A DNA stretch of 64,000 nt, taken from the sequence record NC_052656.1; one strand, given 5' to 3'. The notes under the pieces are model-generated. The model was not told where the DNA came from, did not search any database, and saw nothing but the letters and a program-made list of their open reading frames with translations. Source of the stretch: Escherichia phage anhysbys. This document shows, one piece after another, positions 1 to 64,000 of this stretch. Numbering within the stretch: position 1 is the first letter of the stretch; each line of letters starts with the position of its first letter. Both the position numbers and the translations under genes were made by a program.

Positions 1-310
1 CACCTTTACGGAAGGGAATATAATGTCCCAATGTGAATGCCTTATTGTTCTTTAAACGTCCAGCTAAATTAAGATTAACAATAAGACTACGAAACACGTA
101 GTATTGATAAAGATTGTCAACAGTATATACAGAGTAGTATGCTCTAAGTGCATTATCTCTACTAAGATTACCAACATCCAAACTGCACCAGTTTAAATTA
201 CTTGGATCGTAGTTGTGATTATCAATCCATTCTTCTCTTTCCTCAAATTCTGCATTAACAGCAGACTGCCCTGCTGTAGATACAAAAAGAGAATTTGCAT
301 CAAAGAACAT
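1..310 (-). CDS. hypothetical protein, C-terminus beyond window edge
   Basis: ATG at 308-310 (minus) after GGGGGAG-like RBS; frame open to position 1 (MFFDANSLFVSTAGQ...). Confidence 0.5.
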   Translation of the reverse strand, partial: MFFDANSLFVSTAGQSAVNAEFEEREEWIDNHNYDPSNLNWCSLDVGNLSRDNALRAYYSVYTVDNLYQYYVFRSLIVNLNLAGRLKNNKAFTLGHYIPFRKG

Positions 311-325
311 ACTCACTCCCCCTTT

Positions 326-736
326 TTAGTTTACATCGTTTAGAGCATTACCAATCTTTAAGATAATAACATCATTAAGAGCTTCTTCTCCATTAAGACC
401 AGAGAAAGCAGGAGTAACGAAAGTTACCATATAATAATGGTCTTCTTGTAGGATTGCGATAACGCCGTCTAGTTTAACATCTCCTGTGAAACGAAAAACT
501 TTCAACTTTTGTTCTAAAGGAAGATCTCCTTCAACATTTAAAACCATATCTCCGACACCAAACTTTTCTGCCCCGATGTAGATGTAAGCTTGGTCCTCTT
601 TTTTATGATAATACAATGTTGCTTGTTTGTCTTGTAGTGTTGTGATACCAAACACATCTACATCAATAATATTTTTCAAAAATTCTCCTCCCAAATCCAA
701 TAATTGTCTACATAAGTGGGATGCCTTTTGTCCCAC
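326..736 (-). CDS. hypothetical protein
   Basis: ORF track 136 aa; start uncertain (ATG at 736 overlaps upstream gene by 61 nt; in-frame TTG near 683 follows GGAGGAG). Confidence 0.55.
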   Translation of the reverse strand: MGQKASHLCRQLLDLGGEFLKNIIDVDVFGITTLQDKQATLYYHKKEDQAYIYIGAEKFGVGDMVLNVEGDLPLEQKLKVFRFTGDVKLDGVIAILQEDHYYMVTFVTPAFSGLNGEEALNDVIILKIGNALNDVN

Positions 737-1044
737 TCTTTTCTAGCCCAAGCTACGGCTGCTACCAATACATCTCCATGACAAGGTTGAGGTGAGCAGA
801 AGCAAACTAAATCTTTCCCTTCTAACTCTAATAAATCTTCAAGAGTGATCTTACCACAACGAATTTGCTCCCACAACCACTCTTTATACCTTTGTATGGT
901 TGATCCTCGTGGTTCATCATCTTTTAACTTAAAAGGATTTGCAAACTTAGAGGCTTTTAGTCCCATATGTGGCATTGCTCTACCAATATAAACAGCACTC
1001 TCTGGGATTGTTTTGCCTAAATGGTAAAAGTTTAATACCTTCAT
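676..1044 (-). CDS. hypothetical protein with Cys/His motif (CFCSPQPCHGD)
   Basis: ORF track 122 aa; co-oriented tight packing. Confidence 0.55.
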   Translation of the reverse strand: MKVLNFYHLGKTIPESAVYIGRAMPHMGLKASKFANPFKLKDDEPRGSTIQRYKEWLWEQIRCGKITLEDLLELEGKDLVCFCSPQPCHGDVLVAAVAWARKEWDKRHPTYVDNYWIWEENF

Positions 1045-1045
1045 A

Positions 1046-1408
1046 TTAACCTAAACACATACGTGCGATCAGACCCTGGATAAGTTTATCTGCTTCTTCG
1101 CGATCATAGTCGGTATCTTCTATACCACCATCTTCGTCACGATAAACTTTACCTTCCAGGTACCCAGCATCGATCAAACCAATAATCAAATCGAACTGCC
1201 AGCAAGAGTTACCGAAAGGGCGTTTTCCACTGAAATTATCTTCTTCTTCCCAAAGCGTAGAGAGCAGTCGTCTGAAATATTCACGCACAGTAACAGTGCC
1301 AAGATCATCGTCTTCAAAAACAACATCTAAAGCATCTGGTTCAGCTTTCTCTACAACAGGCACATAACGTTGACCATTAATAACAACATCTACGATTGTT
1401 TCTCTCAT
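1046..1408 (-). CDS. hypothetical acidic protein
   Basis: ORF track 120 aa; 4-nt overlap with downstream gene. Confidence 0.55.
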   Translation of the reverse strand: MRETIVDVVINGQRYVPVVEKAEPDALDVVFEDDDLGTVTVREYFRRLLSTLWEEEDNFSGKRPFGNSCWQFDLIIGLIDAGYLEGKVYRDEDGGIEDTDYDREEADKLIQGLIARMCLG

Positions 1409-1767
1409 TTTTCCTCCTTTTTGTATTCAATGAACATATCTGCATAGTAAGCTTTACGTTCTTCAAATTTAGCAGGGTTTACCACAATGAACAAAACCTT
1501 TCTGTTGTCTTGTGGTTCTTTGACTGTAATATATAAATCTTTTGTGCAATAGAAACCTGTGGCTTTGTAAGCGTCACCCCAATTATCCACTCCACGATCT
1601 ATACGATCAAACTTGCAGTTATACTTTTTATCATCCACCTGGTAGACAGCTTCACCACCATACCAAGTGAAGAATTGGCTACCTTCCACCCCAATCTTGA
1701 AACCATCACGGGCGGCTGTAGCATTGGTGGCAATCATCAACATCAGGACACAAAGTAGCCTTTTCAT
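1405..1767 (-). CDS. putative secreted protein
   Basis: ORF track 120 aa; N-terminal signal-peptide-like MKRLLCVLMLMIATNATA. Confidence 0.6.
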   Translation of the reverse strand: MKRLLCVLMLMIATNATAARDGFKIGVEGSQFFTWYGGEAVYQVDDKKYNCKFDRIDRGVDNWGDAYKATGFYCTKDLYITVKEPQDNRKVLFIVVNPAKFEERKAYYADMFIEYKKEEK

Positions 1768-2073
1768 TTAGAATTCCTCTTCAGTCTTCTGTCGGTTTTT
1801 GAAGAATACTACGTCATACACCTCTCCGTAACCATCATTTACACAGAACATAATAAAACGATCATCTTCTGCTGTTGGTGCGCGATGTTCAAGTTCAAAA
1901 CTTTCAATAAAACCGCGTGAATTTACGTAGTAGATTTCATCCTCACCAGAGAACATCCAATCCCTGTCTATCAGATAGAAAGCTAAACTCACAGGCGACA
2001 ACTCATCCTTCACAGAATCATTGTACAGCATGTGGGCTGCAACTGCCAAACTTAAAGTCGTATTGTGCTGCAT
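1768..2073 (-). CDS. hypothetical protein (tandem paralog 1)
   Basis: ORF track 101 aa; shares LSLAV..H..Y...VKD...P and YELE(H/Y)RAP..EDD..IM(F/Y).VN.G.GE...VVF with next gene. Confidence 0.55.
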   Translation of the reverse strand: MQHNTTLSLAVAAHMLYNDSVKDELSPVSLAFYLIDRDWMFSGEDEIYYVNSRGFIESFELEHRAPTAEDDRFIMFCVNDGYGEVYDVVFFKNRQKTEEEF

Positions 2074-2384
2074 TACATCTCCTCGTCGGACTTCAAGGCT
2101 TTAGAGAATACTACATTAAACGTTTCACCGCAACCATTATTAACATAATACATGATGTGATTGTCATCTTCGTCTACAGGCGCACGATACTCCAGTTCAT
2201 AACTGTATAAATTAGAGTCACTTGTGCAACCCTGTGGATACCAAAAGTAAAGTTCACCACAAGATTCTACCCACTTAAGACCAGTTCTATCTTCAAACAC
2301 CAATGTAGAAGGATTTTCTGAATCTTTCACAGCTTCTTCATACTGTTGATGTACCATGACTGCTAATGATAATGTACTCATCAC
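2073..2384 (-). CDS. hypothetical protein (tandem paralog 2)
   Basis: ORF track 103 aa; paralog of 1768-2073. Confidence 0.55.
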   Translation of the reverse strand: MMSTLSLAVMVHQQYEEAVKDSENPSTLVFEDRTGLKWVESCGELYFWYPQGCTSDSNLYSYELEYRAPVDEDDNHIMYYVNNGCGETFNVVFSKALKSDEEM

Positions 2385-2584
2385 GCCTCCAAATAGTGTT
2401 TACAAATGACAAAACGCCATGTTTGTTTATAATAGTCTCTTTTTTCAAGAGCCTCTTTGTAAGAGGGTATACGTTGCGACAGAAGCATCCATTCACAATC
2501 TGCACCCATTCTTCCATAAAGCGCGTAACGGATGTTACTTTGTTTATCTCCCATAAATGCCTCCTTAATCTTGTTTACAAGCAT
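2381..2584 (-). CDS. hypothetical protein
   Basis: ORF track 67 aa; ATGA overlap with neighbour. Confidence 0.45.
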   Translation of the reverse strand: MLVNKIKEAFMGDKQSNIRYALYGRMGADCEWMLLSQRIPSYKEALEKRDYYKQTWRFVICKHYLEA

Positions 2585-2597
2585 ACCCTCTAATTAG

Positions 2598-2795
2598 TTA
2601 CACTTTTTCCCAAGTACCAAAAGCACAGGAAGGGTAGATTCCAACTTGAGGGTTTCCGTTATCATCTTTGAAAGTAAAACTGTTGTTGTCTTTATCAAGA
2701 ACTGTAGAATAAATCTTACCAACAGTAACGCAGTTGGAAGCTTGACCCAGTTCAGTGAGAGTAAGACATTTCATTTTCTGTTTCTTTGTAGCCAT
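2598..2795 (-). CDS. hypothetical protein
   Basis: ORF track 65 aa. Confidence 0.5.
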   Translation of the reverse strand: MATKKQKMKCLTLTELGQASNCVTVGKIYSTVLDKDNNSFTFKDDNGNPQVGIYPSCAFGTWEKV

Positions 2796-2877
2796 TTATA
2801 AAATCTCCTTAGTAAGTGAATCTTTATTCTACACAAAGAGCTTTGCACATGTCAAGTAACTCTTTGTCAGATTAGTC

Positions 2878-3147
2878 TTAATGATTAGTGATGTTGATGA
2901 CAATCTTAGTTTCAACCTTAGCCCAACAGTAATCTGCTTCATTAAAACGACTAGTCACAATGTATTCTCCTGCACGAGAACCTGTTAAGCACACTGCACC
3001 TGTATCTGTAGCTAAGTAGTAGTCCCGTTCTTGTTCACTTACTTCTGAATCGTAGTAGTAGAAAACAGACATAGGTTCAATTTCAGATAAACGGTATAAC
3101 TTTGGAACAGGGGATTTCTCGATAAACTCAACAGAAGTTTTACTCAT
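2878..3147 (-). CDS. hypothetical protein
   Basis: ORF track 89 aa. Confidence 0.5.
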   Translation of the reverse strand: MSKTSVEFIEKSPVPKLYRLSEIEPMSVFYYYDSEVSEQERDYYLATDTGAVCLTGSRAGEYIVTSRFNEADYCWAKVETKIVINITNH

Positions 3148-3380
3148 TTGTTTTCTCCTAGATCTAAACTAATTAAGAAGTCACGAAGGATGATCATTTG
3201 TTCTGTAGACAATGATAGTACACCTTCTCCATAAATATCACCAGACCATTCAGCAGTTAGATCTAGTGTACCAGTACCAGGAAACCAATCAACAGTGATC
3301 TGATTACCATTAGAGTCAGGTAATATTTCACTGACTAACATAACACACTCTCCTATTATTGTTCTTGATCTTACGATCAT
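3144..3380 (-). CDS. hypothetical protein
   Basis: ORF track 78 aa; preceded on minus strand by conserved 60-bp element. Confidence 0.5.
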   Translation of the reverse strand: MIVRSRTIIGECVMLVSEILPDSNGNQITVDWFPGTGTLDLTAEWSGDIYGEGVLSLSTEQMIILRDFLISLDLGENK

Positions 3381-3454
3381 CTACCGATAAGAACAAGTAC
3401 TTAAATCTCTGTTCTTCGAACATCTAACGATAGAGATTAATCTATTACATAATC

Positions 3455-3514
3455 TATACTCGCTATCGCTCGACCCTTCGGGGTTAGGGTAGCATATTTT
3501 TTGAAAAAAGTCAA
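3455..3514. repeat. conserved ~60-bp intergenic element, copy 1
   Basis: TACTCGCTATCGCTCG-(hairpin)-TTAGGGTAGCATATTTTTTGAAAAAAGTCAA. Confidence 0.55.
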
Positions 3515-3517
3515 CAC

Positions 3518-3835
3518 TTATTTTTTGGTAAGTAGATAAATCAATTGTTCACCTGCTTCTGGTGCATATAGTGCTTTAGTATCGAAGTCAAAGAAGTGAG
3601 TGACTCCTGTTACTTTGGATGCATGAATAGATAATCGTGCAAGCTTAAGCAGATTATCCATTTCCGCAATCTTTGCACGAAATACTGCACGTGTAGCGTC
3701 AAAAGCTGCATGTGGCATGTATTTACGATTTAGACTACTACGCTTAAATTTACGATAATCTGCAATGATCCTGTTACGTTCTTTGTTCAAATGTTTTACC
3801 AGTGCAGTATATACATGTGGTTCTTTGTTAGCCAT
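3518..3835 (-). CDS. hypothetical basic protein
   Basis: ORF track frame; start refined to MANKEPHVY (AAGAGGAG RBS), overlapping stop of upstream gene. Confidence 0.55.
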   Translation of the reverse strand: MANKEPHVYTALVKHLNKERNRIIADYRKFKRSSLNRKYMPHAAFDATRAVFRAKIAEMDNLLKLARLSIHASKVTGVTHFFDFDTKALYAPEAGEQLIYLLTKK

Positions 3836-4040
3836 TGTTAATCTCCTCTTCATATGTTGGTAGTGCATGGTATGCGATCACAGGTGCCAAGTCAAAATAA
3901 AAATGACCATTGATAACAGCTATCGTGCCATTGCGTGTTTTGTTAACTTCACAGAATCCCTTCTTGCCGTTTGCCATGATTACAAGCCACTCTCCGATAG
4001 GAACATCCTCGGTACCAGATACTTTAATCCATCCACTCAC
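3828..4040 (-). CDS. hypothetical protein
   Basis: ORF track 70 aa. Confidence 0.5.
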   Translation of the reverse strand: MSGWIKVSGTEDVPIGEWLVIMANGKKGFCEVNKTRNGTIAVINGHFYFDLAPVIAYHALPTYEEEINNG

Positions 4041-4297
4041 TTTACTTCCCCTTTGTAATCGGACACTATACCAGGTCTTACTTTTGCCTTAAGATGTTTC
4101 AACTCTGCCATAGGAGTTGCCACTTGTATAAGGTTAATAATTTCAACCTCGTAGATAGTATACTCATAACCCGCATACTTCCCGATGGAATGTAGGTATT
4201 TGATAGCATGTTCAGGCGAATCTGCTTCAACATACCCCAAATCTTTTGTAGTGCGGCCTTCACAGTCGCCTTCTGTAGTTACGTGATAAAGTGTCAT
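4037..4297 (-). CDS. hypothetical protein
   Basis: ORF track 86 aa. Confidence 0.5.
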   Translation of the reverse strand: MTLYHVTTEGDCEGRTTKDLGYVEADSPEHAIKYLHSIGKYAGYEYTIYEVEIINLIQVATPMAELKHLKAKVRPGIVSDYKGEVK

Positions 4298-4443
4298 AAA
4301 ACCTCCTCATAGTAAGGTAAAGCCTTGATCAGTTGTTCTGAAGTGCCATTTTGCACCCACGTAACACCCTTGTCAAGAGAAACATACCCTTTCTTATTGA
4401 TAAATTTACGGAGACAACCAGTGAACTTGTTTTTGTAGATCAT
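4294..4443 (-). CDS. small hypothetical protein (~49 aa)
   Basis: Own translation MIYKNKFTGCLRKFINKKGYVSLDKG...; fills gap between co-oriented genes with start/stop overlaps. Confidence 0.35.
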   Translation of the reverse strand: MIYKNKFTGCLRKFINKKGYVSLDKGVTWVQNGTSEQLIKALPYYEEVL

Positions 4444-4883
4444 TTCTTCTTTCCTTTCTTTAATTTGTTGTGACCTTTACCCTTATAAAGCTTGTGATTA
4501 CGAGTAGACGGGTTATTTTGGTTCTCCAGTCGGCTAACAGGTGTATTCCAAAGGTTTCCTGCTACAAAAGATGCTGCCACAAGTTCTTCCAGGTATACAA
4601 AATCCAAAGCAGGTATCTTTGTTTCCCTCATCTCGCGTTCTACATTAGACAACACGCCTTCTTCCTTACTGTCTTCTTTTTCAATTACAGACCAACCCTC
4701 TTCCTGCCAAGCTTCCCCTCTGAACCAAGTTTCCATGTTATAACCTTGTTCGTCGAGAATAACACCATCTCGCATCTCAAACCATTCACCACCACAAAAA
4801 TGGTGGTGCTCAACACGTCTACCTTCCTTCATTGCTTCTTTAGCTTCGGGCCAAGTCAGTTTGATGTTTTGGATGTTTTGCAT
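4440..4883 (-). CDS. hypothetical protein
   Basis: ORF track 147 aa; first gene of minus block at divergent region. Confidence 0.55.
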   Translation of the reverse strand: MQNIQNIKLTWPEAKEAMKEGRRVEHHHFCGGEWFEMRDGVILDEQGYNMETWFRGEAWQEEGWSVIEKEDSKEEGVLSNVEREMRETKIPALDFVYLEELVAASFVAGNLWNTPVSRLENQNNPSTRNHKLYKGKGHNKLKKGKKK

Positions 4884-4997
4884 TTGTTTTCTCCTTTTGT
4901 TTGGTAGGAGTTGATCTTAACAAGATTAAAAAGTATGTCAATACTTGATCTGAAATTATTTTCAGGTATCATGTATGAACATTAACAAGAGAGGTAG

Positions 4998-5291
4998 ATG
5001 ATGAACATTACTTTAGCAACTAAGAATATTTCTGAAACAATTAACGGTTTTGGTGTGATTGTAGCCTTGCACGGTAACAATGAGAAATGGTTGGCTTCTT
5101 TTGAAGAGGATCGTCAACACAACATTATTTTAGATGCCCCTATAAAAGTTATGCATATCGTTGGTGAAAGCAAAGTGCTCACTTCCTCCCGTTCAAAAGA
5201 ACAAATTACAAATGAATTAGTAAAACTGCTTGACAATGTTCTTAACATGTTTGATAATGCACCCATCGATACAAAACGTGTCTTAATGTGA
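4998..5291 (+). CDS. hypothetical protein
   Basis: ORF track 97 aa; GAGAGG RBS. Confidence 0.55.
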   Translation: MMNITLATKNISETINGFGVIVALHGNNEKWLASFEEDRQHNIILDAPIKVMHIVGESKVLTSSRSKEQITNELVKLLDNVLNMFDNAPIDTKRVLM

Positions 5292-5303
5292 GAGGAGAAC
5301 AAA

Positions 5304-5591
5304 ATGTACTATTCACAAGACGAAGTAGCAAACATTAAACTGGCAGTGGGCGATCTTATTGTGTCACCTAACTACTATTGGGATAACACAGATTTGGTTG
5401 AAGTAGTAACCTATGTTGGAGTTGAAGGTATTGTGCTCTACACATTAGGTGGAGGTGTTGTTGGGGAAATGGAACGTTATACGACAACGAAGAAACTGGT
5501 AAGCTCTTATCACATGTTTTTACACCAAGGTTCGGAAGAGTATACAGCTTTCTTGTTGAAATTAGATGCAGATCGGGAGAAGGCACGATGA
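5304..5591 (+). CDS. hypothetical protein
   Basis: ORF track 95 aa. Confidence 0.55.
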   Translation: MYYSQDEVANIKLAVGDLIVSPNYYWDNTDLVEVVTYVGVEGIVLYTLGGGVVGEMERYTTTKKLVSSYHMFLHQGSEEYTAFLLKLDADREKAR

Positions 5592-5944
5592 AAATTGTAC
5601 ACGATGAAATTCAAATAGAAGAAAGTGACCTGATGGATTTGGATGCAGCTTTGGGGAAGGTAATCTATGCAGGAATTAAAGCCTTCCGTGAGAAGGCAAA
5701 CAATAGCACGTTTGTCATGATCCCCACTAAACTGATGCGTGTTTTGTATCCAAATAGAAGTGCGCCGTATACAGATGAAGAAGAGGAGACAGGTAGAAGA
5801 GAGTGGTTAAATATTTTAGAAAAGATGGAGAATGCTTTTATTGATAGTGGTAATCCAGAAATCGTGTATGCTGAAGATCAAAGGAAGGCACGATTAGAAG
5901 GCCGTCTTTTATTCGCTAGTTATTTTGATAATCTTTGGAGCTAA
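5588..5944 (+). CDS. hypothetical protein
   Basis: ORF track 118 aa; ATGA overlap. Confidence 0.55.
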   Translation: MKIVHDEIQIEESDLMDLDAALGKVIYAGIKAFREKANNSTFVMIPTKLMRVLYPNRSAPYTDEEEETGRREWLNILEKMENAFIDSGNPEIVYAEDQRKARLEGRLLFASYFDNLWS

Positions 5945-5946
5945 AT

Positions 5947-6123
5947 ATGTCTGAATTCTTCACAATGGCTTTCTTAGGGATCTATTTGATTATTAGTGCT
6001 GTTGGCTTAATCATGTCTCTAATAGAGGAAATGGGAATTAAGTGGAATTGTGTATTCGGTATAGCTCTTATGCTCACTCCAGTTTGGATTTACATTTGCA
6101 AATCGGTTGAACTAATTGGTTAA
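5947..6123 (+). CDS. small hydrophobic (membrane) protein
   Basis: Track frame 5935-6123; start refined to MSEFFTMAFLGIYLIISAVG. Confidence 0.5.
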   Translation: MSEFFTMAFLGIYLIISAVGLIMSLIEEMGIKWNCVFGIALMLTPVWIYICKSVELIG

Positions 6124-6133
6124 TGGAGGTAAT

Positions 6134-6472
6134 ATGTTTAGTAAAGAAATGAGAGAGGTGATCGCTACTCTGGTAGTTGATCATGGTGTTGAAGTTGAGC
6201 GTCACGTTTGGAAAGATGAGCCTCCTTTCTTTGATTTGGCATCACGGGCTAAAAGTCACATGTATCTCCTTGAAGATGATAAGGATTTTATTCTGCGTAT
6301 GCGTTATGATCGAGAGTTTAGAATTCCTCTTGACACAGATCCTGATGATGTAGTATTGTGGTTGGCAGAGCATTTCGCATTTAACGCTCTACATGGAAGA
6401 AGTTTTGGTAATGAACGTTGGGATACCATTTGTCGTAAACATAATATTGAACCAGAATACGGGAGTATGTAA
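6134..6472 (+). CDS. hypothetical protein
   Basis: Track frame; start refined to MFSKEM after GGAGG RBS. Confidence 0.55.
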   Translation: MFSKEMREVIATLVVDHGVEVERHVWKDEPPFFDLASRAKSHMYLLEDDKDFILRMRYDREFRIPLDTDPDDVVLWLAEHFAFNALHGRSFGNERWDTICRKHNIEPEYGSM

Positions 6473-6723
6473 TGTTAAGCGTTAAGCCTAAGATGATCAG
6501 TGAAGACCAGAAAGATTTCATTTACAAGTGTGGACGAATCTGGAGAGAGTATACCAAGGGTAACGAGGTCGTGGTGGTTACTGAACACCAGATTGAAATC
6601 TCTGATCTTTTCGGTGATTATTTGCAAGTGATCAAATTAGGCATTGACAGAGGTTTGGTGCAGGTGTTAACATTATCCCAAGTTGAAGCAGAACACTTAG
6701 ACAAAATCATTGTCGAGTTCTAA
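6472..6723 (+). CDS. hypothetical protein
   Basis: ORF track 83 aa. Confidence 0.5.
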   Translation: MLSVKPKMISEDQKDFIYKCGRIWREYTKGNEVVVVTEHQIEISDLFGDYLQVIKLGIDRGLVQVLTLSQVEAEHLDKIIVEF

Positions 6724-6736
6724 GAGGAGAAAGAAT

Positions 6737-6901
6737 ATGATCTCTTTAGAATCAATAGCTTTTAAGAAAGGGTATACCGCAGGGTTCAAGTTTGGTATGT
6801 TTAATAAAGTAAATCCATATTGTCCAAAGACACACAAAAAGGAATTCGAAGAATGGGAAGATGGATTTTCTAAAGGCTATCAGGCAAAAGGTTGGTTGTA
6901 A
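6737..6901 (+). CDS. hypothetical protein
   Basis: Track frame; start refined to MISLESIAF after AAGAGGAG. Confidence 0.45.
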   Translation: MISLESIAFKKGYTAGFKFGMFNKVNPYCPKTHKKEFEEWEDGFSKGYQAKGWL

Positions 6902-6910
6902 GGAGAGAAT

Positions 6911-7075
6911 ATGATTTTAAACTTCATCATCAACTTGTGTTTGACATTGGGATTACTCTGTGCAATAGTATCCCCTCTGGTTGGTGAATATTGTTCTGAA
7001 CTGGCGATGTTTATAGTTCTTGGTGCGGCTATTGCTAATATGTTTGTCGCTGCGATTTGTATGTTGTGGGAATAG
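6911..7075 (+). CDS. small hydrophobic (membrane) protein (~54 aa)
   Basis: Own translation MILNFIINLCLTLGLLCAIVSPLVGEYCSELAMFIVLGAAIANMF...; AGGAGAG RBS. Confidence 0.4.
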   Translation: MILNFIINLCLTLGLLCAIVSPLVGEYCSELAMFIVLGAAIANMFVAAICMLWE

Positions 7076-7086
7076 GAGGGAAGTTT

Positions 7087-7443
7087 ATGAAAAAACTAAT
7101 CTTAGCCACATTGCTGGCTACCGTAAGCTTCACCACTTACGCTCAAAAATTTGTAGCAGTTAAAACGGATATTGGTAAAGATGTTGTGATCACAGGCAAC
7201 AAATTTTACTATACACCTGGAAATGGTGTTCTGGAAGAGTGCCAAGATGTTGAGGCATATACAGGAAAAGAAGATAACACGGAACGTCCTTTTTATTCGA
7301 TTATAGCTACTTGCAAAAATGAAATAGTAGCTATTAAACAATACAAAGATGCCCCTGGAGGAGAATACTTGTTAGTCAAGAATATTAAGAGTGAAAAAAC
7401 TGCAAAGTTTACAGTAATTATTTTAAAAGGAGAAACGTTCTAA
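7087..7443 (+). CDS. putative secreted protein
   Basis: Track frame; start refined to MKKLILATLLATVSFTTYAQ (signal peptide) after AGGAGGG. Confidence 0.6.
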   Translation: MKKLILATLLATVSFTTYAQKFVAVKTDIGKDVVITGNKFYYTPGNGVLEECQDVEAYTGKEDNTERPFYSIIATCKNEIVAIKQYKDAPGGEYLLVKNIKSEKTAKFTVIILKGETF

Positions 7444-8582
7444 TGAAATACACTATTTTTGGAGATGTAGCTGTTGTAAATAAGGAATATGGCGTTGAAG
7501 CTAATAAACTTCCTGCTGGAGTTTGGGTTGTCAACTGCGATCCGCACGGTAACTACTCTTTAGTGCGTGGCGAAAGTTTCTCTCTTCCGAACACTCTTTA
7601 TGGGGAAACTAAAGATCGCGCCGCACATGTTATTAAAACATTTGCTCGTCGTAGTAAAGAAGGTAAAAATACTGGGGTGTTACTGACAGGGACAAAGGGC
7701 AGTGGTAAGACGATGTTAGCTAAACTGATTAGCATGTCCCTAATGTCCACAGAAGGTTTAGGTATTCCAACCATTTTGGTGACACAGCCTTACACAGATG
7801 CTGGATTCTTAGAATTTATGAGTAAAATTACAGATCGTGCTGTTGTTTTATTTGACGAATTTGATAAAGTGTACGCTAAGAAAGAAGATCAGGAAGCACT
7901 GTTGACCTTGTTGGATGGAACAGGAAGTGGGAATAAACTTTACATCCTAACTAAAAATAGTGGTTATATCTCGGAATATTTTGTAAACCGTCCTAGTCGT
8001 ATCTATTATAGTTTCAATTACGATAAACTGTCTAGTGAAACTATGTTAGATTACTTGGATAAGAACTTGGTAAATAAAAAACACGTAGATAACTTCCAAC
8101 GTTTATGGGATGTTAGCACAGAGTTGTCTTTCGATGTTATTCAAGGTATTGTAGAAGAATTGAATTTCTATCCAAAAATGACTTTTAAAGAATGTCTTGA
8201 AATGATGGGTATTTCTTTAGGCAACGATGCTAAATGGAATGTGGCTTCTATCGTAGCTAATGGCAAAACCTTGAAGGTGAATTGGATCAATAACTGGCAC
8301 GACTTCACCCCTACTAAGTTTTTGTCGGGTGCTTGTTCCCTGAACATATATCTGCAAAGCTTGAAAGATGATGAAGTGGAAGCAATGGAAACCAACAGTT
8401 ATGTTATCCTGGATGAAGATGGTGATCCACATATTGATCTATGTGCAACTGCTGATGGTCTAACTTGTGATCTGATTGAAGGTGGTAAGATTCTGGTGAT
8501 GAGCACCACACCAGGAAACACTCTGCGAGTGGTACTGGAGCCTGTAACACAACGTTCCACCACACTGGGTAGCGTGTTCTAA
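7443..8582 (+). CDS. AAA+/P-loop ATPase
   Basis: Walker A GTKGSGKT, Walker B-like VVLFDEFDK; 379 aa. Confidence 0.7.
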   Translation: MKYTIFGDVAVVNKEYGVEANKLPAGVWVVNCDPHGNYSLVRGESFSLPNTLYGETKDRAAHVIKTFARRSKEGKNTGVLLTGTKGSGKTMLAKLISMSLMSTEGLGIPTILVTQPYTDAGFLEFMSKITDRAVVLFDEFDKVYAKKEDQEALLTLLDGTGSGNKLYILTKNSGYISEYFVNRPSRIYYSFNYDKLSSETMLDYLDKNLVNKKHVDNFQRLWDVSTELSFDVIQGIVEELNFYPKMTFKECLEMMGISLGNDAKWNVASIVANGKTLKVNWINNWHDFTPTKFLSGACSLNIYLQSLKDDEVEAMETNSYVILDEDGDPHIDLCATADGLTCDLIEGGKILVMSTTPGNTLRVVLEPVTQRSTTLGSVF

Positions 8583-8587
8583 TAAAG

Positions 8588-8612
8588 ATGCCCCACAAGG
8601 GGCATTTCTTAT
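8588..8612 (+). terminator. rho-independent terminator-like hairpin
   Basis: GATGCCCC-ACAA-GGGGCATT then TCTTAT, after ATPase gene. Confidence 0.5.
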
Positions 8613-8623
8613 AGGATGAAATC

Positions 8624-9832
8624 ATGAGTAAAGCTAAAAGTTGGGAAGAATATAAAGCAGAATGCGAGATCATAGCTCTCTCTAAAGGATATAAAATTTT
8701 AGGCCATAAAGAATGGAAAGGGTGTGAGACTAAACTCCTGATAGAATGTCCTGTGCACGGTGTATGGGATACTTGTAAAATAGCTAACTTTAAAAGTGGG
8801 AAGTCTTGCCCTTCTTGTGGTGAATTAACAAAAAGGGAGAAGAGAACGAAGAGCAGGGAGGACCAAGAGAAAGAGTGTGAAGAAGAAGCGTTAAAAAGAG
8901 GTTGGCGCTTCTTGGGTATCTACGGAGAATGGCTCAAAGCTAAAAAGACACGAGTAATCTTACGTTGTGACAGGGGTCACGAGTTTAACACATCTACCAT
9001 AGACAACTTTAAGAATAATAAACAAGGTTGTCCAGTTTGTCGTTTAGAGGATATAGGTAAACACCATAAGCTTTCAGACGATCAGCACATACAAGATTTC
9101 ATGCGTACGGGTGTGTTTCCCGAAGGCACTACCTTCACTAATACAGGGGAAAGAGCTGGGAGGAGCGAAATACTTTGGAGTGTATTTTGCCCTATCTGTG
9201 CTATAGATGAGTTTTCCAAAGCTGGGGTAGGAACGGGATATTTTATCGGTAGAGGTAGTTCATTAAAACAGGGTATGCGCCCTTGTCGTTGTTCTGCCAG
9301 TTACAAATATTCTGAAGAAGAGATGACATTTAGAGCAAAAAGTGACGTAGAACGTAGAGGGTACGTGTGGTTGGGGTGGATCGGGAAAGCTTCTATACTT
9401 GGGGATTTTGAATATGGTTGCAAGGATCATGGGAAACATGTGTGTAGTGCTAATAATTGGTTAAATAAGGGGTGTGGTTGCCCTGGTTGTGCAGGTATGA
9501 ATCAACAACAAGCCTACATTAATTATATTTACGATGAGCAAGATATTATCTGTGCACTGAAGTTTGGTATTGCTAATAATAGTGATCGCCGTATCAAAGA
9601 ACAAAATAGTCGTAATGTGTTTACTATGAAACAGAACCAAGTGTGGCACTTCCCTACTGTGAAGCAATGCAAAGATGCAGAGAAGCGTTGTAAACGTGTC
9701 CTTAACACGGAAGCGGTGAGCAAATATGCTATGCCAGATGGCTACACAGAAACAGTAGAGTTATCTTGCATGGCCTCAATACAAAACATTTATAAACTTT
9801 ATGGTGGAATATTACAGGAGGAAACATGTTAG
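8624..9832 (+). CDS. cysteine-rich zinc-ribbon repeat protein with C-terminal GIY-YIG-like segment
   Basis: Repeated C..HG...CP.CG / C.RGHEF...CPVCR modules; C-terminal YINYIYDEQD ... FGIANNSDRR resembles GIY / YIG+Arg motifs. Confidence 0.6.
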   Translation: MSKAKSWEEYKAECEIIALSKGYKILGHKEWKGCETKLLIECPVHGVWDTCKIANFKSGKSCPSCGELTKREKRTKSREDQEKECEEEALKRGWRFLGIYGEWLKAKKTRVILRCDRGHEFNTSTIDNFKNNKQGCPVCRLEDIGKHHKLSDDQHIQDFMRTGVFPEGTTFTNTGERAGRSEILWSVFCPICAIDEFSKAGVGTGYFIGRGSSLKQGMRPCRCSASYKYSEEEMTFRAKSDVERRGYVWLGWIGKASILGDFEYGCKDHGKHVCSANNWLNKGCGCPGCAGMNQQQAYINYIYDEQDIICALKFGIANNSDRRIKEQNSRNVFTMKQNQVWHFPTVKQCKDAEKRCKRVLNTEAVSKYAMPDGYTETVELSCMASIQNIYKLYGGILQEETC

Positions 9833-10191
9833 TTGACGTTCAAATTATGCGCAACGAAAGAATGGACTTCTTTGAAGCAGTAGAGAAACATCTGATTCGA
9901 TGGGACTATGAATTTGTTCCTGCTGGATGTGGACCAGTAGAGCATTTAGCGGAAGACGATGATGTATACATGATCATTCGTCAAGTGTACCAGACAGACC
10001 AGTGTGAAGAAACTCCTGAACTAATTTTGTTTGAGTGCAAAGATCTTGCAAAATATTTTGACTATGGCGGAAAAGAGGGTCATAATCTCTCCAGATACAA
10101 TAAACGTCTACTTATCTTAGACTACATGCGGAACAACAAACACAAACTCATCGACGCAGACGCAGTTTATGGCTACTGGTGGATGGATTAA
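9826..10191 (+). CDS. hypothetical protein
   Basis: ORF track 121 aa. Confidence 0.55.
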   Translation: MLVDVQIMRNERMDFFEAVEKHLIRWDYEFVPAGCGPVEHLAEDDDVYMIIRQVYQTDQCEETPELILFECKDLAKYFDYGGKEGHNLSRYNKRLLILDYMRNNKHKLIDADAVYGYWWMD

Positions 10192-10204
10192 CAAAGGAGA
10201 AACT

Positions 10205-10393
10205 ATGGCACGTTTAGCAGATAACCCTGTATTCTACCCCGTTCTTGATCTTTATGATGAATTGACATATGTTGTGGAGCGGTATAATTACAATGAAGAC
10301 CTCTTGGAGACAAACCTTAAAGTAGTTCTGATGAAAGCCTATCAGCAAGGGCAACGTGAAATTTTGGAGAGTATGAAAAATGCGAATAACTGA
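10205..10393 (+). CDS. hypothetical protein
   Basis: Track frame; start refined to MARLADNP after AAAGGAG. Confidence 0.5.
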   Translation: MARLADNPVFYPVLDLYDELTYVVERYNYNEDLLETNLKVVLMKAYQQGQREILESMKNANN

Positions 10394-10922
10394 TGAATAT
10401 GTATTCTTCTTTTCACATAAAGATGTGTTTAGTAATTGGTATATTGCACCCTTTACAGAAACCGAACCAGGTTACAATCAGACATTTAATTGTGTCGAAC
10501 AATACATGATGTGGCGTAAAGCTTTGCTTTTTAATGATCACAACACTGCACAGGCTATTCTGACTCATAGTTTGATACGGAAAGATGAGAAGATCCAAGC
10601 TTATTACAAACGTATGGGTAGGGCAGTGTCAGATTTTGATAACAACGTATGGGAAGAGAACCGTGAGCGTATTGTTATGCGAGGTTTATGCTTGAAATAT
10701 GTACAGAATCCAGATTTGTATGCAGACTTACACCTTTACCAATACAAAACGTTTGTTGAAGCAAGTCCTTACGATAAGGTTTACGGTATTGGAATGGGAA
10801 TGTATGAACCAGGGGTGCTAAATCCGGTCAACTGGAAAGGGCAAAATCTTTTAGGTAAATATCATAACAAACTGATCGAAATACTTTTCCCAGACAAAAT
10901 ACCGCAGAGACGATATTTGTGA
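10380..10922 (+). CDS. NADAR-domain (YbiA-like) protein
   Basis: FSN(W/F), CVEQYMMWRKA, MGR, Y(D/G)IGMG and LLGKYH.. blocks align with E. coli YbiA family from memory. Confidence 0.75.
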   Translation: MRITDEYVFFFSHKDVFSNWYIAPFTETEPGYNQTFNCVEQYMMWRKALLFNDHNTAQAILTHSLIRKDEKIQAYYKRMGRAVSDFDNNVWEENRERIVMRGLCLKYVQNPDLYADLHLYQYKTFVEASPYDKVYGIGMGMYEPGVLNPVNWKGQNLLGKYHNKLIEILFPDKIPQRRYL

Positions 10923-10976
10923 TATTTTAACTTTTTTCATTTTTAGAACAAAGGCGTCACTTTGTAGCACAGAAAT

Positions 10977-11012
10977 AAGGCTCCTACAGCACCGTAGAGA
11001 GCCTATTATTTT
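10977..11012 (+). terminator. rho-independent terminator
   Basis: AGGCTCCTAC...GTAGAGAGCCT stem then ATTATTTT, after NADAR gene. Confidence 0.55.
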
Positions 11013-11166
11013 GTCCTATACAAACCCTTGTCTTTTTCAGTTTGCATCACTAGGATTCGATCTGAGTGGGTTCCTGAAGGTCTGCCAATAAGATTAAAGG
11101 TTATCTCAAATTCCCATTACCTATTATCTCAAAAATCCCTCAAATTATTTAAACTTTTTAAGAATT

Positions 11167-11212
11167 TACAAAAGTGAAAGTTGAAAACCAAAATTTAAAG
11201 TTTAGGAAAATT
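11167..11212 (+). repeat. AT-rich ~45-bp direct repeat, copy 1
   Basis: TTACAAAAGTGAAAGTTGAAAACCAAAATTTAAAGTTTAGGAAAATT. Confidence 0.6.
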
Positions 11213-11303
11213 ATCTTAAAATGTTAGATACAAAACAAAACTCAAAAGTCAAGGAAAATTTTAAAAATTTTGCGCGCCCACAGTATTTAAAGTTTTTTTG
11301 CTT

Positions 11304-11350
11304 TTACAAAAATGAAAGTACAAAAGCAAAATTTAAAGTTTACAAAAATT
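11304..11350 (+). repeat. AT-rich ~45-bp direct repeat, copy 2
   Basis: TTACAAAAATGAAAGTACAAAAGCAAAATTTAAAGTTTACAAAAATT. Confidence 0.6.
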
Positions 11351-11389
11351 TATGCAGATGGGGATGAGAAGAGTTCTCATGTGGAAATG

Positions 11390-11470
11390 CAAATGATAAT
11401 GATTCGCATTTAGGTTTATAAATGAGAATGATTCTTATTTAATAAAGTAAATGATAATCATTCTCATTTA
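11390..11470 (+). promoter_or_regulatory. three tandem Fur-box-like 21-bp palindromic sites
   Basis: AAATGATAATGATTCGCATTT / AAATGAGAATGATTCTTATTT / AAATGATAATCATTCTCATTT, about 30 bp apart. Confidence 0.5.
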
Positions 11471-11727
11471 GAGAATGACGCGCAGGGGCGGTGTTTGTCT
11501 CGCGCTCCCGTGTCCCCTCGCCATGTAATAAGAATAACAGATCCAACCAGGAAAGCAAGCGATTATTTTATCTTTACATTTCTTTACGAATATATAGCGC
11601 CCAGCCTACCGGCGATCAACCTTCCAACCAGTGCCCCTGGTATGTTAGCCCCGCCTTTACGCCGTGGGGTGGCGCTTCCTCTTCTGTATGTAAAACAGTA
11701 TAAGCCCTATCCCTGGGCTTGTCAAGA

Positions 11728-11994
11728 TTATTTTTTGTTTTCTTGCCAGGTCAGGACACCTAGCCAAAAATGAATATCACCTTTTCCCCAATGTGGTATA
11801 TTGCTTTCTTTCCCACCTTCACGCGCCCAGGTAAAACCGCCCGTGTAACTTTGTAATTGATAACTATCCTCGACCTTATAATCTGATAGGTTGAGAACGG
11901 TTTCAACCTTTAAGCCCGTTGCGCTTGCTACCTGGTGTACCGTGCCGCCTTGCCAGCCCAATGAGTGCATAAGGTGTAATGTAGTAGTTGTCAT
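11728..11994 (-). CDS. hypothetical protein in GC-rich island (doubtful)
   Basis: ORF track 88 aa; atypical GC-rich composition; isolated on minus strand. Confidence 0.25.
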   Translation of the reverse strand: MTTTTLHLMHSLGWQGGTVHQVASATGLKVETVLNLSDYKVEDSYQLQSYTGGFTWAREGGKESNIPHWGKGDIHFWLGVLTWQENKK

Positions 11995-12104
11995 GGTATC
12001 GCCCTTTCTTTGTTGTGCGCCCTGGTTGGCGCGGTAGAAAGATGATAGCCTTTTCCTTTATATATAGCAAGCAAAAAGAAAATAAAAAAGATTGAAAAAG
12101 TGGT

Positions 12105-12132
12105 TGACGTTCCTCACCTGGTAGCGTAGTAT
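12105..12132 (+). promoter_or_regulatory. candidate promoter for first gene of plus array
   Basis: TTGACG-16-TAGTAT; ~130 nt leader to ATG 12268. Confidence 0.4.
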
Positions 12133-12267
12133 TCATCTTGTCGAGGGGGGCGCGGCACAACGACAATAAACAACAGGAGGGCGCAATGTAGGACGGGCAA
12201 AGGTGAGGATCTCCATAATCCACCGTCAACCAACAAAAAACATCATTCATCACCTGGAGTTAAAATC

Positions 12268-12465
12268 ATGGCAACATTGCACATAGTAGCGAAAGCAGGA
12301 CAAATCAGCGTCGTGGTAAACGGTTTTACTGAGTTCAGTCATCCCCAGGATGATCATGAAACGGTTTTATCTTTCATTGATTCCCTGTTAGAAATGGGAG
12401 TCATTACAGAAGACCAGCACGCTACAAAGTGCAAGCGCGTTAATCAAATTGCAGGGATAGAATAA
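12268..12465 (+). CDS. hypothetical protein
   Basis: ORF track 65 aa; GGAG RBS; first gene of plus array. Confidence 0.5.
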   Translation: MATLHIVAKAGQISVVVNGFTEFSHPQDDHETVLSFIDSLLEMGVITEDQHATKCKRVNQIAGIE

Positions 12466-12471
12466 AAAGTA

Positions 12472-12530
12472 TTGACAACAAACAACAACCTGATAAGATG
12501 TATCACATAGGGCGGGAAGTGGTTTCCCGC
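12472..12530 (+). promoter_or_regulatory. promoter + 5' stem-loop cassette (PeSL-like)
   Basis: TTGACA, -10 TAAGAT, then GCGGGAA-GTGGT-TTCCCGC hairpin before gene 12556. Confidence 0.6.
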
Positions 12531-12555
12531 TCGTAACAGAAGAGAGATTATCATC

Positions 12556-12828
12556 ATGGCATCATATAGCGCAACAATGATCGTAGCTGGCACAACTGGT
12601 AAACCTATGAGCGGTGGCGGATCTTTCGCTAATATCAACATTGACGGGCGTTTATCCCTGGACGCAGCGATCACCGTGGCGCGGGAAACATTTAAGAAAG
12701 AATGTAAATTCAATAAACAAGATTATCTCGGTTTCGCTATTGAAAAAACCGCGCGTTTTGTTGATTATAAAAGCCCAAAAATGGTTGATACTACACTAAA
12801 AGCGCAAGATGTAGCGTTTTTGCTTTAA
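12556..12828 (+). CDS. hypothetical protein
   Basis: ORF track 90 aa; preceded by promoter/stem-loop cassette. Confidence 0.6.
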   Translation: MASYSATMIVAGTTGKPMSGGGSFANINIDGRLSLDAAITVARETFKKECKFNKQDYLGFAIEKTARFVDYKSPKMVDTTLKAQDVAFLL

Positions 12829-12831
12829 GGC

Positions 12832-12886
12832 TTGACATTAACGAATAATTTGTTAATATGTTACATAAAGCGGGAATAGTTCCCGC
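12832..12886 (+). promoter_or_regulatory. promoter + 5' stem-loop cassette
   Basis: TTGACA, TTAATAT, GCGGGAA-TAG-TTCCCGC. Confidence 0.6.
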
Positions 12887-12904
12887 TATTTGTAAGGTGG
12901 TAGA

Positions 12905-13162
12905 ATGTTTTACATCAAATTAAAAGGTCACGTGATCGCGTTCAAAGATAACGCTTTTTACAGATTAGCAAAATATGCGTTAATACATCCCCACTATGTT
13001 TATATAAGGGGGCGTGATGAAATAAATATCTTTGATCAAACAACATGCGAGAACATCGAGATCCGCAAGGTTGGCGTACGTGATTATCGTACATCTTTCT
13101 ACCCTTGCAAGGATTCAGCAAGTCTTTTTAAAGTATGCCAATTGTTGAAAAAAGGTGGTTAA
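12905..13162 (+). CDS. hypothetical protein
   Basis: ORF track 85 aa; cassette upstream. Confidence 0.55.
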   Translation: MFYIKLKGHVIAFKDNAFYRLAKYALIHPHYVYIRGRDEINIFDQTTCENIEIRKVGVRDYRTSFYPCKDSASLFKVCQLLKKGG

Positions 13163-13721
13163 TATGGGCCGCGAATATGTGATCCAGTCTTGGGTAAAAC
13201 ATGAAGCAGATGATCCGCGCATCGTTCCCGATCATCTTATCGATGAATCCACGGGATATAGCGGTGAGCAAATAGGTAACAGATTAGCACGTAGTAACGG
13301 CAACGTAAAAGCGCGTTATGTGCGCCCTGGTTGGCTGGCAAATGGTAACGCTGATTTATCCAGTGCGGAAGATGCGAGCGACGGCGCGAAAGATAATCCT
13401 TTGTACAAAATTGATCCGGCTTTTCGTGTCCTGGATGAATACCCCAGCAAGATAGCGGCGCTTGATGAAGCTCTGGAAAGTAAGCGCATCACCTGGACCG
13501 CTTACAACATGGCAAAAAACGTACTTGATGGTAAATTGATTCAAGCCGAAAGAAAATTAGCCAAAATTGCAGCCATAGCCCAGGAGGAAGACGAGGAGAC
13601 AACGGAAGAGGAAGAGTACGAAGAGATCCCGCCGTTGTTGTGTGTTGATGCTTTTCCTGATTATCAGCCGACAGAGGAAGAAAAAAGGATCGCACTAGAA
13701 AACTTTGAAAATAGTCTTTGA
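13155..13721 (+). CDS. hypothetical protein with acidic C-terminus
   Basis: ORF track 188 aa. Confidence 0.6.
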   Translation: MVNMGREYVIQSWVKHEADDPRIVPDHLIDESTGYSGEQIGNRLARSNGNVKARYVRPGWLANGNADLSSAEDASDGAKDNPLYKIDPAFRVLDEYPSKIAALDEALESKRITWTAYNMAKNVLDGKLIQAERKLAKIAAIAQEEDEETTEEEEYEEIPPLLCVDAFPDYQPTEEEKRIALENFENSL

Positions 13722-13775
13722 CATATCGCCGCCACTGGCATAATATTTACCACGTAGGGCGGCAATGGTGCCGCT
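13718..13775 (+). promoter_or_regulatory. promoter + 5' stem-loop cassette
   Basis: TTGACA, CATAAT, GGCGGCA-ATGG-TGCCGC. Confidence 0.6.
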
Positions 13776-13783
13776 CATAGTGA

Positions 13784-13879
13784 AATTATGCAAGAGGTTT
13801 ACAATGATTAATAAAGAAAATAGCTTGACGGTTGGAACGATTAACGCTATCATTTTCGCCGTTCCATTTTGGGTTGTAG
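13784..13879 (+). CDS. tiny hydrophobic protein (~31 aa)
   Basis: Own translation MINKENSLTVGTINAIIFAVPFWVVVAAIIF; sits between two cassettes. Confidence 0.4.
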
Positions 13880-13887
13880 TAGCGGCT

Positions 13888-13949
13888 ATTATTTTCTAAA
13901 AAATATTCTTGACAACGTTTTTTAATCTGATAAGATGTATCACATAGGG
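13888..13949 (+). promoter_or_regulatory. promoter + 5' stem-loop cassette
   Basis: TTGACA, TAAGAT, GGCGGCGGAA-TAC-TTCCCCGCC. Confidence 0.6.
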
Positions 13950-13989
13950 CGGCGGAATACTTCCCCGCCAAAACAAAAAGGGTAACACA

Positions 13990-14352
13990 ATGAGCAAGCA
14001 AATTAATACTATCATGTTTAATCTGGTATCTTTCCGCGACGATATGAAAAATTTACCACGTGAAACGGTTGATATTCATGTTTCAGCTTATCGCGCCCTT
14101 ATTGACATGTTACCGCTAAAACGTGATCAATATGCCGCTAACACGATGCTTAATGCTATGCTTAAAAAGATGATTCAAACGGATCTCACCCTAGCGTATG
14201 AGTATCAAGGGCGCTTATATGCAACTTATAACAAGGCGGTACCTGGTCTGGGAAGTACCGAAGAGTTGCACGGCTTAAACCTGGATCAAAACACTTGGGA
14301 TAGTATGCGCCGCGTTATGGTATGGGCCGAAAGCGGTAAAATTTACGAATAA
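13990..14352 (+). CDS. hypothetical protein
   Basis: ORF track 120 aa; cassette upstream. Confidence 0.6.
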   Translation: MSKQINTIMFNLVSFRDDMKNLPRETVDIHVSAYRALIDMLPLKRDQYAANTMLNAMLKKMIQTDLTLAYEYQGRLYATYNKAVPGLGSTEELHGLNLDQNTWDSMRRVMVWAESGKIYE

Positions 14353-14358
14353 AAACGG

Positions 14359-14417
14359 TTGACACTGTTTAAACTTCTGGTATAGTTTACCACATAGGGC
14401 GGGAAGTGGTTTCCCGC
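14359..14417 (+). promoter_or_regulatory. promoter + 5' stem-loop cassette
   Basis: TTGACA, TATAGT, GCGGGAA-GTGGT-TTCCCGC. Confidence 0.6.
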
Positions 14418-14440
14418 CAACAATGAAAAAGGTTATCATC

Positions 14441-14806
14441 ATGGCTATTAATATTAATGTTTCCGCTTATGCTACCCTGGCTGCCACGGCTAAAATTGAA
14501 TTGTCCAGCATTGAGGCGGTGCACATTAGCGCCCGTCGCTGGTTTCAACAGTCTTACGGTAACACATATTTTTCTTTAATGGTTGACGTTGAGATCGGCG
14601 GTAAACTGATCGAGGTGGTTAACGTTCCGTTTCAATATGGCTATGGTGATCATTTTGATACCGTCGCCCTGGAAGAATTTAGCAAGGTTATTAATATGGA
14701 AGGTAAAGAGTTTTCACGCGGCGCGTATCTTTCCCGTTTTTGCCGTGACAATGGGATCACTGTATACAGTCATGCGAGCGATGTTAAACGTAAAAAAGAT
14801 TTATAA
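14441..14806 (+). CDS. hypothetical protein
   Basis: Track frame 14423-14806; start refined to MAININ (pattern ..ATCATCATGGC shared with other array genes). Confidence 0.6.
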   Translation: MAININVSAYATLAATAKIELSSIEAVHISARRWFQQSYGNTYFSLMVDVEIGGKLIEVVNVPFQYGYGDHFDTVALEEFSKVINMEGKEFSRGAYLSRFCRDNGITVYSHASDVKRKKDL

Positions 14807-14813
14807 AAAGCAT

Positions 14814-14872
14814 TGACAGCACGAATAAAAAGAGTAAACTGTATTACATAGAGAGCGGGAACACTTCCCGCC
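14814..14872 (+). promoter_or_regulatory. promoter + 5' stem-loop cassette
   Basis: TTGACA, TAAACT, GCGGGAA-CAC-TTCCCGC. Confidence 0.6.
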
Positions 14873-14895
14873 TCACTGAAAAAGAGAGAAAAATC

Positions 14896-15135
14896 ATGGC
14901 TAAATCTAAAATGTACAACGGTCACAAAAACAAAACTCATTGGAATGTAAACCTTTGGATTAATAACGATGAATCGTTATACCGGTTGGCCCAAGATTTT
15001 ATTAACGCTAATGCTAATCGTAATGATGCGGCGCGGGATATGATGCTTTTTCTGGAACAAACTGGACAAGATAAAACGCCAGACGGTTTCAAATATAGCA
15101 CTACTGCGATCCGTGCCGCGATGGTTGGAATGTAA
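14896..15135 (+). CDS. hypothetical protein
   Basis: ORF track 79 aa; cassette upstream. Confidence 0.6.
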   Translation: MAKSKMYNGHKNKTHWNVNLWINNDESLYRLAQDFINANANRNDAARDMMLFLEQTGQDKTPDGFKYSTTAIRAAMVGM

Positions 15136-15144
15136 TAAAAACAG

Positions 15145-15203
15145 TTGACAACGTTTAAAATTAGTGTAAGATGTATCACATAGGGCGGGAAGTGGTTTCC
15201 CGC
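15145..15203 (+). promoter_or_regulatory. promoter + 5' stem-loop cassette
   Basis: TTGACA, TAAGAT, GCGGGAA-GTGGT-TTCCCGC (same as 12472 copy). Confidence 0.6.
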
Positions 15204-15225
15204 CAAAACAGAGAGATTAAAGATT

Positions 15226-15453
15226 ATGGCTATCAATATTGTTCGCGTATCTGGCACCGTTGGCACTTCCCAGGTCATTGCCGTTGTAACAAACAAAAAG
15301 ATTAATGATGTATGTGAGATCTTGAATAAGTGGGCTGTTGCTAATTTTGGGGAATATGCAAGCGTTGAGTACATCGAATCCTACCAGGTGCCAACCATCA
15401 GCCTAACCGATCTCAACGTTGATCGCCTGTTATGCCTGGACGAATTAATCTGA
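15226..15453 (+). CDS. hypothetical protein
   Basis: ORF track 75 aa; cassette upstream. Confidence 0.6.
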   Translation: MAINIVRVSGTVGTSQVIAVVTNKKINDVCEILNKWAVANFGEYASVEYIESYQVPTISLTDLNVDRLLCLDELI

Positions 15454-15462
15454 AAAAGATTG

Positions 15463-15519
15463 TTGACACCGGAAAGAAAAAGAGTAAACTGTATTACGTA
15501 GGGCGGCAATGGTGCCGCT
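15463..15519 (+). promoter_or_regulatory. promoter + 5' stem-loop cassette
   Basis: TTGACA, TAAACT, GGCGGCA-ATGG-TGCCGC. Confidence 0.6.
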
Positions 15520-15543
15520 CACAACAGAAGAGAGATTATTACG

Positions 15544-15759
15544 ATGGCCAATATCCGCACACTGTTAAAAAATGCAAGTCAAGTTTTATTTTCAGATGAC
15601 GAGTATTTCAATAAAGACATTACAGGCGTAAAAAATCTTAAAGATGTAAAGGATGTGATAGGTATTCGCGGATCTTTACGTAAAGGTGACTACTACGGCA
15701 ATAAAGTACAATATAAATTAAATCAGTCTTATGATTTTACTTTGACAATTATTTCATAA
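15544..15759 (+). CDS. hypothetical protein
   Basis: ORF track 71 aa; cassette upstream. Confidence 0.55.
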   Translation: MANIRTLLKNASQVLFSDDEYFNKDITGVKNLKDVKDVIGIRGSLRKGDYYGNKVQYKLNQSYDFTLTIIS

Positions 15760-15764
15760 AACCG

Positions 15765-15827
15765 CTTGCAATCTTAATAAAATAAAGTAAACTGTATTAC
15801 ATCAAGGCGGCGGAATGGTCCACCGCC
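15765..15827 (+). promoter_or_regulatory. promoter + 5' stem-loop cassette
   Basis: CTTGCA, TAAACT, GGCGGCGGA-ATGG-TCCACCGCC. Confidence 0.55.
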
Positions 15828-15851
15828 TAACAAAGAGAAGAGGAAAACACC

Positions 15852-16019
15852 ATGATCACTTTCGCTACCCGTGAAGCCGCTCGCAACGTTGCCCGTAAAG
15901 TTAACGCCGCCAACCTGGGCGCTACGTTTAAAGCACCTGTAAAAGATGAATCAGGAAAATGGATCTTCCCTGGTCTGCGTCACGCTGATAAGCTAGGCAC
16001 TTTAAGCCTTAAAAAATAA
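15852..16019 (+). CDS. small hypothetical protein (~55 aa)
   Basis: Own translation MITFATREAARNVARKVNAANLG...; cassette upstream; shares 5' leader and first codons with 16094 gene. Confidence 0.45.
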   Translation: MITFATREAARNVARKVNAANLGATFKAPVKDESGKWIFPGLRHADKLGTLSLKK

Positions 16020-16022
16020 TCG

Positions 16023-16059
16023 TTGACTTTTCGTTATAGCGCCTTATAATGGGCGCTAT
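16023..16059 (+). promoter_or_regulatory. near-consensus sigma70 promoter with -10 inside a palindrome
   Basis: TTGACT-16-TATAAT; inverted repeat ATAGCGCC-TTATAATG-GGCGCTAT encloses -10. Confidence 0.6.
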
Positions 16060-16093
16060 AGAGAAGAGAAACCACTACTGACAAGGAAACACC

Positions 16094-16315
16094 ATGATCA
16101 CTTTCGCTATTGTCGCCGTTGTTGCTGGTCAAGTTTACGTAAACGATACATTCACCACAGAAGACAAGGCCGCAGGAGATATAACCGCCGTTTACAACGA
16201 GTGCAAGGCAGTAGAAAGGATGTTAGCGCCTTGTATGTTAATGAGTGAACGCCAGGACGGGATAACAGTGTTTACTAACATTGAGACAGGGTACCAAATG
16301 GTAGTAACAAAATAA
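16094..16315 (+). CDS. hypothetical protein
   Basis: ORF track 73 aa; TTGACT-16-TATAAT promoter upstream. Confidence 0.55.
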   Translation: MITFAIVAVVAGQVYVNDTFTTEDKAAGDITAVYNECKAVERMLAPCMLMSERQDGITVFTNIETGYQMVVTK

Positions 16316-16318
16316 AGC

Positions 16319-16375
16319 TTGACACGGATTTAATTTTCAGTAAACTGTTACACGTAGGGCGGGAATAGTTCCCGC
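16319..16375 (+). promoter_or_regulatory. promoter + 5' stem-loop cassette
   Basis: TTGACA, TAAACT, GCGGGAA-TAG-TTCCCGC. Confidence 0.6.
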
Positions 16376-16393
16376 TAAAAAGAGAGAAAAACC

Positions 16394-16747
16394 ATGAAAG
16401 CACAAAATGCAATTAAAGAGTACATCCTTGCCGCTATCGATTTTAATGATTACGGTATTACAACCGAAAAAGAGAAGATCGCGGAATTGATGCGCCGTTT
16501 TAATTCCGAGTACTGGTACCCTGATAACCAATCACGTTTTAATTATAGTATTGTTAAAGCACTTGCATCATGGTTACAAGGTTTGCCATCAGATATTAAT
16601 ATCGCTTTCGAATATTGGGAAATTGATCGCTTGTTAACATCCTGGGGATACATTAAAGAGAATAGCAGCGATGATAAAATCCAACGAGAAAGGGAAAATT
16701 ATTGGCTTTATATTGCAGGCGTGATCCTTGCTTGCTCTTATGAATGA
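16394..16747 (+). CDS. hypothetical protein
   Basis: ORF track 117 aa; cassette upstream. Confidence 0.6.
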   Translation: MKAQNAIKEYILAAIDFNDYGITTEKEKIAELMRRFNSEYWYPDNQSRFNYSIVKALASWLQGLPSDINIAFEYWEIDRLLTSWGYIKENSSDDKIQRERENYWLYIAGVILACSYE

Positions 16748-16753
16748 TAAACC

Positions 16754-16807
16754 TTGACAATTTTACAAAACAGTTTAAATTAATAATATAGCGGCAATGG
16801 TGCCGCT
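16754..16807 (+). promoter_or_regulatory. promoter + 5' stem-loop cassette
   Basis: TTGACA, TAATAA/AATATA, GCGGCA-ATGG-TGCCGC. Confidence 0.55.
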
Positions 16808-16826
16808 CATATAAAGAGGAAACAAA

Positions 16827-16973
16827 ATGAATACATCTAATCGCGCAGAAAAAATCCAATCTTCCAAGATCCGCAAGGCCTGGAACGAGGAAGTGATCCG
16901 CAAAGGCGACAAGCGCAATAAAACAAAGCGCGGGAAGAGTGACAAATATAATTGGATGGATTTAGAGGATTAA
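16827..16973 (+). CDS. small basic protein (~48 aa)
   Basis: Own translation MNTSNRAEKIQSSKIRKAWNEEVIRKGDKRNKTKRGK...; cassette upstream, terminator downstream. Confidence 0.45.
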   Translation: MNTSNRAEKIQSSKIRKAWNEEVIRKGDKRNKTKRGKSDKYNWMDLED

Positions 16974-16979
16974 CATAAC

Positions 16980-17007
16980 AAGGGCGCACCAAGCGCCCTT
17001 TCTTTTT
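16980..17007 (+). terminator. rho-independent terminator
   Basis: AAGGGCGC-ACCA-AGCGCCCTT + TCTTTTT. Confidence 0.7.
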
Positions 17008-17028
17008 ACATGTAGAGGATAAACAAAG

Positions 17029-17214
17029 ATGACTTTAAGCGAGCTTAAAACAGCCTACAACGCAACGTTAAAAATAGCCGTGCGTTACCGTGATGCGTAC
17101 GGTTTTATCGCGCAGGGCGTGATCCTGGGCTTTTCTGACGATGGTTTGATCTATGTTGATGCACATTATAACAAGGTAAAACCTGAAAACGTCATTAGCA
17201 TAAAATATCTTTAA
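17029..17214 (+). CDS. hypothetical protein
   Basis: ORF track 61 aa. Confidence 0.5.
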   Translation: MTLSELKTAYNATLKIAVRYRDAYGFIAQGVILGFSDDGLIYVDAHYNKVKPENVISIKYL

Positions 17215-17220
17215 AAGTGG

Positions 17221-17280
17221 TTGACACCATAACCGGACCTGTTAAACTGTATTACATCAGGCGGGGAATAGTTCCCCACC
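17221..17280 (+). promoter_or_regulatory. promoter + 5' stem-loop cassette
   Basis: TTGACA, TAAACT, GCGGGGAA-TAG-TTCCCCAC. Confidence 0.6.
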
Positions 17281-17299
17281 ATACAAAAAGGTAAATATT

Positions 17300-17506
17300 A
17301 TGATCACCGCAAAACAAGAGAAAATCATTATCGACGTTGCAGCCGTTGCCGCTATTGCTATTATTGGATCTTATTATGATACCCGTTTCCCGTCGGCTAT
17401 GCATGAGATCGCCGCCGTTGCATCAGTTGGCGTACTGTTTTACGTTGGTAAACGCTATTTATCACCAATGATTAACAAGCTGACACCGTGGAAAAATAAA
17501 GGTTGA
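17300..17506 (+). CDS. small membrane protein
   Basis: ORF track 68 aa; hydrophobic IIIDVAAVAAIAIIGSYY / AAVASVGVLFYVG. Confidence 0.55.
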   Translation: MITAKQEKIIIDVAAVAAIAIIGSYYDTRFPSAMHEIAAVASVGVLFYVGKRYLSPMINKLTPWKNKG

Positions 17507-17557
17507 TCCTGTTTTATATTGTGTTATAGTTATCGTGTAGGGCGGCAATGGTGCCGC
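17503..17557 (+). promoter_or_regulatory. promoter + 5' stem-loop cassette
   Basis: TTGATC, TATAGT, GGCGGCA-ATGG-TGCCGC. Confidence 0.55.
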
Positions 17558-17577
17558 GCCCCTTTGAGGATGCAATC

Positions 17578-17862
17578 ATGAGTAAAGCTAACACCGTGCT
17601 AATGTTTTCCCTGATTAATGATCCCGCTTACTTGTCCAACATGACGCAGGAGGGTAACACATTAACGGCAACATTCACCAATAAGCTTGACCGGGTGATC
17701 ATCATCTCACTGAAAACAGTTAGTAAAGGCTTTTACTCGTTAGCTTATCATTGGATCACCGATACCGATGAGACAAGCCAGGACTATAGCGCCCCTTTCC
17801 CTGAATCAATGGCACGGGAGATCATCGCCGCCGTTGTAAATGATGGTTTGTTTACTGCATAA
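17578..17862 (+). CDS. hypothetical protein
   Basis: Track frame; start refined to MSKANTVLMF downstream of cassette. Confidence 0.6.
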   Translation: MSKANTVLMFSLINDPAYLSNMTQEGNTLTATFTNKLDRVIIISLKTVSKGFYSLAYHWITDTDETSQDYSAPFPESMAREIIAAVVNDGLFTA

Positions 17863-17880
17863 AATAATTTAGAAAAAGGC

Positions 17881-17937
17881 TTGCAATCATTTTGAGATAG
17901 TGTATATTTAATTCATAGGGCGGCGGGAATAGTTCCC
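17881..17937 (+). promoter_or_regulatory. promoter + 5' stem-loop cassette
   Basis: TTGCAA, TATATT, GGGAA-TAG-TTCCC. Confidence 0.55.
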
Positions 17938-17960
17938 AAAGCAAACGAGAGGATTACACG

Positions 17961-18080
17961 ATGAGCAAGTACACAGTAGAATACACGGTAGAAAATCCGG
18001 CAGTATCCGAAGGTAAAAAGATGACATTTGCCATCAGTATAATCGCTTTCGTTGTCACTATCTTATCAATCATCTTATAA
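17961..18080 (+). CDS. tiny membrane protein (~39 aa)
   Basis: Own translation MSKYTVEYTVENPAVSEGKKMTFAISIIAFVVTILSIIL; cassette upstream. Confidence 0.4.
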   Translation: MSKYTVEYTVENPAVSEGKKMTFAISIIAFVVTILSIIL

Positions 18081-18090
18081 GGTGCACACC

Positions 18091-18252
18091 ATGAAAACAA
18101 CAGATATTATCAAAGAGATCGCCCATGCCGCTGGCGTTGAGATCGAGGAAGTGATCGCGCTCAATCTTACAGAAAACGATCTGCGCAACTATGAAGCGGA
18201 AAGCGTGAAAGCAAGCGGCGCGGTCCTGGTATATGATCCGGCTAACAAGTAA
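18091..18252 (+). CDS. hypothetical protein
   Basis: Track frame 18052-18252; start refined to MKTTDIIKE after AAGGTG. Confidence 0.5.
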   Translation: MKTTDIIKEIAHAAGVEIEEVIALNLTENDLRNYEAESVKASGAVLVYDPANK

Positions 18253-18261
18253 GGGGATAAC

Positions 18262-18372
18262 ATGAATCCGAAAGATATGCAAGCATGGAAAGGGTACGAC
18301 GATCTAAGCGCCTTGCGCAATAAGTCAAGCCGTAACCTTAGACGGTTGGAAGCAAAGAAAAAGAAAAAATAG
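18262..18372 (+). CDS. tiny basic protein (~36 aa)
   Basis: Own translation MNPKDMQAWKGYDDLSALRNKSSRNLRRLEAKKKKK; AAGGGGA RBS. Confidence 0.35.
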   Translation: MNPKDMQAWKGYDDLSALRNKSSRNLRRLEAKKKKK

Positions 18373-18373
18373 T

Positions 18374-18430
18374 TTGACAAGTCCGCCTAGTCTGATAATA
18401 TGTATCTTGTAGGGCGGCAATGGTGCCGCT
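18374..18430 (+). promoter_or_regulatory. promoter + 5' stem-loop cassette
   Basis: TTGACA, TAATAT, GGCGGCA-ATGG-TGCCGC. Confidence 0.6.
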
Positions 18431-18450
18431 CACAAGAAGAGAGAAAAATC

Positions 18451-18735
18451 ATGAAAATCACAAAAAGCCTAACTAATTATGCAGCACGTCGCGGATTATG
18501 TTTAACCGTTGAAAACTTAGGGAAAGAAGACTTTTTGTGTTTTTGGGAGCTTGAAAATGATTGCGAGTGGATGTTTTCTTATTCTATCTGCGAAGATCAA
18601 AACGGTTGTTTGTTAACCTGGCGCGGTAATATCTATTTACCGGAAGAAATTAAAGAAGAGTTACCAGGTACGATCATGACAGAGAGACAGCTTAAGGAAA
18701 TGATTAATTTTGTAGGGCAAAACATTAAAAAATAA
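18451..18735 (+). CDS. hypothetical protein
   Basis: Track frame; start refined to MKITKSL downstream of cassette. Confidence 0.6.
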   Translation: MKITKSLTNYAARRGLCLTVENLGKEDFLCFWELENDCEWMFSYSICEDQNGCLLTWRGNIYLPEEIKEELPGTIMTERQLKEMINFVGQNIKK

Positions 18736-18736
18736 T

Positions 18737-18797
18737 TTGACAGCACGCAAACAACGTAGTAAAGTTTACCACATAGGGCGGCGGAATGGTCCACCGC
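18737..18797 (+). promoter_or_regulatory. promoter + 5' stem-loop cassette
   Basis: TTGACA, TAAAGT, GGCGGCGGA-ATGG-TCCACCGC. Confidence 0.55.
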
Positions 18798-18820
18798 TCA
18801 CAACAGAAGAGAAACAAATC

Positions 18821-18991
18821 ATGATCCCGACTATGTTTTATGTATCGCGCAAAGGTCACAATATTTTTTGGTCTGAAGATTTAAATGAAGCTATGACGTT
18901 TGCCCGTGATCGTGTTGCTATCGGTGGCGTTAACATCACCGTAACCGATGAAAATGGCATTGAATACTATAACGGCGACGATGAAGAATAA
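18821..18991 (+). CDS. hypothetical protein
   Basis: Track frame; start refined to MIPTMFYVSRKG downstream of cassette. Confidence 0.5.
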   Translation: MIPTMFYVSRKGHNIFWSEDLNEAMTFARDRVAIGGVNITVTDENGIEYYNGDDEE

Positions 18992-19038
18992 TTAATGAGG
19001 CGGGGGAGTATTCCCCGCCGTCAATAAAGAGGTAAATC

Positions 19039-19308
19039 ATGAAAATATCATTGGACGTTGCAATCAAGGCCATCGAATCCGGTTACATCCTGGTAAAAGA
19101 TGATAAGGCTAAAATAGTGCATCATGTTAACAAGGAAACAGGCGAAAGCATGATCACATATAAAGCCGCCTACTTTCTCCAATCAGTAGCAGATCCGCGC
19201 GTACAACGCCAGGTTATGGCGGCTATTGCTAAAAAATTATGTGCTTTACAGGGTACAAGTTTTAACGAGATCGCCCCGTGTTTTGAGTGGTCAAGCTTGA
19301 AAAAATAA
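19039..19308 (+). CDS. hypothetical protein
   Basis: ORF track 89 aa; GC hairpin upstream. Confidence 0.55.
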   Translation: MKISLDVAIKAIESGYILVKDDKAKIVHHVNKETGESMITYKAAYFLQSVADPRVQRQVMAAIAKKLCALQGTSFNEIAPCFEWSSLKK

Positions 19309-19309
19309 T

Positions 19310-19370
19310 TTGACAACAATTATAAATCGGGTAGAATGTATTTCGTAGGGCGGGGCAATAAAGCAACGCC
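19310..19370 (+). promoter_or_regulatory. promoter + degenerate 5' stem-loop cassette
   Basis: TTGACA-16-TAGAAT; GGGCG...CGCCC weaker stem. Confidence 0.5.
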
Positions 19371-19389
19371 CATTAATGAGGGTAGAATC

Positions 19390-19494
19390 ATGTTAGAGAA
19401 AATTTTCACGGTTGTAATAGTGGGCCTGGCGTTATCGGTTGGAGTGGTTGCAACTATGGCTAACATGATCCTATCTTCCCACGGTATCGGTTAA
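19390..19494 (+). CDS. tiny membrane protein (~34 aa)
   Basis: Own translation MLEKIFTVVIVGLALSVGVVATMANMILSSHGIG; cassette upstream. Confidence 0.35.
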   Translation: MLEKIFTVVIVGLALSVGVVATMANMILSSHGIG

Positions 19495-19504
19495 GGTGAA
19501 ACAA

Positions 19505-19720
19505 ATGATCACGAACAAAACAGGCAAAACGGAATTTTTACGCGGCTTACAAGTTGGTAAGCCTGAGATCTGGCATTGCACGAAGTCCGCGCATAATGAA
19601 ATGAAAGATTTTACCGCTACTTTACAACGTGTTAAAATATCTATCACACAGAAAAAAGCCTTGTTAGTAGTAGAAAACGAGATCCCGCAAACTATTATTA
19701 TTGTCGAGCGTACAGCATGA
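19505..19720 (+). CDS. hypothetical protein
   Basis: Track frame 19496-19720 (GTG) ; ATG at 19505 preferred. Confidence 0.5.
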   Translation: MITNKTGKTEFLRGLQVGKPEIWHCTKSAHNEMKDFTATLQRVKISITQKKALLVVENEIPQTIIIVERTA

Positions 19721-20103
19721 AAACAGAAATCATTATTGAAATCATCAACGGCTATAAAGAAGCCTTTATTTTTGCTGAATCAGCAAGGGATCATGAAGGT
19801 AATTTTATTGATAACTTAGACGATTATGATTTTTCTCCTAGCGCGGATCAACGGATCGCACAGGATGTAACAGCCTTTATTAATGCTAATCTTGCCGCTA
19901 TCTCTGAGGCAATGAGCGACGGCGCAACAGCCAACCAGATCGGGAATGATTTACATTTTACCCGTAACGGTCACGGCGTAGGCTTTTGGGATCGCCCTGA
20001 AATATACACCACTAACACGGCGAACCGCCTAACCAATGCAGCTAAGTTTATGCCGAACGTGTCGGCTTACGTTGGTGAAGATAATTTTATTTATATTGAA
20101 TAA
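19717..20103 (+). CDS. hypothetical protein
   Basis: ORF track 128 aa; ATGA overlap. Confidence 0.6.
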   Translation: MKTEIIIEIINGYKEAFIFAESARDHEGNFIDNLDDYDFSPSADQRIAQDVTAFINANLAAISEAMSDGATANQIGNDLHFTRNGHGVGFWDRPEIYTTNTANRLTNAAKFMPNVSAYVGEDNFIYIE

Positions 20104-20109
20104 AAAGTA

Positions 20110-20166
20110 TTGACACAGATCGCCAGTGTGCTAATATTTACCACGTAGGGCGGCAATGGTGCCGCT
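20110..20166 (+). promoter_or_regulatory. promoter + 5' stem-loop cassette
   Basis: TTGACA-16-TAATAT, GGCGGCA-ATGG-TGCCGC. Confidence 0.6.
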
Positions 20167-20187
20167 CCCCGAAAAAGGTAAAACATT

Positions 20188-20379
20188 ATGAAAACTATCA
20201 GCTACCTGGAATCGAATAACATGTTTTTTGCGCCCGTTGATGAAATCATCGAAGCATTAAACAACGAGGAAGGGATCAATGGTTTATCTTATAGCCAGCT
20301 TTTAGGAATGGTTGCAGCAAATGAGGAGCTTGCTTACTATGTTGAAAATTTTGATGAAGCTGTAATCTTTACAAAATAA
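20188..20379 (+). CDS. hypothetical acidic protein
   Basis: ORF track 63 aa; cassette upstream. Confidence 0.55.
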   Translation: MKTISYLESNNMFFAPVDEIIEALNNEEGINGLSYSQLLGMVAANEELAYYVENFDEAVIFTK

Positions 20380-20382
20380 TCC

Positions 20383-20439
20383 TTGATCTAATCTCTCAGA
20401 TAACTTATATTTAATGCGTAGGGCGGCAATGGTGCCGCC
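20383..20439 (+). promoter_or_regulatory. promoter + 5' stem-loop cassette
   Basis: TTGATC, TATATT, GGCGGCA-ATGG-TGCCGCC. Confidence 0.55.
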
Positions 20440-20457
20440 GATAATGAGGAAAACAAA

Positions 20458-20757
20458 ATGGAAACTATCGCTATTGTTACCGTAGAAAAACTGGTTGTTG
20501 GTGATGTATTCGCGTTAATGGTGCCTAACAGCAGCAAGCTGGGCGCTTATGAAGTAATGGATCATAAAAATGAATCATTTGGCGACGGTTGCACAATGGC
20601 GGTAAAATCTTTAAAGGATGGAATCATCCGCCAGGCTAACTGGCACAAAGGGAATCAAGTCGGTTTAATATCAGCTAATTTCTTGCCAGAAGAGCAAACA
20701 TTAGATCAACTATCAGGCGGTAAGACGTTAGCCGAACTACTGGAAACAGCGATCTAA
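20458..20757 (+). CDS. hypothetical protein
   Basis: ORF track 99 aa; cassette upstream. Confidence 0.6.
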   Translation: METIAIVTVEKLVVGDVFALMVPNSSKLGAYEVMDHKNESFGDGCTMAVKSLKDGIIRQANWHKGNQVGLISANFLPEEQTLDQLSGGKTLAELLETAI

Positions 20758-20810
20758 TCGACAAGGGGCGGCAACGCCCCCATTAAACGCAATAGGAAGA
20801 GGATAGACAC

Positions 20811-21095
20811 ATGAAAAAGATGATCGCAGTAGTTGCCCTGGTTGTTGGTATTAACGCGCCTGTAATGGCGAAAGAGTTGCCAGAATCCATCACGTTAACC
20901 GATATTAACGCAGTGAATCGGATCGGTGTTAATTATCGCCTATGCCTTGCCGCTAAAACTTTCCAGGACGGCACAACAGAGTACTACGGATTCGAGGGTA
21001 TCCGCTGCGGTGAGCTTTCACGCGACCTTAAGGAAGATCCAGACCTTGAGGCCATACCGATGACCGTAAACGGTAAAGCCCACGTAAACCGCTAA
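20811..21095 (+). CDS. putative secreted protein
   Basis: ORF track 94 aa; signal-peptide-like MKKMIAVVALVVGINAPVMA. Confidence 0.6.
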   Translation: MKKMIAVVALVVGINAPVMAKELPESITLTDINAVNRIGVNYRLCLAAKTFQDGTTEYYGFEGIRCGELSRDLKEDPDLEAIPMTVNGKAHVNR

Positions 21096-21097
21096 CC

Positions 21098-21232
21098 ATG
21101 AGAAAGGTAATCATCACAATGGGGATCGTAGTAGCAACGCTGGCGCTTATCCCTTTCATGGTTGAATATGTGCTGATTAATGTTGTCCTGGTAGTCAGTG
21201 ACCTATTGGAAACGGTTGGCACCTGGTTTTAA
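21098..21232 (+). CDS. tiny membrane protein (~44 aa)
   Basis: Own translation MRKVIITMGIVVATLALIPFMVEYVLINVVLVVSDLLETVGTWF. Confidence 0.4.
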   Translation: MRKVIITMGIVVATLALIPFMVEYVLINVVLVVSDLLETVGTWF

Positions 21233-21405
21233 GATAATAAATAGGGCTTGCAATAGTCCTATTTTTTGTTATACTTATTGAACGGGCGGCACCTGGGAGC
21301 AGGGGAAGATAATCACCGGAAGACCCCGCTATATATTGATAACTAACGCCTATCAAACAACAAAACATCAAAGGAACAAACTATCAAATCTTTACAATTC
21401 TACCT

Positions 21406-21467
21406 ATTGACACCGGATCACGCTTACATTATTATTTATCACGTAGGGCGAGCAATACAGCAAGCCC
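21406..21467 (+). promoter_or_regulatory. promoter + degenerate 5' stem-loop cassette
   Basis: TTGACA, ATTATT, GGGCGAGCAA...GCAAGCCC imperfect stem. Confidence 0.45.
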
Positions 21468-21484
21468 ACAAAGAGGAAAAGAAG

Positions 21485-21853
21485 ATGAGCAAATCAGCAA
21501 TTAAAGCAGTTGAAAAAGCGCAAGAAGTGATCGCAACGTCTACCACTGGCGCAAAGGTTAATCTGATCGGTTATCTGACAGATGAAACTATCCGTAAAAA
21601 TTGGCGTAATGCTGATTTACTGGCTTGCTTATTGATTAATAGTGTCGCTAATGCTTTCCAGTGTGAAACAGCCGAGAGCCTGGAGGAAAACTTGTTTGAT
21701 AATATGGATCAAGCCATTGAAACCTATATACAATCAAACCTGGATAGCTGGAACAGTAAAACATGGCCAGACAGTTTACGCGATACAACTGATCAACTGA
21801 TCCGCCTTGCCGTGATGGTTGAACGCGATAACGTTTACAACAGCACAAAGTAA
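21485..21853 (+). CDS. hypothetical protein
   Basis: Track frame; start refined to MSKSAIKAVEKAQ after AAGAGGAAAAG; terminator downstream. Confidence 0.6.
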   Translation: MSKSAIKAVEKAQEVIATSTTGAKVNLIGYLTDETIRKNWRNADLLACLLINSVANAFQCETAESLEENLFDNMDQAIETYIQSNLDSWNSKTWPDSLRDTTDQLIRLAVMVERDNVYNSTK

Positions 21854-21861
21854 GATTATAC

Positions 21862-21890
21862 AAGGGGCGCACCAAGCGCCCTTTCTTTTT
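21862..21890 (+). terminator. rho-independent terminator (same sequence as 16980 copy)
   Basis: AAGGGGCGC-ACCA-AGCGCCCTT + TCTTTTT at end of plus array. Confidence 0.7.
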
Positions 21891-22097
21891 GCCCGAACAA
21901 TGTTGATAGCTTTCGCCTATGAAAAACCGACACAGAACAAAATTGAATAAATCGCGGTATCGAGCTAATCAACCATTAAACGAATAACCATACCTCCCAG
22001 GGTAACAGGCTGTTAGAGAGCCATTTATAGCGGTTAAAATCGATCAACAACCAACAACAAACCATCAAAAACACCCTTTTACCTCCTTTCTAGTGCA

Positions 22098-22539
22098 ATG
22101 ATAACCATTATCATCTACCCATGATTATCTATGCAATATAAGCGCATAATTATAATGTTGATAATAGTTCGCAACAACTAACCAACAAACAACATAAAAC
22201 AAGAAGCAAACTAATCATAATCAAAGGAATAATAGCAAGATGATTGATAACGACAAACAATCAAACCATGATGAATACTAAGCAAGATAACGATAACACG
22301 ACAAAACAACCAACTAACGAACAATAACAAACGAAACCATTAAAATAATAACTATTGCCATAATAGTGACTGAATGAAATCATTACAAAACGAATCATTC
22401 CCAGGATCATCATTAGCACGCTATGCCGGACACATAGCGAGCTAATAATAAGCCAACTACACCCCAACAATCATAACCATCGGTGATGGTTATTTCTTGT
22501 TACTGCGTAGCTTGCAATAATTGCAAGCGTAATTACGCT
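22098..22539. repeat. cluster of perfect palindromes in ORF-free region
   Basis: ATGATAACCATTATCAT (22098), ATAACCATCGGTGATGGTTAT (22474), GCTTGCAATAATTGCAAGC (22510), AGCGTAATTACGCT (22526). Confidence 0.5.
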
Positions 22540-22732
22540 TACACTTATTGCGCTGGCTTATTATTAGCATTATATGTAATTACCAAGATCATAACATTAA
22601 CGCAATAACAATAATCATTGTAATGGTTACAATATGAAATCATTGGCAAGATGAATAATTGCACGTAGCAACATGAGCGAATAGCGACAGGTTGCATAGT
22701 GTGCACATAATAGAATAAAAGTCAATAATTTT

Positions 22733-22855
22733 GGGGGCGAAATGTTACCGCCACAGGCGGGAATGTTGAGCACTAAGAAAAGAGATAAACCTTAATCATG
22801 GGGGCGTAAATATCCGCAGGATTGCCAACGGCGATCCGGTAGGATGTTGAGCATC
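22733..22855 (+). repeat. two tandem related units beginning TGGGGGCG and ending GATGTTGAGCA
   Basis: Unit 1 ~22733-22775, unit 2 ~22799-22855; internal GC stems. Confidence 0.4.
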
Positions 22856-22923
22856 TTCTCTTAAACGTAAATAAAATCAGAAAATTCTTGATTTATTTTA
22901 GTTTTTATGTTAATAAACGTTTA

Positions 22924-22950
22924 AATAATAATCATTCTCATATGAATAAT
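22924..22950 (+). promoter_or_regulatory. Fur-box-like site
   Basis: AATAATAATCATTCTCATATGAATAAT. Confidence 0.4.
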
Positions 22951-23101
22951 AGTCTGCTTGTCATGAGCGGGATTAGTTGACATTGTTCCGTCATATGATG
23001 AGGTTGCCAACCTATTGATAAATAAGTGTTTGTGTGATTTATAATCAAGTGGCCCACCTTGTCGCTATGTTGGCATGAGCCTTGCATAAGTCATTGAATA
23101 C

Positions 23102-23130
23102 GAATGATAATTATTCTCATTCGCATGATA
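23102..23130 (+). promoter_or_regulatory. Fur-box-like site
   Basis: GAATGATAATTATTCTCATTCGCATGATA. Confidence 0.4.
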
Positions 23131-23462
23131 TTTGGGAATTGTCGCTGCGTGGACCTGACGGCCCGAAAATTCGCGTTAAGCACTTCTTACGTATGCGCCA
23201 TGATTTTTGCCATATGATATTGATTCTATTAGATATTCTTGCCATGATTGCCATGAAACAGGGTGTCCCGAAATAATCTCTCCCCGTAGATATTTTGGGT
23301 TACTTTTTATACAAGAGTGGGGTGTCAAAAATAATCGATATATATGGGATAATTGATAGGAATCCCCTATGGTAATTCGATTGTAATTGCCGAAGATTGA
23401 TCGTATGATGTTGGTGATTGATGATTGCCATGAAAGATGGCTAACGATGAGAGGAGATTGTC

Positions 23463-23807
23463 ATGCAAGAGAGTAAAAATGTTCCGTTAAGTAGTTTACG
23501 TCTAATGAAGTTTTACAAAGCTTGGCTTGCTGGTGAGGTAGAAGGTCACACAACGAGTGGTTTGTGCATATGTTTGATTAAGTATGTGGAGGGAACATAT
23601 CCTGATGAACTGTTACCTCGTCTACAACAAGAGATGAAATCCCAGTTTATTGGTGCAGGACTAGATTACAATTTTCCGTTTAATGAAGGTGGTTATGAGG
23701 AATACACCTTCGAACATAAAAAACATATTTGCCATAAAAACAAACATCGTATACAATGGGTGTTAGATAGAATTCAGGATTATGAAGGAGAGAAAAATGA
23801 CAAATAA
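23463..23807 (+). CDS. FY-WL/GLC/WVKDR family protein, paralog 1
   Basis: ORF track 114 aa; family motifs FYKAWL, SGLCICL, QFIGAGLDYNFPFN, RIQWVLDRI. Confidence 0.65.
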   Translation: MQESKNVPLSSLRLMKFYKAWLAGEVEGHTTSGLCICLIKYVEGTYPDELLPRLQQEMKSQFIGAGLDYNFPFNEGGYEEYTFEHKKHICHKNKHRIQWVLDRIQDYEGEKNDK

Positions 23808-24165
23808 TATTCCGTTGAGCAGTGCAGCATTGCTTCGCTTCTACAAAGCATGGATTGCCAACTATCCTGCAATGAATCGCACAACGAGTGGCTTATGTGG
23901 TTGTCTGGTAGATTATGTAGATGATTTTGTTGGTGAGACAACTAGAGAAGAAGATAGAAGATGGCGGGATAGTTTGTTAGACCGTTTGAAATATGAAATG
24001 AGGAAACAATTTACATGTGCAGGGCTGGACTACAATCTTCCGTTCAATGCAGATTGCATGGATTACCTTTCAGAGTGTATAAACTTGGCGTGTCATACCA
24101 ACACGTTACGTCTTCAATGGGTGAAAGATCGCATTGAAGATGCAAATAATGCTTGCATTGAATAA
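23797..24165 (+). CDS. FY-WL/GLC/WVKDR family protein, paralog 2
   Basis: Track frame; start refined to MTNNIPLSS; FYKAWI, SGLCGCL, LDYNLPFN, RLQWVKDRI. Confidence 0.65.
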   Translation: MTNNIPLSSAALLRFYKAWIANYPAMNRTTSGLCGCLVDYVDDFVGETTREEDRRWRDSLLDRLKYEMRKQFTCAGLDYNLPFNADCMDYLSECINLACHTNTLRLQWVKDRIEDANNACIE

Positions 24166-24223
24166 AAATGTCTGTATAGTGGTTTGCATACCGCGCATAA
24201 CAAATAGCCAATGAGGAGATGAA

Positions 24224-24445
24224 ATGAAGAATTTGAAAACTGTCACAATGTTCTTGACTGATCCTACACGTGTGCAAGCACTGGCTAAAGCCAGCCGTGT
24301 AGCTGTAGAATTCCAAAACTTTAAGCCGTCCGTTGTGACAGGCAGTGAAACGTGTGTTATCGATTTCATTAACGAATACTTCCGAGGGAATCCGGTTAGT
24401 CGTTACTTCATTAAAAACTTGAAGGATGTGGAGCAGGTACAATGA
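24224..24445 (+). CDS. hypothetical protein
   Basis: ORF track 73 aa. Confidence 0.5.
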   Translation: MKNLKTVTMFLTDPTRVQALAKASRVAVEFQNFKPSVVTGSETCVIDFINEYFRGNPVSRYFIKNLKDVEQVQ

Positions 24446-24681
24446 TCCTTCCAGTAGATAATGAGATAGCTATGAATGTTCTGGATACAGAATACTTCTA
24501 CAATCACTACTCTGAGACAGAGTGGATGAACACGCAAACTCTAAAAGAGAAGACGCAAGCTTTGATTAAGTGTGATCGCTACTTGCAACGTGCCGAGGAA
24601 GATAATATAACATTAGCATCTCGCGCACGACGCGTTTCCATTTTCAATAAAATGTTAGCATTATGGGGAGGTAGAAAATGA
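24442..24681 (+). CDS. hypothetical protein
   Basis: ORF track 79 aa. Confidence 0.5.
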   Translation: MILPVDNEIAMNVLDTEYFYNHYSETEWMNTQTLKEKTQALIKCDRYLQRAEEDNITLASRARRVSIFNKMLALWGGRK

Positions 24682-25139
24682 GACAATTCACTATACTGGC
24701 AGCTTATGTGCAATGTGTTCACGATTATGTTAGTGCTCATACAGGTGTGCTGGAAGTTACCAGTAAAATTGAAGGTAATATGGGTACTGTCTGTGTGCAA
24801 CATACTTTATCCAATGTGCCGTTTAAAGTGTTCACTGTTGTAGCTGCCGATTACAATCGCGTAGATGTGCGTTTCTTGGATCGTAATTTTCGTAACGCAC
24901 TAGATAATATCGAAGATTATCTTCCCGTGAAACCTTTGTCATTTCCACCGAGTCGTGCAAATAATGTAGTGACAAATCTTAATGAAAGAAATGTGGCTAT
25001 GCACAAAAAAGTCCGTCAATTGAAAATGCTGATGGAAATGCAAGAAGAGATTGAAAAAGAACTAAAAGAAGATTTTGGTATGCTTCCAAAAGACGCTTTG
25101 AAATGGTATGATGAACTAGGAGGAGAAAGCTATGAATAA
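24678..25139 (+). CDS. hypothetical protein
   Basis: ORF track 153 aa. Confidence 0.55.
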   Translation: MRQFTILAAYVQCVHDYVSAHTGVLEVTSKIEGNMGTVCVQHTLSNVPFKVFTVVAADYNRVDVRFLDRNFRNALDNIEDYLPVKPLSFPPSRANNVVTNLNERNVAMHKKVRQLKMLMEMQEEIEKELKEDFGMLPKDALKWYDELGGESYE

Positions 25140-25326
25140 AGGAACTACTGTATATTTAGTGACTAAGAATACCCCAGGTTGGAGCCAATGCAGCACTGTT
25201 CCTTACAAGATCTGTGCAACATTAGAACTAGCACAACGTGCAGAAGCAGAAGTTGATGCTATGCGATACAGCTACGGTGAAATCATTCCTTTTACTCTTG
25301 AACAAGAAGGAGCACATCATGTTTAA
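25132..25326 (+). CDS. hypothetical protein
   Basis: ORF track 64 aa. Confidence 0.5.
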   Translation: MNKGTTVYLVTKNTPGWSQCSTVPYKICATLELAQRAEAEVDAMRYSYGEIIPFTLEQEGAHHV

Positions 25327-25774
25327 AGTAGGGTTTACTTATAAATTCAAAAGTGTTGTTGACCAAGGAGCTATGGCAACACAGGACAAAGCAAATATTG
25401 CTGTTTGCCAAGCAATTGGAAACGAAGTTTTCAAAGTTATGAATACAGATGATAAGTATGGTCATGTTCTTGAGTTTTATATCAATGGTACCCTCTATAC
25501 AGCAGGTGTTACCCCAGGGTTTAATTCGTATACTTATTTGATTGATAACGAAGAATTTAAATATTTTGAAGAAGTAAAGGAGGAAACAATGGGTAAAGCA
25601 GAACCACAATGGCATGTTGTGATCGTAGGATCAGAGTGTGTAGATGTTTGTTCTAGTTTTGAAAAAGCTTCTGAAGTCGCTACAAAAGCTAAGAAGGATT
25701 ATCCGTCGAAGACGGTTGAGATTTACGCTCGTGTTGCAGTAGCAAACGCCACAATCACTATTGATAAGGAGTAA
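25319..25774 (+). CDS. hypothetical protein (MFK-family tandem paralog 1)
   Basis: Track frame; start refined to MFKVGFTYKFKS; C-terminal region similar to next gene. Confidence 0.55.
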   Translation: MFKVGFTYKFKSVVDQGAMATQDKANIAVCQAIGNEVFKVMNTDDKYGHVLEFYINGTLYTAGVTPGFNSYTYLIDNEEFKYFEEVKEETMGKAEPQWHVVIVGSECVDVCSSFEKASEVATKAKKDYPSKTVEIYARVAVANATITIDKE

Positions 25775-25779
25775 AGCCA

Positions 25780-26235
25780 ATGTTCAAAGAAGGTCATGTC
25801 TACCGTTTCCAGGATGAAGATTATATGCGATTATATTCTACCTTTGATAACAGTATGGCTGCTATCATTGGAGAGAATTTTTTCGAGGTGTTGAGCACTG
25901 ATGCAAATGGTAATATCTTGTCAATTGTTGTGATAGGGAGAGACGGTATTATCACTGCTAGTGATGGGGATCGTTACATAATCAATTCTGCTCATATAGA
26001 TTATTTTGTTGACGGTGGTATTCGTGGTAGTCGTGGAAAACCCCAAGAAGAACCTGTTGATACAACAAAAGAAGAGTGGTATGTTGTAATGACTGATGAC
26101 ACCTGTATTTCTGGATTTGAAAGTTATGAAGAAGCTTTGAAAGAAGCAGCAGAGCATAAAATGGCTAATCCTACAGAAGAGGTTGAAGTTTATAAACGTT
26201 TGGTTGTTGCTACCATCGGCGTATCTTTTGTTTAA
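25780..26235 (+). CDS. hypothetical protein (MFK-family tandem paralog 2)
   Basis: ORF track 151 aa; MFKEGHVYRFQD; C-terminal ..W(H/Y)VV..(S/D)...(F/S)..(A/E)...A....(D/N)P...VE(I/V)Y.R. Confidence 0.55.
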   Translation: MFKEGHVYRFQDEDYMRLYSTFDNSMAAIIGENFFEVLSTDANGNILSIVVIGRDGIITASDGDRYIINSAHIDYFVDGGIRGSRGKPQEEPVDTTKEEWYVVMTDDTCISGFESYEEALKEAAEHKMANPTEEVEVYKRLVVATIGVSFV

Positions 26236-26247
26236 AAGGGGAATGTT

Positions 26248-26685
26248 ATGTTTAAAGTTAATGCTGTTTACTGTTTCAAAAGTAAAGCTGCCTGTGAAGC
26301 TTTCTCTATGATCTCTGATGAAAATTTCAAAATGGCAGCTTTGATTGAAGGGTCTTGTTTCCGCGTCGAAGATGTTAGTGAATCAGGTTCTGTTTGCTCA
26401 TTGACTTTATTGGACAGCGGGGATATTATTGAAGCTGGACAGTATCCGTTCAGAAGTTGGGAGATATTGTTAGCTCGCGGAGAGCGTAACTTTTTTATGT
26501 GCGTGTCTGCGGGGGAAGTTGTGAAAGAAACTAAGGATGTTTCTGTTTACAATTCTGAATTTATAAGTTATAGTGAGTATCAACATCTGGAAGGCATTGT
26601 TGGTCACTTGTTATCTCTGATTGACATTGAATGTGACTTGCCTGAATCATTGAAAGAAGAGTTGAAAGCATTAGATCTGCTGTAA
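26248..26685 (+). CDS. hypothetical protein (MFK-family tandem paralog 3)
   Basis: ORF track 145 aa; MFKVNAVYCFKS. Confidence 0.55.
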   Translation: MFKVNAVYCFKSKAACEAFSMISDENFKMAALIEGSCFRVEDVSESGSVCSLTLLDSGDIIEAGQYPFRSWEILLARGERNFFMCVSAGEVVKETKDVSVYNSEFISYSEYQHLEGIVGHLLSLIDIECDLPESLKEELKALDLL

Positions 26686-26712
26686 TGTTTGACACAACGA
26701 AAGGAGAATAAG

Positions 26713-27012
26713 ATGAATCTGACTGAACAGTTACGCCGTATTGCAAAAGAAGCTTCCTTCAACTTCCCTGTTGAAGAAGTGATCGAGACATGTTTTGCTG
26801 AAGCACGAGCGGGAAACTCTTCAAGAAATTTCACACCATCTGATTTTGGTTTGGATAATTCTCCTACTCATCCAGGGGAAATCTACAATCAGGTGAAGTG
26901 GATGGATGAAGCAGTAGCAATTCTTCGTGAGCGTGGGCTTATTGTTTATAAAGAAATGGATCTGAACGGGGCATACGAGTGGATCACTATTGATTGGTCC
27001 GAGGTGAAATGA
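26713..27012 (+). CDS. hypothetical protein
   Basis: Track frame; start refined to MNLTEQLRR after AAAGGAG. Confidence 0.55.
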   Translation: MNLTEQLRRIAKEASFNFPVEEVIETCFAEARAGNSSRNFTPSDFGLDNSPTHPGEIYNQVKWMDEAVAILRERGLIVYKEMDLNGAYEWITIDWSEVK

Positions 27013-27245
27013 TGAAAGGTAACAAGATGAAAGTTAATCAAGTGCCGAGCGCATACACTTTGTGGCTTGCGCGAGCGTTACACCAGACGATCAAAAACCC
27101 TAAGAAGCCAATGAAGAGCGGGAAGAAGTTTATGTCTAAGGGCAAAACAACCTTTGGCTTCACTCGTATGTCTGTTAAGATGAAAAGACTGGGGTACAAG
27201 CCAAACTACGCTCGTTACCCTTCTGAATACAACTGGTTTGACTAA
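27009..27245 (+). CDS. hypothetical basic protein
   Basis: Track frame; Lys/Arg-rich. Confidence 0.5.
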   Translation: MMKGNKMKVNQVPSAYTLWLARALHQTIKNPKKPMKSGKKFMSKGKTTFGFTRMSVKMKRLGYKPNYARYPSEYNWFD

Positions 27246-27257
27246 AAGGAGAAAGCA

Positions 27258-27731
27258 ATGGCAGGTTTGAAACTGGAGATGTTGACAAAGCAAGAATTTG
27301 TTCCCGAACACGGTGAAACTTACATTGCTTTCTTGATTAGTGATTTTTATGGGGATTTAGAGTATGTTGAACTGGAATGTGAGTTTCACTACCAAATGAT
27401 TGACGCAGAAACTGGTCATTGTCTGGGTACGTCTGCGGTGTATAATGGTGATAATGGCATTCCTTTTCATACCCCAATGAGGTACGAAGCGAAAAACCGA
27501 TTCAAACTTCTCACAGAAGAAGAAAAAGAGACATATAAATATCACGAAGAGGAGGATCAACGCTTCTGGTGGGAGAAAACTTGGTTCCTGTCTGATCGCC
27601 GTAATCTTCAGATTCACCCAGAAGAACTGGATGAAATGTCTATTGGCATTATGAAGAAGAAAGACTTCATGTTCCAGGTGAGAGAAGCTAATAAGCTCCG
27701 TATTGCAATTAAAGAGGAGAACAAAACATGA
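27258..27731 (+). CDS. hypothetical protein
   Basis: ORF track 157 aa; AAGGAG RBS. Confidence 0.55.
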   Translation: MAGLKLEMLTKQEFVPEHGETYIAFLISDFYGDLEYVELECEFHYQMIDAETGHCLGTSAVYNGDNGIPFHTPMRYEAKNRFKLLTEEEKETYKYHEEEDQRFWWEKTWFLSDRRNLQIHPEELDEMSIGIMKKKDFMFQVREANKLRIAIKEENKT

Positions 27732-28012
27732 AAACATCTATTCGCGTAAAACATGATCCAAACAGCAGTTACCCATACGCGGATGTTGAACGTCATGAAG
27801 GAGACTATTACACCATAAAACGTAAAGTCCCAACTGATACAGGGTTTAACTTTGATGTTATTGCGCTGGATGATCAAGGTGTTGATAATCTGGTGAACGC
27901 ATTACTCGCATTGAAGGAAGTACGACATGAAAATCAGACTAAAGGTAAAGTGGCTTTCGATTCTTGTGATCGTTTAGCCGAAGAGATTGCCGAATGGCGT
28001 GACACTAACTAA
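27728..28012 (+). CDS. hypothetical protein
   Basis: ORF track 94 aa. Confidence 0.55.
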   Translation: MKTSIRVKHDPNSSYPYADVERHEGDYYTIKRKVPTDTGFNFDVIALDDQGVDNLVNALLALKEVRHENQTKGKVAFDSCDRLAEEIAEWRDTN

Positions 28013-28027
28013 AACAGGAGAAAGATT

Positions 28028-28204
28028 ATGGCTACTTTTCAACAACTGAAAGATGTTTCACGTTTAGTAAGAAAAATCCGAGAAGCAGACGCTGCTGTGC
28101 GGAATGCACTAACGCCAGCAGAGCGTGAAGATCTTGAAGAGGAGGTGAAAACAGCCGAGAATGCTTTTGCTGTGTATCTTGCAACACTGCATACAGGAGG
28201 TTAA
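28028..28204 (+). CDS. small hypothetical protein (~58 aa)
   Basis: Own translation MATFQQLKDVSRLVRKIREADAAVRNALTPAERED...; AGGAGAAAG RBS; fills gap. Confidence 0.4.
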   Translation: MATFQQLKDVSRLVRKIREADAAVRNALTPAEREDLEEEVKTAENAFAVYLATLHTGG

Positions 28205-28519
28205 ATGTCAGAGGAACTTAAAGAATTTTATCAGGCATATCATAACTGGCTATTAGCTGGTGCTCCAGATAATAATCCTTTCTGGCATGATAAAGGATTA
28301 TGTAGTTGTCTCTACCTTTGGACTGGTGGTTACGATGATCTAAATTATGAAATGCAAATGCAATTTCGAGAAGCAGGGTTGTCTGAAGAATACCCGTTTG
28401 ATGACGGAGACTGGTTTAAATATGATTTTGCACAAAGAAACGGGCTATTGCATTTGAATGCTGCCCGTATAAAATGGGTAAAAGATCATGCTACACAGGA
28501 GGATGTGCAATGCCAATAG
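28205..28519 (+). CDS. FY-WL/GLC/WVKDR family protein, paralog 3
   Basis: ORF track 104 aa; FYQAYHNWLLAGAP, KGLCSCL, RIKWVKDH. Confidence 0.65.
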   Translation: MSEELKEFYQAYHNWLLAGAPDNNPFWHDKGLCSCLYLWTGGYDDLNYEMQMQFREAGLSEEYPFDDGDWFKYDFAQRNGLLHLNAARIKWVKDHATQEDVQCQ

Positions 28520-28710
28520 TGTTTAGTTTCTTGGTAATTGTTATGGTTGTTCTTTTCGCAGCATGGCTTTGGGATTTTGACCCAGGAGCAGCGCAGCAAA
28601 GAGCTACAGACTGGAAAGAACAATGTATTGTGCTCAAACATGAACGAAATGCGGAGAAATTTCTTGACCTGGAGTGTGATCGCCTTGTAAGATACAAGCA
28701 AGATAAATAA
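28510..28710 (+). CDS. small membrane protein
   Basis: Track frame; start refined to MPIVFSFLVIVMVVLFAAWLW. Confidence 0.45.
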   Translation: MPIVFSFLVIVMVVLFAAWLWDFDPGAAQQRATDWKEQCIVLKHERNAEKFLDLECDRLVRYKQDK

Positions 28711-28724
28711 CTTTGAGGTGCAAA

Positions 28725-28913
28725 ATGGTAATTGAGATTAAACTTGAATATGCTGGCGCTGTTGCTCTGATCGCACAAATGCTTGGAGCAAAGATTGAAG
28801 AAGTGTATATCAATGCCTGGAGCGTAGAGATTGATGTTCCTATGGACAACATTGCTAATCGCTTGCTGGTGGCAGAGTGTGAACGCACCAACATAATCTA
28901 CAAAGGAGCATAA
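28725..28913 (+). CDS. hypothetical protein
   Basis: Track frame; start refined to MVIEIKLEY. Confidence 0.45.
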   Translation: MVIEIKLEYAGAVALIAQMLGAKIEEVYINAWSVEIDVPMDNIANRLLVAECERTNIIYKGA

Positions 28914-28914
28914 T

Positions 28915-29136
28915 ATGAAAATTAGAGTTTGTGATGTATTGGGTTATGTTGGTTTTGAGAATGTTCAGATTCCTTTTGTTGTTGAAGCACATCTTGTTAG
29001 CGATGACATGACAACATTCTTTGTTACGATAGAAGAAATGTCCAAAGTTGAGGGATGGGAGTGGTTTGAAGAAGATGTTTGGGAAGGTTGTGATTACGTA
29101 TTTTTCTCTGATGAAGTGAATGTTCTTTCGGAGTAG
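28915..29136 (+). CDS. hypothetical acidic protein
   Basis: ORF track 73 aa. Confidence 0.5.
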   Translation: MKIRVCDVLGYVGFENVQIPFVVEAHLVSDDMTTFFVTIEEMSKVEGWEWFEEDVWEGCDYVFFSDEVNVLSE

Positions 29137-29138
29137 GT

Positions 29139-29345
29139 ATGTCTTGTTTTACAAAAGCAGTATCCATATGTAAGAAACAGTATGAAAGTGACTACGGAAT
29201 ATTTAATATTCCAGTGGATCATACGGAGTATTGTTCATGTGGTGGCAGAATGAAGAAAACAGTGATTTATGCGGATAATGGAGATGAACTTGTTCCGGTT
29301 ATGGTTTGCAAAGCTTGTCATTCTGTTAAAACATTAAAAGCGTAA
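29139..29345 (+). CDS. small zinc-ribbon protein
   Basis: ORF track 68 aa; C..C ... CSCGG ... CKAC. Confidence 0.5.
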   Translation: MSCFTKAVSICKKQYESDYGIFNIPVDHTEYCSCGGRMKKTVIYADNGDELVPVMVCKACHSVKTLKA

Positions 29346-29440
29346 GGAGTCGGGACACCCGACGATTGGAGCTAAAAATTTTGCGTACAACCCTTTCCGC
29401 CCAACAGGGGCGCGTCGGGTAAATAAAGAGGAGAGTTTAT

Positions 29441-29839
29441 ATGAAAAAGATCATCGTAGGTTTATTGTTACTCATTGCGTCACTTGGAACAGCAAATGCG
29501 TCTCAAGTTTATGAGTGTGTGTCAGATGTGGTTGTTAAAAATCTGAAAGGTGAAGTGATTTCTGGTCCTAAGAAAATGGCTTCTGTTGTCATTAATAAAG
29601 ATAACTCCTTTATCCTTAAAAATTCAGGTGGTGCTTTGATGAGTGGCATTCTGCAATACACAGGAGAAAAAAGTAAAGATGGTAGTGCTATGTACGGTTC
29701 GCAACAGTTTATTGGCACTACTGAAGTTGTGATGATGCGCACAGAGTATCGAGACACTTTAGCTTGGTTTGCATTTCTAAAAAATGATAAAACAATAACG
29801 AATGTTCTTACTCTAGAAGCTGATTGTACGCAACGATAA
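29441..29839 (+). CDS. putative secreted protein
   Basis: ORF track 132 aa; signal peptide MKKIIVGLLLLIASLGTANA; AGGAGAG RBS. Confidence 0.6.
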   Translation: MKKIIVGLLLLIASLGTANASQVYECVSDVVVKNLKGEVISGPKKMASVVINKDNSFILKNSGGALMSGILQYTGEKSKDGSAMYGSQQFIGTTEVVMMRTEYRDTLAWFAFLKNDKTITNVLTLEADCTQR

Positions 29840-29849
29840 GGGGGTATTT

Positions 29850-30296
29850 ATGACTAAAGTGCGACATTATGCTGTAAACTGCAATGATGTTTGGCGTTTG
29901 TGTCCTGATGATCCGACAGAAGGCACATTTGTAAAATATGAGGATTATAAAGAGTTATCGGATGCTGTGATCGCATTGTTAACTGATATCCGTTCACGTT
30001 ATCCAGGACAAGATTTCACTTGCCCTCACATCAAACTTCTTGCTTGTCTGGTAGAAGATGAGAAAGAAGTGGAAGATGGCTTCAAGCGTGTAGAGTATCA
30101 AGGTGAAACTTTAGATGTTCCTGAATTTGTTAATTATATTGCAACAGACTCGGATGGTGATCGTTATGGTTACAGCCATAAGCCAGAGATTCCTGATTGG
30201 ATTCCCGCTTGGCGTATTTCCGTTAGTACCGGAGACTATATCTTCCTTGGCGTAGGTAGTAGTAAGGATTGGCGTTTCTCTTTGACAGAGGTTTAA
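29850..30296 (+). CDS. hypothetical protein
   Basis: ORF track 148 aa. Confidence 0.55.
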   Translation: MTKVRHYAVNCNDVWRLCPDDPTEGTFVKYEDYKELSDAVIALLTDIRSRYPGQDFTCPHIKLLACLVEDEKEVEDGFKRVEYQGETLDVPEFVNYIATDSDGDRYGYSHKPEIPDWIPAWRISVSTGDYIFLGVGSSKDWRFSLTEV

Positions 30297-30300
30297 TAAT

Positions 30301-30564
30301 ATGAAAGAGACATTGCCAGCAGCATACCGTTTGAATGATGAGCGTATTTGGGAGTGGACCGACGTTTCTTGTTTTTACCCTGAGATAGTTCAATATTGGC
30401 GAGCGAAAGGGTGTGTTGTAGTTATCAACCCTTGTGGACCAGTAGATGAAGATTGCTTGTATCTCGATGGAAAGTGGCACAGTTATTGTCGCTGGCCTTT
30501 TGAGTGGATGTGTAAAGAAGATCTCCCAGAGGGTTGGGAGTATCCAAAAGCAAATAGGAGATAA
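30301..30564 (+). CDS. hypothetical protein
   Basis: ORF track 87 aa. Confidence 0.5.
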   Translation: MKETLPAAYRLNDERIWEWTDVSCFYPEIVQYWRAKGCVVVINPCGPVDEDCLYLDGKWHSYCRWPFEWMCKEDLPEGWEYPKANRR

Positions 30565-30565
30565 T

Positions 30566-30928
30566 ATGTCTAAAGATTTTGTTGAAGTATTTGTCAAAGA
30601 TGAAGAAACTGGTTTAGGCACGGGTTTCATTTGTGAAGAAACTTTTAAGCGTGAACAAGAAAAAGCCATTCTTATGCACCGCTATGATCATGCATTAGAA
30701 CAATGGAAAAATGCAGAACAAAAATGCAAAAACCTTTACGCAGAAAATAGAAAACTACAAGATCAAATGGAGTTGTTAGCTATCAGTTTACGATCTCTCA
30801 TTTTGGCTGTAGAAGATGGTTTTAAAAATCCAGATGGTTTTCCTGTGAGCGATATTGAACATGATTTGTATCTTGCTCGTGGTGCTTACTTTTATGTTAA
30901 ACAGAAGCCTGTAGAAGGAGAGAAATGA
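30566..30928 (+). CDS. hypothetical protein
   Basis: Track frame 30446-30928; start refined to MSKDFVEVF after AGGAGA. Confidence 0.55.
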   Translation: MSKDFVEVFVKDEETGLGTGFICEETFKREQEKAILMHRYDHALEQWKNAEQKCKNLYAENRKLQDQMELLAISLRSLILAVEDGFKNPDGFPVSDIEHDLYLARGAYFYVKQKPVEGEK

Positions 30929-31125
30929 TGGAAGAAAAACTGGAACGTATTATCGAGTTAGCCATGTCTATTGGCTACGACGATTGTTTTCTCCAAACTA
31001 TTGGAGAAACACAGAACGATTACGACTCTTGGGTGAAAGAGTTGGAAGAACTCAAAACTTCCTTGATTGCTGACTTTGCTTACGCAGAGAATAAAGCAGA
31101 TCGTTACAACTATCTGTGTCGATAA
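30925..31125 (+). CDS. hypothetical protein
   Basis: ORF track 66 aa. Confidence 0.5.
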   Translation: MMEEKLERIIELAMSIGYDDCFLQTIGETQNDYDSWVKELEELKTSLIADFAYAENKADRYNYLCR

Positions 31126-31187
31126 GCCTTGACATTTATTTTATGTATGGTATACATACATTATCAACGTGAGAAAGGTGGTGTAAT

Positions 31188-31460
31188 ATGAATAAAGATC
31201 GGTTTCTTTCTTTAGTCGCGGAAGCGCCTTTTGATGTTCTTGGGGTGAGATTATGGAAAGACAGAAACTATGGGTTAGATGTTCAAACATATTCTCTTTG
31301 GTTGGTTGGGGAGCACAGCTTAGATGAAAGCTTGTGCATGGGTAGGGATTCTCGTTCCCTTTGTTTAAAGTTTAGAAGCTTAGAACGCGCAAACAAAGAG
31401 CAAGAAAAACTAACGAGGTGGCTAAATGAAAACAAGCGCAGGGTTGATGGAGTTTTATAA
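31188..31460 (+). CDS. hypothetical protein
   Basis: ORF track 90 aa; TTGACA promoter-like upstream. Confidence 0.5.
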   Translation: MNKDRFLSLVAEAPFDVLGVRLWKDRNYGLDVQTYSLWLVGEHSLDESLCMGRDSRSLCLKFRSLERANKEQEKLTRWLNENKRRVDGVL

Positions 31461-31752
31461 AATTTATCTAGCATGGATTGATGTTGGTGCTCCTGATGGT
31501 AAACCTTTTCGGCGAGATTGCGGTTTGTGTGCCAACTTGTTCGATTATGTGCACGCAGATGGCTACAATCTCCTTATAACAACCTTGTCAGACGAAATGC
31601 ACTCACAGTTCTACTACAAAGGGTTGAGTCAACAACTCCCTTTCAATGAGAACTACGATGCATATGTCTTAGAATCAGATGCAGAGGTATGTCACCTGAA
31701 CGTGGACAGGATTAATTGGGTAAGAGATCGTATTGCAGAGGAGGATGAATAA
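31426..31752 (+). CDS. FY-WL/GLC/WVKDR family protein, paralog 4
   Basis: ORF track 108 aa; FYKIYLAWIDVGAPDGKPF, CGLCANL, RINWVRDRI. Confidence 0.65.
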   Translation: MKTSAGLMEFYKIYLAWIDVGAPDGKPFRRDCGLCANLFDYVHADGYNLLITTLSDEMHSQFYYKGLSQQLPFNENYDAYVLESDAEVCHLNVDRINWVRDRIAEEDE

Positions 31753-31979
31753 TGTCGGATTATAACTGGTATGAACTTGAGGCTGTTTGTCAGTTTTATG
31801 ACTCAATAGTTCTGCGTGATCCAATCTGTCAAGAATTGAGTCGCCGTGCAAGTGCATTGGCAATCAATGTTAAAGTGCACGATTGGAACGCAGATCTGGA
31901 AAAAGAATTGGAATTCCTTTTGGAAACAACCTGTGTCTTCCATAAAGTGTTCCCTGAATGGTTTGAGATGGAGGAATAA
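31752..31979 (+). CDS. hypothetical protein
   Basis: ORF track 75 aa. Confidence 0.5.
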   Translation: MSDYNWYELEAVCQFYDSIVLRDPICQELSRRASALAINVKVHDWNADLEKELEFLLETTCVFHKVFPEWFEMEE

Positions 31980-31981
31980 GC

Positions 31982-32194
31982 ATGTGGATTGTCCGTCTTA
32001 AGTATGATGGCAAGTTTCCGTGGGAGAAAGATGTTTGTGCCTGTGATTCAGCAGCACATGCCAAAGCAGCGGGTCAGGCAGTAGTTGACATGTATAACAA
32101 CACCCCCTTTGATCCAGAAATGGCAGGTGTTACAATGAGCATGTTCACTTACTATTCTTTTGAGGTTTACTATCACGAAGGAGAGTGGAAATGA
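31982..32194 (+). CDS. hypothetical protein
   Basis: ORF track 70 aa. Confidence 0.5.
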   Translation: MWIVRLKYDGKFPWEKDVCACDSAAHAKAAGQAVVDMYNNTPFDPEMAGVTMSMFTYYSFEVYYHEGEWK

Positions 32195-32511
32195 GCGAAG
32201 AGCTATTAACATTTTACCGCACGTATTTGGCATGGTTGGAAGCTGGTGCTCCTGAAGGTGAACCGTTCACCCGTTGCACAGGTTTGTGCACGAACCTCTA
32301 TGATTTTTACGACATAGGAGAAAGCGAACGATACGAACCTGTACTGGATGAAATGCATGAGCAGTTCTACCTCAAAGGTTTGGTTATGGTGTTGCCTTTC
32401 AACAGTAATTTTGGAAAGTACACCTTAGAAGCGGAAAAAGGCCGTTGTCATTTGAATGTGGATCGTGTGAACTGGGTAAAAGAACGTGTAGCAGAAGAAA
32501 TAATTGGTTGA
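32191..32511 (+). CDS. FY-WL/GLC/WVKDR family protein, paralog 5
   Basis: Track frame; FYRTYLAWLEAGAPEGEPF, TGLCTNL, RVNWVKERV; closest to paralog 4. Confidence 0.65.
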   Translation: MSEELLTFYRTYLAWLEAGAPEGEPFTRCTGLCTNLYDFYDIGESERYEPVLDEMHEQFYLKGLVMVLPFNSNFGKYTLEAEKGRCHLNVDRVNWVKERVAEEIIG

Positions 32512-32565
32512 CAGAAGGATCTGTCTTTGTCATAATCGTCTCATCGAAACAGAGAGGAGAAAATC

Positions 32566-32979
32566 ATGAAAAAGTTTATTTGCACCCGTTCCACTAACAG
32601 TGATATCCTTGTAGGTAAAGTTATCAAAGGAGAACTCTTCCATGCAAACGGTAAGAAATATATTCTGCTGAAAGATTCTTTCAACGGGGAATATCCGCGC
32701 TGCACTTTCTTCAATTACAATACTCCATTTGCTTTAGAAGGAGATGCTTGGGACTGGGCTGAACTTCATCCTTGTTGTGAGGAAGAAGAATCTATGTTCT
32801 TAGGTTTAAACGTTTACCGTGTAGATTACACCATGTGCGGAGCGGAATATTCTGTTCGCGTAGAAGCCGAATCCAAACTACAAGCACCTTTCAAGGCGGG
32901 ATTGACTTTGGGTCATTGTTTGGCAAACATTGAAGATGTTGTGATCCAAAGAGTTGTTTTAGAGAAAGAGGCTATTTGA
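32566..32979 (+). CDS. hypothetical protein
   Basis: ORF track 137 aa; GAGAGGAG RBS. Confidence 0.55.
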   Translation: MKKFICTRSTNSDILVGKVIKGELFHANGKKYILLKDSFNGEYPRCTFFNYNTPFALEGDAWDWAELHPCCEEEESMFLGLNVYRVDYTMCGAEYSVRVEAESKLQAPFKAGLTLGHCLANIEDVVIQRVVLEKEAI

Positions 32980-33031
32980 CAGAAGACGGTACAATATTTA
33001 AAATATAAAGATTAACCACAAAGGAGAGAAT

Positions 33032-33331
33032 ATGCAAGTTGAAGACCTGATCCACATTCTGAATAAAGCTAAAGAGAAGGGTGCTATCAAAGACTGGAAA
33101 CGTGAAACAAGTGAAGATTTATCTCATTGTTGCCGAGAATTTTACATCGAAGGTATTGCTGACGATCATTATACTATTGAATGGTATATCAACTTAATGA
33201 CTCTTAAGCACGGTTCATTTGAGGTTTGGTTTGATGATATTGATGTAAATGGTTTCCATCCTGGCTATAAAATCGCTATGCAGTTATCTTATCGTAGAGA
33301 AGTTGTAGCACATTTGGGTTTACATAACTAA
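33032..33331 (+). CDS. hypothetical protein
   Basis: ORF track 99 aa. Confidence 0.55.
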   Translation: MQVEDLIHILNKAKEKGAIKDWKRETSEDLSHCCREFYIEGIADDHYTIEWYINLMTLKHGSFEVWFDDIDVNGFHPGYKIAMQLSYRREVVAHLGLHN

Positions 33332-33341
33332 GGAGAAAAGA

Positions 33342-33665
33342 ATGCAAGCAGTTGTTAACGAAGCTATTATGAACTTATCCTTCTTGTTAGCTGGTTTAGG
33401 AGGTGTTCTCATAGGTTTGGCTCTTATCTGGTGTATTCGTCGATTAATCGGGTACCGACAAAAAGGTGTTTCATGTTTTGTATCTTACAATTTTACAACT
33501 GCTTACAGCAATGAGGTTGGATCTGGCAATGCTCAAGCATTTTTACCAACATATCCTCCTACGGTGGAAGATATTCGAAACTTGGAAGTAGAACTTATGG
33601 GACTAGGTGATAACTATACATCTCTAGTTATTCAAAATATTTTTCGACTAAAACAGGGGGCGTGA
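33342..33665 (+). CDS. membrane protein
   Basis: ORF track 107 aa; hydrophobic LSFLLAGLGGVLIGLALIWCI. Confidence 0.5.
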   Translation: MQAVVNEAIMNLSFLLAGLGGVLIGLALIWCIRRLIGYRQKGVSCFVSYNFTTAYSNEVGSGNAQAFLPTYPPTVEDIRNLEVELMGLGDNYTSLVIQNIFRLKQGA

Positions 33666-33878
33666 ATGAAGGTATATTACCCTCATCCGTTTGATCCTAA
33701 AAACAAAGCCGTAATTCTTCGTCAGTGGCAACGGGTTTGTCGTACTAAATGTCCAATCAATAGCCCACACAATGTAGACAAGGACTATCTTGGGACATTT
33801 GTTGAATACACTTACATAGACAAAAACAAGCGTAAACAACATGTCGAGGAATACTGCTTAAGAGTAGAATGGCTGTAA
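33666..33878 (+). CDS. hypothetical protein
   Basis: ORF track 70 aa. Confidence 0.5.
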   Translation: MKVYYPHPFDPKNKAVILRQWQRVCRTKCPINSPHNVDKDYLGTFVEYTYIDKNKRKQHVEEYCLRVEWL

Positions 33879-33948
33879 ATAATAAATACCTTGACAAGTG
33901 TTTATTCATTTTGTAAAGTGAGAATACAGCAATGGTTTAGGAGTGGTT

Positions 33949-34620
33949 ATGAAAAAGTTTGTTGTTTACAGTCGTCTTTCTAAACAGAAAAAAGGCGAGG
34001 CACAATATGGTATGGAGAGCCAAGAGAACGATATCCGTTACTTCTTAGACTCTGTGCCTGATGCGGAAGTTATTGGTCAATTTTCTGAATACTATTCGGG
34101 TAAGGGCGATTGGAAGCAACGTAAGGAACTGGTTAAAGCGGTTGAAATGTGTAAAGCTACCGGAGCAACTTTATTGGTAGCTAAAGTTGACCGCTTGGGT
34201 CGTAACAACGCCTCCGTAGCAACTCTTCTAGAAATGATTGATGTTAAGATAGCCATTATGCCAGATGCAGATAAAATGGTTATACAGCTTCTGTCTGTTC
34301 TGGCTGAACAAGAGGTTAGAGGTATTGCTGATCGTATTAAAAAGGGTCTTGCTGTAGCAAAAAGCAAAGGTGTTTTATTAGGCAGTGCTAATCCTAAAAC
34401 TGCCGCTGCACGTAGAAAAGGAAAAATGGAATACAACTCTGTTAAAGCAGACGCTTTTGCAGAGACATTTCGTGAACGTTTGGAGATCCTGAGAGATTTA
34501 AATACACCTTACAAAACTATTGCTGAAAAATTCAATAGTAAGAAAATAGCAACAGCACGTGGTGGTAAATGGGATGCTAAGACTGTTTCTCGTTTGTGTG
34601 CCAGACTGAACATTAAATAG
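33949..34620 (+). CDS. serine recombinase (resolvase/invertase family)
   Basis: N-terminal VYSRLS (catalytic Ser context), LLVAKVDRLGRN, E.R.I..RIKKGL..AK; C-terminal ARGGKWDAKTVSRL; own TTGACA promoter upstream. Confidence 0.7.
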   Translation: MKKFVVYSRLSKQKKGEAQYGMESQENDIRYFLDSVPDAEVIGQFSEYYSGKGDWKQRKELVKAVEMCKATGATLLVAKVDRLGRNNASVATLLEMIDVKIAIMPDADKMVIQLLSVLAEQEVRGIADRIKKGLAVAKSKGVLLGSANPKTAAARRKGKMEYNSVKADAFAETFRERLEILRDLNTPYKTIAEKFNSKKIATARGGKWDAKTVSRLCARLNIK

Positions 34621-34628
34621 GAGAGGAT

Positions 34629-35051
34629 ATGAAACAAGAAAATGAATCTGTAGATCACTTAATCATGCTGTCAGCCCTTTTTGCAGGATGGGACGTATTT
34701 TTTGAAAATTTGTTCAATTCTGCTACAGATGGTTCCGATTTTATGCGCCAATTTAAACGACGAACTGTTGAGGACTATACCTTCTATTCAGGTCTGATTG
34801 AAAAAGGTTACGAAGATACAAATACAACACTCACCATTAAAGTTTTAGATGTGATGTTTAGTGTTATAGATGCTATCGACGAAAGTCTTCCGATCCTAGA
34901 CAATTGTAATACGAAAGCCTATGTTTACAAAATAGCTCGTGCTTATGTGTCTGCAAACAGTTGTCTTCTTTCCACCCAGATTGCCGTGAACAATCTTGCC
35001 AACTTGTTTGATGAAGGAGAAACTTTTTATGACAATCGATTTGAAGTGTAA
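34629..35051 (+). CDS. hypothetical protein
   Basis: ORF track 140 aa. Confidence 0.55.
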   Translation: MKQENESVDHLIMLSALFAGWDVFFENLFNSATDGSDFMRQFKRRTVEDYTFYSGLIEKGYEDTNTTLTIKVLDVMFSVIDAIDESLPILDNCNTKAYVYKIARAYVSANSCLLSTQIAVNNLANLFDEGETFYDNRFEV

Positions 35052-35394
35052 GAGGATTCTTTTAGATTTCTATAATAATTGGTTAGAACACCTCCGTCTC
35101 TTTCCAAGAGAAAGTGGTTACGCTGATGTTGGCTTATGCCGAGGTCTGCGTATGTATATAAGCGATGAATTTCGGGCAGAGCATTCTTTAGCATATTCTG
35201 TTTATGGTATGCAATTAGCCAGTTTTGAAAACGCTGGCTTAGATACAACTTTCCCATTTAACACAGCAAAATCTTTTGAGCAAGAGTGTAAGGAAAAACG
35301 TTGTATGTTTAATGAAAAACGTGTACAGTGGGTTAAGGATCGAGTTAAACAACTGGAACAAGAGTTGGATTTCTTTTATGACGAGGCAGAATAA
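35029..35394 (+). CDS. FY-WL/GLC/WVKDR family protein, paralog 6
   Basis: Track frame; LLDFYNNWL, VGLCRGL, FENAGLDTTFPFN, RVQWVKDRV. Confidence 0.6.
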   Translation: MTIDLKCKRILLDFYNNWLEHLRLFPRESGYADVGLCRGLRMYISDEFRAEHSLAYSVYGMQLASFENAGLDTTFPFNTAKSFEQECKEKRCMFNEKRVQWVKDRVKQLEQELDFFYDEAE

Positions 35395-35666
35395 TGGATA
35401 GACAAACCTTAAAAACAATGGCAGATGCTACTAATTCTCCGTACTTTGAAAAAGTAAGTAAATTGGTAGCTCAAGCCGCAGAGGAAGGATATTATAACAT
35501 AAACATCCACAACCCAAGTCTTATACTAGAAATGCCAAGTGATAAAAAGATACAAGAGAGTATCTGTGAAGGTATTGTTAGTTACTGGCGCGAGCGTGGG
35601 TGTGGTGCAAACATGGCTTTAGACAGTGCAAACATTGTAAGATATATAAATATTTCTTGGGGGTGA
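35394..35666 (+). CDS. hypothetical protein
   Basis: ORF track 90 aa. Confidence 0.5.
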   Translation: MDRQTLKTMADATNSPYFEKVSKLVAQAAEEGYYNINIHNPSLILEMPSDKKIQESICEGIVSYWRERGCGANMALDSANIVRYINISWG

Positions 35667-35670
35667 TTTT

Positions 35671-36282
35671 ATGATTCAATGCACTCATATCCAAATTACT
35701 TGGAGAGATGAACTTTACCATTTGGGACAATTTACTGTAGGGGAAACATACCCTATCATTAAACATAATCCTAACATCGCAAACTTTGACAGGATGGTTC
35801 TTGTTGAGGACGATCTAGGTCAAACTTATTCTTTAGATCTAAAATATCCGTTTTCTTACGGCTACGATTGGATCGTTACTTTTGAAGACGCGGAGGAAAA
35901 TAAAACAATGAACGAAAAAAATTCTTGGTATTATCGTTGCGAACTGCCGCCAGTAGGTGAAAAGGTTATCTTTGTTCCCGATTTGGAAAGATATTCTTGG
36001 GATAGTTCTTATTCTGTTCCTAAAGAAGGCACCGAAGTTGAAGTTATTGCACATCGCACAACTTCGCATGGTAACGACGTAGCAGTTGTTTTCTGGGATG
36101 ATGAAGGTGCTGCTTGTGCAGGTGGCTTTGTTGCAGGTAATTTTGAACCCCTGCCAGATCCTCTGAAGGAGGCAATTTTAGGCGTAGCTTCTTTTGGACT
36201 CTCTTACACGTCTGCACAAGAGATTGTAGAAGGTATTTTAAACGGTACCGTTCCAAACGAAATTTTCAAACAGATTAAATAA
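35671..36282 (+). CDS. hypothetical protein
   Basis: ORF track 203 aa; hairpin/terminator downstream. Confidence 0.6.
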   Translation: MIQCTHIQITWRDELYHLGQFTVGETYPIIKHNPNIANFDRMVLVEDDLGQTYSLDLKYPFSYGYDWIVTFEDAEENKTMNEKNSWYYRCELPPVGEKVIFVPDLERYSWDSSYSVPKEGTEVEVIAHRTTSHGNDVAVVFWDDEGAACAGGFVAGNFEPLPDPLKEAILGVASFGLSYTSAQEIVEGILNGTVPNEIFKQIK

Positions 36283-36287
36283 CAGTT

Positions 36288-36312
36288 GCACCCCGTTCTT
36301 CGGGGTGTTATT
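36288..36312 (+). terminator. terminator-like hairpin
   Basis: CACCCCG-TTCTT-CGGGGTG + TTATTGTAT. Confidence 0.45.
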
Positions 36313-36333
36313 GTATACGTAAAGGAGGAGATA

Positions 36334-36672
36334 ATGTATTACACTGAAGACTACATACTGTATAACTTTTTTAAAGGCTGGTTGGAATGGGCGGAAAAAG
36401 CTCCTGTTGGAGATTGTGTTTTTCCTTGGGACTCTCGTCAAGGTTTGTGTCGTTGTTTGGAAGACTGGCTTATAACCACAAGCTACAACTCAGAAACTAA
36501 GAAATCTACATCACAAAGGTTAAAAATTTTATTTGAAGAAGATGGTTTAGATCCAATTTATCCTTTCGGTGAGGAAAGTTTCCACAATGGTCTTTTCCTT
36601 GGCACTCAACATTATGATAAAGATCGTGTAGATTGGGTAAAAGAAAAGGTAGCACAGTATGAATGGGGTTAA
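36334..36672 (+). CDS. FY-WL/GLC/WVKDR family protein, paralog 7
   Basis: Track frame; start refined after AAAGGAGGAG; FFKGWLEWAEKAP, QGLCRCL, RVDWVKEKV. Confidence 0.6.
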   Translation: MYYTEDYILYNFFKGWLEWAEKAPVGDCVFPWDSRQGLCRCLEDWLITTSYNSETKKSTSQRLKILFEEDGLDPIYPFGEESFHNGLFLGTQHYDKDRVDWVKEKVAQYEWG

Positions 36673-36862
36673 GAATTATCACCGCTGGTTACAAAGCTAT
36701 CTTAAGAAATGTGAACTTGGTGTTCCAGGTTATACTTACGACACAGACGAGATCCTTGATGAAATGGAAGTTTGGTTTAAAGAACCTCGTGAGCTATTGG
36801 CAAATATTCTAATGGCTTGGGATGGTACGGCACAAAGCATCGAAGGGGGTAGAAATGAGTAA
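36659..36862 (+). CDS. hypothetical protein
   Basis: ORF track 67 aa. Confidence 0.45.
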   Translation: MNGVKNYHRWLQSYLKKCELGVPGYTYDTDEILDEMEVWFKEPRELLANILMAWDGTAQSIEGGRNE

Positions 36863-36989
36863 GAAATTGTTTAATATTCGTGAGAATCGTGATGGATCGT
36901 TCTCTGTAGTCAATGAATTTAACGTTTCGGTTGGGACTTTTATTACTAAACGTCAAGCAGAACAAGTAAGAGATACTTTAAACAAGTAA
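36855..36989 (+). CDS. small hypothetical protein (~44 aa)
   Basis: Own translation MSKKLFNIRENRDGSFSVVNEFNVSVGTFITKRQAEQVRDTLNK. Confidence 0.35.
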   Translation: MSKKLFNIRENRDGSFSVVNEFNVSVGTFITKRQAEQVRDTLNK

Positions 36990-37006
36990 ATTTTTAAGGG
37001 GGACTT

Positions 37007-37426
37007 ATGTTAGGTAAGATCAAAGCTTTTTTCAAACGTATTGTTGAAGGAAGTCCAACAGAAGGTGCATTAGGAAGATCTCTAACAGGAGAACCACTTG
37101 CCATAATTTCTATCAGTCGGCATGGCGGATATTCCATTCGACAAACACCTTTAGGTATAAAAGGTAGTATGCTTTCTTGGACAATATCTCAAGTTGGTGA
37201 TAACAGACTTGCAGCTATAGCATTGCTTCGTGGGGAGTATGACTATTGTTTATCAGCATCTTGTAAAAAGCACCTCATAGAGCACATTAGAGACAGAGTA
37301 GAAAGAGAAGGCGGATACTTCTTCGAAACTAAGAGAAACGAACAAGGAACTCTTGACTTCACTAAGGTTTACTGGGACAATCATACTCGTCAAACTGTTG
37401 AACAACTTCTGGAGGAAAGATGTTAA
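37007..37426 (+). CDS. hypothetical protein
   Basis: ORF track 139 aa; AAGGGGGA RBS. Confidence 0.55.
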   Translation: MLGKIKAFFKRIVEGSPTEGALGRSLTGEPLAIISISRHGGYSIRQTPLGIKGSMLSWTISQVGDNRLAAIALLRGEYDYCLSASCKKHLIEHIRDRVEREGGYFFETKRNEQGTLDFTKVYWDNHTRQTVEQLLEERC

Positions 37427-37629
37427 AAGCTTTTGCTGTATACTCTACTGTAGGATTCTTTTATTGGATTATAGTTATTGTCGGATGTTGGTTAGGTTCT
37501 TGTGTTGTGATGGGAGAATGGTTAACATACAACGTATTTGAATGGGATGTAGTTTGTAGATCATTACTTGTTATATGGACTGCTATTGTTTGTTGGACAA
37601 CTGTTAGTCTAACATTGGATCTATACTGA
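37420..37629 (+). CDS. small membrane protein
   Basis: ORF track 69 aa; hydrophobic, Trp/Cys-rich. Confidence 0.5.
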   Translation: MLKAFAVYSTVGFFYWIIVIVGCWLGSCVVMGEWLTYNVFEWDVVCRSLLVIWTAIVCWTTVSLTLDLY

Positions 37630-37730
37630 TTAATAGATGGTAGATAGATGATCATAGTTTATCTACCTTCACTTACGTTTCATACCTCACTATCGTGAGT
37701 AACATGAAACATTATTATATAGAAATCTAC

Positions 37731-37788
37731 TACTCGCTATCGCTCGTAAACATATGTTTAGGGTACCATATTTTTTTGAAAAAGTCAA
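37731..37788. repeat. conserved ~60-bp intergenic element, copy 2
   Basis: TACTCGCTATCGCTCG-(AAACATATGTTT palindrome)-TTAGGGTACCATATTTTTTTGAAAAAGTCAA. Confidence 0.55.
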
Positions 37789-37797
37789 TGCTGATTC

Positions 37798-37889
37798 ACC
37801 TATCAATTATCTGTTTAAGATAAGTCTTACCTATCAATCTAACTCTTAACTAGTATTGCACCTATAGTAAGATTATTCCTATGGTTATT
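37798..37889 (+). repeat. iteron-like ACCTAT(C/A) repeats (4 copies)
   Basis: CACCTATCAATTA, TACCTATCAATCTA, CACCTATAGTAAG, TCCTATGGTTATT. Confidence 0.45.
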
Positions 37890-37989
37890 AACCCTCTTCT
37901 TCTATAGAATGTAATTAGATCCTTGACAAACTCACAAAACTTGTGTTACATTGTGTCTCACAGGTGAATAATACCGAACAGGAGGAAGA

Positions 37990-38205
37990 ATGAGTTCCAA
38001 TTTTCTATACAAAGCAAAAGATTCACGAGATGGAGAGAAACATTGGTGGTTGATCACAGGAGATGGTGTTATCATCCTACCGTGGGACGGAGAGACAAAA
38101 GTTCAAATACTGGAGAAAGTAAAAGGTGTTAGTTTTAATGTTAGTCATGACATAACAACTTTCAAAGCTTTTGCAATGAATCCCAGTCTTGTTGCTGAAT
38201 GGTAA
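37990..38205 (+). CDS. hypothetical protein
   Basis: ORF track 71 aa; TTGACA promoter and AGGAGGAAG RBS upstream. Confidence 0.5.
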   Translation: MSSNFLYKAKDSRDGEKHWWLITGDGVIILPWDGETKVQILEKVKGVSFNVSHDITTFKAFAMNPSLVAEW

Positions 38206-38218
38206 TCCAGGAGAAAAT

Positions 38219-38437
38219 ATGACTAAAATGTATGCAGCCGTTGATAAGCTGGATGGGTCTGATTCTGTTTTTATTTTGAATAAAATGGGTGTCTTAGTTT
38301 ATGCCCGAACTTCTCAAAACATAGAGCACCAAGTGGAAGCAGCACAAATTTTAGAGCAAATAACCCCTCCATACCTATACTCAAATGTTGAGCGTTTTAA
38401 CGATGCACTTGGTTTGACGTTAATAGCGGAATGGTAA
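38219..38437 (+). CDS. hypothetical protein
   Basis: Track frame 38189-38437; start refined to MTKMYAAV after CAGGAGAAAA. Confidence 0.5.
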   Translation: MTKMYAAVDKLDGSDSVFILNKMGVLVYARTSQNIEHQVEAAQILEQITPPYLYSNVERFNDALGLTLIAEW

Positions 38438-38439
38438 TA

Positions 38440-38637
38440 ATGGCGAAAATGTTGAAAATTGATAATGTCGTAACAATCACTACGTCTATACCTTGTCCTC
38501 CTATGCCTTGCCCCTATTGTGGTGGTGCAGGATATGTTATGGCGGATGTAGGTCAAATTTACGAGTGTAACCCGTGCAAAACCACAGGTTATATCCAAAT
38601 AGAATCAGAGGAGAAACACTATGAGCCAAAACGCTAA
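38440..38637 (+). CDS. small zinc-ribbon protein
   Basis: Track frame; CPPMPCPYCGG ... CNPCKTTG. Confidence 0.45.
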   Translation: MAKMLKIDNVVTITTSIPCPPMPCPYCGGAGYVMADVGQIYECNPCKTTGYIQIESEEKHYEPKR

Positions 38638-39070
38638 AGAAAAAGAAGTAATCACGGTAATCCGTCAGATGGAAGGTGCCGAAAACAATGCTTTTGTTAC
38701 TAAGATTCTTCTTAATATCTTTGAAGATGTTATTTTAAACAACCCTGGTCATAAAGATTATCAGTATGATGTTATGATGGGTGCTTTACTTGAGATTAAC
38801 AAAAACACTTTTGCTGAATATGAGCAACACATGCTTTTACCAGAGGAAGATCAGGATTATTTGTTATCTGGTGCTTTAAGTGCACAAGAAAATTTCTACC
38901 ACGTTCTTAATATGGCTTATGCAGATGAACTTGCTGTTTCCCTTGAAGAGCGGATTCAAATGGTTCGTGACGTAATGAATGAACAAATCCAAGAAGTTGA
39001 AGACTTGGTAGCAGAACCTTTAGCAGAAATTCGTGCAGCTATTGAAAAACAAAAAGGAACTCAATCATGA
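38621..39070 (+). CDS. hypothetical protein
   Basis: ORF track 149 aa. Confidence 0.55.
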   Translation: MSQNAKEKEVITVIRQMEGAENNAFVTKILLNIFEDVILNNPGHKDYQYDVMMGALLEINKNTFAEYEQHMLLPEEDQDYLLSGALSAQENFYHVLNMAYADELAVSLEERIQMVRDVMNEQIQEVEDLVAEPLAEIRAAIEKQKGTQS

Positions 39071-39234
39071 TGCAAGTAGGTGATGTGGTTTGTCTTAAAG
39101 GTGCAAACAAACAAATGACAGTAATAGAAAGTTATGGTGAATCTTGTAAAGTAACTTGGTTCGATGAAAACGGGGAATTGCAACACGCCATATTCGATCA
39201 AAAAGCTTTGAGGAAGGTTGAAGAAAAAGAATGA
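39067..39234 (+). CDS. small hypothetical protein (~55 aa)
   Basis: Own translation MMQVGDVVCLKGANKQMTVIESYGESCKVTWFDENGELQHAIF... Confidence 0.4.
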   Translation: MMQVGDVVCLKGANKQMTVIESYGESCKVTWFDENGELQHAIFDQKALRKVEEKE

Positions 39235-39494
39235 GCCATCCGTCAATATTTTTCTGTTTTGTAGATCTTGAAAACGAGTCTTTAATCGTTGATAGTGAGG
39301 GTTACTTCACTTATTGGGAATCCGAGCACGAAACTATAAGTGTAGTGAAAGAAATTATGCAAACCAATCCAAGCCTACCAGCGCATAAGTACGGTATTGC
39401 AAAAGTGTTTGTTACTAAAACAGAGTACACAAAAGAGCGAAGCACTTTGTACCATAATATTGAAGTGATTCACTATTTCAAAGATGTTATTTAG
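39231..39494 (+). CDS. hypothetical protein
   Basis: ORF track 87 aa. Confidence 0.5.
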   Translation: MSHPSIFFCFVDLENESLIVDSEGYFTYWESEHETISVVKEIMQTNPSLPAHKYGIAKVFVTKTEYTKERSTLYHNIEVIHYFKDVI

Positions 39495-39502
39495 GAGGTT
39501 AT

Positions 39503-40111
39503 ATGGAAGAGAAGATTTGGGATGGTAAAGATCCTTTAGAAGTTGGACACGTAGCGCGTGTCAAAAAATCTACTACAGGTCCTGGTTTTTCTGGTTTGTA
39601 TCATATACCAGAAGAAGGTCAGCACGTTACAATTTTGGCTCGTGACAAACAAAACGGAGCAACGCCTGTGTGGATTGTTCGTTGGTATGACAAAGATCTT
39701 AACATTTGCTTGTCACCTATTATGGCTCATTTGCTGGAAGCCCCTTGCTCTGAAGAAGCTCTAATTTTTGTTTCGGCTTTTCAGAAAGCCACAGGTTTAA
39801 CATTAGATGCAAAAGATGTGCAAAAAGCATTTGACATTATTCAGGAAGACAACGATACTACATCTAACGACGAACTGGTTGAAGTTACAATCTTATCTTC
39901 AGCAGATATCCGAGAGATTGATAATTGTGATTTTCCAATCACATTTAAAATGTCGCAGAAAGACATGCAGTCATCTGGAAGTTGTTTTGGTATACCTCGT
40001 TGGTTTTTTGATTCTATCAAAAATTCTACTACAGAGGGATCAGACTATGATCAAGATGACGTGCTTTGGTTCTTAAAAAACCGAGAGATTGTTCTCTCAC
40101 CACTTAAATAA
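39503..40111 (+). CDS. hypothetical protein
   Basis: ORF track 202 aa; AGGAGG RBS. Confidence 0.6.
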   Translation: MEEKIWDGKDPLEVGHVARVKKSTTGPGFSGLYHIPEEGQHVTILARDKQNGATPVWIVRWYDKDLNICLSPIMAHLLEAPCSEEALIFVSAFQKATGLTLDAKDVQKAFDIIQEDNDTTSNDELVEVTILSSADIREIDNCDFPITFKMSQKDMQSSGSCFGIPRWFFDSIKNSTTEGSDYDQDDVLWFLKNREIVLSPLK

Positions 40112-40121
40112 GGAGAAATAA

Positions 40122-40223
40122 TGGTTTCATTTATCGTAGGTGTAGTTGTAGGCTATCTTATTAACAAATATCAAGACGTTATCACGGCAAAAGTAAAAGA
40201 CATTTTAGACTCATCTAAATAAT
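40122..40223 (+). CDS. tiny membrane protein (~33 aa)
   Basis: Own translation MVSFIVGVVVGYLINKYQDVITAKVKDILDSSK; AAGGAGA RBS. Confidence 0.3.
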
Positions 40224-40274
40224 CTATCAAAGCTGCATCTTCAATAGGTGCAGCCTTTTAAAAGGAGATATGGC

Positions 40275-40448
40275 ATGACTAAACGCACTGATTTTAAATG
40301 TATGCATTGTGGGAAATCTTTTGGGGATCATCAAGCTCGCACATTCAACTGTCCACGTAAAGGTCGCGGAAATTTTAAAGGTTTTAATCCCGCACATGTT
40401 TATTCTCCAGATTACGATAAGCCAGAAGAAGAAAAATTTGTTATTTAA
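40275..40448 (+). CDS. small zinc-ribbon protein
   Basis: Track frame 40248-40448; start refined to MTKRTDFKCMHCGKSFGDHQARTFNCPRKG. Confidence 0.5.
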   Translation: MTKRTDFKCMHCGKSFGDHQARTFNCPRKGRGNFKGFNPAHVYSPDYDKPEEEKFVI

Positions 40449-40460
40449 TAAGGAGGTCAT

Positions 40461-40742
40461 ATGGAACTCGTTCAAGAATTGTATAATGCTTTAGGAGCAA
40501 AAGGAAAAGATTGGCCCGAACATGCGCTTATTGCTATAAGAGACTCCGATGGTGAGATTAAGTTTTCAAGCGTAAGTAAAGAGCACATCGTAGAAACAAA
40601 ACTGGGTATTTACATGCGTGGAACTTATTGCTTATTCAACACCAGAATGGTAGAAGCCCCTGTTATCGAGGATGGAACAAAAGATTGCCCCACAATCGTA
40701 ACAAAATCTGAATATGAGAAGTTTTTCTACGCTAAGGCTTGA
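40461..40742 (+). CDS. hypothetical protein
   Basis: ORF track 93 aa; AAGGAGG RBS. Confidence 0.55.
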   Translation: MELVQELYNALGAKGKDWPEHALIAIRDSDGEIKFSSVSKEHIVETKLGIYMRGTYCLFNTRMVEAPVIEDGTKDCPTIVTKSEYEKFFYAKA

Positions 40743-40782
40743 CACAGAAACAATACTATAGGATAGTGATCCTATCGTAGCA

Positions 40783-40806
40783 ATAGAACCCGCTTCGGCG
40801 GGTTTT
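40783..40806 (+). terminator. rho-independent terminator
   Basis: AACCCGC-TTCG-GCGGGTT + TTTTCAT. Confidence 0.65.
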
Positions 40807-40833
40807 TTCATATCTGTAGCAATAGGAGGTCGT

Positions 40834-41064
40834 GTGTTAAATAAAATCGAAGAAGGTTGTATGGCATTTTTGGTAGATAACCCGTTTCCCTTTATGGTTA
40901 AGGTCCATGTAGGAGAGTATTTAGGTTATGACGAATGGGATTGTAGTATCAATAGTGAAATGCACCACTACCAACCAACAATACTTAAGACGGATCAAAT
41001 GGCGCGTATTACAGTAGAGGATGAATTGATCATTGAGTTATACGAGAGAGCACTACACAAGTAA
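40834..41064 (+). CDS. hypothetical protein
   Basis: ORF track 76 aa (GTG start after AGGAGG; alternative ATG ~40861). Confidence 0.45.
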   Translation: MLNKIEEGCMAFLVDNPFPFMVKVHVGEYLGYDEWDCSINSEMHHYQPTILKTDQMARITVEDELIIELYERALHK

Positions 41065-41107
41065 GCTAGAACCCACCTAAATCGAACAGAGACGCTCTAA
41101 AATAGAA

Positions 41108-41139
41108 AAGGCACCCACTTGGGTGCCTTTGTTTTATTC
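41108..41139. terminator. bidirectional terminator between convergent blocks
   Basis: AAAGGCACCCA-CTT-GGGTGCCTTT flanked by T-runs on both strands. Confidence 0.65.
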
Positions 41140-41406
41140 TTCGTTAGATTGCGTCTCAGACGCGTTAAATTCGGTTTCAGTACAACTTGCTAAGTAACTT
41201 ATATTTTGCATCACTACAACTACAGGTGTTTGAAGTTTATCTTCTAGCCCCGCAGCCACTTGAGCCAAGGCATTATCAATATTTGATTTCCTAACGCCTG
41301 TTCCATGTCCTGTTGCCAAGTAAAGATTACCTTCCCCTTTTTGTGTAGCATTGGCAAAGTAGTAAACGTAATGTGCAAGGTAGTAATCACGGATTTCTTC
41401 AGTCAT
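41134..41406 (-). CDS. hypothetical protein
   Basis: ORF track 90 aa; AGGAGAA RBS; last gene before bidirectional terminator. Confidence 0.55.
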   Translation of the reverse strand: MTEEIRDYYLAHYVYYFANATQKGEGNLYLATGHGTGVRKSNIDNALAQVAAGLEDKLQTPVVVVMQNISYLASCTETEFNASETQSNEE

Positions 41407-41424
41407 TTTATTCTCCTAATAAGA

Positions 41425-41442
41425 AAGGGGCCGAAGCCCCTT
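41425..41442 (-). other. intercistronic CUUCGG-type hairpin
   Basis: Minus-strand AAGGGGC-UUCG-GCCCCUU between Sir2 gene and 41134 gene. Confidence 0.55.
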
Positions 41443-41449
41443 GAGTGGT

Positions 41450-42265
41450 TTATTTGTTTAAGTGGTCTTCGACCATTTTAATGAAACCTTCATTGCTGAA
41501 GGCTGTTGCAGCTTTTTCTCGGTAAACAAAAACTCCACGATCTTCATAGAGAAGTGTTTCTTCGTAATTAACTCCAGGGTTAACTACAACCATTTTTGTA
41601 CCCATACTAAGTGCAGGAAATAATTCCCAATTAAAATTGATAATTTGGTTTGAACATCCTACTACTACAACCAAATCTTGCATGGTCAAAGTATCGAACA
41701 AGTGAGCCATATCTGCATACAAAGGTGCAGCCTCACCAAAAAATACAACATTAGGCTTCACCCAGTTATAATCATCTATGTTTATACTATTGTAACCAAT
41801 ATCTACCAGTGTTTTGTAATCTCCAGGATGCATACGGTAAACTACTTCAGGAAGATAGCCGTGTACGTGAATAACAGAATCTCTGTCTACACCTGCTCGC
41901 TCTAGTAGATCATCAACGTTTGTTGTCAAGTTTACTATTTGGTTAGGATATTCCTTAAACCACTTTGCTATTTGAATATGTGCAGCATTAGGTTGTACAT
42001 CTTTAAGCTCAACACGTCTTTTGTTATAAAATTCGTGTGTTTTGGCATACAAATCCATACCGTTCTCGTCTACACCACCGACCACTGGAAGATCTGGAGA
42101 TGTTCTAACACGATAACCTGCTTGGAAAGCTCCAATATCGCAGACCTCTTCTAAATCATATTCTTCCCATAAAGCACGACCACTATCTGTGTCTGTTCTA
42201 AATGTTCGAATCCCACTGTCTGCACTTAAACCTGCACCGCTTACAAAAATCACTCGTCTTGGCAT
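41450..42265 (-). CDS. SIR2-family NAD-dependent protein
   Basis: N-terminal VIFVSGAGLSADSGIRTFR resembles sirtuin GAG(I/L)S..GIP.FR NAD-binding motif; 271 aa. Confidence 0.7.
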   Translation of the reverse strand: MPRRVIFVSGAGLSADSGIRTFRTDTDSGRALWEEYDLEEVCDIGAFQAGYRVRTSPDLPVVGGVDENGMDLYAKTHEFYNKRRVELKDVQPNAAHIQIAKWFKEYPNQIVNLTTNVDDLLERAGVDRDSVIHVHGYLPEVVYRMHPGDYKTLVDIGYNSINIDDYNWVKPNVVFFGEAAPLYADMAHLFDTLTMQDLVVVVGCSNQIINFNWELFPALSMGTKMVVVNPGVNYEETLLYEDRGVFVYREKAATAFSNEGFIKMVEDHLNK

Positions 42266-42735
42266 TCTTCCTCCTCAAATGGATCATAAGAATTGTACTC
42301 GTAAGTATCATCTTCTGAAAATTCTACTTCGAAATAAATATCAAACTCTGCAAACAGACGTAGGATGTTAGACATGCTGTAATAATTATCGTAGGCAGAT
42401 TCAGCTTCATAGTAAACATAAAGCAAATGGTTAGCCTTATCATCTTCCAAATATTTCCCGTCTGCATACGCATAGTCTGCATATGCTTTACCTGCATCTT
42501 CCACAAGAGAACGATCAAGCAGAGTAGGAAATGGTTTCTCTTTTTCTTTTAGTTTGCTCACTAACCAATGTGCAATATCATTCCATTCTGCATCCATACC
42601 ACTAAAGCAACTTGCTTCTTCTCCAAAAGAAGCTTCTCCTAAATCGCCACTAATACGAATAACATTAGATGAATTATAGCCACACGTTTCACAATCAGAG
42701 TAACTATTATGCACATTGACATTTACTTGAAACAT
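42250..42735 (-). CDS. hypothetical acidic protein
   Basis: ORF track 161 aa; overlaps Sir2 start by 16 nt. Confidence 0.55.
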   Translation of the reverse strand: MFQVNVNVHNSYSDCETCGYNSSNVIRISGDLGEASFGEEASCFSGMDAEWNDIAHWLVSKLKEKEKPFPTLLDRSLVEDAGKAYADYAYADGKYLEDDKANHLLYVYYEAESAYDNYYSMSNILRLFAEFDIYFEVEFSEDDTYEYNSYDPFEEEECQDE

Positions 42736-42793
42736 ATTCCCTCCTATAAAAGAAAAGCCCCCTGAAACAGGAGGCTTTGTTCAGATGCTGGCA

Positions 42794-43447
42794 CTATACC
42801 AGACTTTGTAGGTATTTGTCAAGGGCTTCTTGATCGCCTTGACAAACATAGCAACGGAAGTCTTGAGCCGAAGGTTGTTTATTTTCATCCCAGTCCCAAT
42901 AAACATTACCCTTATAACGTGAACCAGGAAACTCAAAAGAGGCTGTATGTGTAATGTATCCTGGGCCACCAGTGAAATCACAGAATGAGAATTGGGGGTA
43001 TGCCGCCTTTACTGCCTCAATAAACCAAGCTTTACGATCTAAAGCTTCATTGATGCTATACGCATGTCTCTCCATTTCTTCCCACGTTTTCCAGACACTT
43101 CTCTCATCAGGAGAAAAGACAAGCCATTCTGGAAGGTATAGAGTGTCATAGTAATCATCATATTCGATCTCGGAGGCGCACGAAGCTGACTCCTCCAGTT
43201 TTGAGTAATCAAAAGCAGAATATACCCACCAACCATCTTCCAGTAACGCTTTGATAGGGACGAAGCCTTTATCAGCATATTGATCGAATTGTTTGACACG
43301 GTGGCTTGTGCAGTCTTCAAACTCACATTCTAAACGATATGCACCTTTTCGACGAGCCTCAAGACCGTGTGTACTGAAAATAACAACACTTCCTTCACCA
43401 TCATTACGATCTACTTGATAAGCAACCACTGGTTTTGAATTTGACAT
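42794..43447 (-). CDS. hypothetical protein
   Basis: ORF track 217 aa. Confidence 0.6.
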   Translation of the reverse strand: MSNSKPVVAYQVDRNDGEGSVVIFSTHGLEARRKGAYRLECEFEDCTSHRVKQFDQYADKGFVPIKALLEDGWWVYSAFDYSKLEESASCASEIEYDDYYDTLYLPEWLVFSPDERSVWKTWEEMERHAYSINEALDRKAWFIEAVKAAYPQFSFCDFTGGPGYITHTASFEFPGSRYKGNVYWDWDENKQPSAQDFRCYVCQGDQEALDKYLQSLV

Positions 43448-44130
43448 TATTTCTCCTTATCTAGAAGATTGTTAGACAAAAACACTGCACGAGCAAAACC
43501 ACGTGCGGTTAGTGATCTAAGTTGTTTTGTTTTTGCACTAGCTCCACCTAAGCTTTTCCAACCCCAGAAGCAGCCTATATGATCTACTGGTTTCTTAACT
43601 GGTTGAACAAAACCATTGCCGTGCCAAATACAAGTTTTCTTTGTATACCCATCACGGGTAGGCATTTTAGGATGAAAGCTTCCTTCCTCTTCAAACAAAT
43701 ACCCACCATACTCATAAGGATCAAAGTAAAAATCGGGTTTACGCCATAAGGTTGAAAGTTTACCTACTGGGTTCTCAATCATCCAAGGAACATTATATTT
43801 GTTACCCAAAGCTTCCACTACACGAATATTAGCTAAAGCTTCATCCAATTCCTCTGTGCTGCGTTCGTGTTTGCTACCACTACCTGCTAACATAGTGCAA
43901 GGTGGAAATCCAAAAATAATATCGGGTTTAGGTATCCCATGATCTTCAGGGTTGAATGTAGAATCTATCCAGGCATTCACATAGGTTATGTTTGGGTGCT
44001 CCATCCTAACCTCGTATTTACCGTGATCCCCTTCATCAGCGTTTACACAAAAACACTTGTGACCTGCTTCGGCATAACGTAACACCATGATCCCAGATCC
44101 GTCAAACATAGACAAAACTGTTTTACTCAT
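43447..44130 (-). CDS. C5-cytosine methyltransferase-like protein
   Basis: Start refined to MSKTVLSMFDGSG (motif I-like F.G.G), FGFPPCT (PC motif IV-like), IENPVG (ENV motif VI-like); short for a complete MTase. Confidence 0.5.
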   Translation of the reverse strand: MSKTVLSMFDGSGIMVLRYAEAGHKCFCVNADEGDHGKYEVRMEHPNITYVNAWIDSTFNPEDHGIPKPDIIFGFPPCTMLAGSGSKHERSTEELDEALANIRVVEALGNKYNVPWMIENPVGKLSTLWRKPDFYFDPYEYGGYLFEEEGSFHPKMPTRDGYTKKTCIWHGNGFVQPVKKPVDHIGCFWGWKSLGGASAKTKQLRSLTARGFARAVFLSNNLLDKEK

Positions 44131-44536
44131 TACCCCTCCATTCAAGACAAGCCATAACTTTACGCCAATCACTTTCTGTAAGAAAAATCTCGTTTGCTTT
44201 CTTCCACAAATCTAAATCGTGAAGGGTTGGAATACGATATGTTAGTTCACAGAATCTATGCTCTTCTTCTGTAATATAACCAAAATGCAGAGCCACATCG
44301 TGAAACCAACACCAACCATGCATCTCTCGAACAACATGGTCATGTTGAGACATTATTTTATGCCGTAAACCTAACCAACAAGGAACAGATACTTTAGTAG
44401 TCTTTAATCTGTGATCAACAGTATTAGAGTATTCAATAATAGCTGTCAGTTTCAATCGTGCTTTTTCTAAATCCTCATGCGTCACTTTGAAATAACTTTC
44501 TGAAAGATATCCACACATATTAATAACCTCCTTCAA
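44123..44536 (-). CDS. hypothetical protein
   Basis: ORF track 137 aa. Confidence 0.55.
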   Translation of the reverse strand: MKEVINMCGYLSESYFKVTHEDLEKARLKLTAIIEYSNTVDHRLKTTKVSVPCWLGLRHKIMSQHDHVVREMHGWCWFHDVALHFGYITEEEHRFCELTYRIPTLHDLDLWKKANEIFLTESDWRKVMACLEWRGNE

Positions 44537-45461
44537 AAGGCTTTACTACATGTTGATTAGCTTTAAAACGTTCAACATAGTCGTTTTCGCCCATGTTTTC
44601 ATATAGCTTAATAACAACATAAAAGTTTTCCCAAGCATATTCCCTAAACCAACCACTAGTGATGGATGTGCAGACTTTAGATAAAGCCATTATAAAACTT
44701 TGCTTAGGGGTTGGACCTCCGATCTCTCCACCGAAAGGAATTTGTGAACGTTCCAAAGCCAAAACACACGCTTCTTCATAAACACCTAACAGGCGCACAT
44801 GTTTTGGTTGAGCAAAAAACTTTTCTTTGCTGGTCATAACTTCACTTCCATCTTTCATATAAGATTTATATGCTGGGGCATCCATTACCGCGATTGCTTC
44901 ATGGATAGAATCATGATCATAAACATACGGAACCTCATCACCTTTAAAAAAGTCTTTACTTTTTACGTTTAAGTTCGGATGAGAGTAAGTGTATGTTTCT
45001 TTCTCACGCAACTCATAAATACTCTTAAGATTTTCTGGGATCTTTGCGCCAAGTGACCGCATGAAATGAATATCTTTCATAGTTTTAAAGAAGTGAGGAC
45101 TATCCTTTTTAAAACGATGACTCATTTTAAGAAGGTAGAGCACATCTAAAGGAGCAACAACATGTCCAGCATAAGTTCGACGAACATCATCAGAATCTTC
45201 ACAATAACTAATCAAAGCTTCTGTGCTATCTCCTTGAGAAGCAATATCGTATTCCAAATGTGCACCAGCTATCATTTTGACATGGCCTTTGTTCCCTTTA
45301 CGTTCTACAAGTTCAACAAACTCATCTTGAGAGAACATTTTTGATAATTCTTCCCACTCTTGTTCTGTACACAGGTAATCTAAATCTACACAAGGGCGAT
45401 ACAAGTCTTTTCCCATGTCCATAGCATGAATTTGTAATGCACGGCTACCAATTAACACCAT
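44520..45461 (-). CDS. hypothetical protein (possible nucleotidyltransferase-like N-terminus)
   Basis: ORF track 313 aa; N-terminal LIGSRAL...DMGKD...DLDYL loosely resembles GS..D.D motif; TTGACA-17-TAAACT promoter upstream. Confidence 0.55.
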   Translation of the reverse strand: MVLIGSRALQIHAMDMGKDLYRPCVDLDYLCTEQEWEELSKMFSQDEFVELVERKGNKGHVKMIAGAHLEYDIASQGDSTEALISYCEDSDDVRRTYAGHVVAPLDVLYLLKMSHRFKKDSPHFFKTMKDIHFMRSLGAKIPENLKSIYELREKETYTYSHPNLNVKSKDFFKGDEVPYVYDHDSIHEAIAVMDAPAYKSYMKDGSEVMTSKEKFFAQPKHVRLLGVYEEACVLALERSQIPFGGEIGGPTPKQSFIMALSKVCTSITSGWFREYAWENFYVVIKLYENMGENDYVERFKANQHVVKPFEGGY

Positions 45462-45474
45462 AATATTTCTCCTC

Positions 45475-45520
45475 TATTGGTTGATAGGTTAAGTTTATCA
45501 AGCTTCCAGATTCCTGTCAA
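45475..45520 (-). promoter_or_regulatory. candidate promoter (minus strand)
   Basis: Reverse complement TTGACA-17-TAAACT upstream of gene 44520-45461. Confidence 0.45.
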
Positions 45521-45524
45521 TAAA

Positions 45525-45544
45525 AAACCCGCCGAAGCGGGTTA
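45525..45544 (-). terminator. rho-independent terminator (minus strand)
   Basis: Minus-strand AACCCGC-TTCG-GCGGGTT + TTTTTATT. Confidence 0.6.
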
Positions 45545-45551
45545 TTATTTA

Positions 45552-45824
45552 CTAACACATTGAGGAAGAAGAGATCCAAACACCTCTTGTGGTTAAACCA
45601 TTTTCATCCAACTCTACACCATAATCTTCACAAATGAAATCAATATAGTGATCTGCGGCTGGCGTTCCTGTAGGGTAATAAGTTTCTCCGTTACCGTAGT
45701 CACCTATCCAAGCTTGTTCCTGAAACTGTTCACAAAGTTCTTCAATTTCCTTACGAAACTTTCTTTGTGCTTGTTCCATCTCTTTAACTTTCTTTTTTAT
45801 CAGCAGTTCGCCTTCAGACTCCAC
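45552..45824 (-). CDS. small acidic protein with C-terminal GVWISSSSMC
   Basis: ORF track 90 aa; terminator hairpin downstream. Confidence 0.55.
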   Translation of the reverse strand: MESEGELLIKKKVKEMEQAQRKFRKEIEELCEQFQEQAWIGDYGNGETYYPTGTPAADHYIDFICEDYGVELDENGLTTRGVWISSSSMC

Positions 45825-45833
45825 AATCTCTCC

Positions 45834-46052
45834 TTAACAGCTACTACTGTGCCAAACGCCTTGAGAATTAACGACGAAACCATCATCACCTTCACCATAA
45901 CAAGAAGAGGATTGCCAATCTTCAAAACAGATTGCGTCATTTTCTAAACTAAGACCAAAACCAGCATCTTCAGCTTCTTTTGTAAGTTCGTCCACTAAAG
46001 CCATAATAGCTTGGGCTTTTTCAGTTAATTCTTCAACATTACGATCACTCAT
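45834..46052 (-). CDS. small acidic protein with C-terminal GVWHSSSC
   Basis: Track frame 45834-46094; start refined to MSDRNVEEL after AGAGGAGAAA. Confidence 0.5.
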   Translation of the reverse strand: MSDRNVEELTEKAQAIMALVDELTKEAEDAGFGLSLENDAICFEDWQSSSCYGEGDDGFVVNSQGVWHSSSC

Positions 46053-46360
46053 TAGTATTTCTCCTCTGGTTGGAAAACTGAACGACAGGCCCACATAGAA
46101 GCTTCTTTCAACTTAGTCTTTGCTATTGAAATTTGGTCAAGGCGGGTGGATATATTGGTAGACTCTTCCAAATCTTCACAATCATCCAGTTCAGCCCACA
46201 ATTCAGACATTAGAGCATCAAAGATTAATCCTAATCGAACTTCAGCATCTTTAATAGCATTCACTTTACCAATTTTGTCATCGGTATGCGGTTTATAACC
46301 TTTGATATCTTCGATTCCCACTTTACCTCCTATTAACAACTTAAAGAAGATGGATGCCAA
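46052..46360 (-). CDS. hypothetical protein
   Basis: ORF track 102 aa. Confidence 0.5.
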   Translation of the reverse strand: MASIFFKLLIGGKVGIEDIKGYKPHTDDKIGKVNAIKDAEVRLGLIFDALMSELWAELDDCEDLEESTNISTRLDQISIAKTKLKEASMWACRSVFQPEEKY

Positions 46361-46530
46361 TTTGTTCCAGTATTCTCATTTTCATCTTCTGGATCATAAT
46401 AACCTCCCATCCCATATTCAGGGGAGAAACTGAAACCTTCACCAGTCTCGTCTGCTAACTGTTCTGCTTCCGCTAAAGCCTCATAAGCTGCTTTTACGGC
46501 TTCTTCTACTGTTTTAAACTTGGTCGTCAT
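46333..46530 (-). CDS. small acidic protein with C-terminal NWHPSSLSC
   Basis: ORF track 65 aa. Confidence 0.5.
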   Translation of the reverse strand: MTTKFKTVEEAVKAAYEALAEAEQLADETGEGFSFSPEYGMGGYYDPEDENENTGTNWHPSSLSC

Positions 46531-46804
46531 AAAATTTCTCCTCTCCTAAAGACATGTTGACATGAAATGCACGATATGTAAATTCGTTGTCCGTTGTGTT
46601 TGAATAAAACTCAAATTGAACAACACCGTCTTGAGAAGACAGATACATGCCAATTTGAACTGTTCCTTCTGGTACCAGGTAAGCATACTCTGGACGTAGT
46701 GTTACATTGTAAAAATAAAGTTCCCCAACACCCATTTCATCCCAAGCTTCCCAAGCGGTAACGAAGTTACTTTCAAAACTTGTTACTGATCCGAACTCTG
46801 CCAT
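46514..46804 (-). CDS. hypothetical protein
   Basis: ORF track 96 aa. Confidence 0.55.
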   Translation of the reverse strand: MAEFGSVTSFESNFVTAWEAWDEMGVGELYFYNVTLRPEYAYLVPEGTVQIGMYLSSQDGVVQFEFYSNTTDNEFTYRAFHVNMSLGEEKFYDDQV

Positions 46805-47295
46805 AAAACCTCCTCAATCTTGTAGTTTGACTCCATCTCCAACACATTTCCACGAACGTCTCTCCGAAGAAAGGCATAAGCTTTATTAGGTATTGTAGAC
46901 TCATATTTAACCATATCTGGCACAGCAAAAGATACTACTACTCCTGCTGGGCTTCTGTCAAGAGCCTTATTAATATTTCTAAGGATATCGTTAGCCAAAA
47001 TTTCTGCCAATTCTCCAAGAACGGTTTCGGTTATATCTTTATATCCCATTAAGTATTTGTTGATATCTTTCATCTCTGTATTGTTCAGAGTATAATCCAA
47101 AGGATAGAAATTCAAAGCGGAGTCACTTTTATGTGTCCACATGAAATGCACCCGATCCGAGCAGAATCGTAACCCTCTTTGAAGAATATCTTCTACAACA
47201 GGCAGAATTTCTTTTGTCACATCATTAACCATGTTGTAATCTAAGATTTCTGCCAAGTTTGTTCTTTGTTCACCACGTTTACGTTTAGGAATCAC
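46783..47295 (-). CDS. hypothetical protein
   Basis: ORF track 170 aa. Confidence 0.55.
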   Translation of the reverse strand: MIPKRKRGEQRTNLAEILDYNMVNDVTKEILPVVEDILQRGLRFCSDRVHFMWTHKSDSALNFYPLDYTLNNTEMKDINKYLMGYKDITETVLGELAEILANDILRNINKALDRSPAGVVVSFAVPDMVKYESTIPNKAYAFLRRDVRGNVLEMESNYKIEEVLWQSSDQ

Positions 47296-47890
47296 TTGTT
47301 ATTGCCCTCATTACCAAAGGTCGTAGAAAATCGTAAATCTCTTGTTTTGTTTTCCCACGAATGTTTAAACAAGGAACATTATTGGCTTTAGCTATCTTCC
47401 AAGCCGTAGCTGTTCCACCTTTTGCATCTCCATGTTTATCAGTATTAGCACAAGCCAACAAGAAACATGATGGAGCAGGATTCTCCAAATCTCTACCTAA
47501 CACTTGATGCACATTACGTTGGTGCAATTTTCTAGCACCCTGCTTAAGCTTTTCATAGGCTGGGTGAACATCTTTGATCCATTGCACAGAGATAGCATAG
47601 TTCATTGTATCTGGTTTTGCAAGAACAATAACATCCCCTGGAATCTGATTACCTTTGAAATTTTCCCAAGGAACATAAATCTCCTTGTTAGTAGGATTTT
47701 CAGACTCTTGGACACCTGTTTCAAAAGCAGAATCACTACCCTCTGCCTTCCCAGACCTTAATTTAAACCCAAGGTTTGAAAGCCATTTCCCTATGCCTAC
47801 CATCAAAGCCCACTCTTCTTCGGATATGTCTCTACTTCCAACTCCCGTATAGAACAGTTCTGCCATAATCACCTCAACAAGTAATTTCAA
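47285..47890 (-). CDS. DprA/Smf-like Rossmann-fold protein
   Basis: TGVGSRDIS..., RSGKAEGSDSAFETG, GGTATAWKIAKANNVPCLNI resemble DprA/SLOG-type nucleotide-binding fold (by eye). Confidence 0.5.
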   Translation of the reverse strand: MKLLVEVIMAELFYTGVGSRDISEEEWALMVGIGKWLSNLGFKLRSGKAEGSDSAFETGVQESENPTNKEIYVPWENFKGNQIPGDVIVLAKPDTMNYAISVQWIKDVHPAYEKLKQGARKLHQRNVHQVLGRDLENPAPSCFLLACANTDKHGDAKGGTATAWKIAKANNVPCLNIRGKTKQEIYDFLRPLVMRAITSDS

Positions 47891-48182
47891 AAGGTGTATA
47901 GGGTTCCGTATTTCTCATGATCCAAGGACTGCTAGGATTGCTCGGATCATAAGGGCCAAAAGGTTTTATGGTAGGTTGTGTTTCTTTCTTCTGAATCTCT
48001 TCAAAAATACGACGAAGTTCAGAATATTCTTGATCCACCATAAGATTCGGTGCATCTGATTCTACAGCTTGCAGGTTATCTTCCTTAAGAACAATCTCAC
48101 GAACAAGATTAACATCTTCTGTTTCTAAGATAACTTCTTTACGGATATTACCTACACTTTGAATAATTGTAATCTTATACAT
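47874..48182 (-). CDS. hypothetical protein
   Basis: ORF track 102 aa. Confidence 0.5.
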   Translation of the reverse strand: MYKITIIQSVGNIRKEVILETEDVNLVREIVLKEDNLQAVESDAPNLMVDQEYSELRRIFEEIQKKETQPTIKPFGPYDPSNPSSPWIMRNTEPYTPFEITC

Positions 48183-48925
48183 TAATCCTCCTCAAGAGTT
48201 GAATAAAATTGAAGACCACCGTCCATATCGAAATAAGCAAATGTTAAGTTATTATTGAACACAGATCCAGTATCCATATAAACACGATTCGCATTGATAA
48301 TAGGTGTTTTTACATAAGAGTGTCCATGAAACACATAATCCACACCCATCACAACAGGAAGTTTCATTCCCTCTTTAGCACAATCCACCATATCTCTGTC
48401 CCACATAAGTGCTTCAGCAAAACGGTTTTCCTGTGTTTTTGTCATCTTCGAAGTGTATTCTGGAATATCTGTTACAGGGAGATATTCCAAAGAAGACGGA
48501 TACCCACCATGAATAAACGCAAGTTTCATGCCTCTGTAGTTAACAATGAGAACAACAGGTAAATCTTCTGTCATCATTGCTAAGGCTGTAGCTCCTTCTT
48601 CACCACATTCTTCAAAGACCGTATATCCTCCATTTTGATACCAACACTCGTAGTAGCTACGATCTCCTTCCAGCATACCTTTAATCATCATGTCTTCATG
48701 ATTGCCACGAATAGCGTAGCGATTGTGTTTACGAGTAAATTCTAAAACACAACGAAAATTTTGCTTTCCACGGTCAGTAAGATCTCCTAGAGATACAACC
48801 ACATCTGTATCTCGGATACCTAACTTTGCCTTTCCTTTTTCATACAAATTATAACAACCGTGTAGATCTCCAATTATAAAAAGATCTTGATCGCTTTTAA
48901 CAGTAATTTCTCTGTGTATGATCAC
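48182..48925 (-). CDS. Ser/Thr protein phosphatase (calcineurin-like metallophosphoesterase)
   Basis: GDLHGC, GDLTDRG, GNHE signature motifs in order. Confidence 0.8.
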   Translation of the reverse strand: MIIHREITVKSDQDLFIIGDLHGCYNLYEKGKAKLGIRDTDVVVSLGDLTDRGKQNFRCVLEFTRKHNRYAIRGNHEDMMIKGMLEGDRSYYECWYQNGGYTVFEECGEEGATALAMMTEDLPVVLIVNYRGMKLAFIHGGYPSSLEYLPVTDIPEYTSKMTKTQENRFAEALMWDRDMVDCAKEGMKLPVVMGVDYVFHGHSYVKTPIINANRVYMDTGSVFNNNLTFAYFDMDGGLQFYSTLEED

Positions 48926-49251
48926 TTATCCTCCTCAAAATCTAAGAAAATAAAAATATTCACCTTTCCTTCAATCTCTTGTTCTAAAACAAGATCGGCA
49001 AATTCTGCATAAGCTTTCTCTTCAACTTTTTCAATATGTTCTGCGGCATCTTTAAAAGGCGTATCCCCATCCACCTTTACTAATAAGAAAAGAGATCGCA
49101 TTTCGACGTTTTTACTGTTACGAGGAAGGAAATCTACAGCTTCAACAATTCTCCAACCCAAATAGCCAGGGGTTTTATGAATCTCCCCTAAATACTTTTC
49201 TAAGATTTTACGACCCTCGTCGATAAGGGCTTGTTCTGTAGTAATTTCCAT
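48922..49251 (-). CDS. hypothetical protein
   Basis: ORF track 109 aa. Confidence 0.55.
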   Translation of the reverse strand: MEITTEQALIDEGRKILEKYLGEIHKTPGYLGWRIVEAVDFLPRNSKNVEMRSLFLLVKVDGDTPFKDAAEHIEKVEEKAYAEFADLVLEQEIEGKVNIFIFLDFEEDK

Positions 49252-49261
49252 TCCTTCCTCC

Positions 49262-49852
49262 TCAAATTATTAACGAAACCGCATGACTAAATCTTGGTTC
49301 AGATATAACCTCTGCTACAGTCACATATGTATCGTGCAGCCAAAAAGATTCTACTCTACAAACACAAATACCGTTGATAATGAAATCTACACAGGCTTTA
49401 TTATTTTCGCACACTTGTTGACTATAAACAACCCCTAAAGAGTCATAAAGTGATCTCACTGTTGCTACCATTTCATCTGTTTCGTCTTCCTGTGAAACAA
49501 AGAAAACGAATACAGACAAGTTATTAGCGAAAGTATTGCTATTCTCTACTTCAACCGACTTACAAGGTAAAAAGGAGTAATATTTACCGTTAGGTATCAA
49601 TTTCGCCTCAACCTGGTTAAGTATGCTTTGAGATGGTTTTGTTACATAAAAAAGATTTTCTGTTGGGTTTTCAACATTGCTCCTTACTATGCAACGAGTG
49701 GGGTTCGAAGGATCAAAAACATGATCGAAATCGACACACACAGGTAAGTTAACAACTTTAAACTTTTTGCTAAGAATGCTTACTGCTGTAAAAATCAAAC
49801 CAGCATTTATTTTGCCAGTGAAAGTTGAACGCATAACTACTCCTCGGATCAT
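49262..49852 (-). CDS. hypothetical protein
   Basis: ORF track 196 aa. Confidence 0.55.
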   Translation of the reverse strand: MIRGVVMRSTFTGKINAGLIFTAVSILSKKFKVVNLPVCVDFDHVFDPSNPTRCIVRSNVENPTENLFYVTKPSQSILNQVEAKLIPNGKYYSFLPCKSVEVENSNTFANNLSVFVFFVSQEDETDEMVATVRSLYDSLGVVYSQQVCENNKACVDFIINGICVCRVESFWLHDTYVTVAEVISEPRFSHAVSLII

Positions 49853-50043
49853 TCTACCAAAGAGAATTCCGCCTCTTCTAGGTAGATTACAGACCTTGTT
49901 GCATGATATTTAACGCTCCAGAAATTACCTTCGCGCCGTAAAAGTATCTCATTCACATCAAGATTGCTTAGAAAAACCATATAACTTAAAGCTTGTTGAC
50001 GCGTTGAGAATTGTTTCTCTAAAAGTTCTTCTCCGCTCTGCAT
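49849..50043 (-). CDS. hypothetical protein
   Basis: ORF track 64 aa. Confidence 0.5.
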   Translation of the reverse strand: MQSGEELLEKQFSTRQQALSYMVFLSNLDVNEILLRREGNFWSVKYHATRSVIYLEEAEFSLVE

Positions 50044-50089
50044 AATCCCTCCTTAAAAATACTCCCTCCGAAAAGGGAGTATAAGTATA

Positions 50090-50293
50090 TCACGTAGTTG
50101 TTATGTTGTCTTCTTGGATACTAGAATCCACTTCTGCAAACATATCTTCTGCACTGTAATTATTTCCAGTCCAGCGTGATAAAAGGATAGCACCAATCTC
50201 TTTTGCATGAGATTCGGACTCCGCATAAACGTTAGTCCCAGTGTCACCTTTTTTCTTTTCATGTGCATAAATGCAGTAATAATTGTAAGCCAT
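50090..50293 (-). CDS. hypothetical protein
   Basis: ORF track 67 aa. Confidence 0.5.
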   Translation of the reverse strand: MAYNYYCIYAHEKKKGDTGTNVYAESESHAKEIGAILLSRWTGNNYSAEDMFAEVDSSIQEDNITTT

Positions 50294-50529
50294 TAATCTT
50301 CCCAGTCATTGCCCTCGGTAGAGTGAACTAAAGCTCGCACGATACCACCGTAATCTACTGCCTGATTTGCAGCATGTTCGGCATAAACTTCAATGGCTTT
50401 TTTGAAGAAAAGAGCAGTAGCTGCTTCAATATTATCCATTTCGCCATCTACGTCAGTAGAAAGTGAAAGGTTGAGGCTTTCATCTACTTCATCAAAATCA
50501 ATAGCCACTGTCATAATTAGTTTACCCAT
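50293..50529 (-). CDS. hypothetical acidic protein
   Basis: ORF track 78 aa. Confidence 0.5.
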   Translation of the reverse strand: MGKLIMTVAIDFDEVDESLNLSLSTDVDGEMDNIEAATALFFKKAIEVYAEHAANQAVDYGGIVRALVHSTEGNDWED

Positions 50530-50541
50530 AGTTCACACTCC

Positions 50542-51051
50542 TTAAACAAAATAAAATGGTTGAGAGAGGCCCAAACGATTCTTTGGGTCGTATACATACC
50601 AAGCGTATGCTGTTTTATCTGTTCCACCTGCAACAAACGAAGGCCGTTCTGAAAGGACTATAAGGTTTGTTGGTGGATTCTTTTGATGGAACTCTCGTCG
50701 TTTCTTTGACTCCAAGAAGCCCAACCGAAGAAGATAAATACAAACATCCGCCTCTTTTAAGCTCTTTTCCAAGAACTCCATTGCTAACTTAAATGGAGGA
50801 TTTGTGATTATAATGTCGGGACGATTTTCCCATTCATGACTAAAATAATCTTTACCTTCTTCAAGTTCGCAATATTCTGAACCTTCAGGAAAATGGCGAT
50901 AAATCGCTTCAGCTTCACCTCTGCAAGGTTCTGCAAAAACCCAACCTTCTTCCTTTAGATTTTTGAAATCTATAACACTAAACAAACTATTGATTGCTTT
51001 TTGCGGTGTCGGATAATAATCGCTCGTTGGGCGATCATAATCTAATGCCAT
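50542..51051 (-). CDS. putative DNA N6-adenine/N4-cytosine methyltransferase (small, NPPF motif)
   Basis: IIITNPPF catalytic tetrapeptide; YYPTP near N-terminus; 169 aa. Confidence 0.55.
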   Translation of the reverse strand: MALDYDRPTSDYYPTPQKAINSLFSVIDFKNLKEEGWVFAEPCRGEAEAIYRHFPEGSEYCELEEGKDYFSHEWENRPDIIITNPPFKLAMEFLEKSLKEADVCIYLLRLGFLESKKRREFHQKNPPTNLIVLSERPSFVAGGTDKTAYAWYVYDPKNRLGLSQPFYFV

Positions 51052-51469
51052 CTAAAATCTCCTCTTTTGTAATATTATCCAACTCTTTAAAGGATGAAAT
51101 CTCGTTTAATAATCCTATTTGATCAGCTTCTAGAGGATAAGTGTTTTTATCTGTTTTTCTAGACAGAATATCTTCAACAAACTTATCAATAGCCAAAGAA
51201 GAATCATAAAATTTTAAAAGTTGGTAATCCATAGGAGATATTTTGTCATCTCTTAGAAATATTTCTAACATGTTTTCAGGAGTATCATGGTTTAGTTTAT
51301 GTTCACCAAAAATATTAACTTCGTAAACATCTTTGCCAAACCAACGTTTCTTCTTTTCAACAGTATAGGTTTTTTCCACCAGACCATCTAAACAGTTTCT
51401 TGCCCTCTTACATGTTTGACGGTAAGAGTGGATAGCGCCTTCAACAAACTTAGCAGGAACTTGTAACAT
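51035..51469 (-). CDS. hypothetical protein
   Basis: ORF track 144 aa. Confidence 0.55.
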   Translation of the reverse strand: MLQVPAKFVEGAIHSYRQTCKRARNCLDGLVEKTYTVEKKKRWFGKDVYEVNIFGEHKLNHDTPENMLEIFLRDDKISPMDYQLLKFYDSSLAIDKFVEDILSRKTDKNTYPLEADQIGLLNEISSFKELDNITKEEILDGIRL

Positions 51470-51493
51470 TATTAATCTCCTATGTTTAAGAAA

Positions 51494-51509
51494 TGCCCCC
51501 GAAGGGGCA
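51494..51509 (-). other. intercistronic CUUCGG-type hairpin
   Basis: Minus-strand UGCCCC-UUCG-GGGGCA after HslV-like gene. Confidence 0.5.
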
Positions 51510-51514
51510 GTTTG

Positions 51515-52207
51515 TTAAATAGCGGTTCCTTCGAAATCCGCCACATTTACGAGATTAATATTTTCAGATTTAGAAGTCAAGTTGTTTTCTGCAACAGATT
51601 TTTCTTCAGTATCCGCCTCGTTACCTGCCACGTTACGAGGTTCTTCTTCACCGTAGGGATTACCGAATTTCAAAAGATTGATCAATTCTTCTTTGGAGAA
51701 GTTTTCTAAATCATCATCTGTTAATTCAATAATCTCGTCTTGTTCTTCAATAAATGTTTCACCACCAGAAAAAGCATCTCGCTTTTTAGCTACTTCCATA
51801 GCCTGTTCTGGTGTTGCTCCTGCATCAAGAGCAGCTAAAGCAAAGTCTGACCCGCTTCCTACCGCATAATATTCTTCATCAATCGGATATGCACGTGTTG
51901 GGTTGTTACCTTCGTGCAGGAAAATACGTCCGTCTGGATGAACAACAAGTGCAATAAACTCTTCATCTTCTTTATCTGGATCAGAGTGAATCATCAAACC
52001 AGGGACAGCATCACGTGCTGCTTCGCACTGTAGATTTTGTTCAAACCATTGAAAGAAAGAAAGCACGGAGGTCAGACGACCAGCACCACCTACAAGGTAA
52101 TCTCCAATTTTTCGGACCTTTTTGAAATTAATAGAATCTACACGTCCACCAAAAGTTACCTTACCGTCACTCAAAATCTTATTTTTGGTCGCAATAATTG
52201 TCGTCAC
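51515..52207 (-). CDS. HslV-like N-terminal-threonine peptidase with acidic C-terminal extension
   Basis: MTTIIATKNK (Thr after Met), KKVRKIGDYLVGGAG, YAVGSGSDFALAALDAG match HslV/ClpQ blocks from memory. Confidence 0.65.
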   Translation of the reverse strand: MTTIIATKNKILSDGKVTFGGRVDSINFKKVRKIGDYLVGGAGRLTSVLSFFQWFEQNLQCEAARDAVPGLMIHSDPDKEDEEFIALVVHPDGRIFLHEGNNPTRAYPIDEEYYAVGSGSDFALAALDAGATPEQAMEVAKKRDAFSGGETFIEEQDEIIELTDDDLENFSKEELINLLKFGNPYGEEEPRNVAGNEADTEEKSVAENNLTSKSENINLVNVADFEGTAI

Positions 52208-52710
52208 TATTCTTCCTCCTCTGTTAATGTTTTAAGAACCGCTTTCCCGCCATTCACATATTTGCAGATGTATTCTATCGCACGTAGTGTCTCTTTGTCA
52301 ACAAAAATTTGATCAGACGTTGCGAGCGGGTTATTAAGAAGATCACTGCAATCACGAACAAGCAGTGCTTTCTTATTAAACAAATTACTTAAGAACAGTA
52401 ACTTCGCCTCTTCTTCTGTTATGTGCAGAAGGCTAGGATCGGAGCCAGCTATTCCTATTATACAATCAAACAAGCTTTCTTTACTATCAGAAAGTTCTTG
52501 AAAATGGTTTAAAAGCCAATCTTCTCCTAGACACCAACATTTAAACATTTCCAGTTTATCTCGGAGGGTCATATTCTCTAAAGTAAGAGCAATCTCTTTT
52601 TCAATATGGTTTACACAAATTTGACGAAATTCGTTAGGTTTTACGAGTCCCGTTTGATAGCACTCATCTATACCGCTTCTTCCGATAGCTATTGTTGCTA
52701 CACCCATCAA
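52207..52710 (-). CDS. hypothetical protein
   Basis: ORF track 167 aa; ATGA-coupled upstream of HslV-like gene. Confidence 0.55.
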   Translation of the reverse strand: MMGVATIAIGRSGIDECYQTGLVKPNEFRQICVNHIEKEIALTLENMTLRDKLEMFKCWCLGEDWLLNHFQELSDSKESLFDCIIGIAGSDPSLLHITEEEAKLLFLSNLFNKKALLVRDCSDLLNNPLATSDQIFVDKETLRAIEYICKYVNGGKAVLKTLTEEEE

Positions 52711-52742
52711 TCCTCCTTATAAATGGCTTCCCTGCCACATTA

Positions 52743-53501
52743 TTAAATAAACACTTCAGTAATCAGTTTAGACAAACGTCCACGTTTATTATCGTCCGTT
52801 GTCAGTTCAACATATCCAATAAAATCTACAATTGGCTCACGAACACCTTCTTCATTCTCTGGATATAAAAGTTCCAAAATTTGATGCAGACCATTGCTAC
52901 GTTTTTTAATTGCATATGTCTGGCGAACATCGCCTAATACAATAACATGCGTATTAATACCTGCACGTTCAATAAGAAGTTTAAGTGTTTCTGTTGACAT
53001 AAGTTGTGCTTCGTCAATAATGACGATTGTATTATCCAGGGTAGCCCCCAACAAATAGTTAGGAATATTCAATTCGATCTTACCTGATCCAATATCGTTT
53101 TCCAATTTGTTGGCTGTCATGAATTGCTGGAAAATACGTTTTGTAGATTCATAGTGTGCTGCTAGTTTATCTGTTTTATCCCCAGACAAGAAACCAATCT
53201 GGTCATCTCCGACTTCAGTAGGGTTCTTGATAAAAAGTAGTTTACGGAAGTCTCCTGAACGAAGCATCTGCAAAGCTTTCCATAAAGCAACAGAGGTTTT
53301 ACCAGTCCCTGCCGGAGCATTTACAACAGTCAGATCATTCCAAATCATGCTTTGAACAATCTTATTTTGGTCCCCTTCAGGCATAAATTCATCTAAACGG
53401 TAATCGTCATTACCTACCGCTTTTGCTGCATAACGGCTTTCAATCTTTGCTGAATTAGCCAGTTTCTGCCGTTGTGTTTTAGCTGCGGTTTTATTTCCCA
53501 T
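52743..53501 (-). CDS. phoH: PhoH-like ATPase
   Basis: Walker A NAPAGTGKTS; Walker B VIIDEAQ; start refined to MGNKTAAKT (AAAGGAG RBS) to clear hairpin and lysozyme. Confidence 0.8.
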   Translation of the reverse strand: MGNKTAAKTQRQKLANSAKIESRYAAKAVGNDDYRLDEFMPEGDQNKIVQSMIWNDLTVVNAPAGTGKTSVALWKALQMLRSGDFRKLLFIKNPTEVGDDQIGFLSGDKTDKLAAHYESTKRIFQQFMTANKLENDIGSGKIELNIPNYLLGATLDNTIVIIDEAQLMSTETLKLLIERAGINTHVIVLGDVRQTYAIKKRSNGLHQILELLYPENEEGVREPIVDFIGYVELTTDDNKRGRLSKLITEVFI

Positions 53502-53518
53502 AGTAGCACTCCTTTTAG

Positions 53519-53536
53519 AAGGGGCCGAAGCCCCTT
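53519..53536 (-). other. intercistronic CUUCGG-type hairpin
   Basis: Minus-strand AAGGGGC-UUCG-GCCCCUU between lysozyme and phoH. Confidence 0.55.
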
Positions 53537-53538
53537 TA

Positions 53539-54039
53539 TTAGTTGTAAGCATCTAAAGTTCCAGAAGTCAGAACTTTAATTACTCGTTCAGCACGGTTTG
53601 GCGTCTGGCTATACCATCGGCTTTTACGCATGTTTTTACCTGCTTGAGTATAATATGCATTGCTGATTAAAGTCAAGCTATTTTGAAACCCTTCAGCACC
53701 TTTTAACCCCAACTGGAAAACCATGTTGATTATTCCCAATTTACGAGTATCACTAACCTTATCATAGATTGGTGATAAGATAGTACTGTTTTTTATGTCT
53801 CTCTTCACTTTTGCAACATCGTCAGCAAAGATTTGACGGGCTTCTTTTTCTGTGATAACTCCATTAGTCTTACGACCAAGAAGATTATCTAAGATTTGAA
53901 TAGCCTTTGCTTTATCTTTTATTTTAGTCAGAAGGTGTCCTATGCCGACTGTCCAATAACCAAGATGGTCTTGATAAACAGTAAGCTTCAGTCCTTCATC
54001 GACTCGTAGCATATCAAACTCATCTACTACTTTAGCCAT
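53539..54039 (-). CDS. T4-type lysozyme (endolysin)
   Basis: MLRVDEGLKLTVYQDHLGYWTVGIGHLLTK ... INMVFQLG ... KSRWYSQTPNRAERVI closely parallels T4 gene e. Confidence 0.9.
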   Translation of the reverse strand: MAKVVDEFDMLRVDEGLKLTVYQDHLGYWTVGIGHLLTKIKDKAKAIQILDNLLGRKTNGVITEKEARQIFADDVAKVKRDIKNSTILSPIYDKVSDTRKLGIINMVFQLGLKGAEGFQNSLTLISNAYYTQAGKNMRKSRWYSQTPNRAERVIKVLTSGTLDAYN

Positions 54040-54046
54040 TTACTTC

Positions 54047-54196
54047 CTACTCGTCGTCTCCTACTCCGTGATCCAACTCGTTAAACAACAGATGTTCTGG
54101 AGAAGTTTCACGTTTTGGTTTCGTTTTCTTTATGTTGGACTTCAGCTCATTTGCCAAAGCACGAGAAAAGATCTTACGTTTCTGTTTACTTTTCAT
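54047..54196 (-). CDS. small basic protein (~49 aa)
   Basis: Own translation MKSKQKRKIFSRALANELKSNIKKTKPKRETSPEHLLFNELDH... Confidence 0.35.
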   Translation of the reverse strand: MKSKQKRKIFSRALANELKSNIKKTKPKRETSPEHLLFNELDHGVGDDE

Positions 54197-54201
54197 AATT
54201 G

Positions 54202-54462
54202 TTACTCCGCAATTTGAGCCATGAGATCACGCAGTTCGGTAAAACCGCCTACGTATGTTACCTCCCCGTTCACTTCAGACAGAATTTGTGGAAATGTGCG
54301 TGGAGGAACTCCGGTAAGATCAACAACTGTTTTAGTCATTGATTCTAAATCATAGTCTTGATCAAGACTTAAATATTCAAACTGTTTATTGCGCATGGTT
54401 AATAGTTGTTTTGACATTTCGCAAAATTGACAGTTAGGTTTACCAAAAATTACAAATTCCAT
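54202..54462 (-). CDS. glutaredoxin/NrdH-like redoxin
   Basis: CQFC active site near N-terminus (FGKPNCQFCEMSK); 86 aa; adjacent to nrdAB. Confidence 0.75.
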   Translation of the reverse strand: MEFVIFGKPNCQFCEMSKQLLTMRNKQFEYLSLDQDYDLESMTKTVVDLTGVPPRTFPQILSEVNGEVTYVGGFTELRDLMAQIAE

Positions 54463-55304
54463 TACCTCTCCTTATTAAGTAATACTGCTAAAGACTGTTC
54501 AATACCTTTATTTAAATCTGATTTTGTAAGATAGTGACTGGTTACTAATTGTGACTTCACCGGACGTGCTGCTGGAGCATTATAGGTTGAAGCTGATACC
54601 GCCGATATCTTAACAGGTTCTGGCATCTGTGTCAAGATCTTTTCCGCAAACTCCGCCCAAGAAATAAAATGGCTTCCTGCAAAATGGTAAGTCTTAACAG
54701 ACCTTGACCAACCTGTTTTTAATACTTCAAAAATAGCTTCTGCTAAATCTGGAGCATATGTTGGACAAGAGAACTGATCAGCAACAACAATAAAATCACG
54801 TTGTCCATCATTATAGCGAGACAACATGGTTTTTAGAAAGTTATTTCCAAATTCGCTATATACCGAGGCTGTTCGAATAATATATGCATTTGGGTTAACT
54901 CCTCGCACCATTTTTTCACCGAGTTCTTTCGTATACCCATAATTGTTTATTGGGTTAGGTGTAGTATCTTCAAAAATAGGATGAGAATAATTAAAAATAT
55001 AATCTGTAGAAATATGCACAAAATCAATTTTAAGTTTGCTGCACACTGCCGCAATATTTGCAGGTCCATACGCATTAACAGCCAAAGCAGTAGCAAAATC
55101 ATGTTCTGCTTTATCTACAGCCGTATAAGCAGCGCAGTTAATAACACCGTCTACATAATCTTCAACAATAGCGTTTCGCACAGCTTCAAAATTTGTAATA
55201 TCTACACGTTCTTTAGGATAAATTAAAGATACATTCGAAGGAACCACTTTACGTAAAGCTTGTCCCAGTTGTCCATTACCACCTAATACCAGATATGTTA
55301 GCAT
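54462..55304 (-). CDS. rmlD: dTDP-4-dehydrorhamnose reductase-like (RmlD family)
   Basis: N-terminal Rossmann LVLGGNGQLGQAL; 280 aa; overlaps rmlC by 7 nt. Confidence 0.75.
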   Translation of the reverse strand: MLTYLVLGGNGQLGQALRKVVPSNVSLIYPKERVDITNFEAVRNAIVEDYVDGVINCAAYTAVDKAEHDFATALAVNAYGPANIAAVCSKLKIDFVHISTDYIFNYSHPIFEDTTPNPINNYGYTKELGEKMVRGVNPNAYIIRTASVYSEFGNNFLKTMLSRYNDGQRDFIVVADQFSCPTYAPDLAEAIFEVLKTGWSRSVKTYHFAGSHFISWAEFAEKILTQMPEPVKISAVSASTYNAPAARPVKSQLVTSHYLTKSDLNKGIEQSLAVLLNKER

Positions 55305-55864
55305 ACACCCTCACTACGTAGCTGTTGAAAAGATTTAGCCATTGCATCTTTTGTTGATAAAATAGGTTTAAAATCTTCATCAAAAATCATATCAAAGCCC
55401 CAATCGATCCCTATATCAGGATCATCCCAACGTAAACTTTGTTCACTAGAAGGGTCGTATGGAGTTGTGCATTTGTATTCAAAGATAGCATCCATACTCA
55501 AAACTATAAAACCGTGTGCCAAACCAGGTGGAAGCCAAAACTGCGTATGGTGTCGTGCACGAAGAACAACACCGTCCCAAGCACCGTAAGTTGGACTATC
55601 TTTACGTAAATCTACAGCGAAATCCAATACTTCTCCACTTACACAACGAACAAGCTTACCTTGCGGGTTGTTTGTTTGGAAGTGCATTCCTCGCAAAACA
55701 CCGAAGTTTGATTTAGACATGTTATCTTGAACGAAAGTTTGTCTACCAATAATATCTTCGTATTTTTGTTCATTGTATGTTTCTAAAAAGAAACCACGAT
55801 CATCTTTATAAACGTCTGGTTTGATAATTACCGCACCTTCAATTTTTGTTTTTTCTACTTTCAT
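55298..55864 (-). CDS. rmlC: dTDP-4-dehydrorhamnose 3,5-epimerase (RmlC cupin)
   Basis: DDRGFFLETY, LRGMHFQ, KLVRCVSGEVLDFAVDLRKDSPTYG, PPGLAHGF match RmlC. Confidence 0.85.
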   Translation of the reverse strand: MKVEKTKIEGAVIIKPDVYKDDRGFFLETYNEQKYEDIIGRQTFVQDNMSKSNFGVLRGMHFQTNNPQGKLVRCVSGEVLDFAVDLRKDSPTYGAWDGVVLRARHHTQFWLPPGLAHGFIVLSMDAIFEYKCTTPYDPSSEQSLRWDDPDIGIDWGFDMIFDEDFKPILSTKDAMAKSFQQLRSEGVC

Positions 55865-55873
55865 TTTCTCTCC

Positions 55874-56200
55874 TTACCAGACATGTTGAGAAATAATAGT
55901 TTCCGTTTTAATGTTATATTTTTCAAGTAGCTCTGCATAGGCTTCTTTTGCATTCTCATTTAATTGCTCAAGATCTACAGCTACGCTTCCTTCTCCGCCT
56001 TCTAAATAAATACCATATATGCAATAAGACTCATCAGCATCGTAGAAAGGAGAGATGCGACTTAAGTCCAGACCTTCTTGTAAGAACCAGTTAAAATCTC
56101 CGTCAAATTCTTCTTCAATTCTAGGATCTTCTCCTACAGCCTCTTCCCACTTATTAAAAGGTGCACCCTGTAACATACGCCATTCGATATCAATACCCAT
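55874..56200 (-). CDS. hypothetical acidic protein
   Basis: ORF track 108 aa. Confidence 0.55.
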   Translation of the reverse strand: MGIDIEWRMLQGAPFNKWEEAVGEDPRIEEEFDGDFNWFLQEGLDLSRISPFYDADESYCIYGIYLEGGEGSVAVDLEQLNENAKEAYAELLEKYNIKTETIISQHVW

Positions 56201-56354
56201 TTTTCATCTCCTCCTCTTCTTGAGCAGCTTTAATAATTGCTTCATAAATATCGTAAGCAATGCCTCCACAACATCTAGCTTCGAAAGCTATTGCTTCTGC
56301 AATGTGGTCTGTTAATTCTCGTGGAATTCGGACATACTCTTTTTCACTCTCCAT
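56190..56354 (-). CDS. small hypothetical protein (~54 aa)
   Basis: Own translation MESEKEYVRIPRELTDHIAEAIAFEARCCGG...; GGAGG RBS. Confidence 0.35.
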   Translation of the reverse strand: MESEKEYVRIPRELTDHIAEAIAFEARCCGGIAYDIYEAIIKAAQEEEEMKNGY

Positions 56355-56496
56355 CTTCTACCTCCGACCCTGCTTTTTCAAATACTACTACTCGTCCTTC
56401 ACCATGACAATTCAGGCAAGGAAATGTTACCATAATTTCCACTTCCATCTGTCCAGTCCCACCACACACAGGACAAAAAATAAGTTTTTCAGCCAT
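56344..56496 (-). CDS. small zinc-ribbon protein (~50 aa)
   Basis: Own translation MAEKLIFCPVCGGTGQMEVEIMVTFPCLNCHGEGRVVVFEKAG...; AGGAGGAA RBS. Confidence 0.4.
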   Translation of the reverse strand: MAEKLIFCPVCGGTGQMEVEIMVTFPCLNCHGEGRVVVFEKAGSEVEDGE

Positions 56497-56705
56497 TATT
56501 CCTCCTTAATTATTTCAAACTTGGCAACACCATTTACAATAATATGACCACAAGACATAACTCCTAGCCAAGGATCGCCGTTTTTCTTCAGGCGTTTACC
56601 GAATACATCACAAAAACCATTCTTCATTTCGGAGGCTTCATAAGAAGCCCCTTTGTCAAAAACGTCTTTGAATGTGTCGATTATACCAACACATCTCAAA
56701 ATCAT
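56496..56705 (-). CDS. hypothetical protein
   Basis: ORF track 69 aa; immediately downstream of nrdB. Confidence 0.5.
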   Translation of the reverse strand: MILRCVGIIDTFKDVFDKGASYEASEMKNGFCDVFGKRLKKNGDPWLGVMSCGHIIVNGVAKFEIIKEE

Positions 56706-57790
56706 TAGAAGTCAAGCTCCTCATCATCAGAGAGATCTTTGTTAGCTGAATTCAATTTGTAATTAGTTAACTGAATCTCTTGGGCTGCTGACTGAATCAA
56801 ATCAGGATTCAACCATTTTTCCATCCAAGCTAAAGGACTATGTTTAGGTGCTTTAAACTTGGCTTTCATTTTCAATCGACGATAAATAGGAGCAGCATTG
56901 AAATAAACCCACTGTTTAGACAATTCGGCGTTAAGACCTACAATAAAACGACCTTCACTAAACAGGTAGTCACACCACTGTTCCTCTTGTTCAACAACAG
57001 TGTCGAGGATCAAAGTCAACTCTTCAATATTGTCTTCGTAAATTTTACGCCAAATTGGGTCATGCATCAATGCATCAATTACAGCATAATCCATCTTAAC
57101 ATGCAAGATTTCATCTAGCATAATTTTCTGGATCAGCTTACAAGCCCCAACAAACAATTGTTGTTCTGCCATAGCAAAAGTAGCAGAGAAGGAAGATATA
57201 AACTGAATACCTTCTAATCCAATCAGGGCTACCATCCCTTTAAGAATCAGCAATCGAAGTTCATCGTTAGCTTCAATCAATCCTAGAGCATACTTATGAC
57301 CAGCTTCTTCCAACTGACCCATGATATCAGCAATGATACCCATACGATTGAAAATTTTATCATTAATCATAATCTGATTGATGACTTCAATTGGATCTGG
57401 AGTACATTGACGGATTATTTCAGAATACGTTAACGCATGGAGAACTTCCATTTCACTCTGCTTCATCATCATAGCACAGGCTTCATTGTTACTCAAGAAT
57501 GGAGAGAACAAAGTGATGATTGATTTTGCAAGAGAATCATTTTCCCATTGGAACGATAAGTTTTTAATCATAACATCATAGTTGTTTTTAGAACAAGCTA
57601 CGAAATCTTTACGTGTCTGATCCAAGTTAACTTCGTTTTCATCCCAATCTTGTGCTTTTTGAAGTTTGTAGAGTTTGTGCATTTCTGGATAAGTTACGTT
57701 AACAGAATCAAAGATCCCTAATTGCTCCCCCAAAAATACTGGATATTTTCCTGTTTTGTAAACTTCGTTGTGTAAATTAATTGCTGCCAT
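56705..57790 (-). CDS. nrdB: ribonucleotide reductase class Ia beta subunit
   Basis: Di-iron/tyrosyl radical blocks EMEVLHALTYSE and DEILHVKMDY; 361 aa. Confidence 0.9.
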   Translation of the reverse strand: MAAINLHNEVYKTGKYPVFLGEQLGIFDSVNVTYPEMHKLYKLQKAQDWDENEVNLDQTRKDFVACSKNNYDVMIKNLSFQWENDSLAKSIITLFSPFLSNNEACAMMMKQSEMEVLHALTYSEIIRQCTPDPIEVINQIMINDKIFNRMGIIADIMGQLEEAGHKYALGLIEANDELRLLILKGMVALIGLEGIQFISSFSATFAMAEQQLFVGACKLIQKIMLDEILHVKMDYAVIDALMHDPIWRKIYEDNIEELTLILDTVVEQEEQWCDYLFSEGRFIVGLNAELSKQWVYFNAAPIYRRLKMKAKFKAPKHSPLAWMEKWLNPDLIQSAAQEIQLTNYKLNSANKDLSDDEELDF

Positions 57791-57810
57791 TTAAAATTCT
57801 CCTCAATAAA

Positions 57811-57827
57811 AAGGGGCCGAAGCCCCT
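57811..57827 (-). other. intercistronic CUUCGG-type hairpin
   Basis: Minus-strand AGGGGC-UUCG-GCCCCU + UUUUUAUU between nrdA and nrdB. Confidence 0.6.
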
Positions 57828-57834
57828 AGTTTCA

Positions 57835-60075
57835 TCACATCTTGCAAGCTTCACAACCACCATCAGAATCTTCTTGTGCTAAAGAGTCTGCTGATTTTGT
57901 TCTACTATTAAGGTAATACAACGACTTACCACCCAGTCTAGCAAAATTCAGAATAAACTGCATCTCAGCTTTCACTGATAAACGTCCACCTACCAATTTA
58001 GAATAATCTAGCCAAGAATCACAAGAAATTCCTTGGTCCGTAAACTTGGTAAAGATACCATACATTTCTGCAAGGTCTTTAGCAGGAGTGTCCCAGGCGG
58101 ACTGGTAGAACATTTTCAGTTTTTCGTAGTCTGGAACAATAAATAATACACTACCTTTCTGACTTTGTTTATACATAATAGTATCACGAACAGGATACAG
58201 AGAGTTAGTAGTATTGCTTACCAAACTGCTGGACTCATTAGGTGCGATAGCAGCCAAGACACTGTTACGGATACCACCTTGTTCAATGATTTCAGCACGT
58301 AAGCCTTCCCAATCCATTTTAAGATCAAAATTACCGATACTATCTACTGTTTTAGCATAAGTGTCAATTGGTAGCCAACCTTGAGGCCATTTGGTCTTAT
58401 CGATCCATTCCGCATTACCTTTTTCCTTAGCCAGACGCAGAGAGGCTTTTGCCAACCAAAAGTAATGACGTTCTGCAAGTTCATGCATTAATTTTTTAGC
58501 ATAAGCATCTGAATAATTTACAAAATTACTTGCCAAGTAATGTGCTAAGTTTGTAATACCTACACCAATAGATCTACGTGCTTTAGCAGTTATTTCGTTA
58601 TGTTTAAATGGATAATCCATTGTTTCAATAACGTTGTCAATTGTCAATACAGTGTAGTATGCAACATCCTCATATTCTTCAGGTAAGACACGACCAGCAA
58701 CAATAGAAGATAAGAAGCATAAAGCCAATTCTTGATCTTCTGTATTCTCACCAGTAAAGAGATCCGGCATACTGTGGAAAGCTTTAGTTGGTAAGAAGAT
58801 CTCTTGACACAGGTTTGATTGATACACCGTATCCAGGAAAGGTGTATGGTTGTTAACGTTGTCCGCAAAGAACATGTAAATACGTCCTGTTTCTGCACGT
58901 TGAACAATAATCTCTGTCAGAAGATCACGAGCCTTAACAAATTTTTTCTTAATGCGACGACGGCTTACTTTGTCATAAACTGCATCAAACTCTTCTTCAC
59001 TTTTATACAAAGCTTCATAAAGTTCAGGAGCATCATCACAACTAACTAACATCCAATCTTCGTTTTTTGCTGCTCGACGCAAGAACGAACGGTTAACAAC
59101 AATAGAATAATCCAGTTTGTCTACTCGTTTATCTATAGGTGTTGTTGGATTCTTCAGTCGAATCAGATCGTCGAAGTCTGGTTCAAGTATGGTAAAGGTA
59201 ACTGTAGCACTACCTCCACGGCTTGCTTGCTTCGAAGCTCCAACACTATCTTCCATCCATTTCAGATACGGAAGAAGACCACCATGAATAATACGATTAT
59301 TCTTAACACCTTGACCTGTGGCACGAGTTTGAAGATTAACACCAATACCTGCGTTATTCAACGTATACTCATGAGCTAAGTAATTAGCAATGGCTAAAGA
59401 CTCTGCTGTGTCATCTGCACGGAATAAACAACAAGACGCACTTCCTTTGATTGGAGTTCGTAGAGTTGTCAGATATGGTGATGGCAGATTAATCTTAAGA
59501 TCGCTAACATAAGTATACAGTTTTTTAATATCTTCTATACGGCGTTCTTTTGGTTGGATCTCCATAACCTTCATTGCGATACCAATGAAAAGAAACTGTG
59601 GAGACTCATGCACCACATCGTTTACTGCATCTCGGATAAGATATTTATCCACCATCTGACGTAAAACAGAATAGCCATAAGTTAGATTTTTATTATGCTT
59701 TACAATCTTACCAATTTCTTTGATCTCTTCATCAGTATAATCCATTTTAGCCCAATGTCCACGTTCTACCATATCATGATAAAAGGTATTCAGTGAAGGG
59801 ATACTGTGGTATCCCCCATGAGCCTGTTTGTAAATCATACCCAGAAGAAGTCTTCCTGCCATATCACTGTAAGCTTGTGTTTTCTTGTCAATACACGCTG
59901 CAATCATTGCTTTATGCAGATCACGTGTAGACACACCGTCATAACACCGCTTCACAGCTTCTAATTCAATTTCAGACCAGTTTAGTTTACCTGCTGCAAA
60001 TTCAGACCACTTGCGAAGTTTTTCTGGATTAAACTCCTCTATCTTACCGTTAGATTTAGTTACAAAACGAATCAA
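57835..60075 (-). CDS. nrdA: ribonucleotide reductase class Ia alpha subunit
   Basis: 746 aa; N-terminal ATP-cone-like region, C-terminal Cys pair; paired with nrdB. Confidence 0.9.
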   Translation of the reverse strand: MIRFVTKSNGKIEEFNPEKLRKWSEFAAGKLNWSEIELEAVKRCYDGVSTRDLHKAMIAACIDKKTQAYSDMAGRLLLGMIYKQAHGGYHSIPSLNTFYHDMVERGHWAKMDYTDEEIKEIGKIVKHNKNLTYGYSVLRQMVDKYLIRDAVNDVVHESPQFLFIGIAMKVMEIQPKERRIEDIKKLYTYVSDLKINLPSPYLTTLRTPIKGSASCCLFRADDTAESLAIANYLAHEYTLNNAGIGVNLQTRATGQGVKNNRIIHGGLLPYLKWMEDSVGASKQASRGGSATVTFTILEPDFDDLIRLKNPTTPIDKRVDKLDYSIVVNRSFLRRAAKNEDWMLVSCDDAPELYEALYKSEEEFDAVYDKVSRRRIKKKFVKARDLLTEIIVQRAETGRIYMFFADNVNNHTPFLDTVYQSNLCQEIFLPTKAFHSMPDLFTGENTEDQELALCFLSSIVAGRVLPEEYEDVAYYTVLTIDNVIETMDYPFKHNEITAKARRSIGVGITNLAHYLASNFVNYSDAYAKKLMHELAERHYFWLAKASLRLAKEKGNAEWIDKTKWPQGWLPIDTYAKTVDSIGNFDLKMDWEGLRAEIIEQGGIRNSVLAAIAPNESSSLVSNTTNSLYPVRDTIMYKQSQKGSVLFIVPDYEKLKMFYQSAWDTPAKDLAEMYGIFTKFTDQGISCDSWLDYSKLVGGRLSVKAEMQFILNFARLGGKSLYYLNSRTKSADSLAQEDSDGGCEACKM

Positions 60076-60091
60076 CTTCTCCTCCCTATTA

Positions 60092-60346
60092 TTAATGCAT
60101 ATTCAAAACATCTACATCATAACCGAACTTCATTTCATTAAAAAGTCCATTAGCATATAGAAAACCTTCAAAATGAGTTATGTCATCAAACCCTTTTGCT
60201 TTTGCTCGACGGTCTGCTTCTTGTCTTTTAGGAGATAAACGTTTTGAAGTGTCTAGAATTACAGTTACATTACAACCAACAGTTTCATCAAAATAGACTT
60301 CGATTTCACAGCCTTCATATTTATTATCAGTCATTGTCCCTCTCAT
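60092..60346 (-). CDS. hypothetical protein
   Basis: ORF track 84 aa. Confidence 0.55.
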   Translation of the reverse strand: MRGTMTDNKYEGCEIEVYFDETVGCNVTVILDTSKRLSPKRQEADRRAKAKGFDDITHFEGFLYANGLFNEMKFGYDVDVLNMH

Positions 60347-60753
60347 TGATTAGTATCATCTGCTTTCGCAGGATCATAAGAGTTACCGAAATCATCCATC
60401 TTAATATGTGACGCACCCCAACCTGTAAATTCTTCATCACCAAAATGAAAAATATCGTTTTCTTGATAGATTCGTTTAAAACCACAATTAGGTGAAACAG
60501 GGAAAGTGAAAAGCGTTGTATTTGCAAACACTACTCGCTTATCGTTATTGCTTCGGATATTCACATTACGCTCAACAGAATAGTGTGAATCTTCAGCCAT
60601 ACCCAGCATTACAAGCGACGCTCTAATAACAGCATTTTGTTTCTCGTGTGGGATATTGCCATTGTGTTTATTTGATTCTAGTTTCCAGATAGGGGTAGAC
60701 ATTACAGTAGACATGCTTACGGTAGCCCAAGTTGTAGTATTTACTAATGACAT
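60343..60753 (-). CDS. hypothetical protein
   Basis: Track frame 60343-60786; start refined to MSLVNTTTWA after GAAGGAGAAAA. Confidence 0.55.
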   Translation of the reverse strand: MSLVNTTTWATVSMSTVMSTPIWKLESNKHNGNIPHEKQNAVIRASLVMLGMAEDSHYSVERNVNIRSNNDKRVVFANTTLFTFPVSPNCGFKRIYQENDIFHFGDEEFTGWGASHIKMDDFGNSYDPAKADDTNQ

Positions 60754-60851
60754 ATTTTCTCCTTCATTTTGAATGGGAGGACTCACCTCCTCCCAGTATT
60801 GTGCTATATTATACTAAAACTAATACTAAAGTCAATAATTATTTAAACAGA

Positions 60852-61850
60852 TCACCATTTAGTATGATTTGTTAAAAGTTGACGATGTTGAATCCAGCCT
60901 TTGAAATTGCCAGACCAAAACTTACCATTACGATCTACATGGGTAATACCTGGTTCCCAAGAGTTAAAATCCCAAGGAGCATTGATAAACAAATCTTCAA
61001 AACAGTTCTCCCCATATTGTTCGCATGTTTCTTGCATTGGGGTGGCTTGATGTTCAAACGGAGAAGCATGAACCTTGCGCCCAGTCAGCAAACGACCATA
61101 GATATCTAAAGCTTTATCTTTAGTTGCATTCAAACGACGATAGCTAACCTGTGCACAACACGAAGCTGAAATAGCTTTGGCTTCTTCCAAAGTAAGCACA
61201 ACAACTTCTCCAGATTCATCTTGAACATAGTATCCACCAAAAACAAAATGATCGTCACCTTCTGTGCCAATATTATCATAGAAATGGTCTACATAAGGTG
61301 TGTGCCATTGCCCTGGTTTCAGCACTTCTGGTGTAGATTCTTCATACTCTTTGTGCATCTCTTTAGCCAAAGCTTCGATAGTAGGATCGGCTTCTTTGTC
61401 ATCACGTAGCCACCAGAAATTTTCATATTCTGTTGCTGTCAGAACTGTTTTAATTCGTTGGAAAGGTTCCAGAAGACGGTTTGCAACTTGTTTGTGGTAC
61501 CCTGCCAAAGAGAATTCTTCTGCAAAACGTGCTGCACTAAGCGCGGCAAGATCCCACCACTCTTGAGCAGTATAACCTGCATCAATAAGAGCATCATGGT
61601 CAACACCTTTGTCCTGCATACCAGGTTGGTTAGCCCCAAAACGATAAGGACGAGCAGGCTGATTTCGAACCATTTCGATCAGTGTTTTAACAGGTATAGC
61701 ACGGCTAGAAGCAGCATTACGACTGAACAGGCGGTGAGTCATCAGTTCTGAATGAATAATACGTGGATATTCAAGTTCGAAAGTTACAATCTCTTTTCCG
61801 TCTTCAGTGATGGAATGCGCAATAATACTAGCCGAAATCTGTTTTGTCAT
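60852..61850 (-). CDS. thyX: flavin-dependent thymidylate synthase-like (ThyX family)
   Basis: HRLFSRNAASSRA fits ThyX HR.FS....S.R signature; 332 aa, longer than typical. Confidence 0.7.
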   Translation of the reverse strand: MTKQISASIIAHSITEDGKEIVTFELEYPRIIHSELMTHRLFSRNAASSRAIPVKTLIEMVRNQPARPYRFGANQPGMQDKGVDHDALIDAGYTAQEWWDLAALSAARFAEEFSLAGYHKQVANRLLEPFQRIKTVLTATEYENFWWLRDDKEADPTIEALAKEMHKEYEESTPEVLKPGQWHTPYVDHFYDNIGTEGDDHFVFGGYYVQDESGEVVVLTLEEAKAISASCCAQVSYRRLNATKDKALDIYGRLLTGRKVHASPFEHQATPMQETCEQYGENCFEDLFINAPWDFNSWEPGITHVDRNGKFWSGNFKGWIQHRQLLTNHTKW

Positions 61851-61859
61851 TTTTTCTCC

Positions 61860-62468
61860 TTAGTTTTTAAAATTGTTCAAAGTGTTAAAAACATCCAAAC
61901 ATGTTAGCCACTGATCTTCTAAACCTGTGATCACAACATTTGGTTTTTTCTTTAGTTCTTCTAGATGGTTATCTTTATAAGGCGTATTAAAATATATTTT
62001 AACCACTTCATCTGGAAAATATAGTAGGTTATCAGCCCTGTCATCTATTGCTATATCACAAGGCAATAAGTATTTTTCTTTCGTAGCAAAAAAGCCGTTG
62101 CCAGATCCTTTGCTAAAATCAATCGTATCTAATGTTCTTAAAACATGCTTATGTTTAGAACTTAAGTGACCACCTTTTGTCACACTTGCGATCAAAAGAT
62201 TGCTACCTTTCCTTGAAACATACTTTAAGAAATCTGGCATACCTGGAACAAAACCCATTGTATCATAGAGATGAGGATTATCCAGAAATCCGTAAGGATC
62301 TATATTGAACTCCTCCCTGAAACCAGGAAAGTAGTTGGTAAGATCATAGTCTGCATTTTTTGTGAATGTGTCTATCTTAACACCAAGTCCACTAATCTTA
62401 TTCAACCATTCTAACCAAGCAACATCTAATGGAGCCACAACTAAATCCCAATCACATACTATCTGCAT
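61860..62468 (-). CDS. HAD-superfamily hydrolase (possible 5'-nucleotidase)
   Basis: N-terminal DWDLV fits HAD motif I D.D.(T/V); later IASVTKGG and IAIDDRADN. Confidence 0.55.
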   Translation of the reverse strand: MQIVCDWDLVVAPLDVAWLEWLNKISGLGVKIDTFTKNADYDLTNYFPGFREEFNIDPYGFLDNPHLYDTMGFVPGMPDFLKYVSRKGSNLLIASVTKGGHLSSKHKHVLRTLDTIDFSKGSGNGFFATKEKYLLPCDIAIDDRADNLLYFPDEVVKIYFNTPYKDNHLEELKKKPNVVITGLEDQWLTCLDVFNTLNNFKN

Positions 62469-62504
62469 AAAACCTCCTCTCTCTTTTAGTATAGTTATCT
62501 TATA

Positions 62505-63080
62505 CTAACTTTCAATTTCCTGCAATAGGATTTTGACTATTTGTTTACGGCGTTTTGCTACTGTGCTTTCAGGTTCTATTTTACGCTTCTTCAGCCATGC
62601 TTTATCTTTCTTAGCTCTGCACAAAGCTATCGCTTCTTTTTCAGCTTTCGCTTCTTCAAAAGATATACCTTGTTTATCTGCATAAGCAAGAATAGAGTTG
62701 CACAATTTACAAACCATTCGCAAATCTTCTTCTTTCACATAGATTAAACGGAAAACAAAAAGAGGAATATCATCAAAACATTGAAGTTGTTTTGCTGCGT
62801 GAATATGATCCACTTGGAAGTCTTTCATTCCTCCTCTATGTCCACATATTTCGCACTCACAATTCCAAACTTGTTTTGGTTTTCCAGTTTTCTTGTCTAT
62901 CATCACATTGCCGTCTTTATCTACTCGATCAACTTTAAAACGCCTTGCATTGATAACCTTAATTTTATTAGGGTGTCTCATCCATGCTTTTCTAAAACAT
63001 CCCCTAAGATAAGTATAAAATTCAGCTTGTGTTTTCCAGGGTGTTCCTTCACCCCACATTATTTTTGGTTCACCTGCCAA
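62505..63080 (-). CDS. HNH endonuclease (likely free-standing homing endonuclease)
   Basis: CECEICGH ... QVDHIHA ... CKLCNSILA; flanked by terminator and own promoter region. Confidence 0.75.
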   Translation of the reverse strand: MAGEPKIMWGEGTPWKTQAEFYTYLRGCFRKAWMRHPNKIKVINARRFKVDRVDKDGNVMIDKKTGKPKQVWNCECEICGHRGGMKDFQVDHIHAAKQLQCFDDIPLFVFRLIYVKEEDLRMVCKLCNSILAYADKQGISFEEAKAEKEAIALCRAKKDKAWLKKRKIEPESTVAKRRKQIVKILLQEIES

Positions 63081-63138
63081 TATTGCTCACCTTTTTAGCT
63101 GTATATTCCCCTGGTGGGATATTGTGTTTAAAAAACAA

Positions 63139-63175
63139 AAGGCGGTCTAACCCCGCCTTGCACATTGTTTCTGGA
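63139..63175 (-). terminator. rho-independent terminator (minus strand)
   Basis: Minus-strand AAGGCGGGG-TTAGA-CCGCCTT + TTGTTTTTT between 63248 gene and HNH gene. Confidence 0.55.
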
Positions 63176-63247
63176 ATAGTCAAAGTTAGTAAAAGTTTAT
63201 CACCTTTTCGGTTGAATATTTTATAAACTTCTCCTGCTCCATATTGT

Positions 63248-63649
63248 TTAGTATTGCTCGCCACTAATACGTTCCTTAAGTTGTTTAATAGCTTCGATTG
63301 CATCTACATAAGAAGAGTTATACATGTGTTTCAGTGCTACTCGTACTAAAGGATCTTTTGTGAAGAAATCAATAAGAAGCATAGCTTGATCATGTTTAGC
63401 TGCATTTGTCATAGATGGATAATTTTCACGAACCATATACGTGTTATTTTGCATAAGGGTTCTTTCTAGTTCAATACAATGAATAGCTTTATCTAGGTTA
63501 ATCTGACGTTCACCTTTAATACGTGTTGCGTATTTTGCCAATTTGCAAAAACAAGGTGTGCCACCAACCAAATAAGCTAGTTCAATAGGTTGCATTGCCA
63601 TTTTTGTGTAGTGATCACCGTCAACCTGATTATCAAAAGCATTAGACAT
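63248..63649 (-). CDS. hypothetical protein
   Basis: ORF track 133 aa; terminator hairpin downstream. Confidence 0.55.
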   Translation of the reverse strand: MSNAFDNQVDGDHYTKMAMQPIELAYLVGGTPCFCKLAKYATRIKGERQINLDKAIHCIELERTLMQNNTYMVRENYPSMTNAAKHDQAMLLIDFFTKDPLVRVALKHMYNSSYVDAIEAIKQLKERISGEQY

Positions 63650-63869
63650 AATTTTCCTCCTGAATTCCTACTGCGCCTTCTTCTGGGTAATCTGTATAAT
63701 AAGCTACCCTACCTTGATAGATAACATCACCATCATCATTGTAGATTGCTGTATCTTCTTGAATTGTTATTTCAACGTCAAGTAAATCTGGGTCTTTCTC
63801 GATGGTATAGTTTAAACCTAACATTTCAAACAGTTCGAAAATTTCGTTACCTGTTAATGTAATGCTCAT
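63642..63869 (-). CDS. hypothetical protein
   Basis: Track frame 63642-63914; start refined to MSITLTGNEIF after AAAGGAGGAAA. Confidence 0.5.
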   Translation of the reverse strand: MSITLTGNEIFELFEMLGLNYTIEKDPDLLDVEITIQEDTAIYNDDGDVIYQGRVAYYTDYPEEGAVGIQEENYV

Positions 63870-63896
63870 ATTTCCTCCTTTTATTGTGGTTAGCAG

Positions 63897-63925
63897 AGTA
63901 TACACTAATATCAAATTTTTGTCAA
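63897..63925 (-). promoter_or_regulatory. near-consensus sigma70 promoter (minus strand)
   Basis: Reverse complement reads TTGACA-17-TATACT; drives gene starting ~63869. Confidence 0.6.
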
Positions 63926-63938
63926 TAAAAAAGGGAGC

Positions 63939-63957
63939 AATAAGCTCCCTGATTATT
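63939..63957 (-). terminator. rho-independent terminator (minus strand)
   Basis: Minus-strand GGGAGC-TTATT-GCTCCC + TTTTTTATT upstream of promoter 63897-63925. Confidence 0.55.
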
Positions 63958-64000
63958 AGATTCCAATAATAGTTGCTGCTCGTTTATCTTTGGATCTGGT

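Follow-up and report, generated by a model that had tools for sequence, protein, structure and literature searches.

The window analysed here is a 64,000-nt stretch of the genome of Escherichia phage anhysbys (NC_052656.1), with positions counted from its first letter. The phage belongs to Phapecoctavirus (phAPEC8-like; Stephanstirmvirinae) and is not of the T4 type. In the minus-strand block of the window, 10 of 44 gene junctions are longer than 16 nt; six of these 10 hold a short hairpin with a UUCG loop, and one holds another terminator-like hairpin (Table 1). An earlier note on this DNA had picked out at least three identical CUUCGG hairpins and variants at 45525 and 51494, between minus-strand genes. 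All five are present, at positions right to within 1-2 nt, and all five are intergenic: by Pfam matches and the annotation of relatives, they separate Sir2 from a hypothetical gene (41425), a hypothetical gene from one for a DUF7275/DUF7277 protein (45526), an HslV/proteasome-like gene from a hypothetical one (51494), phage lysozyme from PhoH (53519), and NrdA from NrdB (57812). Two further UUCG copies, at 50059 on the minus strand and at 40787 on the plus strand, are absent from that note, the second lying outside the range it covered.

Table 1. Hairpins of the minus-strand block and its surroundings, with the adjacent predicted promoter (window positions; SD, Shine-Dalgarno sequence).
Feature	Position	Strand	Context
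Hairpin AAGGGGC-UUCG-GCCCCUU	41425..41442	-	9 nt past Sir2 stop codon; tail UUUCUUAUU, then SD of a 90-aa ORF
Hairpin AACCCGC-UUCG-GCGGGUU	45526..45543	-	followed by UUUUUUAUU; most canonical predicted intrinsic terminator of the set; would end a transcription unit
Sigma70-like promoter TTGACA-17 nt-TAAACT, extended -10 TG (predicted)	45492..45520	-	overlaps U tract of the 45526 hairpin
Hairpin AUACUCCCUU-UUCG-GAGGGAGUAU, U.G-closed loop	50059..50082	-	followed by UUUUAAGGAGG
Hairpin UGCCCC-UUCG-GGGGCA	51494..51509	-	6 nt past HslV/proteasome-like stop codon; tail AUUUCUUAAAC; SD 12 nt downstream
Hairpin AAGGGGC-UUCG-GCCCCUU	53519..53536	-	4 nt past lysozyme stop codon; tail (UU)CUAAAAGG; PhoH SD 5 nt on
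Hairpin AGGGGC-UUCG-GCCCCU	57812..57827	-	8 nt past nrdA stop codon; followed by UUUUUAUUG; nrdB SD 7 nt on
Hairpin AACCCGC-UUCG-GCGGGUU	40787..40804	+	followed by UUUUCAU; in the neighbouring plus-strand block; 18-mer identical to that at 45526
Terminator-like hairpin AAAGCCUCCUG-UUU-CAGGGGGCUUU, non-UUCG	42754..42778	-	followed by UCUUUUAU; ARNold-annotated in NC_048196.1
Symmetric hairpin AAAGGCACCC-ACUU/AAGU-GGGUGCCUUU	41107..41130		U-rich tails on both strands

Each of the window's seven UUCG hairpins lies between genes, 4-10 nt past a stop codon, and each has UUCG on the transcribed strand, the 40787 copy being sense relative to its local plus-strand genes. At four of the five sites of the earlier note (41425, 51494, 53519, and 57812) the gap between genes is only 37-45 nt, and there the stem stops 5-12 nt short of the next SD sequence, a distance that is 4-12 nt when the orthologues are included. 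The position directly before the next ribosome-binding site that had been claimed for these hairpins thus holds at four of five; at 45526 a sigma70-like promoter intervenes, predicted to restart transcription for a 313-aa gene. Promoters immediately upstream of a hairpin were found at none of the five sites, and only for the hairpins at 42754 and 60774. A comparison with the 5′ leader hairpins of the cassettes at 12.5-20.5 kb was rejected on these grounds. The hairpin at 42754, with its non-UUCG loop, is part of the same punctuation of the minus-strand block. The one at 41107 lies where the plus- and minus-strand gene blocks converge, is annotated as a terminator in phAPEC8 and in NC_048196.1, and reads as a predicted bidirectional terminator.

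The hairpins are non-random. The exact 14-mer GGGGCTTCGGCCCC occurs three times in the window, each time on the minus strand (41427-41440, 53521-53534, and 57813-57826), and not once in 100 dinucleotide-preserving shuffles. Strong UUCG hairpins, defined by a perfect stem of 5 bp or more that includes four or more G-C pairs, occur six times, whereas 200 shuffles averaged 0.015 and never gave more than one. The bare hexamer CTTCGG is without clear enrichment (22 found, 15.0 +/- 4.0 expected), so that the signal lies in the hairpin context. Folding z-scores of individual regions are modest (-1.3 to -3.6), and since shuffled short sequences with G/C runs readily re-form hairpins, the meaningful test is the window-wide shuffle. 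An Rfam search of the whole window, at gathering score, gave no matches.

The stems are short (6-7 bp, with five G-C and one or two A-U pairs). Six of the seven (41425, 45526, 51494, 53519, 57812, and 40787) carry a four-base UUCG loop on a C-G closing pair; the exception, 50059, has a U.G closing pair and a longer stem. In a pool of 13 hairpins the loop is closed by C-G every time, a count that is partly circular, the sequences having been chosen as hairpins. Nearest-neighbour calculations predict folding energies of -11.2 to -12.1 kcal/mol for the six and -13.2 kcal/mol for 50059, about 0.9-1.1 kcal/mol better than for the antisense hairpins. The nascent RNA is predicted to form the G+C-rich stem-loop of an intrinsic terminator.

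The strand preference extends to the complete genome NC_052662 (98.5% identical), in which all 11 strong UUCG hairpins are sense and the only antisense examples are two weak ones. Among 100 GC-rich perfect hairpins there, UNCG or GNRA loops occur in 14 sense and no antisense cases, and U-rich tails follow 24 sense and nine antisense hairpins (about 2.7-fold). Most UUCG hairpins in the genome have U-rich tails.

In relatives (designated here by L numbers) with protein identities as low as about 70%, these junctions still hold a hairpin, whose loop alternates among UUCG, GAAA, GCAA, and GUAA. At the 41425 orthologue in L018-L022 the loop is GAAA; at 53519 the stem is kept in eight of eight relatives with PhoH identity of at least 70% (seven diverged, at 70-85%, and L009 at 100%), with UUCG, GCAA, GUAA, and GAAA loops; and at 57812 the orthologues have UUCG (L003), UUCA (phAPEC8), GAAA (L004-L006), or CUUUGU (L007, L008). 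The 51494 hairpin is kept in L026-L030, in one of which (L028) a compensatory change of CCCC/GGGG to CCUC/GAGG accompanies a UUAG loop; compensatory stem changes are also seen in L039-L041. In L035-L038 both the 45526 hairpin with its UUCG loop and the promoter after it (TTGACA...TAAACT/TAGACT) are conserved, and in much more distant phages the homologous gene is also preceded by comparable hairpins, with UUCG or UCCG loops. The hairpin and tail at 40787 (31 nt) are identical in relatives with only 72% identity across the surrounding 400 nt. Alternation among UUCG and GNRA loops points to selection on the stability of the RNA hairpin: the GGGGC-UUCG-GCCCC hairpins are genuine and under selection at the RNA level.

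Where the downstream gene differs, the hairpin stays with the upstream one, both for nrdA (phAPEC8 and L003-L008) and for Sir2 (L020). An additional ORF separates the nrdA hairpin from nrdB in phAPEC8 and in five IMG/VR relatives; the element therefore travels with the 3′ end of nrdA and is not a device dedicated to setting the nrdA/nrdB ratio.

What follows the stem varies in quality from site to site. Scored from the G-C core onward, the tails have T-scores of 5.45 at 45526, 5.06 at 57812, 4.45 at 41425, 3.29 at 53519, and 3.10 at 51494. Good U tracts are present at 45526 (UUUUUUAUU) and 57812 (UUUUUAUU); the tract at 41425 (UUUCUUAUU) is moderate, and those at 51494 (AUUUCUUAA) and 53519 (UUCUAAAA) are weak, the tail at 53519 being judged the poorest of the set. 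The formula of the terminator discriminant was applied with modern energy parameters, and its absolute values are indicative only. A simple terminator scan of the window lists all five sites. Public records already list several of these hairpins as terminators: the 45526 orthologue in phAPEC8 (JX561091), and in the RefSeq record NC_048196.1 the orthologues, identical in sequence, of five of the seven (41425, 45526, 57812, 50059, and 40787), by ARNold (method in PMC6563267). That annotation is absent at the orthologues of 51494 and 53519. The terminator or stability role proposed earlier fits the U-rich tails and the ARNold calls at three of five orthologues; the lysozyme/PhoH hairpin has the poorest U tract and lacks a call. 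Both 51494 and 53519 are nonetheless conserved as well as the other sites, which suggests that the hairpin is useful even without efficient termination.

These hairpins are best read as the ordinary leaky terminator or mRNA-end type of a phAPEC8-like coliphage, putative members of a kind already known. More fully, they would be leaky intrinsic terminators that double as 3′-end stabilizers, a reading given a probability of about 0.65; it is from sequence and comparison that we infer termination, leakiness, protection, and any effect on protein ratios. The block of co-directional DNA-metabolism genes is apparently transcribed by the host RNA polymerase, judging by the sigma70-type promoters in the window. 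Just past the stop codons of selected genes, a stem-loop with an extra-stable C(UUCG)G cap would form in the mRNA and, with the U-rich stretch downstream, act as a factor-independent terminator whose strength is graded by site, from 45526 (strong) through 57812 (good) and 41425 (moderate) to 51494 and 53519 (both weak). The 45526 hairpin would end a transcription unit, which the promoter would restart. At the other four sites, where the 37-45 nt gaps leave no room for a promoter before the next gene, read-through would be needed and the elements should be leaky, so that the "partial" termination envisaged by the earlier note appears reasonable. Transcripts that end at the hairpin, or are trimmed to it, would carry a very stable 3′ stem-loop, which should block 3′-to-5′ exonucleases; the same element would thus lower downstream transcription and stabilize the upstream segment. 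As counterpoints, the stems are short, and with stop codons only 4-10 nt upstream, the 5′ arm of the hairpin would be covered by a ribosome terminating there. No transcript 3′-end or RNA-seq data for Phapecoctavirus or Stephanstirmvirinae were found in the literature.

An unlikely but substantial alternative is that the hairpins punctuate the mRNA without terminating it: polymerase would read through almost completely except at 45526, and the role would be post-transcriptional, with the hairpins as barriers to 3′-to-5′ exonucleases and as the structural setting in which an endonuclease would cut the A/U-rich stretch downstream, giving segments different half-lives. Conservation of 53519 and 51494, with loops confined to stable tetraloop classes despite weak U tracts and the lack of ARNold calls, is what this would predict; it also accommodates the downstream genes lacking a promoter of their own at four of five sites, and mRNA-stability roles have been reported for the T4 CUUCGG hairpins (PMC8948821). 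It sits less well with the U-rich tails of most UUCG hairpins and their sense excess (24 against nine), or with the three of five sites whose NC_048196.1 orthologues satisfy a dedicated terminator predictor; the two roles are in any case not mutually exclusive. A more limited version, possible though with the odds against it, would make 53519 and 51494 alone a separate non-terminating class, which may shape segment half-lives or ribosome traffic. Similarly tentative is a separate suggestion that the loops on GGGGC stems were jointly converted from GNRA to UUCG: the window has UUCG at nrdA, PhoH, and Sir2, where relatives have GAAA, GUAA, or GCAA, and in the Phapecoctavirus lineage this may reflect short-patch gene conversion between hairpins rather than independent substitutions. 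RNase III processing was set aside, the 6-7 bp stems being too short; substrates of this enzyme are far longer.

It is improbable that the hairpins are translation-initiation modules, each insulating the ribosome-binding site or setting a standby site upstream of the SD sequence, and so tuning translation of nrdB, PhoH, and other downstream genes. The constant stem-to-SD spacing of 4-12 nt at four sites and their orthologues would suit such a role, as would the U/C-rich tail at 51470-51514, for which pairing to the region of the SD is predicted; but the short distance is largely forced by the 37-45 nt gaps, the SD is never inside a hairpin, a promoter separates the 45526 hairpin from the ribosome-binding site, and the hairpin stays beside the upstream gene when the downstream one is replaced or absent (L020). 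Disfavored as very improbable are elements acting as DNA, whether palindromes that bind protein or serve recombination, or dispersed copies of some small mobile repeat. Identical 14-22 nt copies at several loci, and a 10-nt direct repeat (GTAGCAATAG) on both sides of the 40787 copy, might bring them to mind, but a double-stranded DNA site would not show the sense bias of the UNCG/GNRA loops (14 to 0), and orthologous sites keep the stem while swapping the loop among RNA-stable classes. When the seven copies were aligned with about 40 nt of flanking sequence on either side there was no conservation beyond hairpin, U tail, and SD, and a mobile or dispersed repeat (REP, MITE, or PeSL-like) was rejected; so was a target-site duplication around 40787, relatives retaining the hairpin without the repeat.

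The hairpins provide a usable guide to where boundaries of transcription and mRNA stability probably lie in the DNA-metabolism block of phAPEC8-like phages, a group under development for therapy, and they are putative natural terminator parts, compact and of graded strength. With the stem fixed and the loop switching between UUCG and GNRA on the sense strand only, the comparison makes a clean textbook example of selection that acts on the stability of an RNA hairpin and not on sequence. Beyond annotation the significance is small, and no new question is raised.

The closest known system is found between the cistrons of T4, in its set of extra-stable C(UUCG)G hairpins (Tuerk et al., 1988, PNAS 85:1364, as described in PMC4371310 and PMC8948821), a precedent that the earlier note had invoked and that is real. 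Like these, the present hairpins have a short G+C stem and a C-G-closed UUCG loop, belong to the mRNA strand and mostly fall between genes, occur in many copies per genome, and are associated, here by prediction, with termination and mRNA stability; unlike them, they are found in Phapecoctavirus and have GNRA loops used interchangeably at the orthologous sites of relatives. Both T4 mRNA and rho-independent terminators are documented to contain UUCG and GAAA tetraloops (PMC3972237, PMC8948821, PMC4371310). With the rho-independent terminators of E. coli and its phages (d'Aubenton Carafa et al., 1990; ARNold, Naville et al., 2011) they share a sense, G+C-rich tetraloop stem-loop past the stop codon, followed by a U-rich tract that is good at some sites and weak at others. 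They differ in being very compact and squeezed between stop codon and SD, so that they would necessarily be leaky at four sites, and in that 51494 and 53519 fall below the predictor's criteria.

Two more distant comparisons concern repeated stem-loops. REP sequences, reportedly described by Newbury and colleagues in 1987 as intercistronic stabilizer hairpins in E. coli operons, are likewise stable stem-loops in intercistronic positions; they can shield the mRNA upstream of them from 3′ exonucleases and can make the genes of one operon differ in expression. REP is a conserved family of about 35 nt, with imperfect palindromes that bind protein, whereas the hairpins here have only the 14-18 nt stem-loop in common. 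The PeSL (promoter-early stem-loop) cassettes of T4-type phages, said to have been described by Arbiol, Comeau, and Krisch in 2010, resemble them as repeated regulatory stem-loops punctuating blocks of small phage genes. A promoter-plus-stem-loop architecture of the PeSL kind is seen in the window in a separate family, at 12512-20439 on the plus strand. PeSL-like cassettes join a promoter to a stem-loop, whereas the one UUCG hairpin with a promoter beside it is that at 45526, where the promoter is on the downstream side.

The UUCG hairpins reported between minus-strand genes are present in the window far beyond chance. Direct reading of the sequence bore out the three GGGGC-UUCG-GCCCC copies of the earlier note and its variants at 45526 and 51494 (sites are named here by start coordinate); two further UUCG hairpins lie at 40787 and 50059. 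GGGGCTTCGGCCCC occurs exactly three times in the window, always on the minus strand (41427, 53521, 57813), and not at all in shuffles of it. The window has 6 strong UUCG hairpins, whereas the expectation from 200 dinucleotide-preserving shuffles is 0.015; the hexamer CTTCGG by itself, at 22 observed vs. 15 expected, is not clearly enriched. The hairpins fold with a predicted energy of -11 to -12 kcal/mol, and no matching family was found in Rfam.

UUCG hairpins of the window and other elements in the long gaps of the minus-strand block
Feature	Coordinates	Strand	Context or basis
AAGGGGC-UUCG-GCCCCUU	41425-41442	-	Sir2/hypothetical gene junction; sequence read directly
AAGGGGC-UUCG-GCCCCUU	53519-53536	-	lysozyme/PhoH junction; sequence read directly
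AGGGGC-UUCG-GCCCCU	57812-57827	-	nrdA/nrdB junction; sequence read directly
AACCCGC-UUCG-GCGGGUU	45526-45543	-	sequence read directly
UGCCCC-UUCG-GGGGCA	51494-51509	-	sequence read directly
Same 18-mer as 45526	40787-40804	+	hairpin census; sense with adjacent plus-strand block
UUCG loop closed by U.G	50059-50082	-	hairpin census
Other terminator-like hairpin	42754-42778	-	one of the ten long gaps
Promoter and leader hairpin	60774-60833	-	one of the ten long gaps
Weak stem alone	52708-52742	(minus-strand block)	one of the ten long gaps

By sequence comparison, the phage is assigned to the genus Phapecoctavirus, subfamily Stephanstirmvirinae: a megablast of 53000-58500 matched phAPEC8-like coliphages over the full length more than 60 times, at 95-99.5% identity, so this is not a phage of the T4 type. 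Relatives' annotation and Pfam show 41134-63869 to be a single block of some 45 genes, all running along the minus strand, including those for Sir2, methyltransferases, an HslV-like protein, PhoH, lysozyme, rhamnose-pathway enzymes, NrdB, NrdA, and ThyX. The longest PhoH ORF (52743-53552, minus strand), read from a start at 53552, would span the 53519 hairpin; the start used in annotated relatives, at 53501 with AGGAG just 5′, is preferable and places the hairpin between genes. In phAPEC8, Schickermooser, and others, rmlA-like (glucose-1-phosphate thymidylyltransferase) and rmlB-like (dTDP-glucose 4,6-dehydratase) genes adjoin rmlC and rmlD (positions 15862-17741 of the relative L002); the window (55864-55874) and Mt1B1_P17 lack both, a within-genus indel of about 1.9 kb.

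Most junctions in the block (34 of 44) are overlaps or gaps of at most 16 nt, while the other 10 are gaps of at least 35 nt. Six of these long gaps hold a UUCG hairpin and three hold the other elements tabulated; for the tenth (62469-62504), no structure was predicted. Housing such elements is therefore the main reason for the long gaps. The G-C core of each hairpin begins 4-10 nt from the upstream stop codon. The description of the hairpins as often directly preceding the next ribosome-binding site fits four of the five sites first listed, where 5-12 nt separate stem end and Shine-Dalgarno (SD) sequence, and fails at 45526, where the U tract is followed by a sigma70-like promoter (TTGACA-17 nt-TAAACT, with an extended -10). 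In the predicted fold of 51470-51514 (minus strand), the U/C-rich tail of the 51494 hairpin pairs with the SD region that follows it (AUUUCUUA / UAGGAGAU); this second, weak hairpin would mask the ribosome-binding site.

Several of these hairpins have already been annotated as terminators. The RefSeq record of phage Schickermooser (NC_048196.1), 100% identical to the window over 40600-41000 (the only stretch compared), carries the same hairpin sequences, and has a “putative transcriptional terminator, determined by ARNOLD” (method in PMC6563267) at the orthologues of 40787, 41107, 41425, 42754, 45526, 50059, and 57812, with no such feature at those of 51494 and 53519. The phAPEC8 record (JX561091) also annotates the 45526 orthologue as a terminator. 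A simple terminator consensus scan lists all five of the original sites. Their U-tail scores (the T-score of the stretch 3′ of the stem, here from the G-C core) are 5.45 for 45526, 5.06 for 57812, 4.45 for 41425, 3.29 for 53519, and 3.10 for 51494. This ranking agrees with the independent ARNold calls: three of the five are predicted terminators of canonical type, and the other two fall below threshold. As a proposed interpretation, the “partial terminators” or RNase-processing and stability elements of the earlier note are reasonable, if generic.

The distribution of loops bears on whether DNA or RNA is the selected form. In all seven window copies it is the transcribed strand that reads UUCG. 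When the census was repeated on an assembled complete genome 98.5% identical to the window (NC_052662), all 11 strong UUCG hairpins were sense; just 2 were antisense, both with weak stems (4-5 bp). Of 100 GC-rich perfect hairpins in that genome, those on the sense strand had 9 UNCG and 5 GNRA loops, and those on the antisense strand none of either class. This asymmetry would not be expected if the sites were read as duplex DNA, which argues that selection acts on RNA. Relatives from IMG/VR keep a hairpin at equivalent junctions. After nrdA (NrdB identity 84-89%) its loop is UUCG, GAAA, or CUUUGU, and UUCA in phAPEC8; before PhoH (70-85% protein identity) it is GCAA, GUAA, or GAAA on an unchanged GGGGC/GCCCC stem; after Sir2 (71-96%) it is GAAA; after the HslV-like gene (70-86%) it is UUCG, with one compensatory variant, CCUC/GAGG with UUAG; and before a 313-aa gene (70-78%) UUCG is kept with the U tract and promoter. 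The 31 nt of the 40787 hairpin and tail are identical in relatives with only 72% identity over the surrounding 400 nt. At the Sir2 and HslV sites the hairpin is lost below about 60% protein identity. Homologues of the 313-aa gene at only 44-53% identity have different UUCG or UCCG hairpins upstream. Since loops are swapped only between two unusually stable classes, the comparison points to selection for hairpin stability over a sequence-specific ligand. In three distant phages with large genomes (L054-L056; 161-171 kb), where the protein of the 313-aa gene is 44% identical, AGGGCUC-UUCG-GAGCCCU, with UCCG in one, lies just upstream of the homologue (1166-1183), evidence that UNCG hairpins came into use at this junction either independently or very long ago.

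A mobile repeat was rejected as an explanation, the hairpin copies having no shared flanks. The hairpin behaves as a 3′ element belonging to the upstream gene, since it stays with nrdA and Sir2 despite changed downstream sequence: in phAPEC8 and five IMG/VR relatives (in the range L003-L008), nrdB is separated from the nrdA hairpin by an additional ORF of about 135 aa, with the hairpin directly 3′ of the nrdA stop codon and none before nrdB, and the relative L020 retains the Sir2 hairpin ahead of different sequence. The window lacks this ORF (57791-57834; the ORF region is 19648-20055 in L002 and approximately 1160-1500 in L003-L008), and its nrdA/nrdB junction looks like a recombination between two SD regions, GAGGAGGATT and GTGGAGGATTT. 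The 40787 hairpin and U tract have a 10-nt direct repeat, GTAGCAATAG, on either side (40776-40785 and 40815-40824, plus strand); the repeat is probably fortuitous, being absent in the 72%-identity relatives that retain the hairpin.

The best reading of these sequences is that the hairpins would be leaky intrinsic terminators doubling as 3′-end stabilizers. Leakiness is suggested by the gaps at four of the five original sites, which at 37-45 nt are too short to hold a promoter; none is predicted immediately upstream of the hairpins, so that NrdB, PhoH, and other downstream products would have to come from RNA made by polymerase reading through. By established footprints, a ribosome at the nearby stop codon would cover the 5′ arm, and upstream translation could thereby reduce termination. 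That the hairpins are stabilizers only, without termination, is an explanation kept alive by 51494 and 53519, well conserved though U-poor; this suggests that a hairpin is of value by itself, e.g., in blocking exonucleases or in giving a context for processing, a role which leaky terminators could also have. A literature search found no RNA-seq or 3′-end study for the Stephanstirmvirinae.

A different repeated cassette precedes nearly every small plus-strand ORF in 12512-20439, in about 15 copies (e.g., 13759, 14398, 15184, 15503, 18414, 20150). Its order is TTGACA, 17 nt, TAAGAT/TAATAT/TAAACT/TATAGT, about 10 nt (gTAtCACaTAGG), a hairpin (GCGGCAAUGGUGCCGC or GCGGGAAGUGGUUUCCCGC) that lacks a U tract, about 15 nt, SD, and ATG. 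The cassette has the look of an early sigma70 promoter joined to a 5′ leader hairpin, and resembles the PeSL cassettes of T4-type phages. The single such arrangement in the minus-strand block (60774-60833) has TTGACT...TATAAT, UGGGAGGA-GGUGAG-UCCUCCCA, and the SD of a ThyX-like gene. A near-consensus promoter at 42793-42822 (minus strand; TTGACA, 18 nt, TATAGT, with TG; 11 of 12 positions matching) stops 15 nt short of the ARNold-annotated terminator at 42754-42778, which might instead, or additionally, be a 5′ leader hairpin.

Elements of this kind are known, and public records already annotate most of the copies. Predicted terminators by the dozen are routine in genome papers on this group, e.g., 55 in Phapecoctavirus ASO2A (PMC10612097), and rho-independent terminators have long been known to carry UUCG and GAAA loops (d'Aubenton Carafa, 1990, via PMC4371310, PMC8948821, PMC3972237). 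Mildly new are only the strict confinement of UNCG and GNRA loops to the sense strand, the loop swapping on fixed stems, and the conserved U-poor copies. The T4 precedent invoked in the earlier note is real: extra-stable C(UUCG)G hairpins are a long-established feature of T4 intercistronic regions (Tuerk, 1988, as cited in PMC4371310, PMC8948821, PMC3972237), and the same kind of element is found here, but in a Phapecoctavirus rather than a T4-type phage.

Follow-up and report, generated by a model that had tools for sequence, protein, structure and literature searches.

Between positions 41450 and 45461 of the window (the whole 64,000-nucleotide stretch of Escherichia phage anhysbys, NC_052656.1), the sequence reads as a series of tightly packed accessory genes that close the nucleotide-metabolism arm on the minus strand of a phAPEC8-like E. 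coli myovirus, and the Sir2 and cytosine-methylase-like genes found there are mostly independent travellers, not one counter-defence module. We hold this anatomy and the absence of a module, taken jointly, with good confidence; once the far less certain mechanism of Sir2 is added, the explanation as a whole falls somewhat short of an even chance. The source phage is a Phapecoctavirus, 99.6% identical to Schickermooser, ESCO13 and phAPEC8-type genomes, and Sir2 and a DNA methyltransferase are already annotated in deposited genomes at that level of identity. The interval genes had already been annotated, as accessory genes, in this well-sequenced E. coli phage group, and no experimental characterisation of them was found in the literature searched. 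The features are as follows.

41107..41130, both strands: bidirectional terminator-like hairpin where the plus- and minus-strand gene arms converge (terminator in NC_048196.1)
41134..41406, minus: acidic protein, 90 aa, final gene of the minus-strand arm (phrog_15991)
41425..41442, minus: terminator-like hairpin immediately 3' of Sir2 (annotated terminator in NC_048196.1)
41450..42265, minus: Sir2, 271 aa (PF02146, phrog_2162)
42250..42735, minus: acidic protein, 161 aa (phrog_9509)
42754..42778, minus: terminator-like hairpin between the 217-aa and 161-aa genes, an 11-bp stem and then a T-run (NC_048196.1 has a terminator annotated at this site)
42793..42822, minus: sigma-70-like promoter match just upstream of that hairpin, TTGACA-18-TATAGT with TG (11/12 positions)
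42794..43447, minus: 217-aa protein (phrog_8514)
43447..44130, minus: C5-methyltransferase-fold protein, 227 aa (phrog_757)
44123..44518, minus: 131-aa protein (phrog_16551)
44520..45461, minus: nucleotidyltransferase (NTase)-fold protein, 313 aa (DUF7277 and DUF7275)
45543-45526, then 45520-45492, minus: terminator-like hairpin (matching annotation in NC_048196.1) followed by a promoter-like site, both 5' of the 313-aa gene

With the gene identities and hairpin boundaries thus established, the layout reads as three units, namely the 313-aa NTase-fold, 131-aa, 227-aa C5-methyltransferase and 217-aa genes, then the 161-aa gene with Sir2, and finally the 90-aa gene, because hairpins stand at 45543-45526, 42778-42754 and 41442-41425 and because start and stop codons overlap or abut within the units. 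Terminator-like sites are enriched (9 observed, against 3.2 +/- 2.2 in shuffled sequence). No such enrichment is seen for promoter-like sites taken as a class (13 against 14.0 in shuffles), so the match at 42793..42822 is uncertain. The five ORFs named in the first-pass annotation all exist, on the minus strand, but its list overlooked the one at 44123-44536, which encodes 131 aa (137 aa from a TTG start), overlaps the methylase start by 8 nt, matches phrog_16551 at 1e-73 and corresponds to a 396-nt CDS in NC_048196.1; a Pfam search gave no match for it. The 161-aa protein is indeed acidic and its gene overlaps the Sir2 start by 16 nt, but rather than following Sir2 it lies upstream in the direction of transcription.

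This 161-aa protein (pI 4.05, 23% D+E) matches phrog_9509 at 2.5e-62 and nothing in a Pfam search. Its gene occurs in about 130 Stephanstirmvirinae records, abutting Sir2 in all of them, and the protein is only 37-38% identical in the sister genus Justusliebigvirus. The steadiest neighbour of Sir2 in the lineage is the 217-aa gene (phrog_8514, 5e-89), found beside it in contigs L011-L016, L044 and L058; the family, with 285 representatives, has no Pfam or PDB match, and a CxxC...CxxxC segment common to most members is absent from the protein of this phage. The 90-aa protein has a pI of 4.58 and matches phrog_15991 at 6e-53.

Sir2 itself looks like a catalytically competent CobB/SIRT5-like sirtuin of a phage-specific clade and is, we infer, an active NAD+-consuming enzyme. 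It matches PF02146 (E=5e-22) and phrog_2162 (8e-104), residues 10-23 being GAGLSADSGIRTFR, and the clade spans 980 phage records, with full-length identity of 46% to rV5 ORF84 and 60% to T5-like copies. Conservation of the catalytic residues is established: 19 phage homologues show no variation in GAGxS, FR, Y80-x-x-R83, TTNVD, H135-G136, KPNV, FFxE and GxS. The glycine loop is thus present and invariant, as is the catalytic His; the first-pass annotation had named the absence of these residues as what would refute it. The Cys4 zinc ligands are absent from Sir2 and from the whole clade in the same alignment, and a variable insert of 26-31 residues after residue 50 is missing in rV5-like copies. 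Among solved structures, E. coli CobB (1s5p) comes closest, at 1e-18 for the sequence alone and 1.4e-26 for the clade profile; Sir2Af, SIRT5 and Sir2Tm come next, and all four are deacylases. Biochemical data on phage sirtuins of this clade were not found in the literature searched.

Homology alone, including the retained desuccinylase Y-x-x-R motif, favours lysine deacylation. A CobB-like NAD+-dependent deacetylase or desuccinylase, with no tie to RNA repair or the methylase, would reset the acylation of host or phage proteins, for instance by reactivating acetylated metabolic or nucleic-acid enzymes. To the solved relatives, headed by CobB, can be added NCBIfam CobB-type matches (3e-30 to 8e-24), and three invariant features, namely the catalytic His, an FGE-type substrate loop and Y80-x-x-R83, the acidic-acyl-binding pair of CobB and SIRT5. 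However, the score falls far short of all CobB equivalog cut-offs (84 bits, compared with 320), cysteines of the zinc ribbon, which give the peptide cleft its shape, are lost clade-wide, and in several lineages the genes conserved nearby encode RNA-end enzymes rather than acyltransferases. Host CobB is moreover reported as restricting phage (PMC4271551), which makes a phage copy with the same activity less obvious. On these grounds deacylation seems somewhat unlikely.

We tentatively favour over it a Tpt1/KptA-like RNA-repair enzyme, following the prediction that phage sirtuins strip RNA 2'-phosphates in RNA repair (Iyer, Burroughs, Anantharaman & Aravind 2022, PMC9503650, section 3.7.3), and the counter-defence interpretation of the first-pass annotation thus meets an alternative already in print. 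Sir2 would consume a single NAD+ in each catalytic cycle as it takes an anionic group off a macromolecule. The RNA 2'-phosphate would attack C1'' of NAD+ with release of nicotinamide, after which the ribose 2''-OH, with the conserved His135 as its activator, would resolve the adduct, yielding 2'-OH RNA and ADP-ribose 1''-2'' cyclic phosphate. With this step added, the phage RNA ligase, kinase, cREC and phosphoesterase would make up a full RNA (tRNA) repair pathway of the yeast type. Among 58 Sir2 loci, the gene adjoins RNA ligase in rV5-like phages, and in 12 (rV5- and Mydo-like) RnlA, kinase, cREC and phosphoesterase all lie within about 5.4 kb of it, in varying order. T5-like phages, the majority of Sir2 carriers, share none of the neighbours tested in these loci. 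In a genome nearly identical to ours, positions 46.4-52.2 kb of the record hold RnlA (47% identical), kinase (43%), cREC-like (58%), phosphoesterase (36%) and MazG-like (31%) genes; in this phage type the RNA-repair genes are 27-32 kb from Sir2. This lack of adjacency, with most carriers devoid of the tested neighbours, counts against RNA repair, as does the point that a T4-type PNKP pathway would leave no 2'-phosphate.

Could Sir2 instead be a plain NADase or ADP-ribosyltransferase, serving host shut-off or the exclusion of competing phages? NADase-type Sir2 domains, too, have typically lost the zinc module, and allele turnover at the ORF suggests a conflict-related role. The protein nevertheless keeps its catalytic His as well as the Y-x-x-R pair that binds substrate, and the gene is carried by hundreds of lytic phages that themselves need NAD+. 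The first-pass annotation had likened it to NAD-depleting defence effectors, a likeness that failed, since no PADLOC defence-type Sir2 model matches, with no similarity to the ThsA, DSR, SIR2-HerA or pAgo-associated models, and the nearest solved structures are deacylases. Such an activity is very improbable indeed.

The separate inheritance of the Sir2 ORF is established by two comparisons. In the comparison with phage ukendt, flanking sequence is 97-100% identical and the ORF only 60-70%; against Justusliebigvirus alia, the ORF is 91% identical while the flanks reach at most about 76% in short pieces or cannot be aligned. The ORF is exchanged between genera as a single-gene allele, separately from its flanks. 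This bears on the idea, put forward in the first-pass annotation, of a single counter-defence or superinfection-exclusion module in which Sir2, methylase and acidic proteins would couple NAD+ consumption to DNA modification. The genes are indeed adjacent and co-directional, the 161-aa protein evolves fast, as arms-race proteins do, and in anti-defence regions other phage NTases have been reported beside NAD genes and methylases (bioRxiv 10.1101/2022.06.09.495361). Yet hairpins divide the interval, the Sir2 ORF recombines alone, and co-location is mostly confined to one lineage: among the 58 Sir2 loci, the only ones with the methylase no more than 10 kb away are those of Stephanstirmvirinae-like contigs and of a single other phage. 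Phi92-like relatives keep Sir2 and the 161-aa and 217-aa genes but lack methylase and NTase; rV5-like phages hold homologues of both Sir2 and methylase, yet in rV5- and Mydo-like loci the 7-10 kb flanking Sir2 contain no methylase. Conversely, Sir2 lies within 10 kb in only 5/80 methylase and 8/80 NTase loci. Sir2 is, besides, no defence-type NADase, and the NTase lacks the motif of published cyclic-dinucleotide (CDN)-making phage enzymes. A single module is very unlikely.

A methylase-like gene, 39% identical, overlaps Sir2 by 23 nt in Salmonella phage SeKF_80 (Moazamivirus), a residual hint in the direction of the earlier proposal. With the nearness of such a gene to Sir2 in the distant contigs L044 and L058, this overlap may reflect a functional link.

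The methylase (43447-44172, 241 aa with a GTG start; 227 aa with the ATG at 44130, the start used in GenBank records) has a C5-methyltransferase fold and catalytic motifs, in line with its earlier label. Of the profile searches suggested earlier, PF02146 recovered Sir2 and phrog_757 (7e-85) the methylase, but PF00145 gave no match in the Pfam search. D-G-S-G, F-P-x-C-T and E-N-P are invariant, with the catalytic Cys, ENP and SAM loop conserved. The structure model (pLDDT 83) finds DNMT3A/B and M.HaeIII with Foldseek (E about 4e-7), and weak PADLOC type II MTase and DruM matches were obtained; Pfam and PHROG profiles reveal no adjacent partner nuclease. The family comprises 1,495 phage records, most of them roughly 49-kb siphoviruses lacking Sir2. 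On balance the methylase is probably an independent orphan enzyme that would place a 5-methyl group on phage-DNA cytosine to evade some restriction enzymes. Phages related to this group proved highly sensitive to the restriction systems used in the BASEL study; this speaks against modification of the DNA in bulk, though not against site-specific m5C.

Alternatively, the methylase might methylate tRNA or other RNA, like Dnmt2, which has a DNA-methylase fold, or like Hen1, which marks repaired junctions, while Sir2, NTase and phosphoesterases mend cleaved RNA; the linkage with Sir2 in two unrelated phage families would then be functional. Precedents are at hand: Dnmt2 m5C shields tRNA from cleavage, and Pnkp-Hen1 methylates RNA ends after repair. 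The two adjacencies (Stephanstirmvirinae-like contigs and Moazamivirus) are independent, the enzyme lacks a large target-recognition domain, and PNKP lies within 10 kb in 11/80 methylase loci. Against this, the best structural matches are DNA enzymes, not Dnmt2, 10 kb is a large share of the 49-kb genomes where most members reside, and Sir2 and methylase are unlinked in Vequintavirus, which has both, and in Mydovirus, whose genomes hold each gene. Such an RNA-protecting pair is quite unlikely.

The NTase N-terminus suspected in the 313-aa protein is confirmed: a pol-beta-type fold (DUF7277) precedes a conserved helical domain (DUF7275), and the GS-x-AY[GAN]T-x4-SDxD motif of published CDN-making phage NTases is absent. 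In jumbo phages, homologues of this protein and of the 247-aa metallophosphoesterase (48182-48925 of the window) adjoin Rnl1 and PNKP. Action on RNA 3' ends is, we infer, the most likely role.

How do these proteins compare with known systems? The phage sirtuin clade (PHROG 2162, with rV5 ORF84 and the T5-like "Sir2-like protein") shows the same invariant catalytic set and zinc-cysteine loss, but Sir2 is here not beside RNA ligase, cREC and kinase, and its 161-aa, 217-aa, methylase and NTase neighbours go unmentioned in PMC9503650. GAGxS, the catalytic HG and Y-x-x-R are common to E. coli CobB and human SIRT5 (class III); the phage protein differs in lacking the Cys4 ribbon, in having TTN instead of TQN, in its insert and in its sub-cut-off scores. 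With Tpt1/KptA it would share a chemistry, NAD+ serving as ADP-ribose acceptor for an oxyanion before ribose 2''-OH attack, and the rV5-like pairing with RNA ligase and kinase mirrors Trl1-Tpt1; the Tpt1 fold is however ART-like and that of Sir2 a sirtuin Rossmann fold, so the likeness is one of proposed function, not family. We know of no sirtuin for which Tpt1-type activity has been demonstrated. Defence Sir2 NADases (ThsA, DSR1/2, SIR2-HerA, SPARSA) share the superfamily and the missing zinc module, whereas the phage gene is encoded by lytic phages, without a fused or paired sensor domain or a PADLOC match. The methylase shares the class I fold and motifs I (FDGSG), IV (FPxC, catalytic Cys) and VI (ENP) with M.HaeIII and the DNMT3 catalytic domain and, like orphan phage C5-MTases (PHROG 757), has no adjacent partner nuclease; contrary to M.HaeIII and DNMT3, it has 227 aa, a target-recognition stand-in of at most roughly 60 residues and no PF00145 match. 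Finally, when set against MenT/AbiEii-type and antibiotic NTases (MenT1 8an4, TglT 6j7n, ANT(2''), LnuA), the 313-aa protein differs in its large, highly conserved, helical C-terminal DUF7275, which has no solved counterpart, in having no evident antitoxin-like partner, and in the company kept by its jumbo-phage homologue, beside Rnl1, PNKP and metallophosphoesterase.

The window positions 41000-46000 match many deposited E. coli Phapecoctavirus genomes over their full length at 99.6-99.7% identity (Stephanstirmvirinae of the phAPEC8, ESCO13 and Schickermooser types), and several of these genomes already label a “Sir2 (NAD-dependent deacetylase)” and a “DNA methyltransferase” at the same positions. 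The sign of the GC skew flips near 41 kb. Farther upstream in the minus-strand arm that ends there lie genes such as those for ribonucleotide reductase, ThyX and PhoH. All five ORFs named in the first-pass annotation are found on the minus strand, and profile searches place each of them in a phage protein family (E 1e-62 to 1e-127). The annotation had nevertheless missed a sixth ORF, of 131 aa, and had listed the genes against the direction of transcription, which runs from the 313-aa gene through the 131-aa, methylase-like (227 aa), 217-aa, 161-aa and Sir2 genes to a 90-aa gene. The features on which the description of the locus rests are the following:

45543-45526, minus strand: terminator-like hairpin
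45520-45492, minus strand: strong promoter-like match
44520-45461, minus strand: 313-aa nucleotidyltransferase-like (NTase) gene
44123-44518, minus strand: 131-aa ORF (137 aa from an upstream TTG, to 44536)
43447-44130, minus strand: methylase-like gene, its start taken as the ATG at 44130
42794-43447, minus strand: 217-aa gene
42822-42793, minus strand: strong promoter-like match, near-consensus (11/12 positions plus TG)
42778-42754, minus strand: terminator-like hairpin
42250-42735, minus strand: 161-aa gene
41450-42265, minus strand: Sir2 gene
41442-41425, minus strand: terminator-like hairpin
41134-41406, minus strand: 90-aa gene
41107-41130: bidirectional hairpin at the junction of the plus-strand arm (small early genes) with the minus-strand arm

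The first four genes are tightly packed, their successive junctions being a 1-nt gap, an 8-nt overlap and a 1-nt overlap, and the 161-aa and Sir2 genes have 16 nt in common. Terminator-like sites are enriched over shuffled sequence (9 against 3.2 +/- 2.2), and NC_048196.1 has terminator features at the same hairpin positions. With these positions and their enrichment, the interval reads as three units rather than one. Promoter-like matches show no such enrichment (13 against 14.0 in shuffled sequence). The site at 42822-42793 ends about 15 nt before the hairpin at 42778-42754, so that a transcript started there would meet the hairpin ahead of the 161-aa gene; the arrangement may reflect a stabilising stem at the 5′ end, or the match may have arisen by chance. 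An Rfam search over 40-50 kb returned no structured RNA, and the window holds no tRNA genes.

The Sir2 protein scores 79 bits against PF02146 (gathering cut-off 24, E=5.4e-22). Its homologues occur in 980 of 50,697 phage records (about 2%), carried by T5-like, rV5-like, phAPEC8-type, Mydovirus, KVP40-like and jumbo phages. Nineteen phage homologues, the most distant with about 46% identity by BLAST and 52% in the alignment, were aligned; across them, the NAD loop G10-A-G-x-S14 with F22-R23, the T114-T-N-V-D118 form of the TQNxD motif (Q replaced by T) and the catalytic H135-G136, which aligns with IHMHG of CobB, are all invariant. The Gly-rich loop and the catalytic His, whose absence would have spoken against the original assignment, are thus present in 19/19, and by its conserved residues the enzyme is predicted to be catalytically complete. 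The elements KPNV, FFxE and GxS are also invariant, and the invariant elements align with the matching residues of CobB. All 19 clade members lack Cys in the stretch from HG to KPNV, and the Cys4 zinc ribbon is accordingly missing. A profile of the clade run against solved structures retrieves E. coli CobB first (1.4e-26), followed by Sir2Af1/2, SIRT5, Sir2Tm and SIRT2. The pair Y80-x-x-R83 is invariant as well; in CobB and SIRT5, the Y-x-x-R pair serves acidic-acyl binding. Alongside this likeness to CobB, the protein scores only 84 bits against the CobB equivalogs NF040867 and NF001755, far under their cut-offs of 318-320, and a lysine deacylase is a possible but somewhat unlikely reading, ranked below the removal of RNA 2′-phosphates.

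It had also been suggested that Sir2 resembles the NAD-consuming effectors of bacterial defence. This did not hold up: none of the PADLOC defence models (Thoeris ThsA, DSR, SIR2-HerA, pAgo-Sir2) matches the protein at E<=0.01, the neighbouring genes encode no HerA, pAgo or TIR domain, and a SLOG/DprA-like gene 5 kb upstream is a separate one. A plain NADase or ADP-ribosyltransferase is improbable. The motif set, the absent cysteines, the CobB-first profile and the lack of a PADLOC match together point to a divergent, zinc-less, class-III-like sirtuin rather than a defence-type NADase domain.

The methylase-like protein is less readily placed by family models: nothing in Pfam matches it at E<=0.1, PF00145 included, and only 1/120 of the homologues listed has a precomputed PF00145 match. 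It belongs to phrog_757. Its family is large, with 870 clusters and, counted separately, homologues in 1,495 phage records, and its conservation is unusually high, identity being near 60% even between members from very dissimilar phages and prophages. Among 26 sequences, F9-D-G-S-G13, F75-P-x-C78-T and E119-N-P121 vary little or not at all, and they align with motifs I, IV and VI of M.HaeIII. The C5-methyltransferase blocks originally read in this short ORF are thereby identified as motifs I, IV (with the catalytic Cys) and VI. An AlphaFold model (pLDDT 83) used in Foldseek retrieves DNMT3A/B and M.HaeIII (E 4e-7 to 1e-5, TM about 0.45-0.5), and in this model the protein appears as a class I methyltransferase fold nearest to the C5 DNA methyltransferases; together with the conserved residues, this predicts an enzyme with the catalytic Cys and Glu in a C5-methyltransferase fold. 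The place of the target-recognition domain, between motifs VIII and IX, is taken by some 60 conserved residues (137-198), and 227 aa leave no room for a normal domain of that kind. No nuclease family was matched among the neighbours in Pfam, PHROG or PADLOC, so a restriction-modification pairing is not found and the methylase is regarded as an orphan enzyme, most simply, and probably, one that makes m5C in DNA; RNA is a possible target too. Relatives of this phage group, of the rV5-like and phi92-like types, proved exceptionally sensitive to the restriction systems tested in the BASEL study.

Between these two enzymes lie the 161-aa and 217-aa proteins. The former was rightly described as acidic (pI 4.05) and as overlapping Sir2; it occurs in about 130 records, all of Stephanstirmvirinae and all with Sir2 adjoining, and shows 37-38% identity between sister genera. 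The 217-aa family, with 285 representatives in an exhaustive search, has no match by profile against the PDB or by Pfam scan of its members. Its range extends to phages with genomes of about 41-60 kb (Vibrio phage MAR and Pseudomonas phage PaMx11 are examples), which do not belong to the groups in which Sir2 was seen. A CxxC...CxxxC segment is present in most of the family and absent from the window protein: in the family alignment this is the zinc-ribbon-like WW-x-EC-x-x-CG...YC-x-x-x-C, replaced in the window protein and its close relatives by an acidic, cysteine-poor stretch. Since a Mom-family gene follows the methylase in Pantoea phage Phynn, the 217-aa protein was compared with Mom-like DNA modifiers, and no similarity was seen.

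The suspected nucleotidyltransferase-like N-terminus of the 313-aa protein (DUF7277 plus DUF7275) is borne out, with a pol-beta-type fold (MenT/AbiEii-like) and the pattern hG[GS]...[DE]x[DE]...[DE]. The catalytic acids of an NTase are present, G5-S6, D26-x-D28 and E70 do not vary, and the helical C-terminal domain, for which no solved counterpart was found, also has many invariant positions. A preprint (bioRxiv 10.1101/2022.06.09.495361) describes MNT-like NTases of phages that synthesise cyclic dinucleotides and are encoded near methylases and NAD genes. The 313-aa protein is not one of these cGAMP-making enzymes: their signature GS-x-AY[GAN]T-x4-SDxD is missing, and it reads GSRALQ, 19 residues, then DLD, with SDxD absent. 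Nor is it RlaP, as it has no similarity to the Phynn RlaP protein. The 131-aa ORF 3′ of its gene matches no Pfam family. In jumbo Salmonella phages, the NTase gene is flanked by T4-type RNA ligase 1 and polynucleotide kinase-phosphatase (PNKP) on one side and by a 247-aa metallophosphoesterase on the other, the latter an orthologue of window 48182-48925 (35% identity, full length). Within 10 kb of the NTase, across 80 loci, the phosphoesterase occurs in 21/80, Rnl1 in 12/80, PNKP in 11/80, the methylase in 9/80 and Sir2 in 8/80. The 226-229-aa genes beside DUF7275 in jumbo phages were considered as counterparts of the methylase and rejected.

Upstream of the NTase, the minus-strand arm has further features of its own. 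Three small acidic proteins (pI 4.0-4.4; 45552-45824, 45834-46094 and 46333-46530, all minus strand) end in a common W-x-(S/P)-S-x(1-2)-C tail (VWISSSSMC, VWHSSSC and NWHPSSLSC), and none matches a Pfam family. Homologues of the first two, and of a 102-aa ORF at 46052-46360, lie within 10 kb of a DUF7275 NTase in 25-30/80 loci, and those of the third, of 65 aa, in 7/80; many of the NTase loci with such homologues are in T4-like phages. Two genes follow farther upstream:

47285-47890, minus strand: DprA/SLOG-like 201-aa protein (phrog_768)
48182-48925, minus strand: lambda-phosphatase-like 247-aa metallophosphoesterase

They stay paired, with a 102-aa gene between them, and the block lies near Sir2 even in the distant loci L044 and L058, where it is inverted. 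SLOG domains have been discussed as processors of ADP-ribose derivatives (PMC9503650). In a near-identical genome, RefSeq calls a 169-aa ORF (50542-51051, minus strand) a “DNA methyltransferase”, a doubtful label because the ORF has no Pfam match, and a 196-aa ORF (49262-49852) is called “histidyl tRNA synthetase”, with no Pfam or NCBIfam match. A 230-aa ORF at 51515-52207 (minus strand) is HslV/proteasome-like (PF00227 at 1e-5). At about 55869, the window is without 1.87 kb present in Schickermooser (record 33199-35069), which encodes glucose-1-phosphate thymidylyltransferase (rmlA) and dTDP-glucose 4,6-dehydratase (rmlB); rmlD-like (54462-55304) and rmlC-like (55298-55864) ORFs are kept, and the window phage is therefore left with only half of the dTDP-rhamnose pathway.

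Whether these genes form a module was judged from 58 loci with Sir2 relatives, in which every neighbour within 10 kb on each side was searched for and three contexts were distinguished. In context A, made of Stephanstirmvirinae-like contigs and the distant L044 and L058 (Sir2 46-53% identical), the 217-aa gene and the methylase lie upstream of Sir2, with the NTase too in L058. In the phi92-like loci L011 and L012, Sir2 is accompanied by the 161-aa and 217-aa genes, and the methylase and NTase are absent. In context B, that of rV5- and Mydo-like phages, Sir2 is found in varying order with RNA ligase, cREC, a P-loop kinase, a phosphoesterase and a MazG-like gene, while context C, the T5-like majority, has none of these neighbours. 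Seen from the methylase, Sir2 lies within 10 kb in 5 of the best 80 loci, most of which are ~49-kb phages.

Sir2 itself is a self-contained cassette flanked by terminator-like hairpins and swapped between phage genera. Two relatives (loci L231 and L232) were compared. With Phapecoctavirus ukendt, identity is 97-100% in the flanks and drops to 60-70% precisely across the Sir2 ORF, whereas against Justusliebigvirus alia the ORF (41402-42267) is 91% identical and the flanks align in short pieces only, at <= ~76%, or not at all. The two profiles therefore show that Sir2 was exchanged as a single-gene cassette, a pattern that suggests either a recent transfer between genera or selection for turnover of alleles. 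A second sharp dip against ukendt, at 46000-46400 (74-87% amid 97-100%), covers the 102-aa ORF at 46052-46360.

The proposal that Sir2 and the methylase form a counter-defence or superinfection-exclusion module thus stands in part: the genes do lie together, but single-gene exchange of Sir2 and the mostly separate contexts tell against a counter-defence module, which is only partly supported. One observation runs counter to a no-module reading. Salmonella phage SeKF_80 (Grimontviridae, Moazamivirus) has a methylase-like gene, 39% identical, that shares 23 nt with its Sir2 gene (L056 9274-10744; L230 3295-4744). The SAM loop of this Moazamivirus protein is Y-D-L-T-G where the family's invariant form is F-D-G-S-G; a MazG-like gene lies upstream of the pair, and a DxDxT (HAD-like) gene and a metallophosphoesterase downstream. 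Functional coupling of the two enzymes on RNA is quite unlikely. Under it, one enzyme would mark tRNA or mRNA (m5C or m5U), blocking host ribotoxins or flagging repaired molecules, the other would spend NAD+ to finish repair, and the linkage would have arisen or been kept independently in Stephanstirmvirinae-like phages and in Moazamivirus.

As to what Sir2 does, the sirtuin reaction begins with the attack of a substrate oxygen on C1′′ of NAD+ and the loss of nicotinamide, after which the ribose 2′-OH attacks, helped by the catalytic His; these two steps are chemically parallel to the two steps of Tpt1. In the phage enzyme, a substrate oxygen would likewise attack C1′′ and nicotinamide would leave, then the 2′-OH attack, assisted by His, would end in the removal of an RNA 2′-phosphate. 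This reading is tentatively favoured over lysine deacylation, a plain NADase or ADP-ribosyltransferase, or some other activity because of the Tpt1 parallel, context B and the RNA-linked neighbours of the NTase and phosphoesterase. A separate phage sirtuin clade has been defined by Iyer et al. (2022; PMC9503650), who describe the rV5 sirtuin neighbourhood as tRNA ligase, cREC, kinase, MazG and sometimes a calcineurin-like phosphoesterase, and who predict that the clade strips RNA 2′-phosphates as KptA does; no methylase is mentioned. Experimental papers on these phage sirtuins were not found in the literature searched. When rV5 RnlA, cREC, kinase, phosphoesterase and ORF85 were run against the window by tblastn, Sir2 was the sole match, and the idea of RNA-repair genes inside the window was rejected, homologues turning up only outside it. 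In the near-identical Schickermooser genome, homologues of the rV5 repair set lie at record 46.4-52.2 kb, with these identities to their rV5 counterparts:

RNA ligase: 47%
kinase: 43%
cREC-like protein: 58%
phosphoesterase: 36%
MazG-like protein: 31%

They are on the same strand, 27-32 kb from Sir2 and past the window end, and are followed by ten tRNA genes at 55.9-57.9 kb. This phage type thus has every part of the proposed pathway, with Sir2 detached from the rest.

The interval is ordinary, though unexplained, phage accessory genome, since its genes and their labels stand in public records and the leading hypothesis is in print. The finding is modest as a discovery, its mildly new points being only the single-gene exchange of Sir2 alleles and a second, independent methylase-Sir2 adjacency. 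The locus does offer three facts useful for testing Sir2: the hairpin-flanked cassette, the inter-genus swapping and the detachment from RNA-repair genes. Should Sir2 prove to be an RNA 2′-phosphotransferase, it would be the first case of a sirtuin with demonstrated action on nucleic acid and would give phages a new way to reverse host RNA cleavage; a deacylase would show phages rewriting the acylation of host proteins.

Among known systems, the phage Sir2 is most similar to the class III sirtuins (CobB/SIRT5), whose Y-x-x-R pair it keeps. It differs from CobB in the stretch between HG and KPNV, where CobB has its zinc-ribbon cysteines and the phage clade has none. The linkage that defines the type 2 neighbourhood of Iyer et al. 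(sirtuin with RNA ligase, cREC, kinase and MazG) is absent from the window, whereas the rV5- and Mydo-like Sir2 loci hold it.
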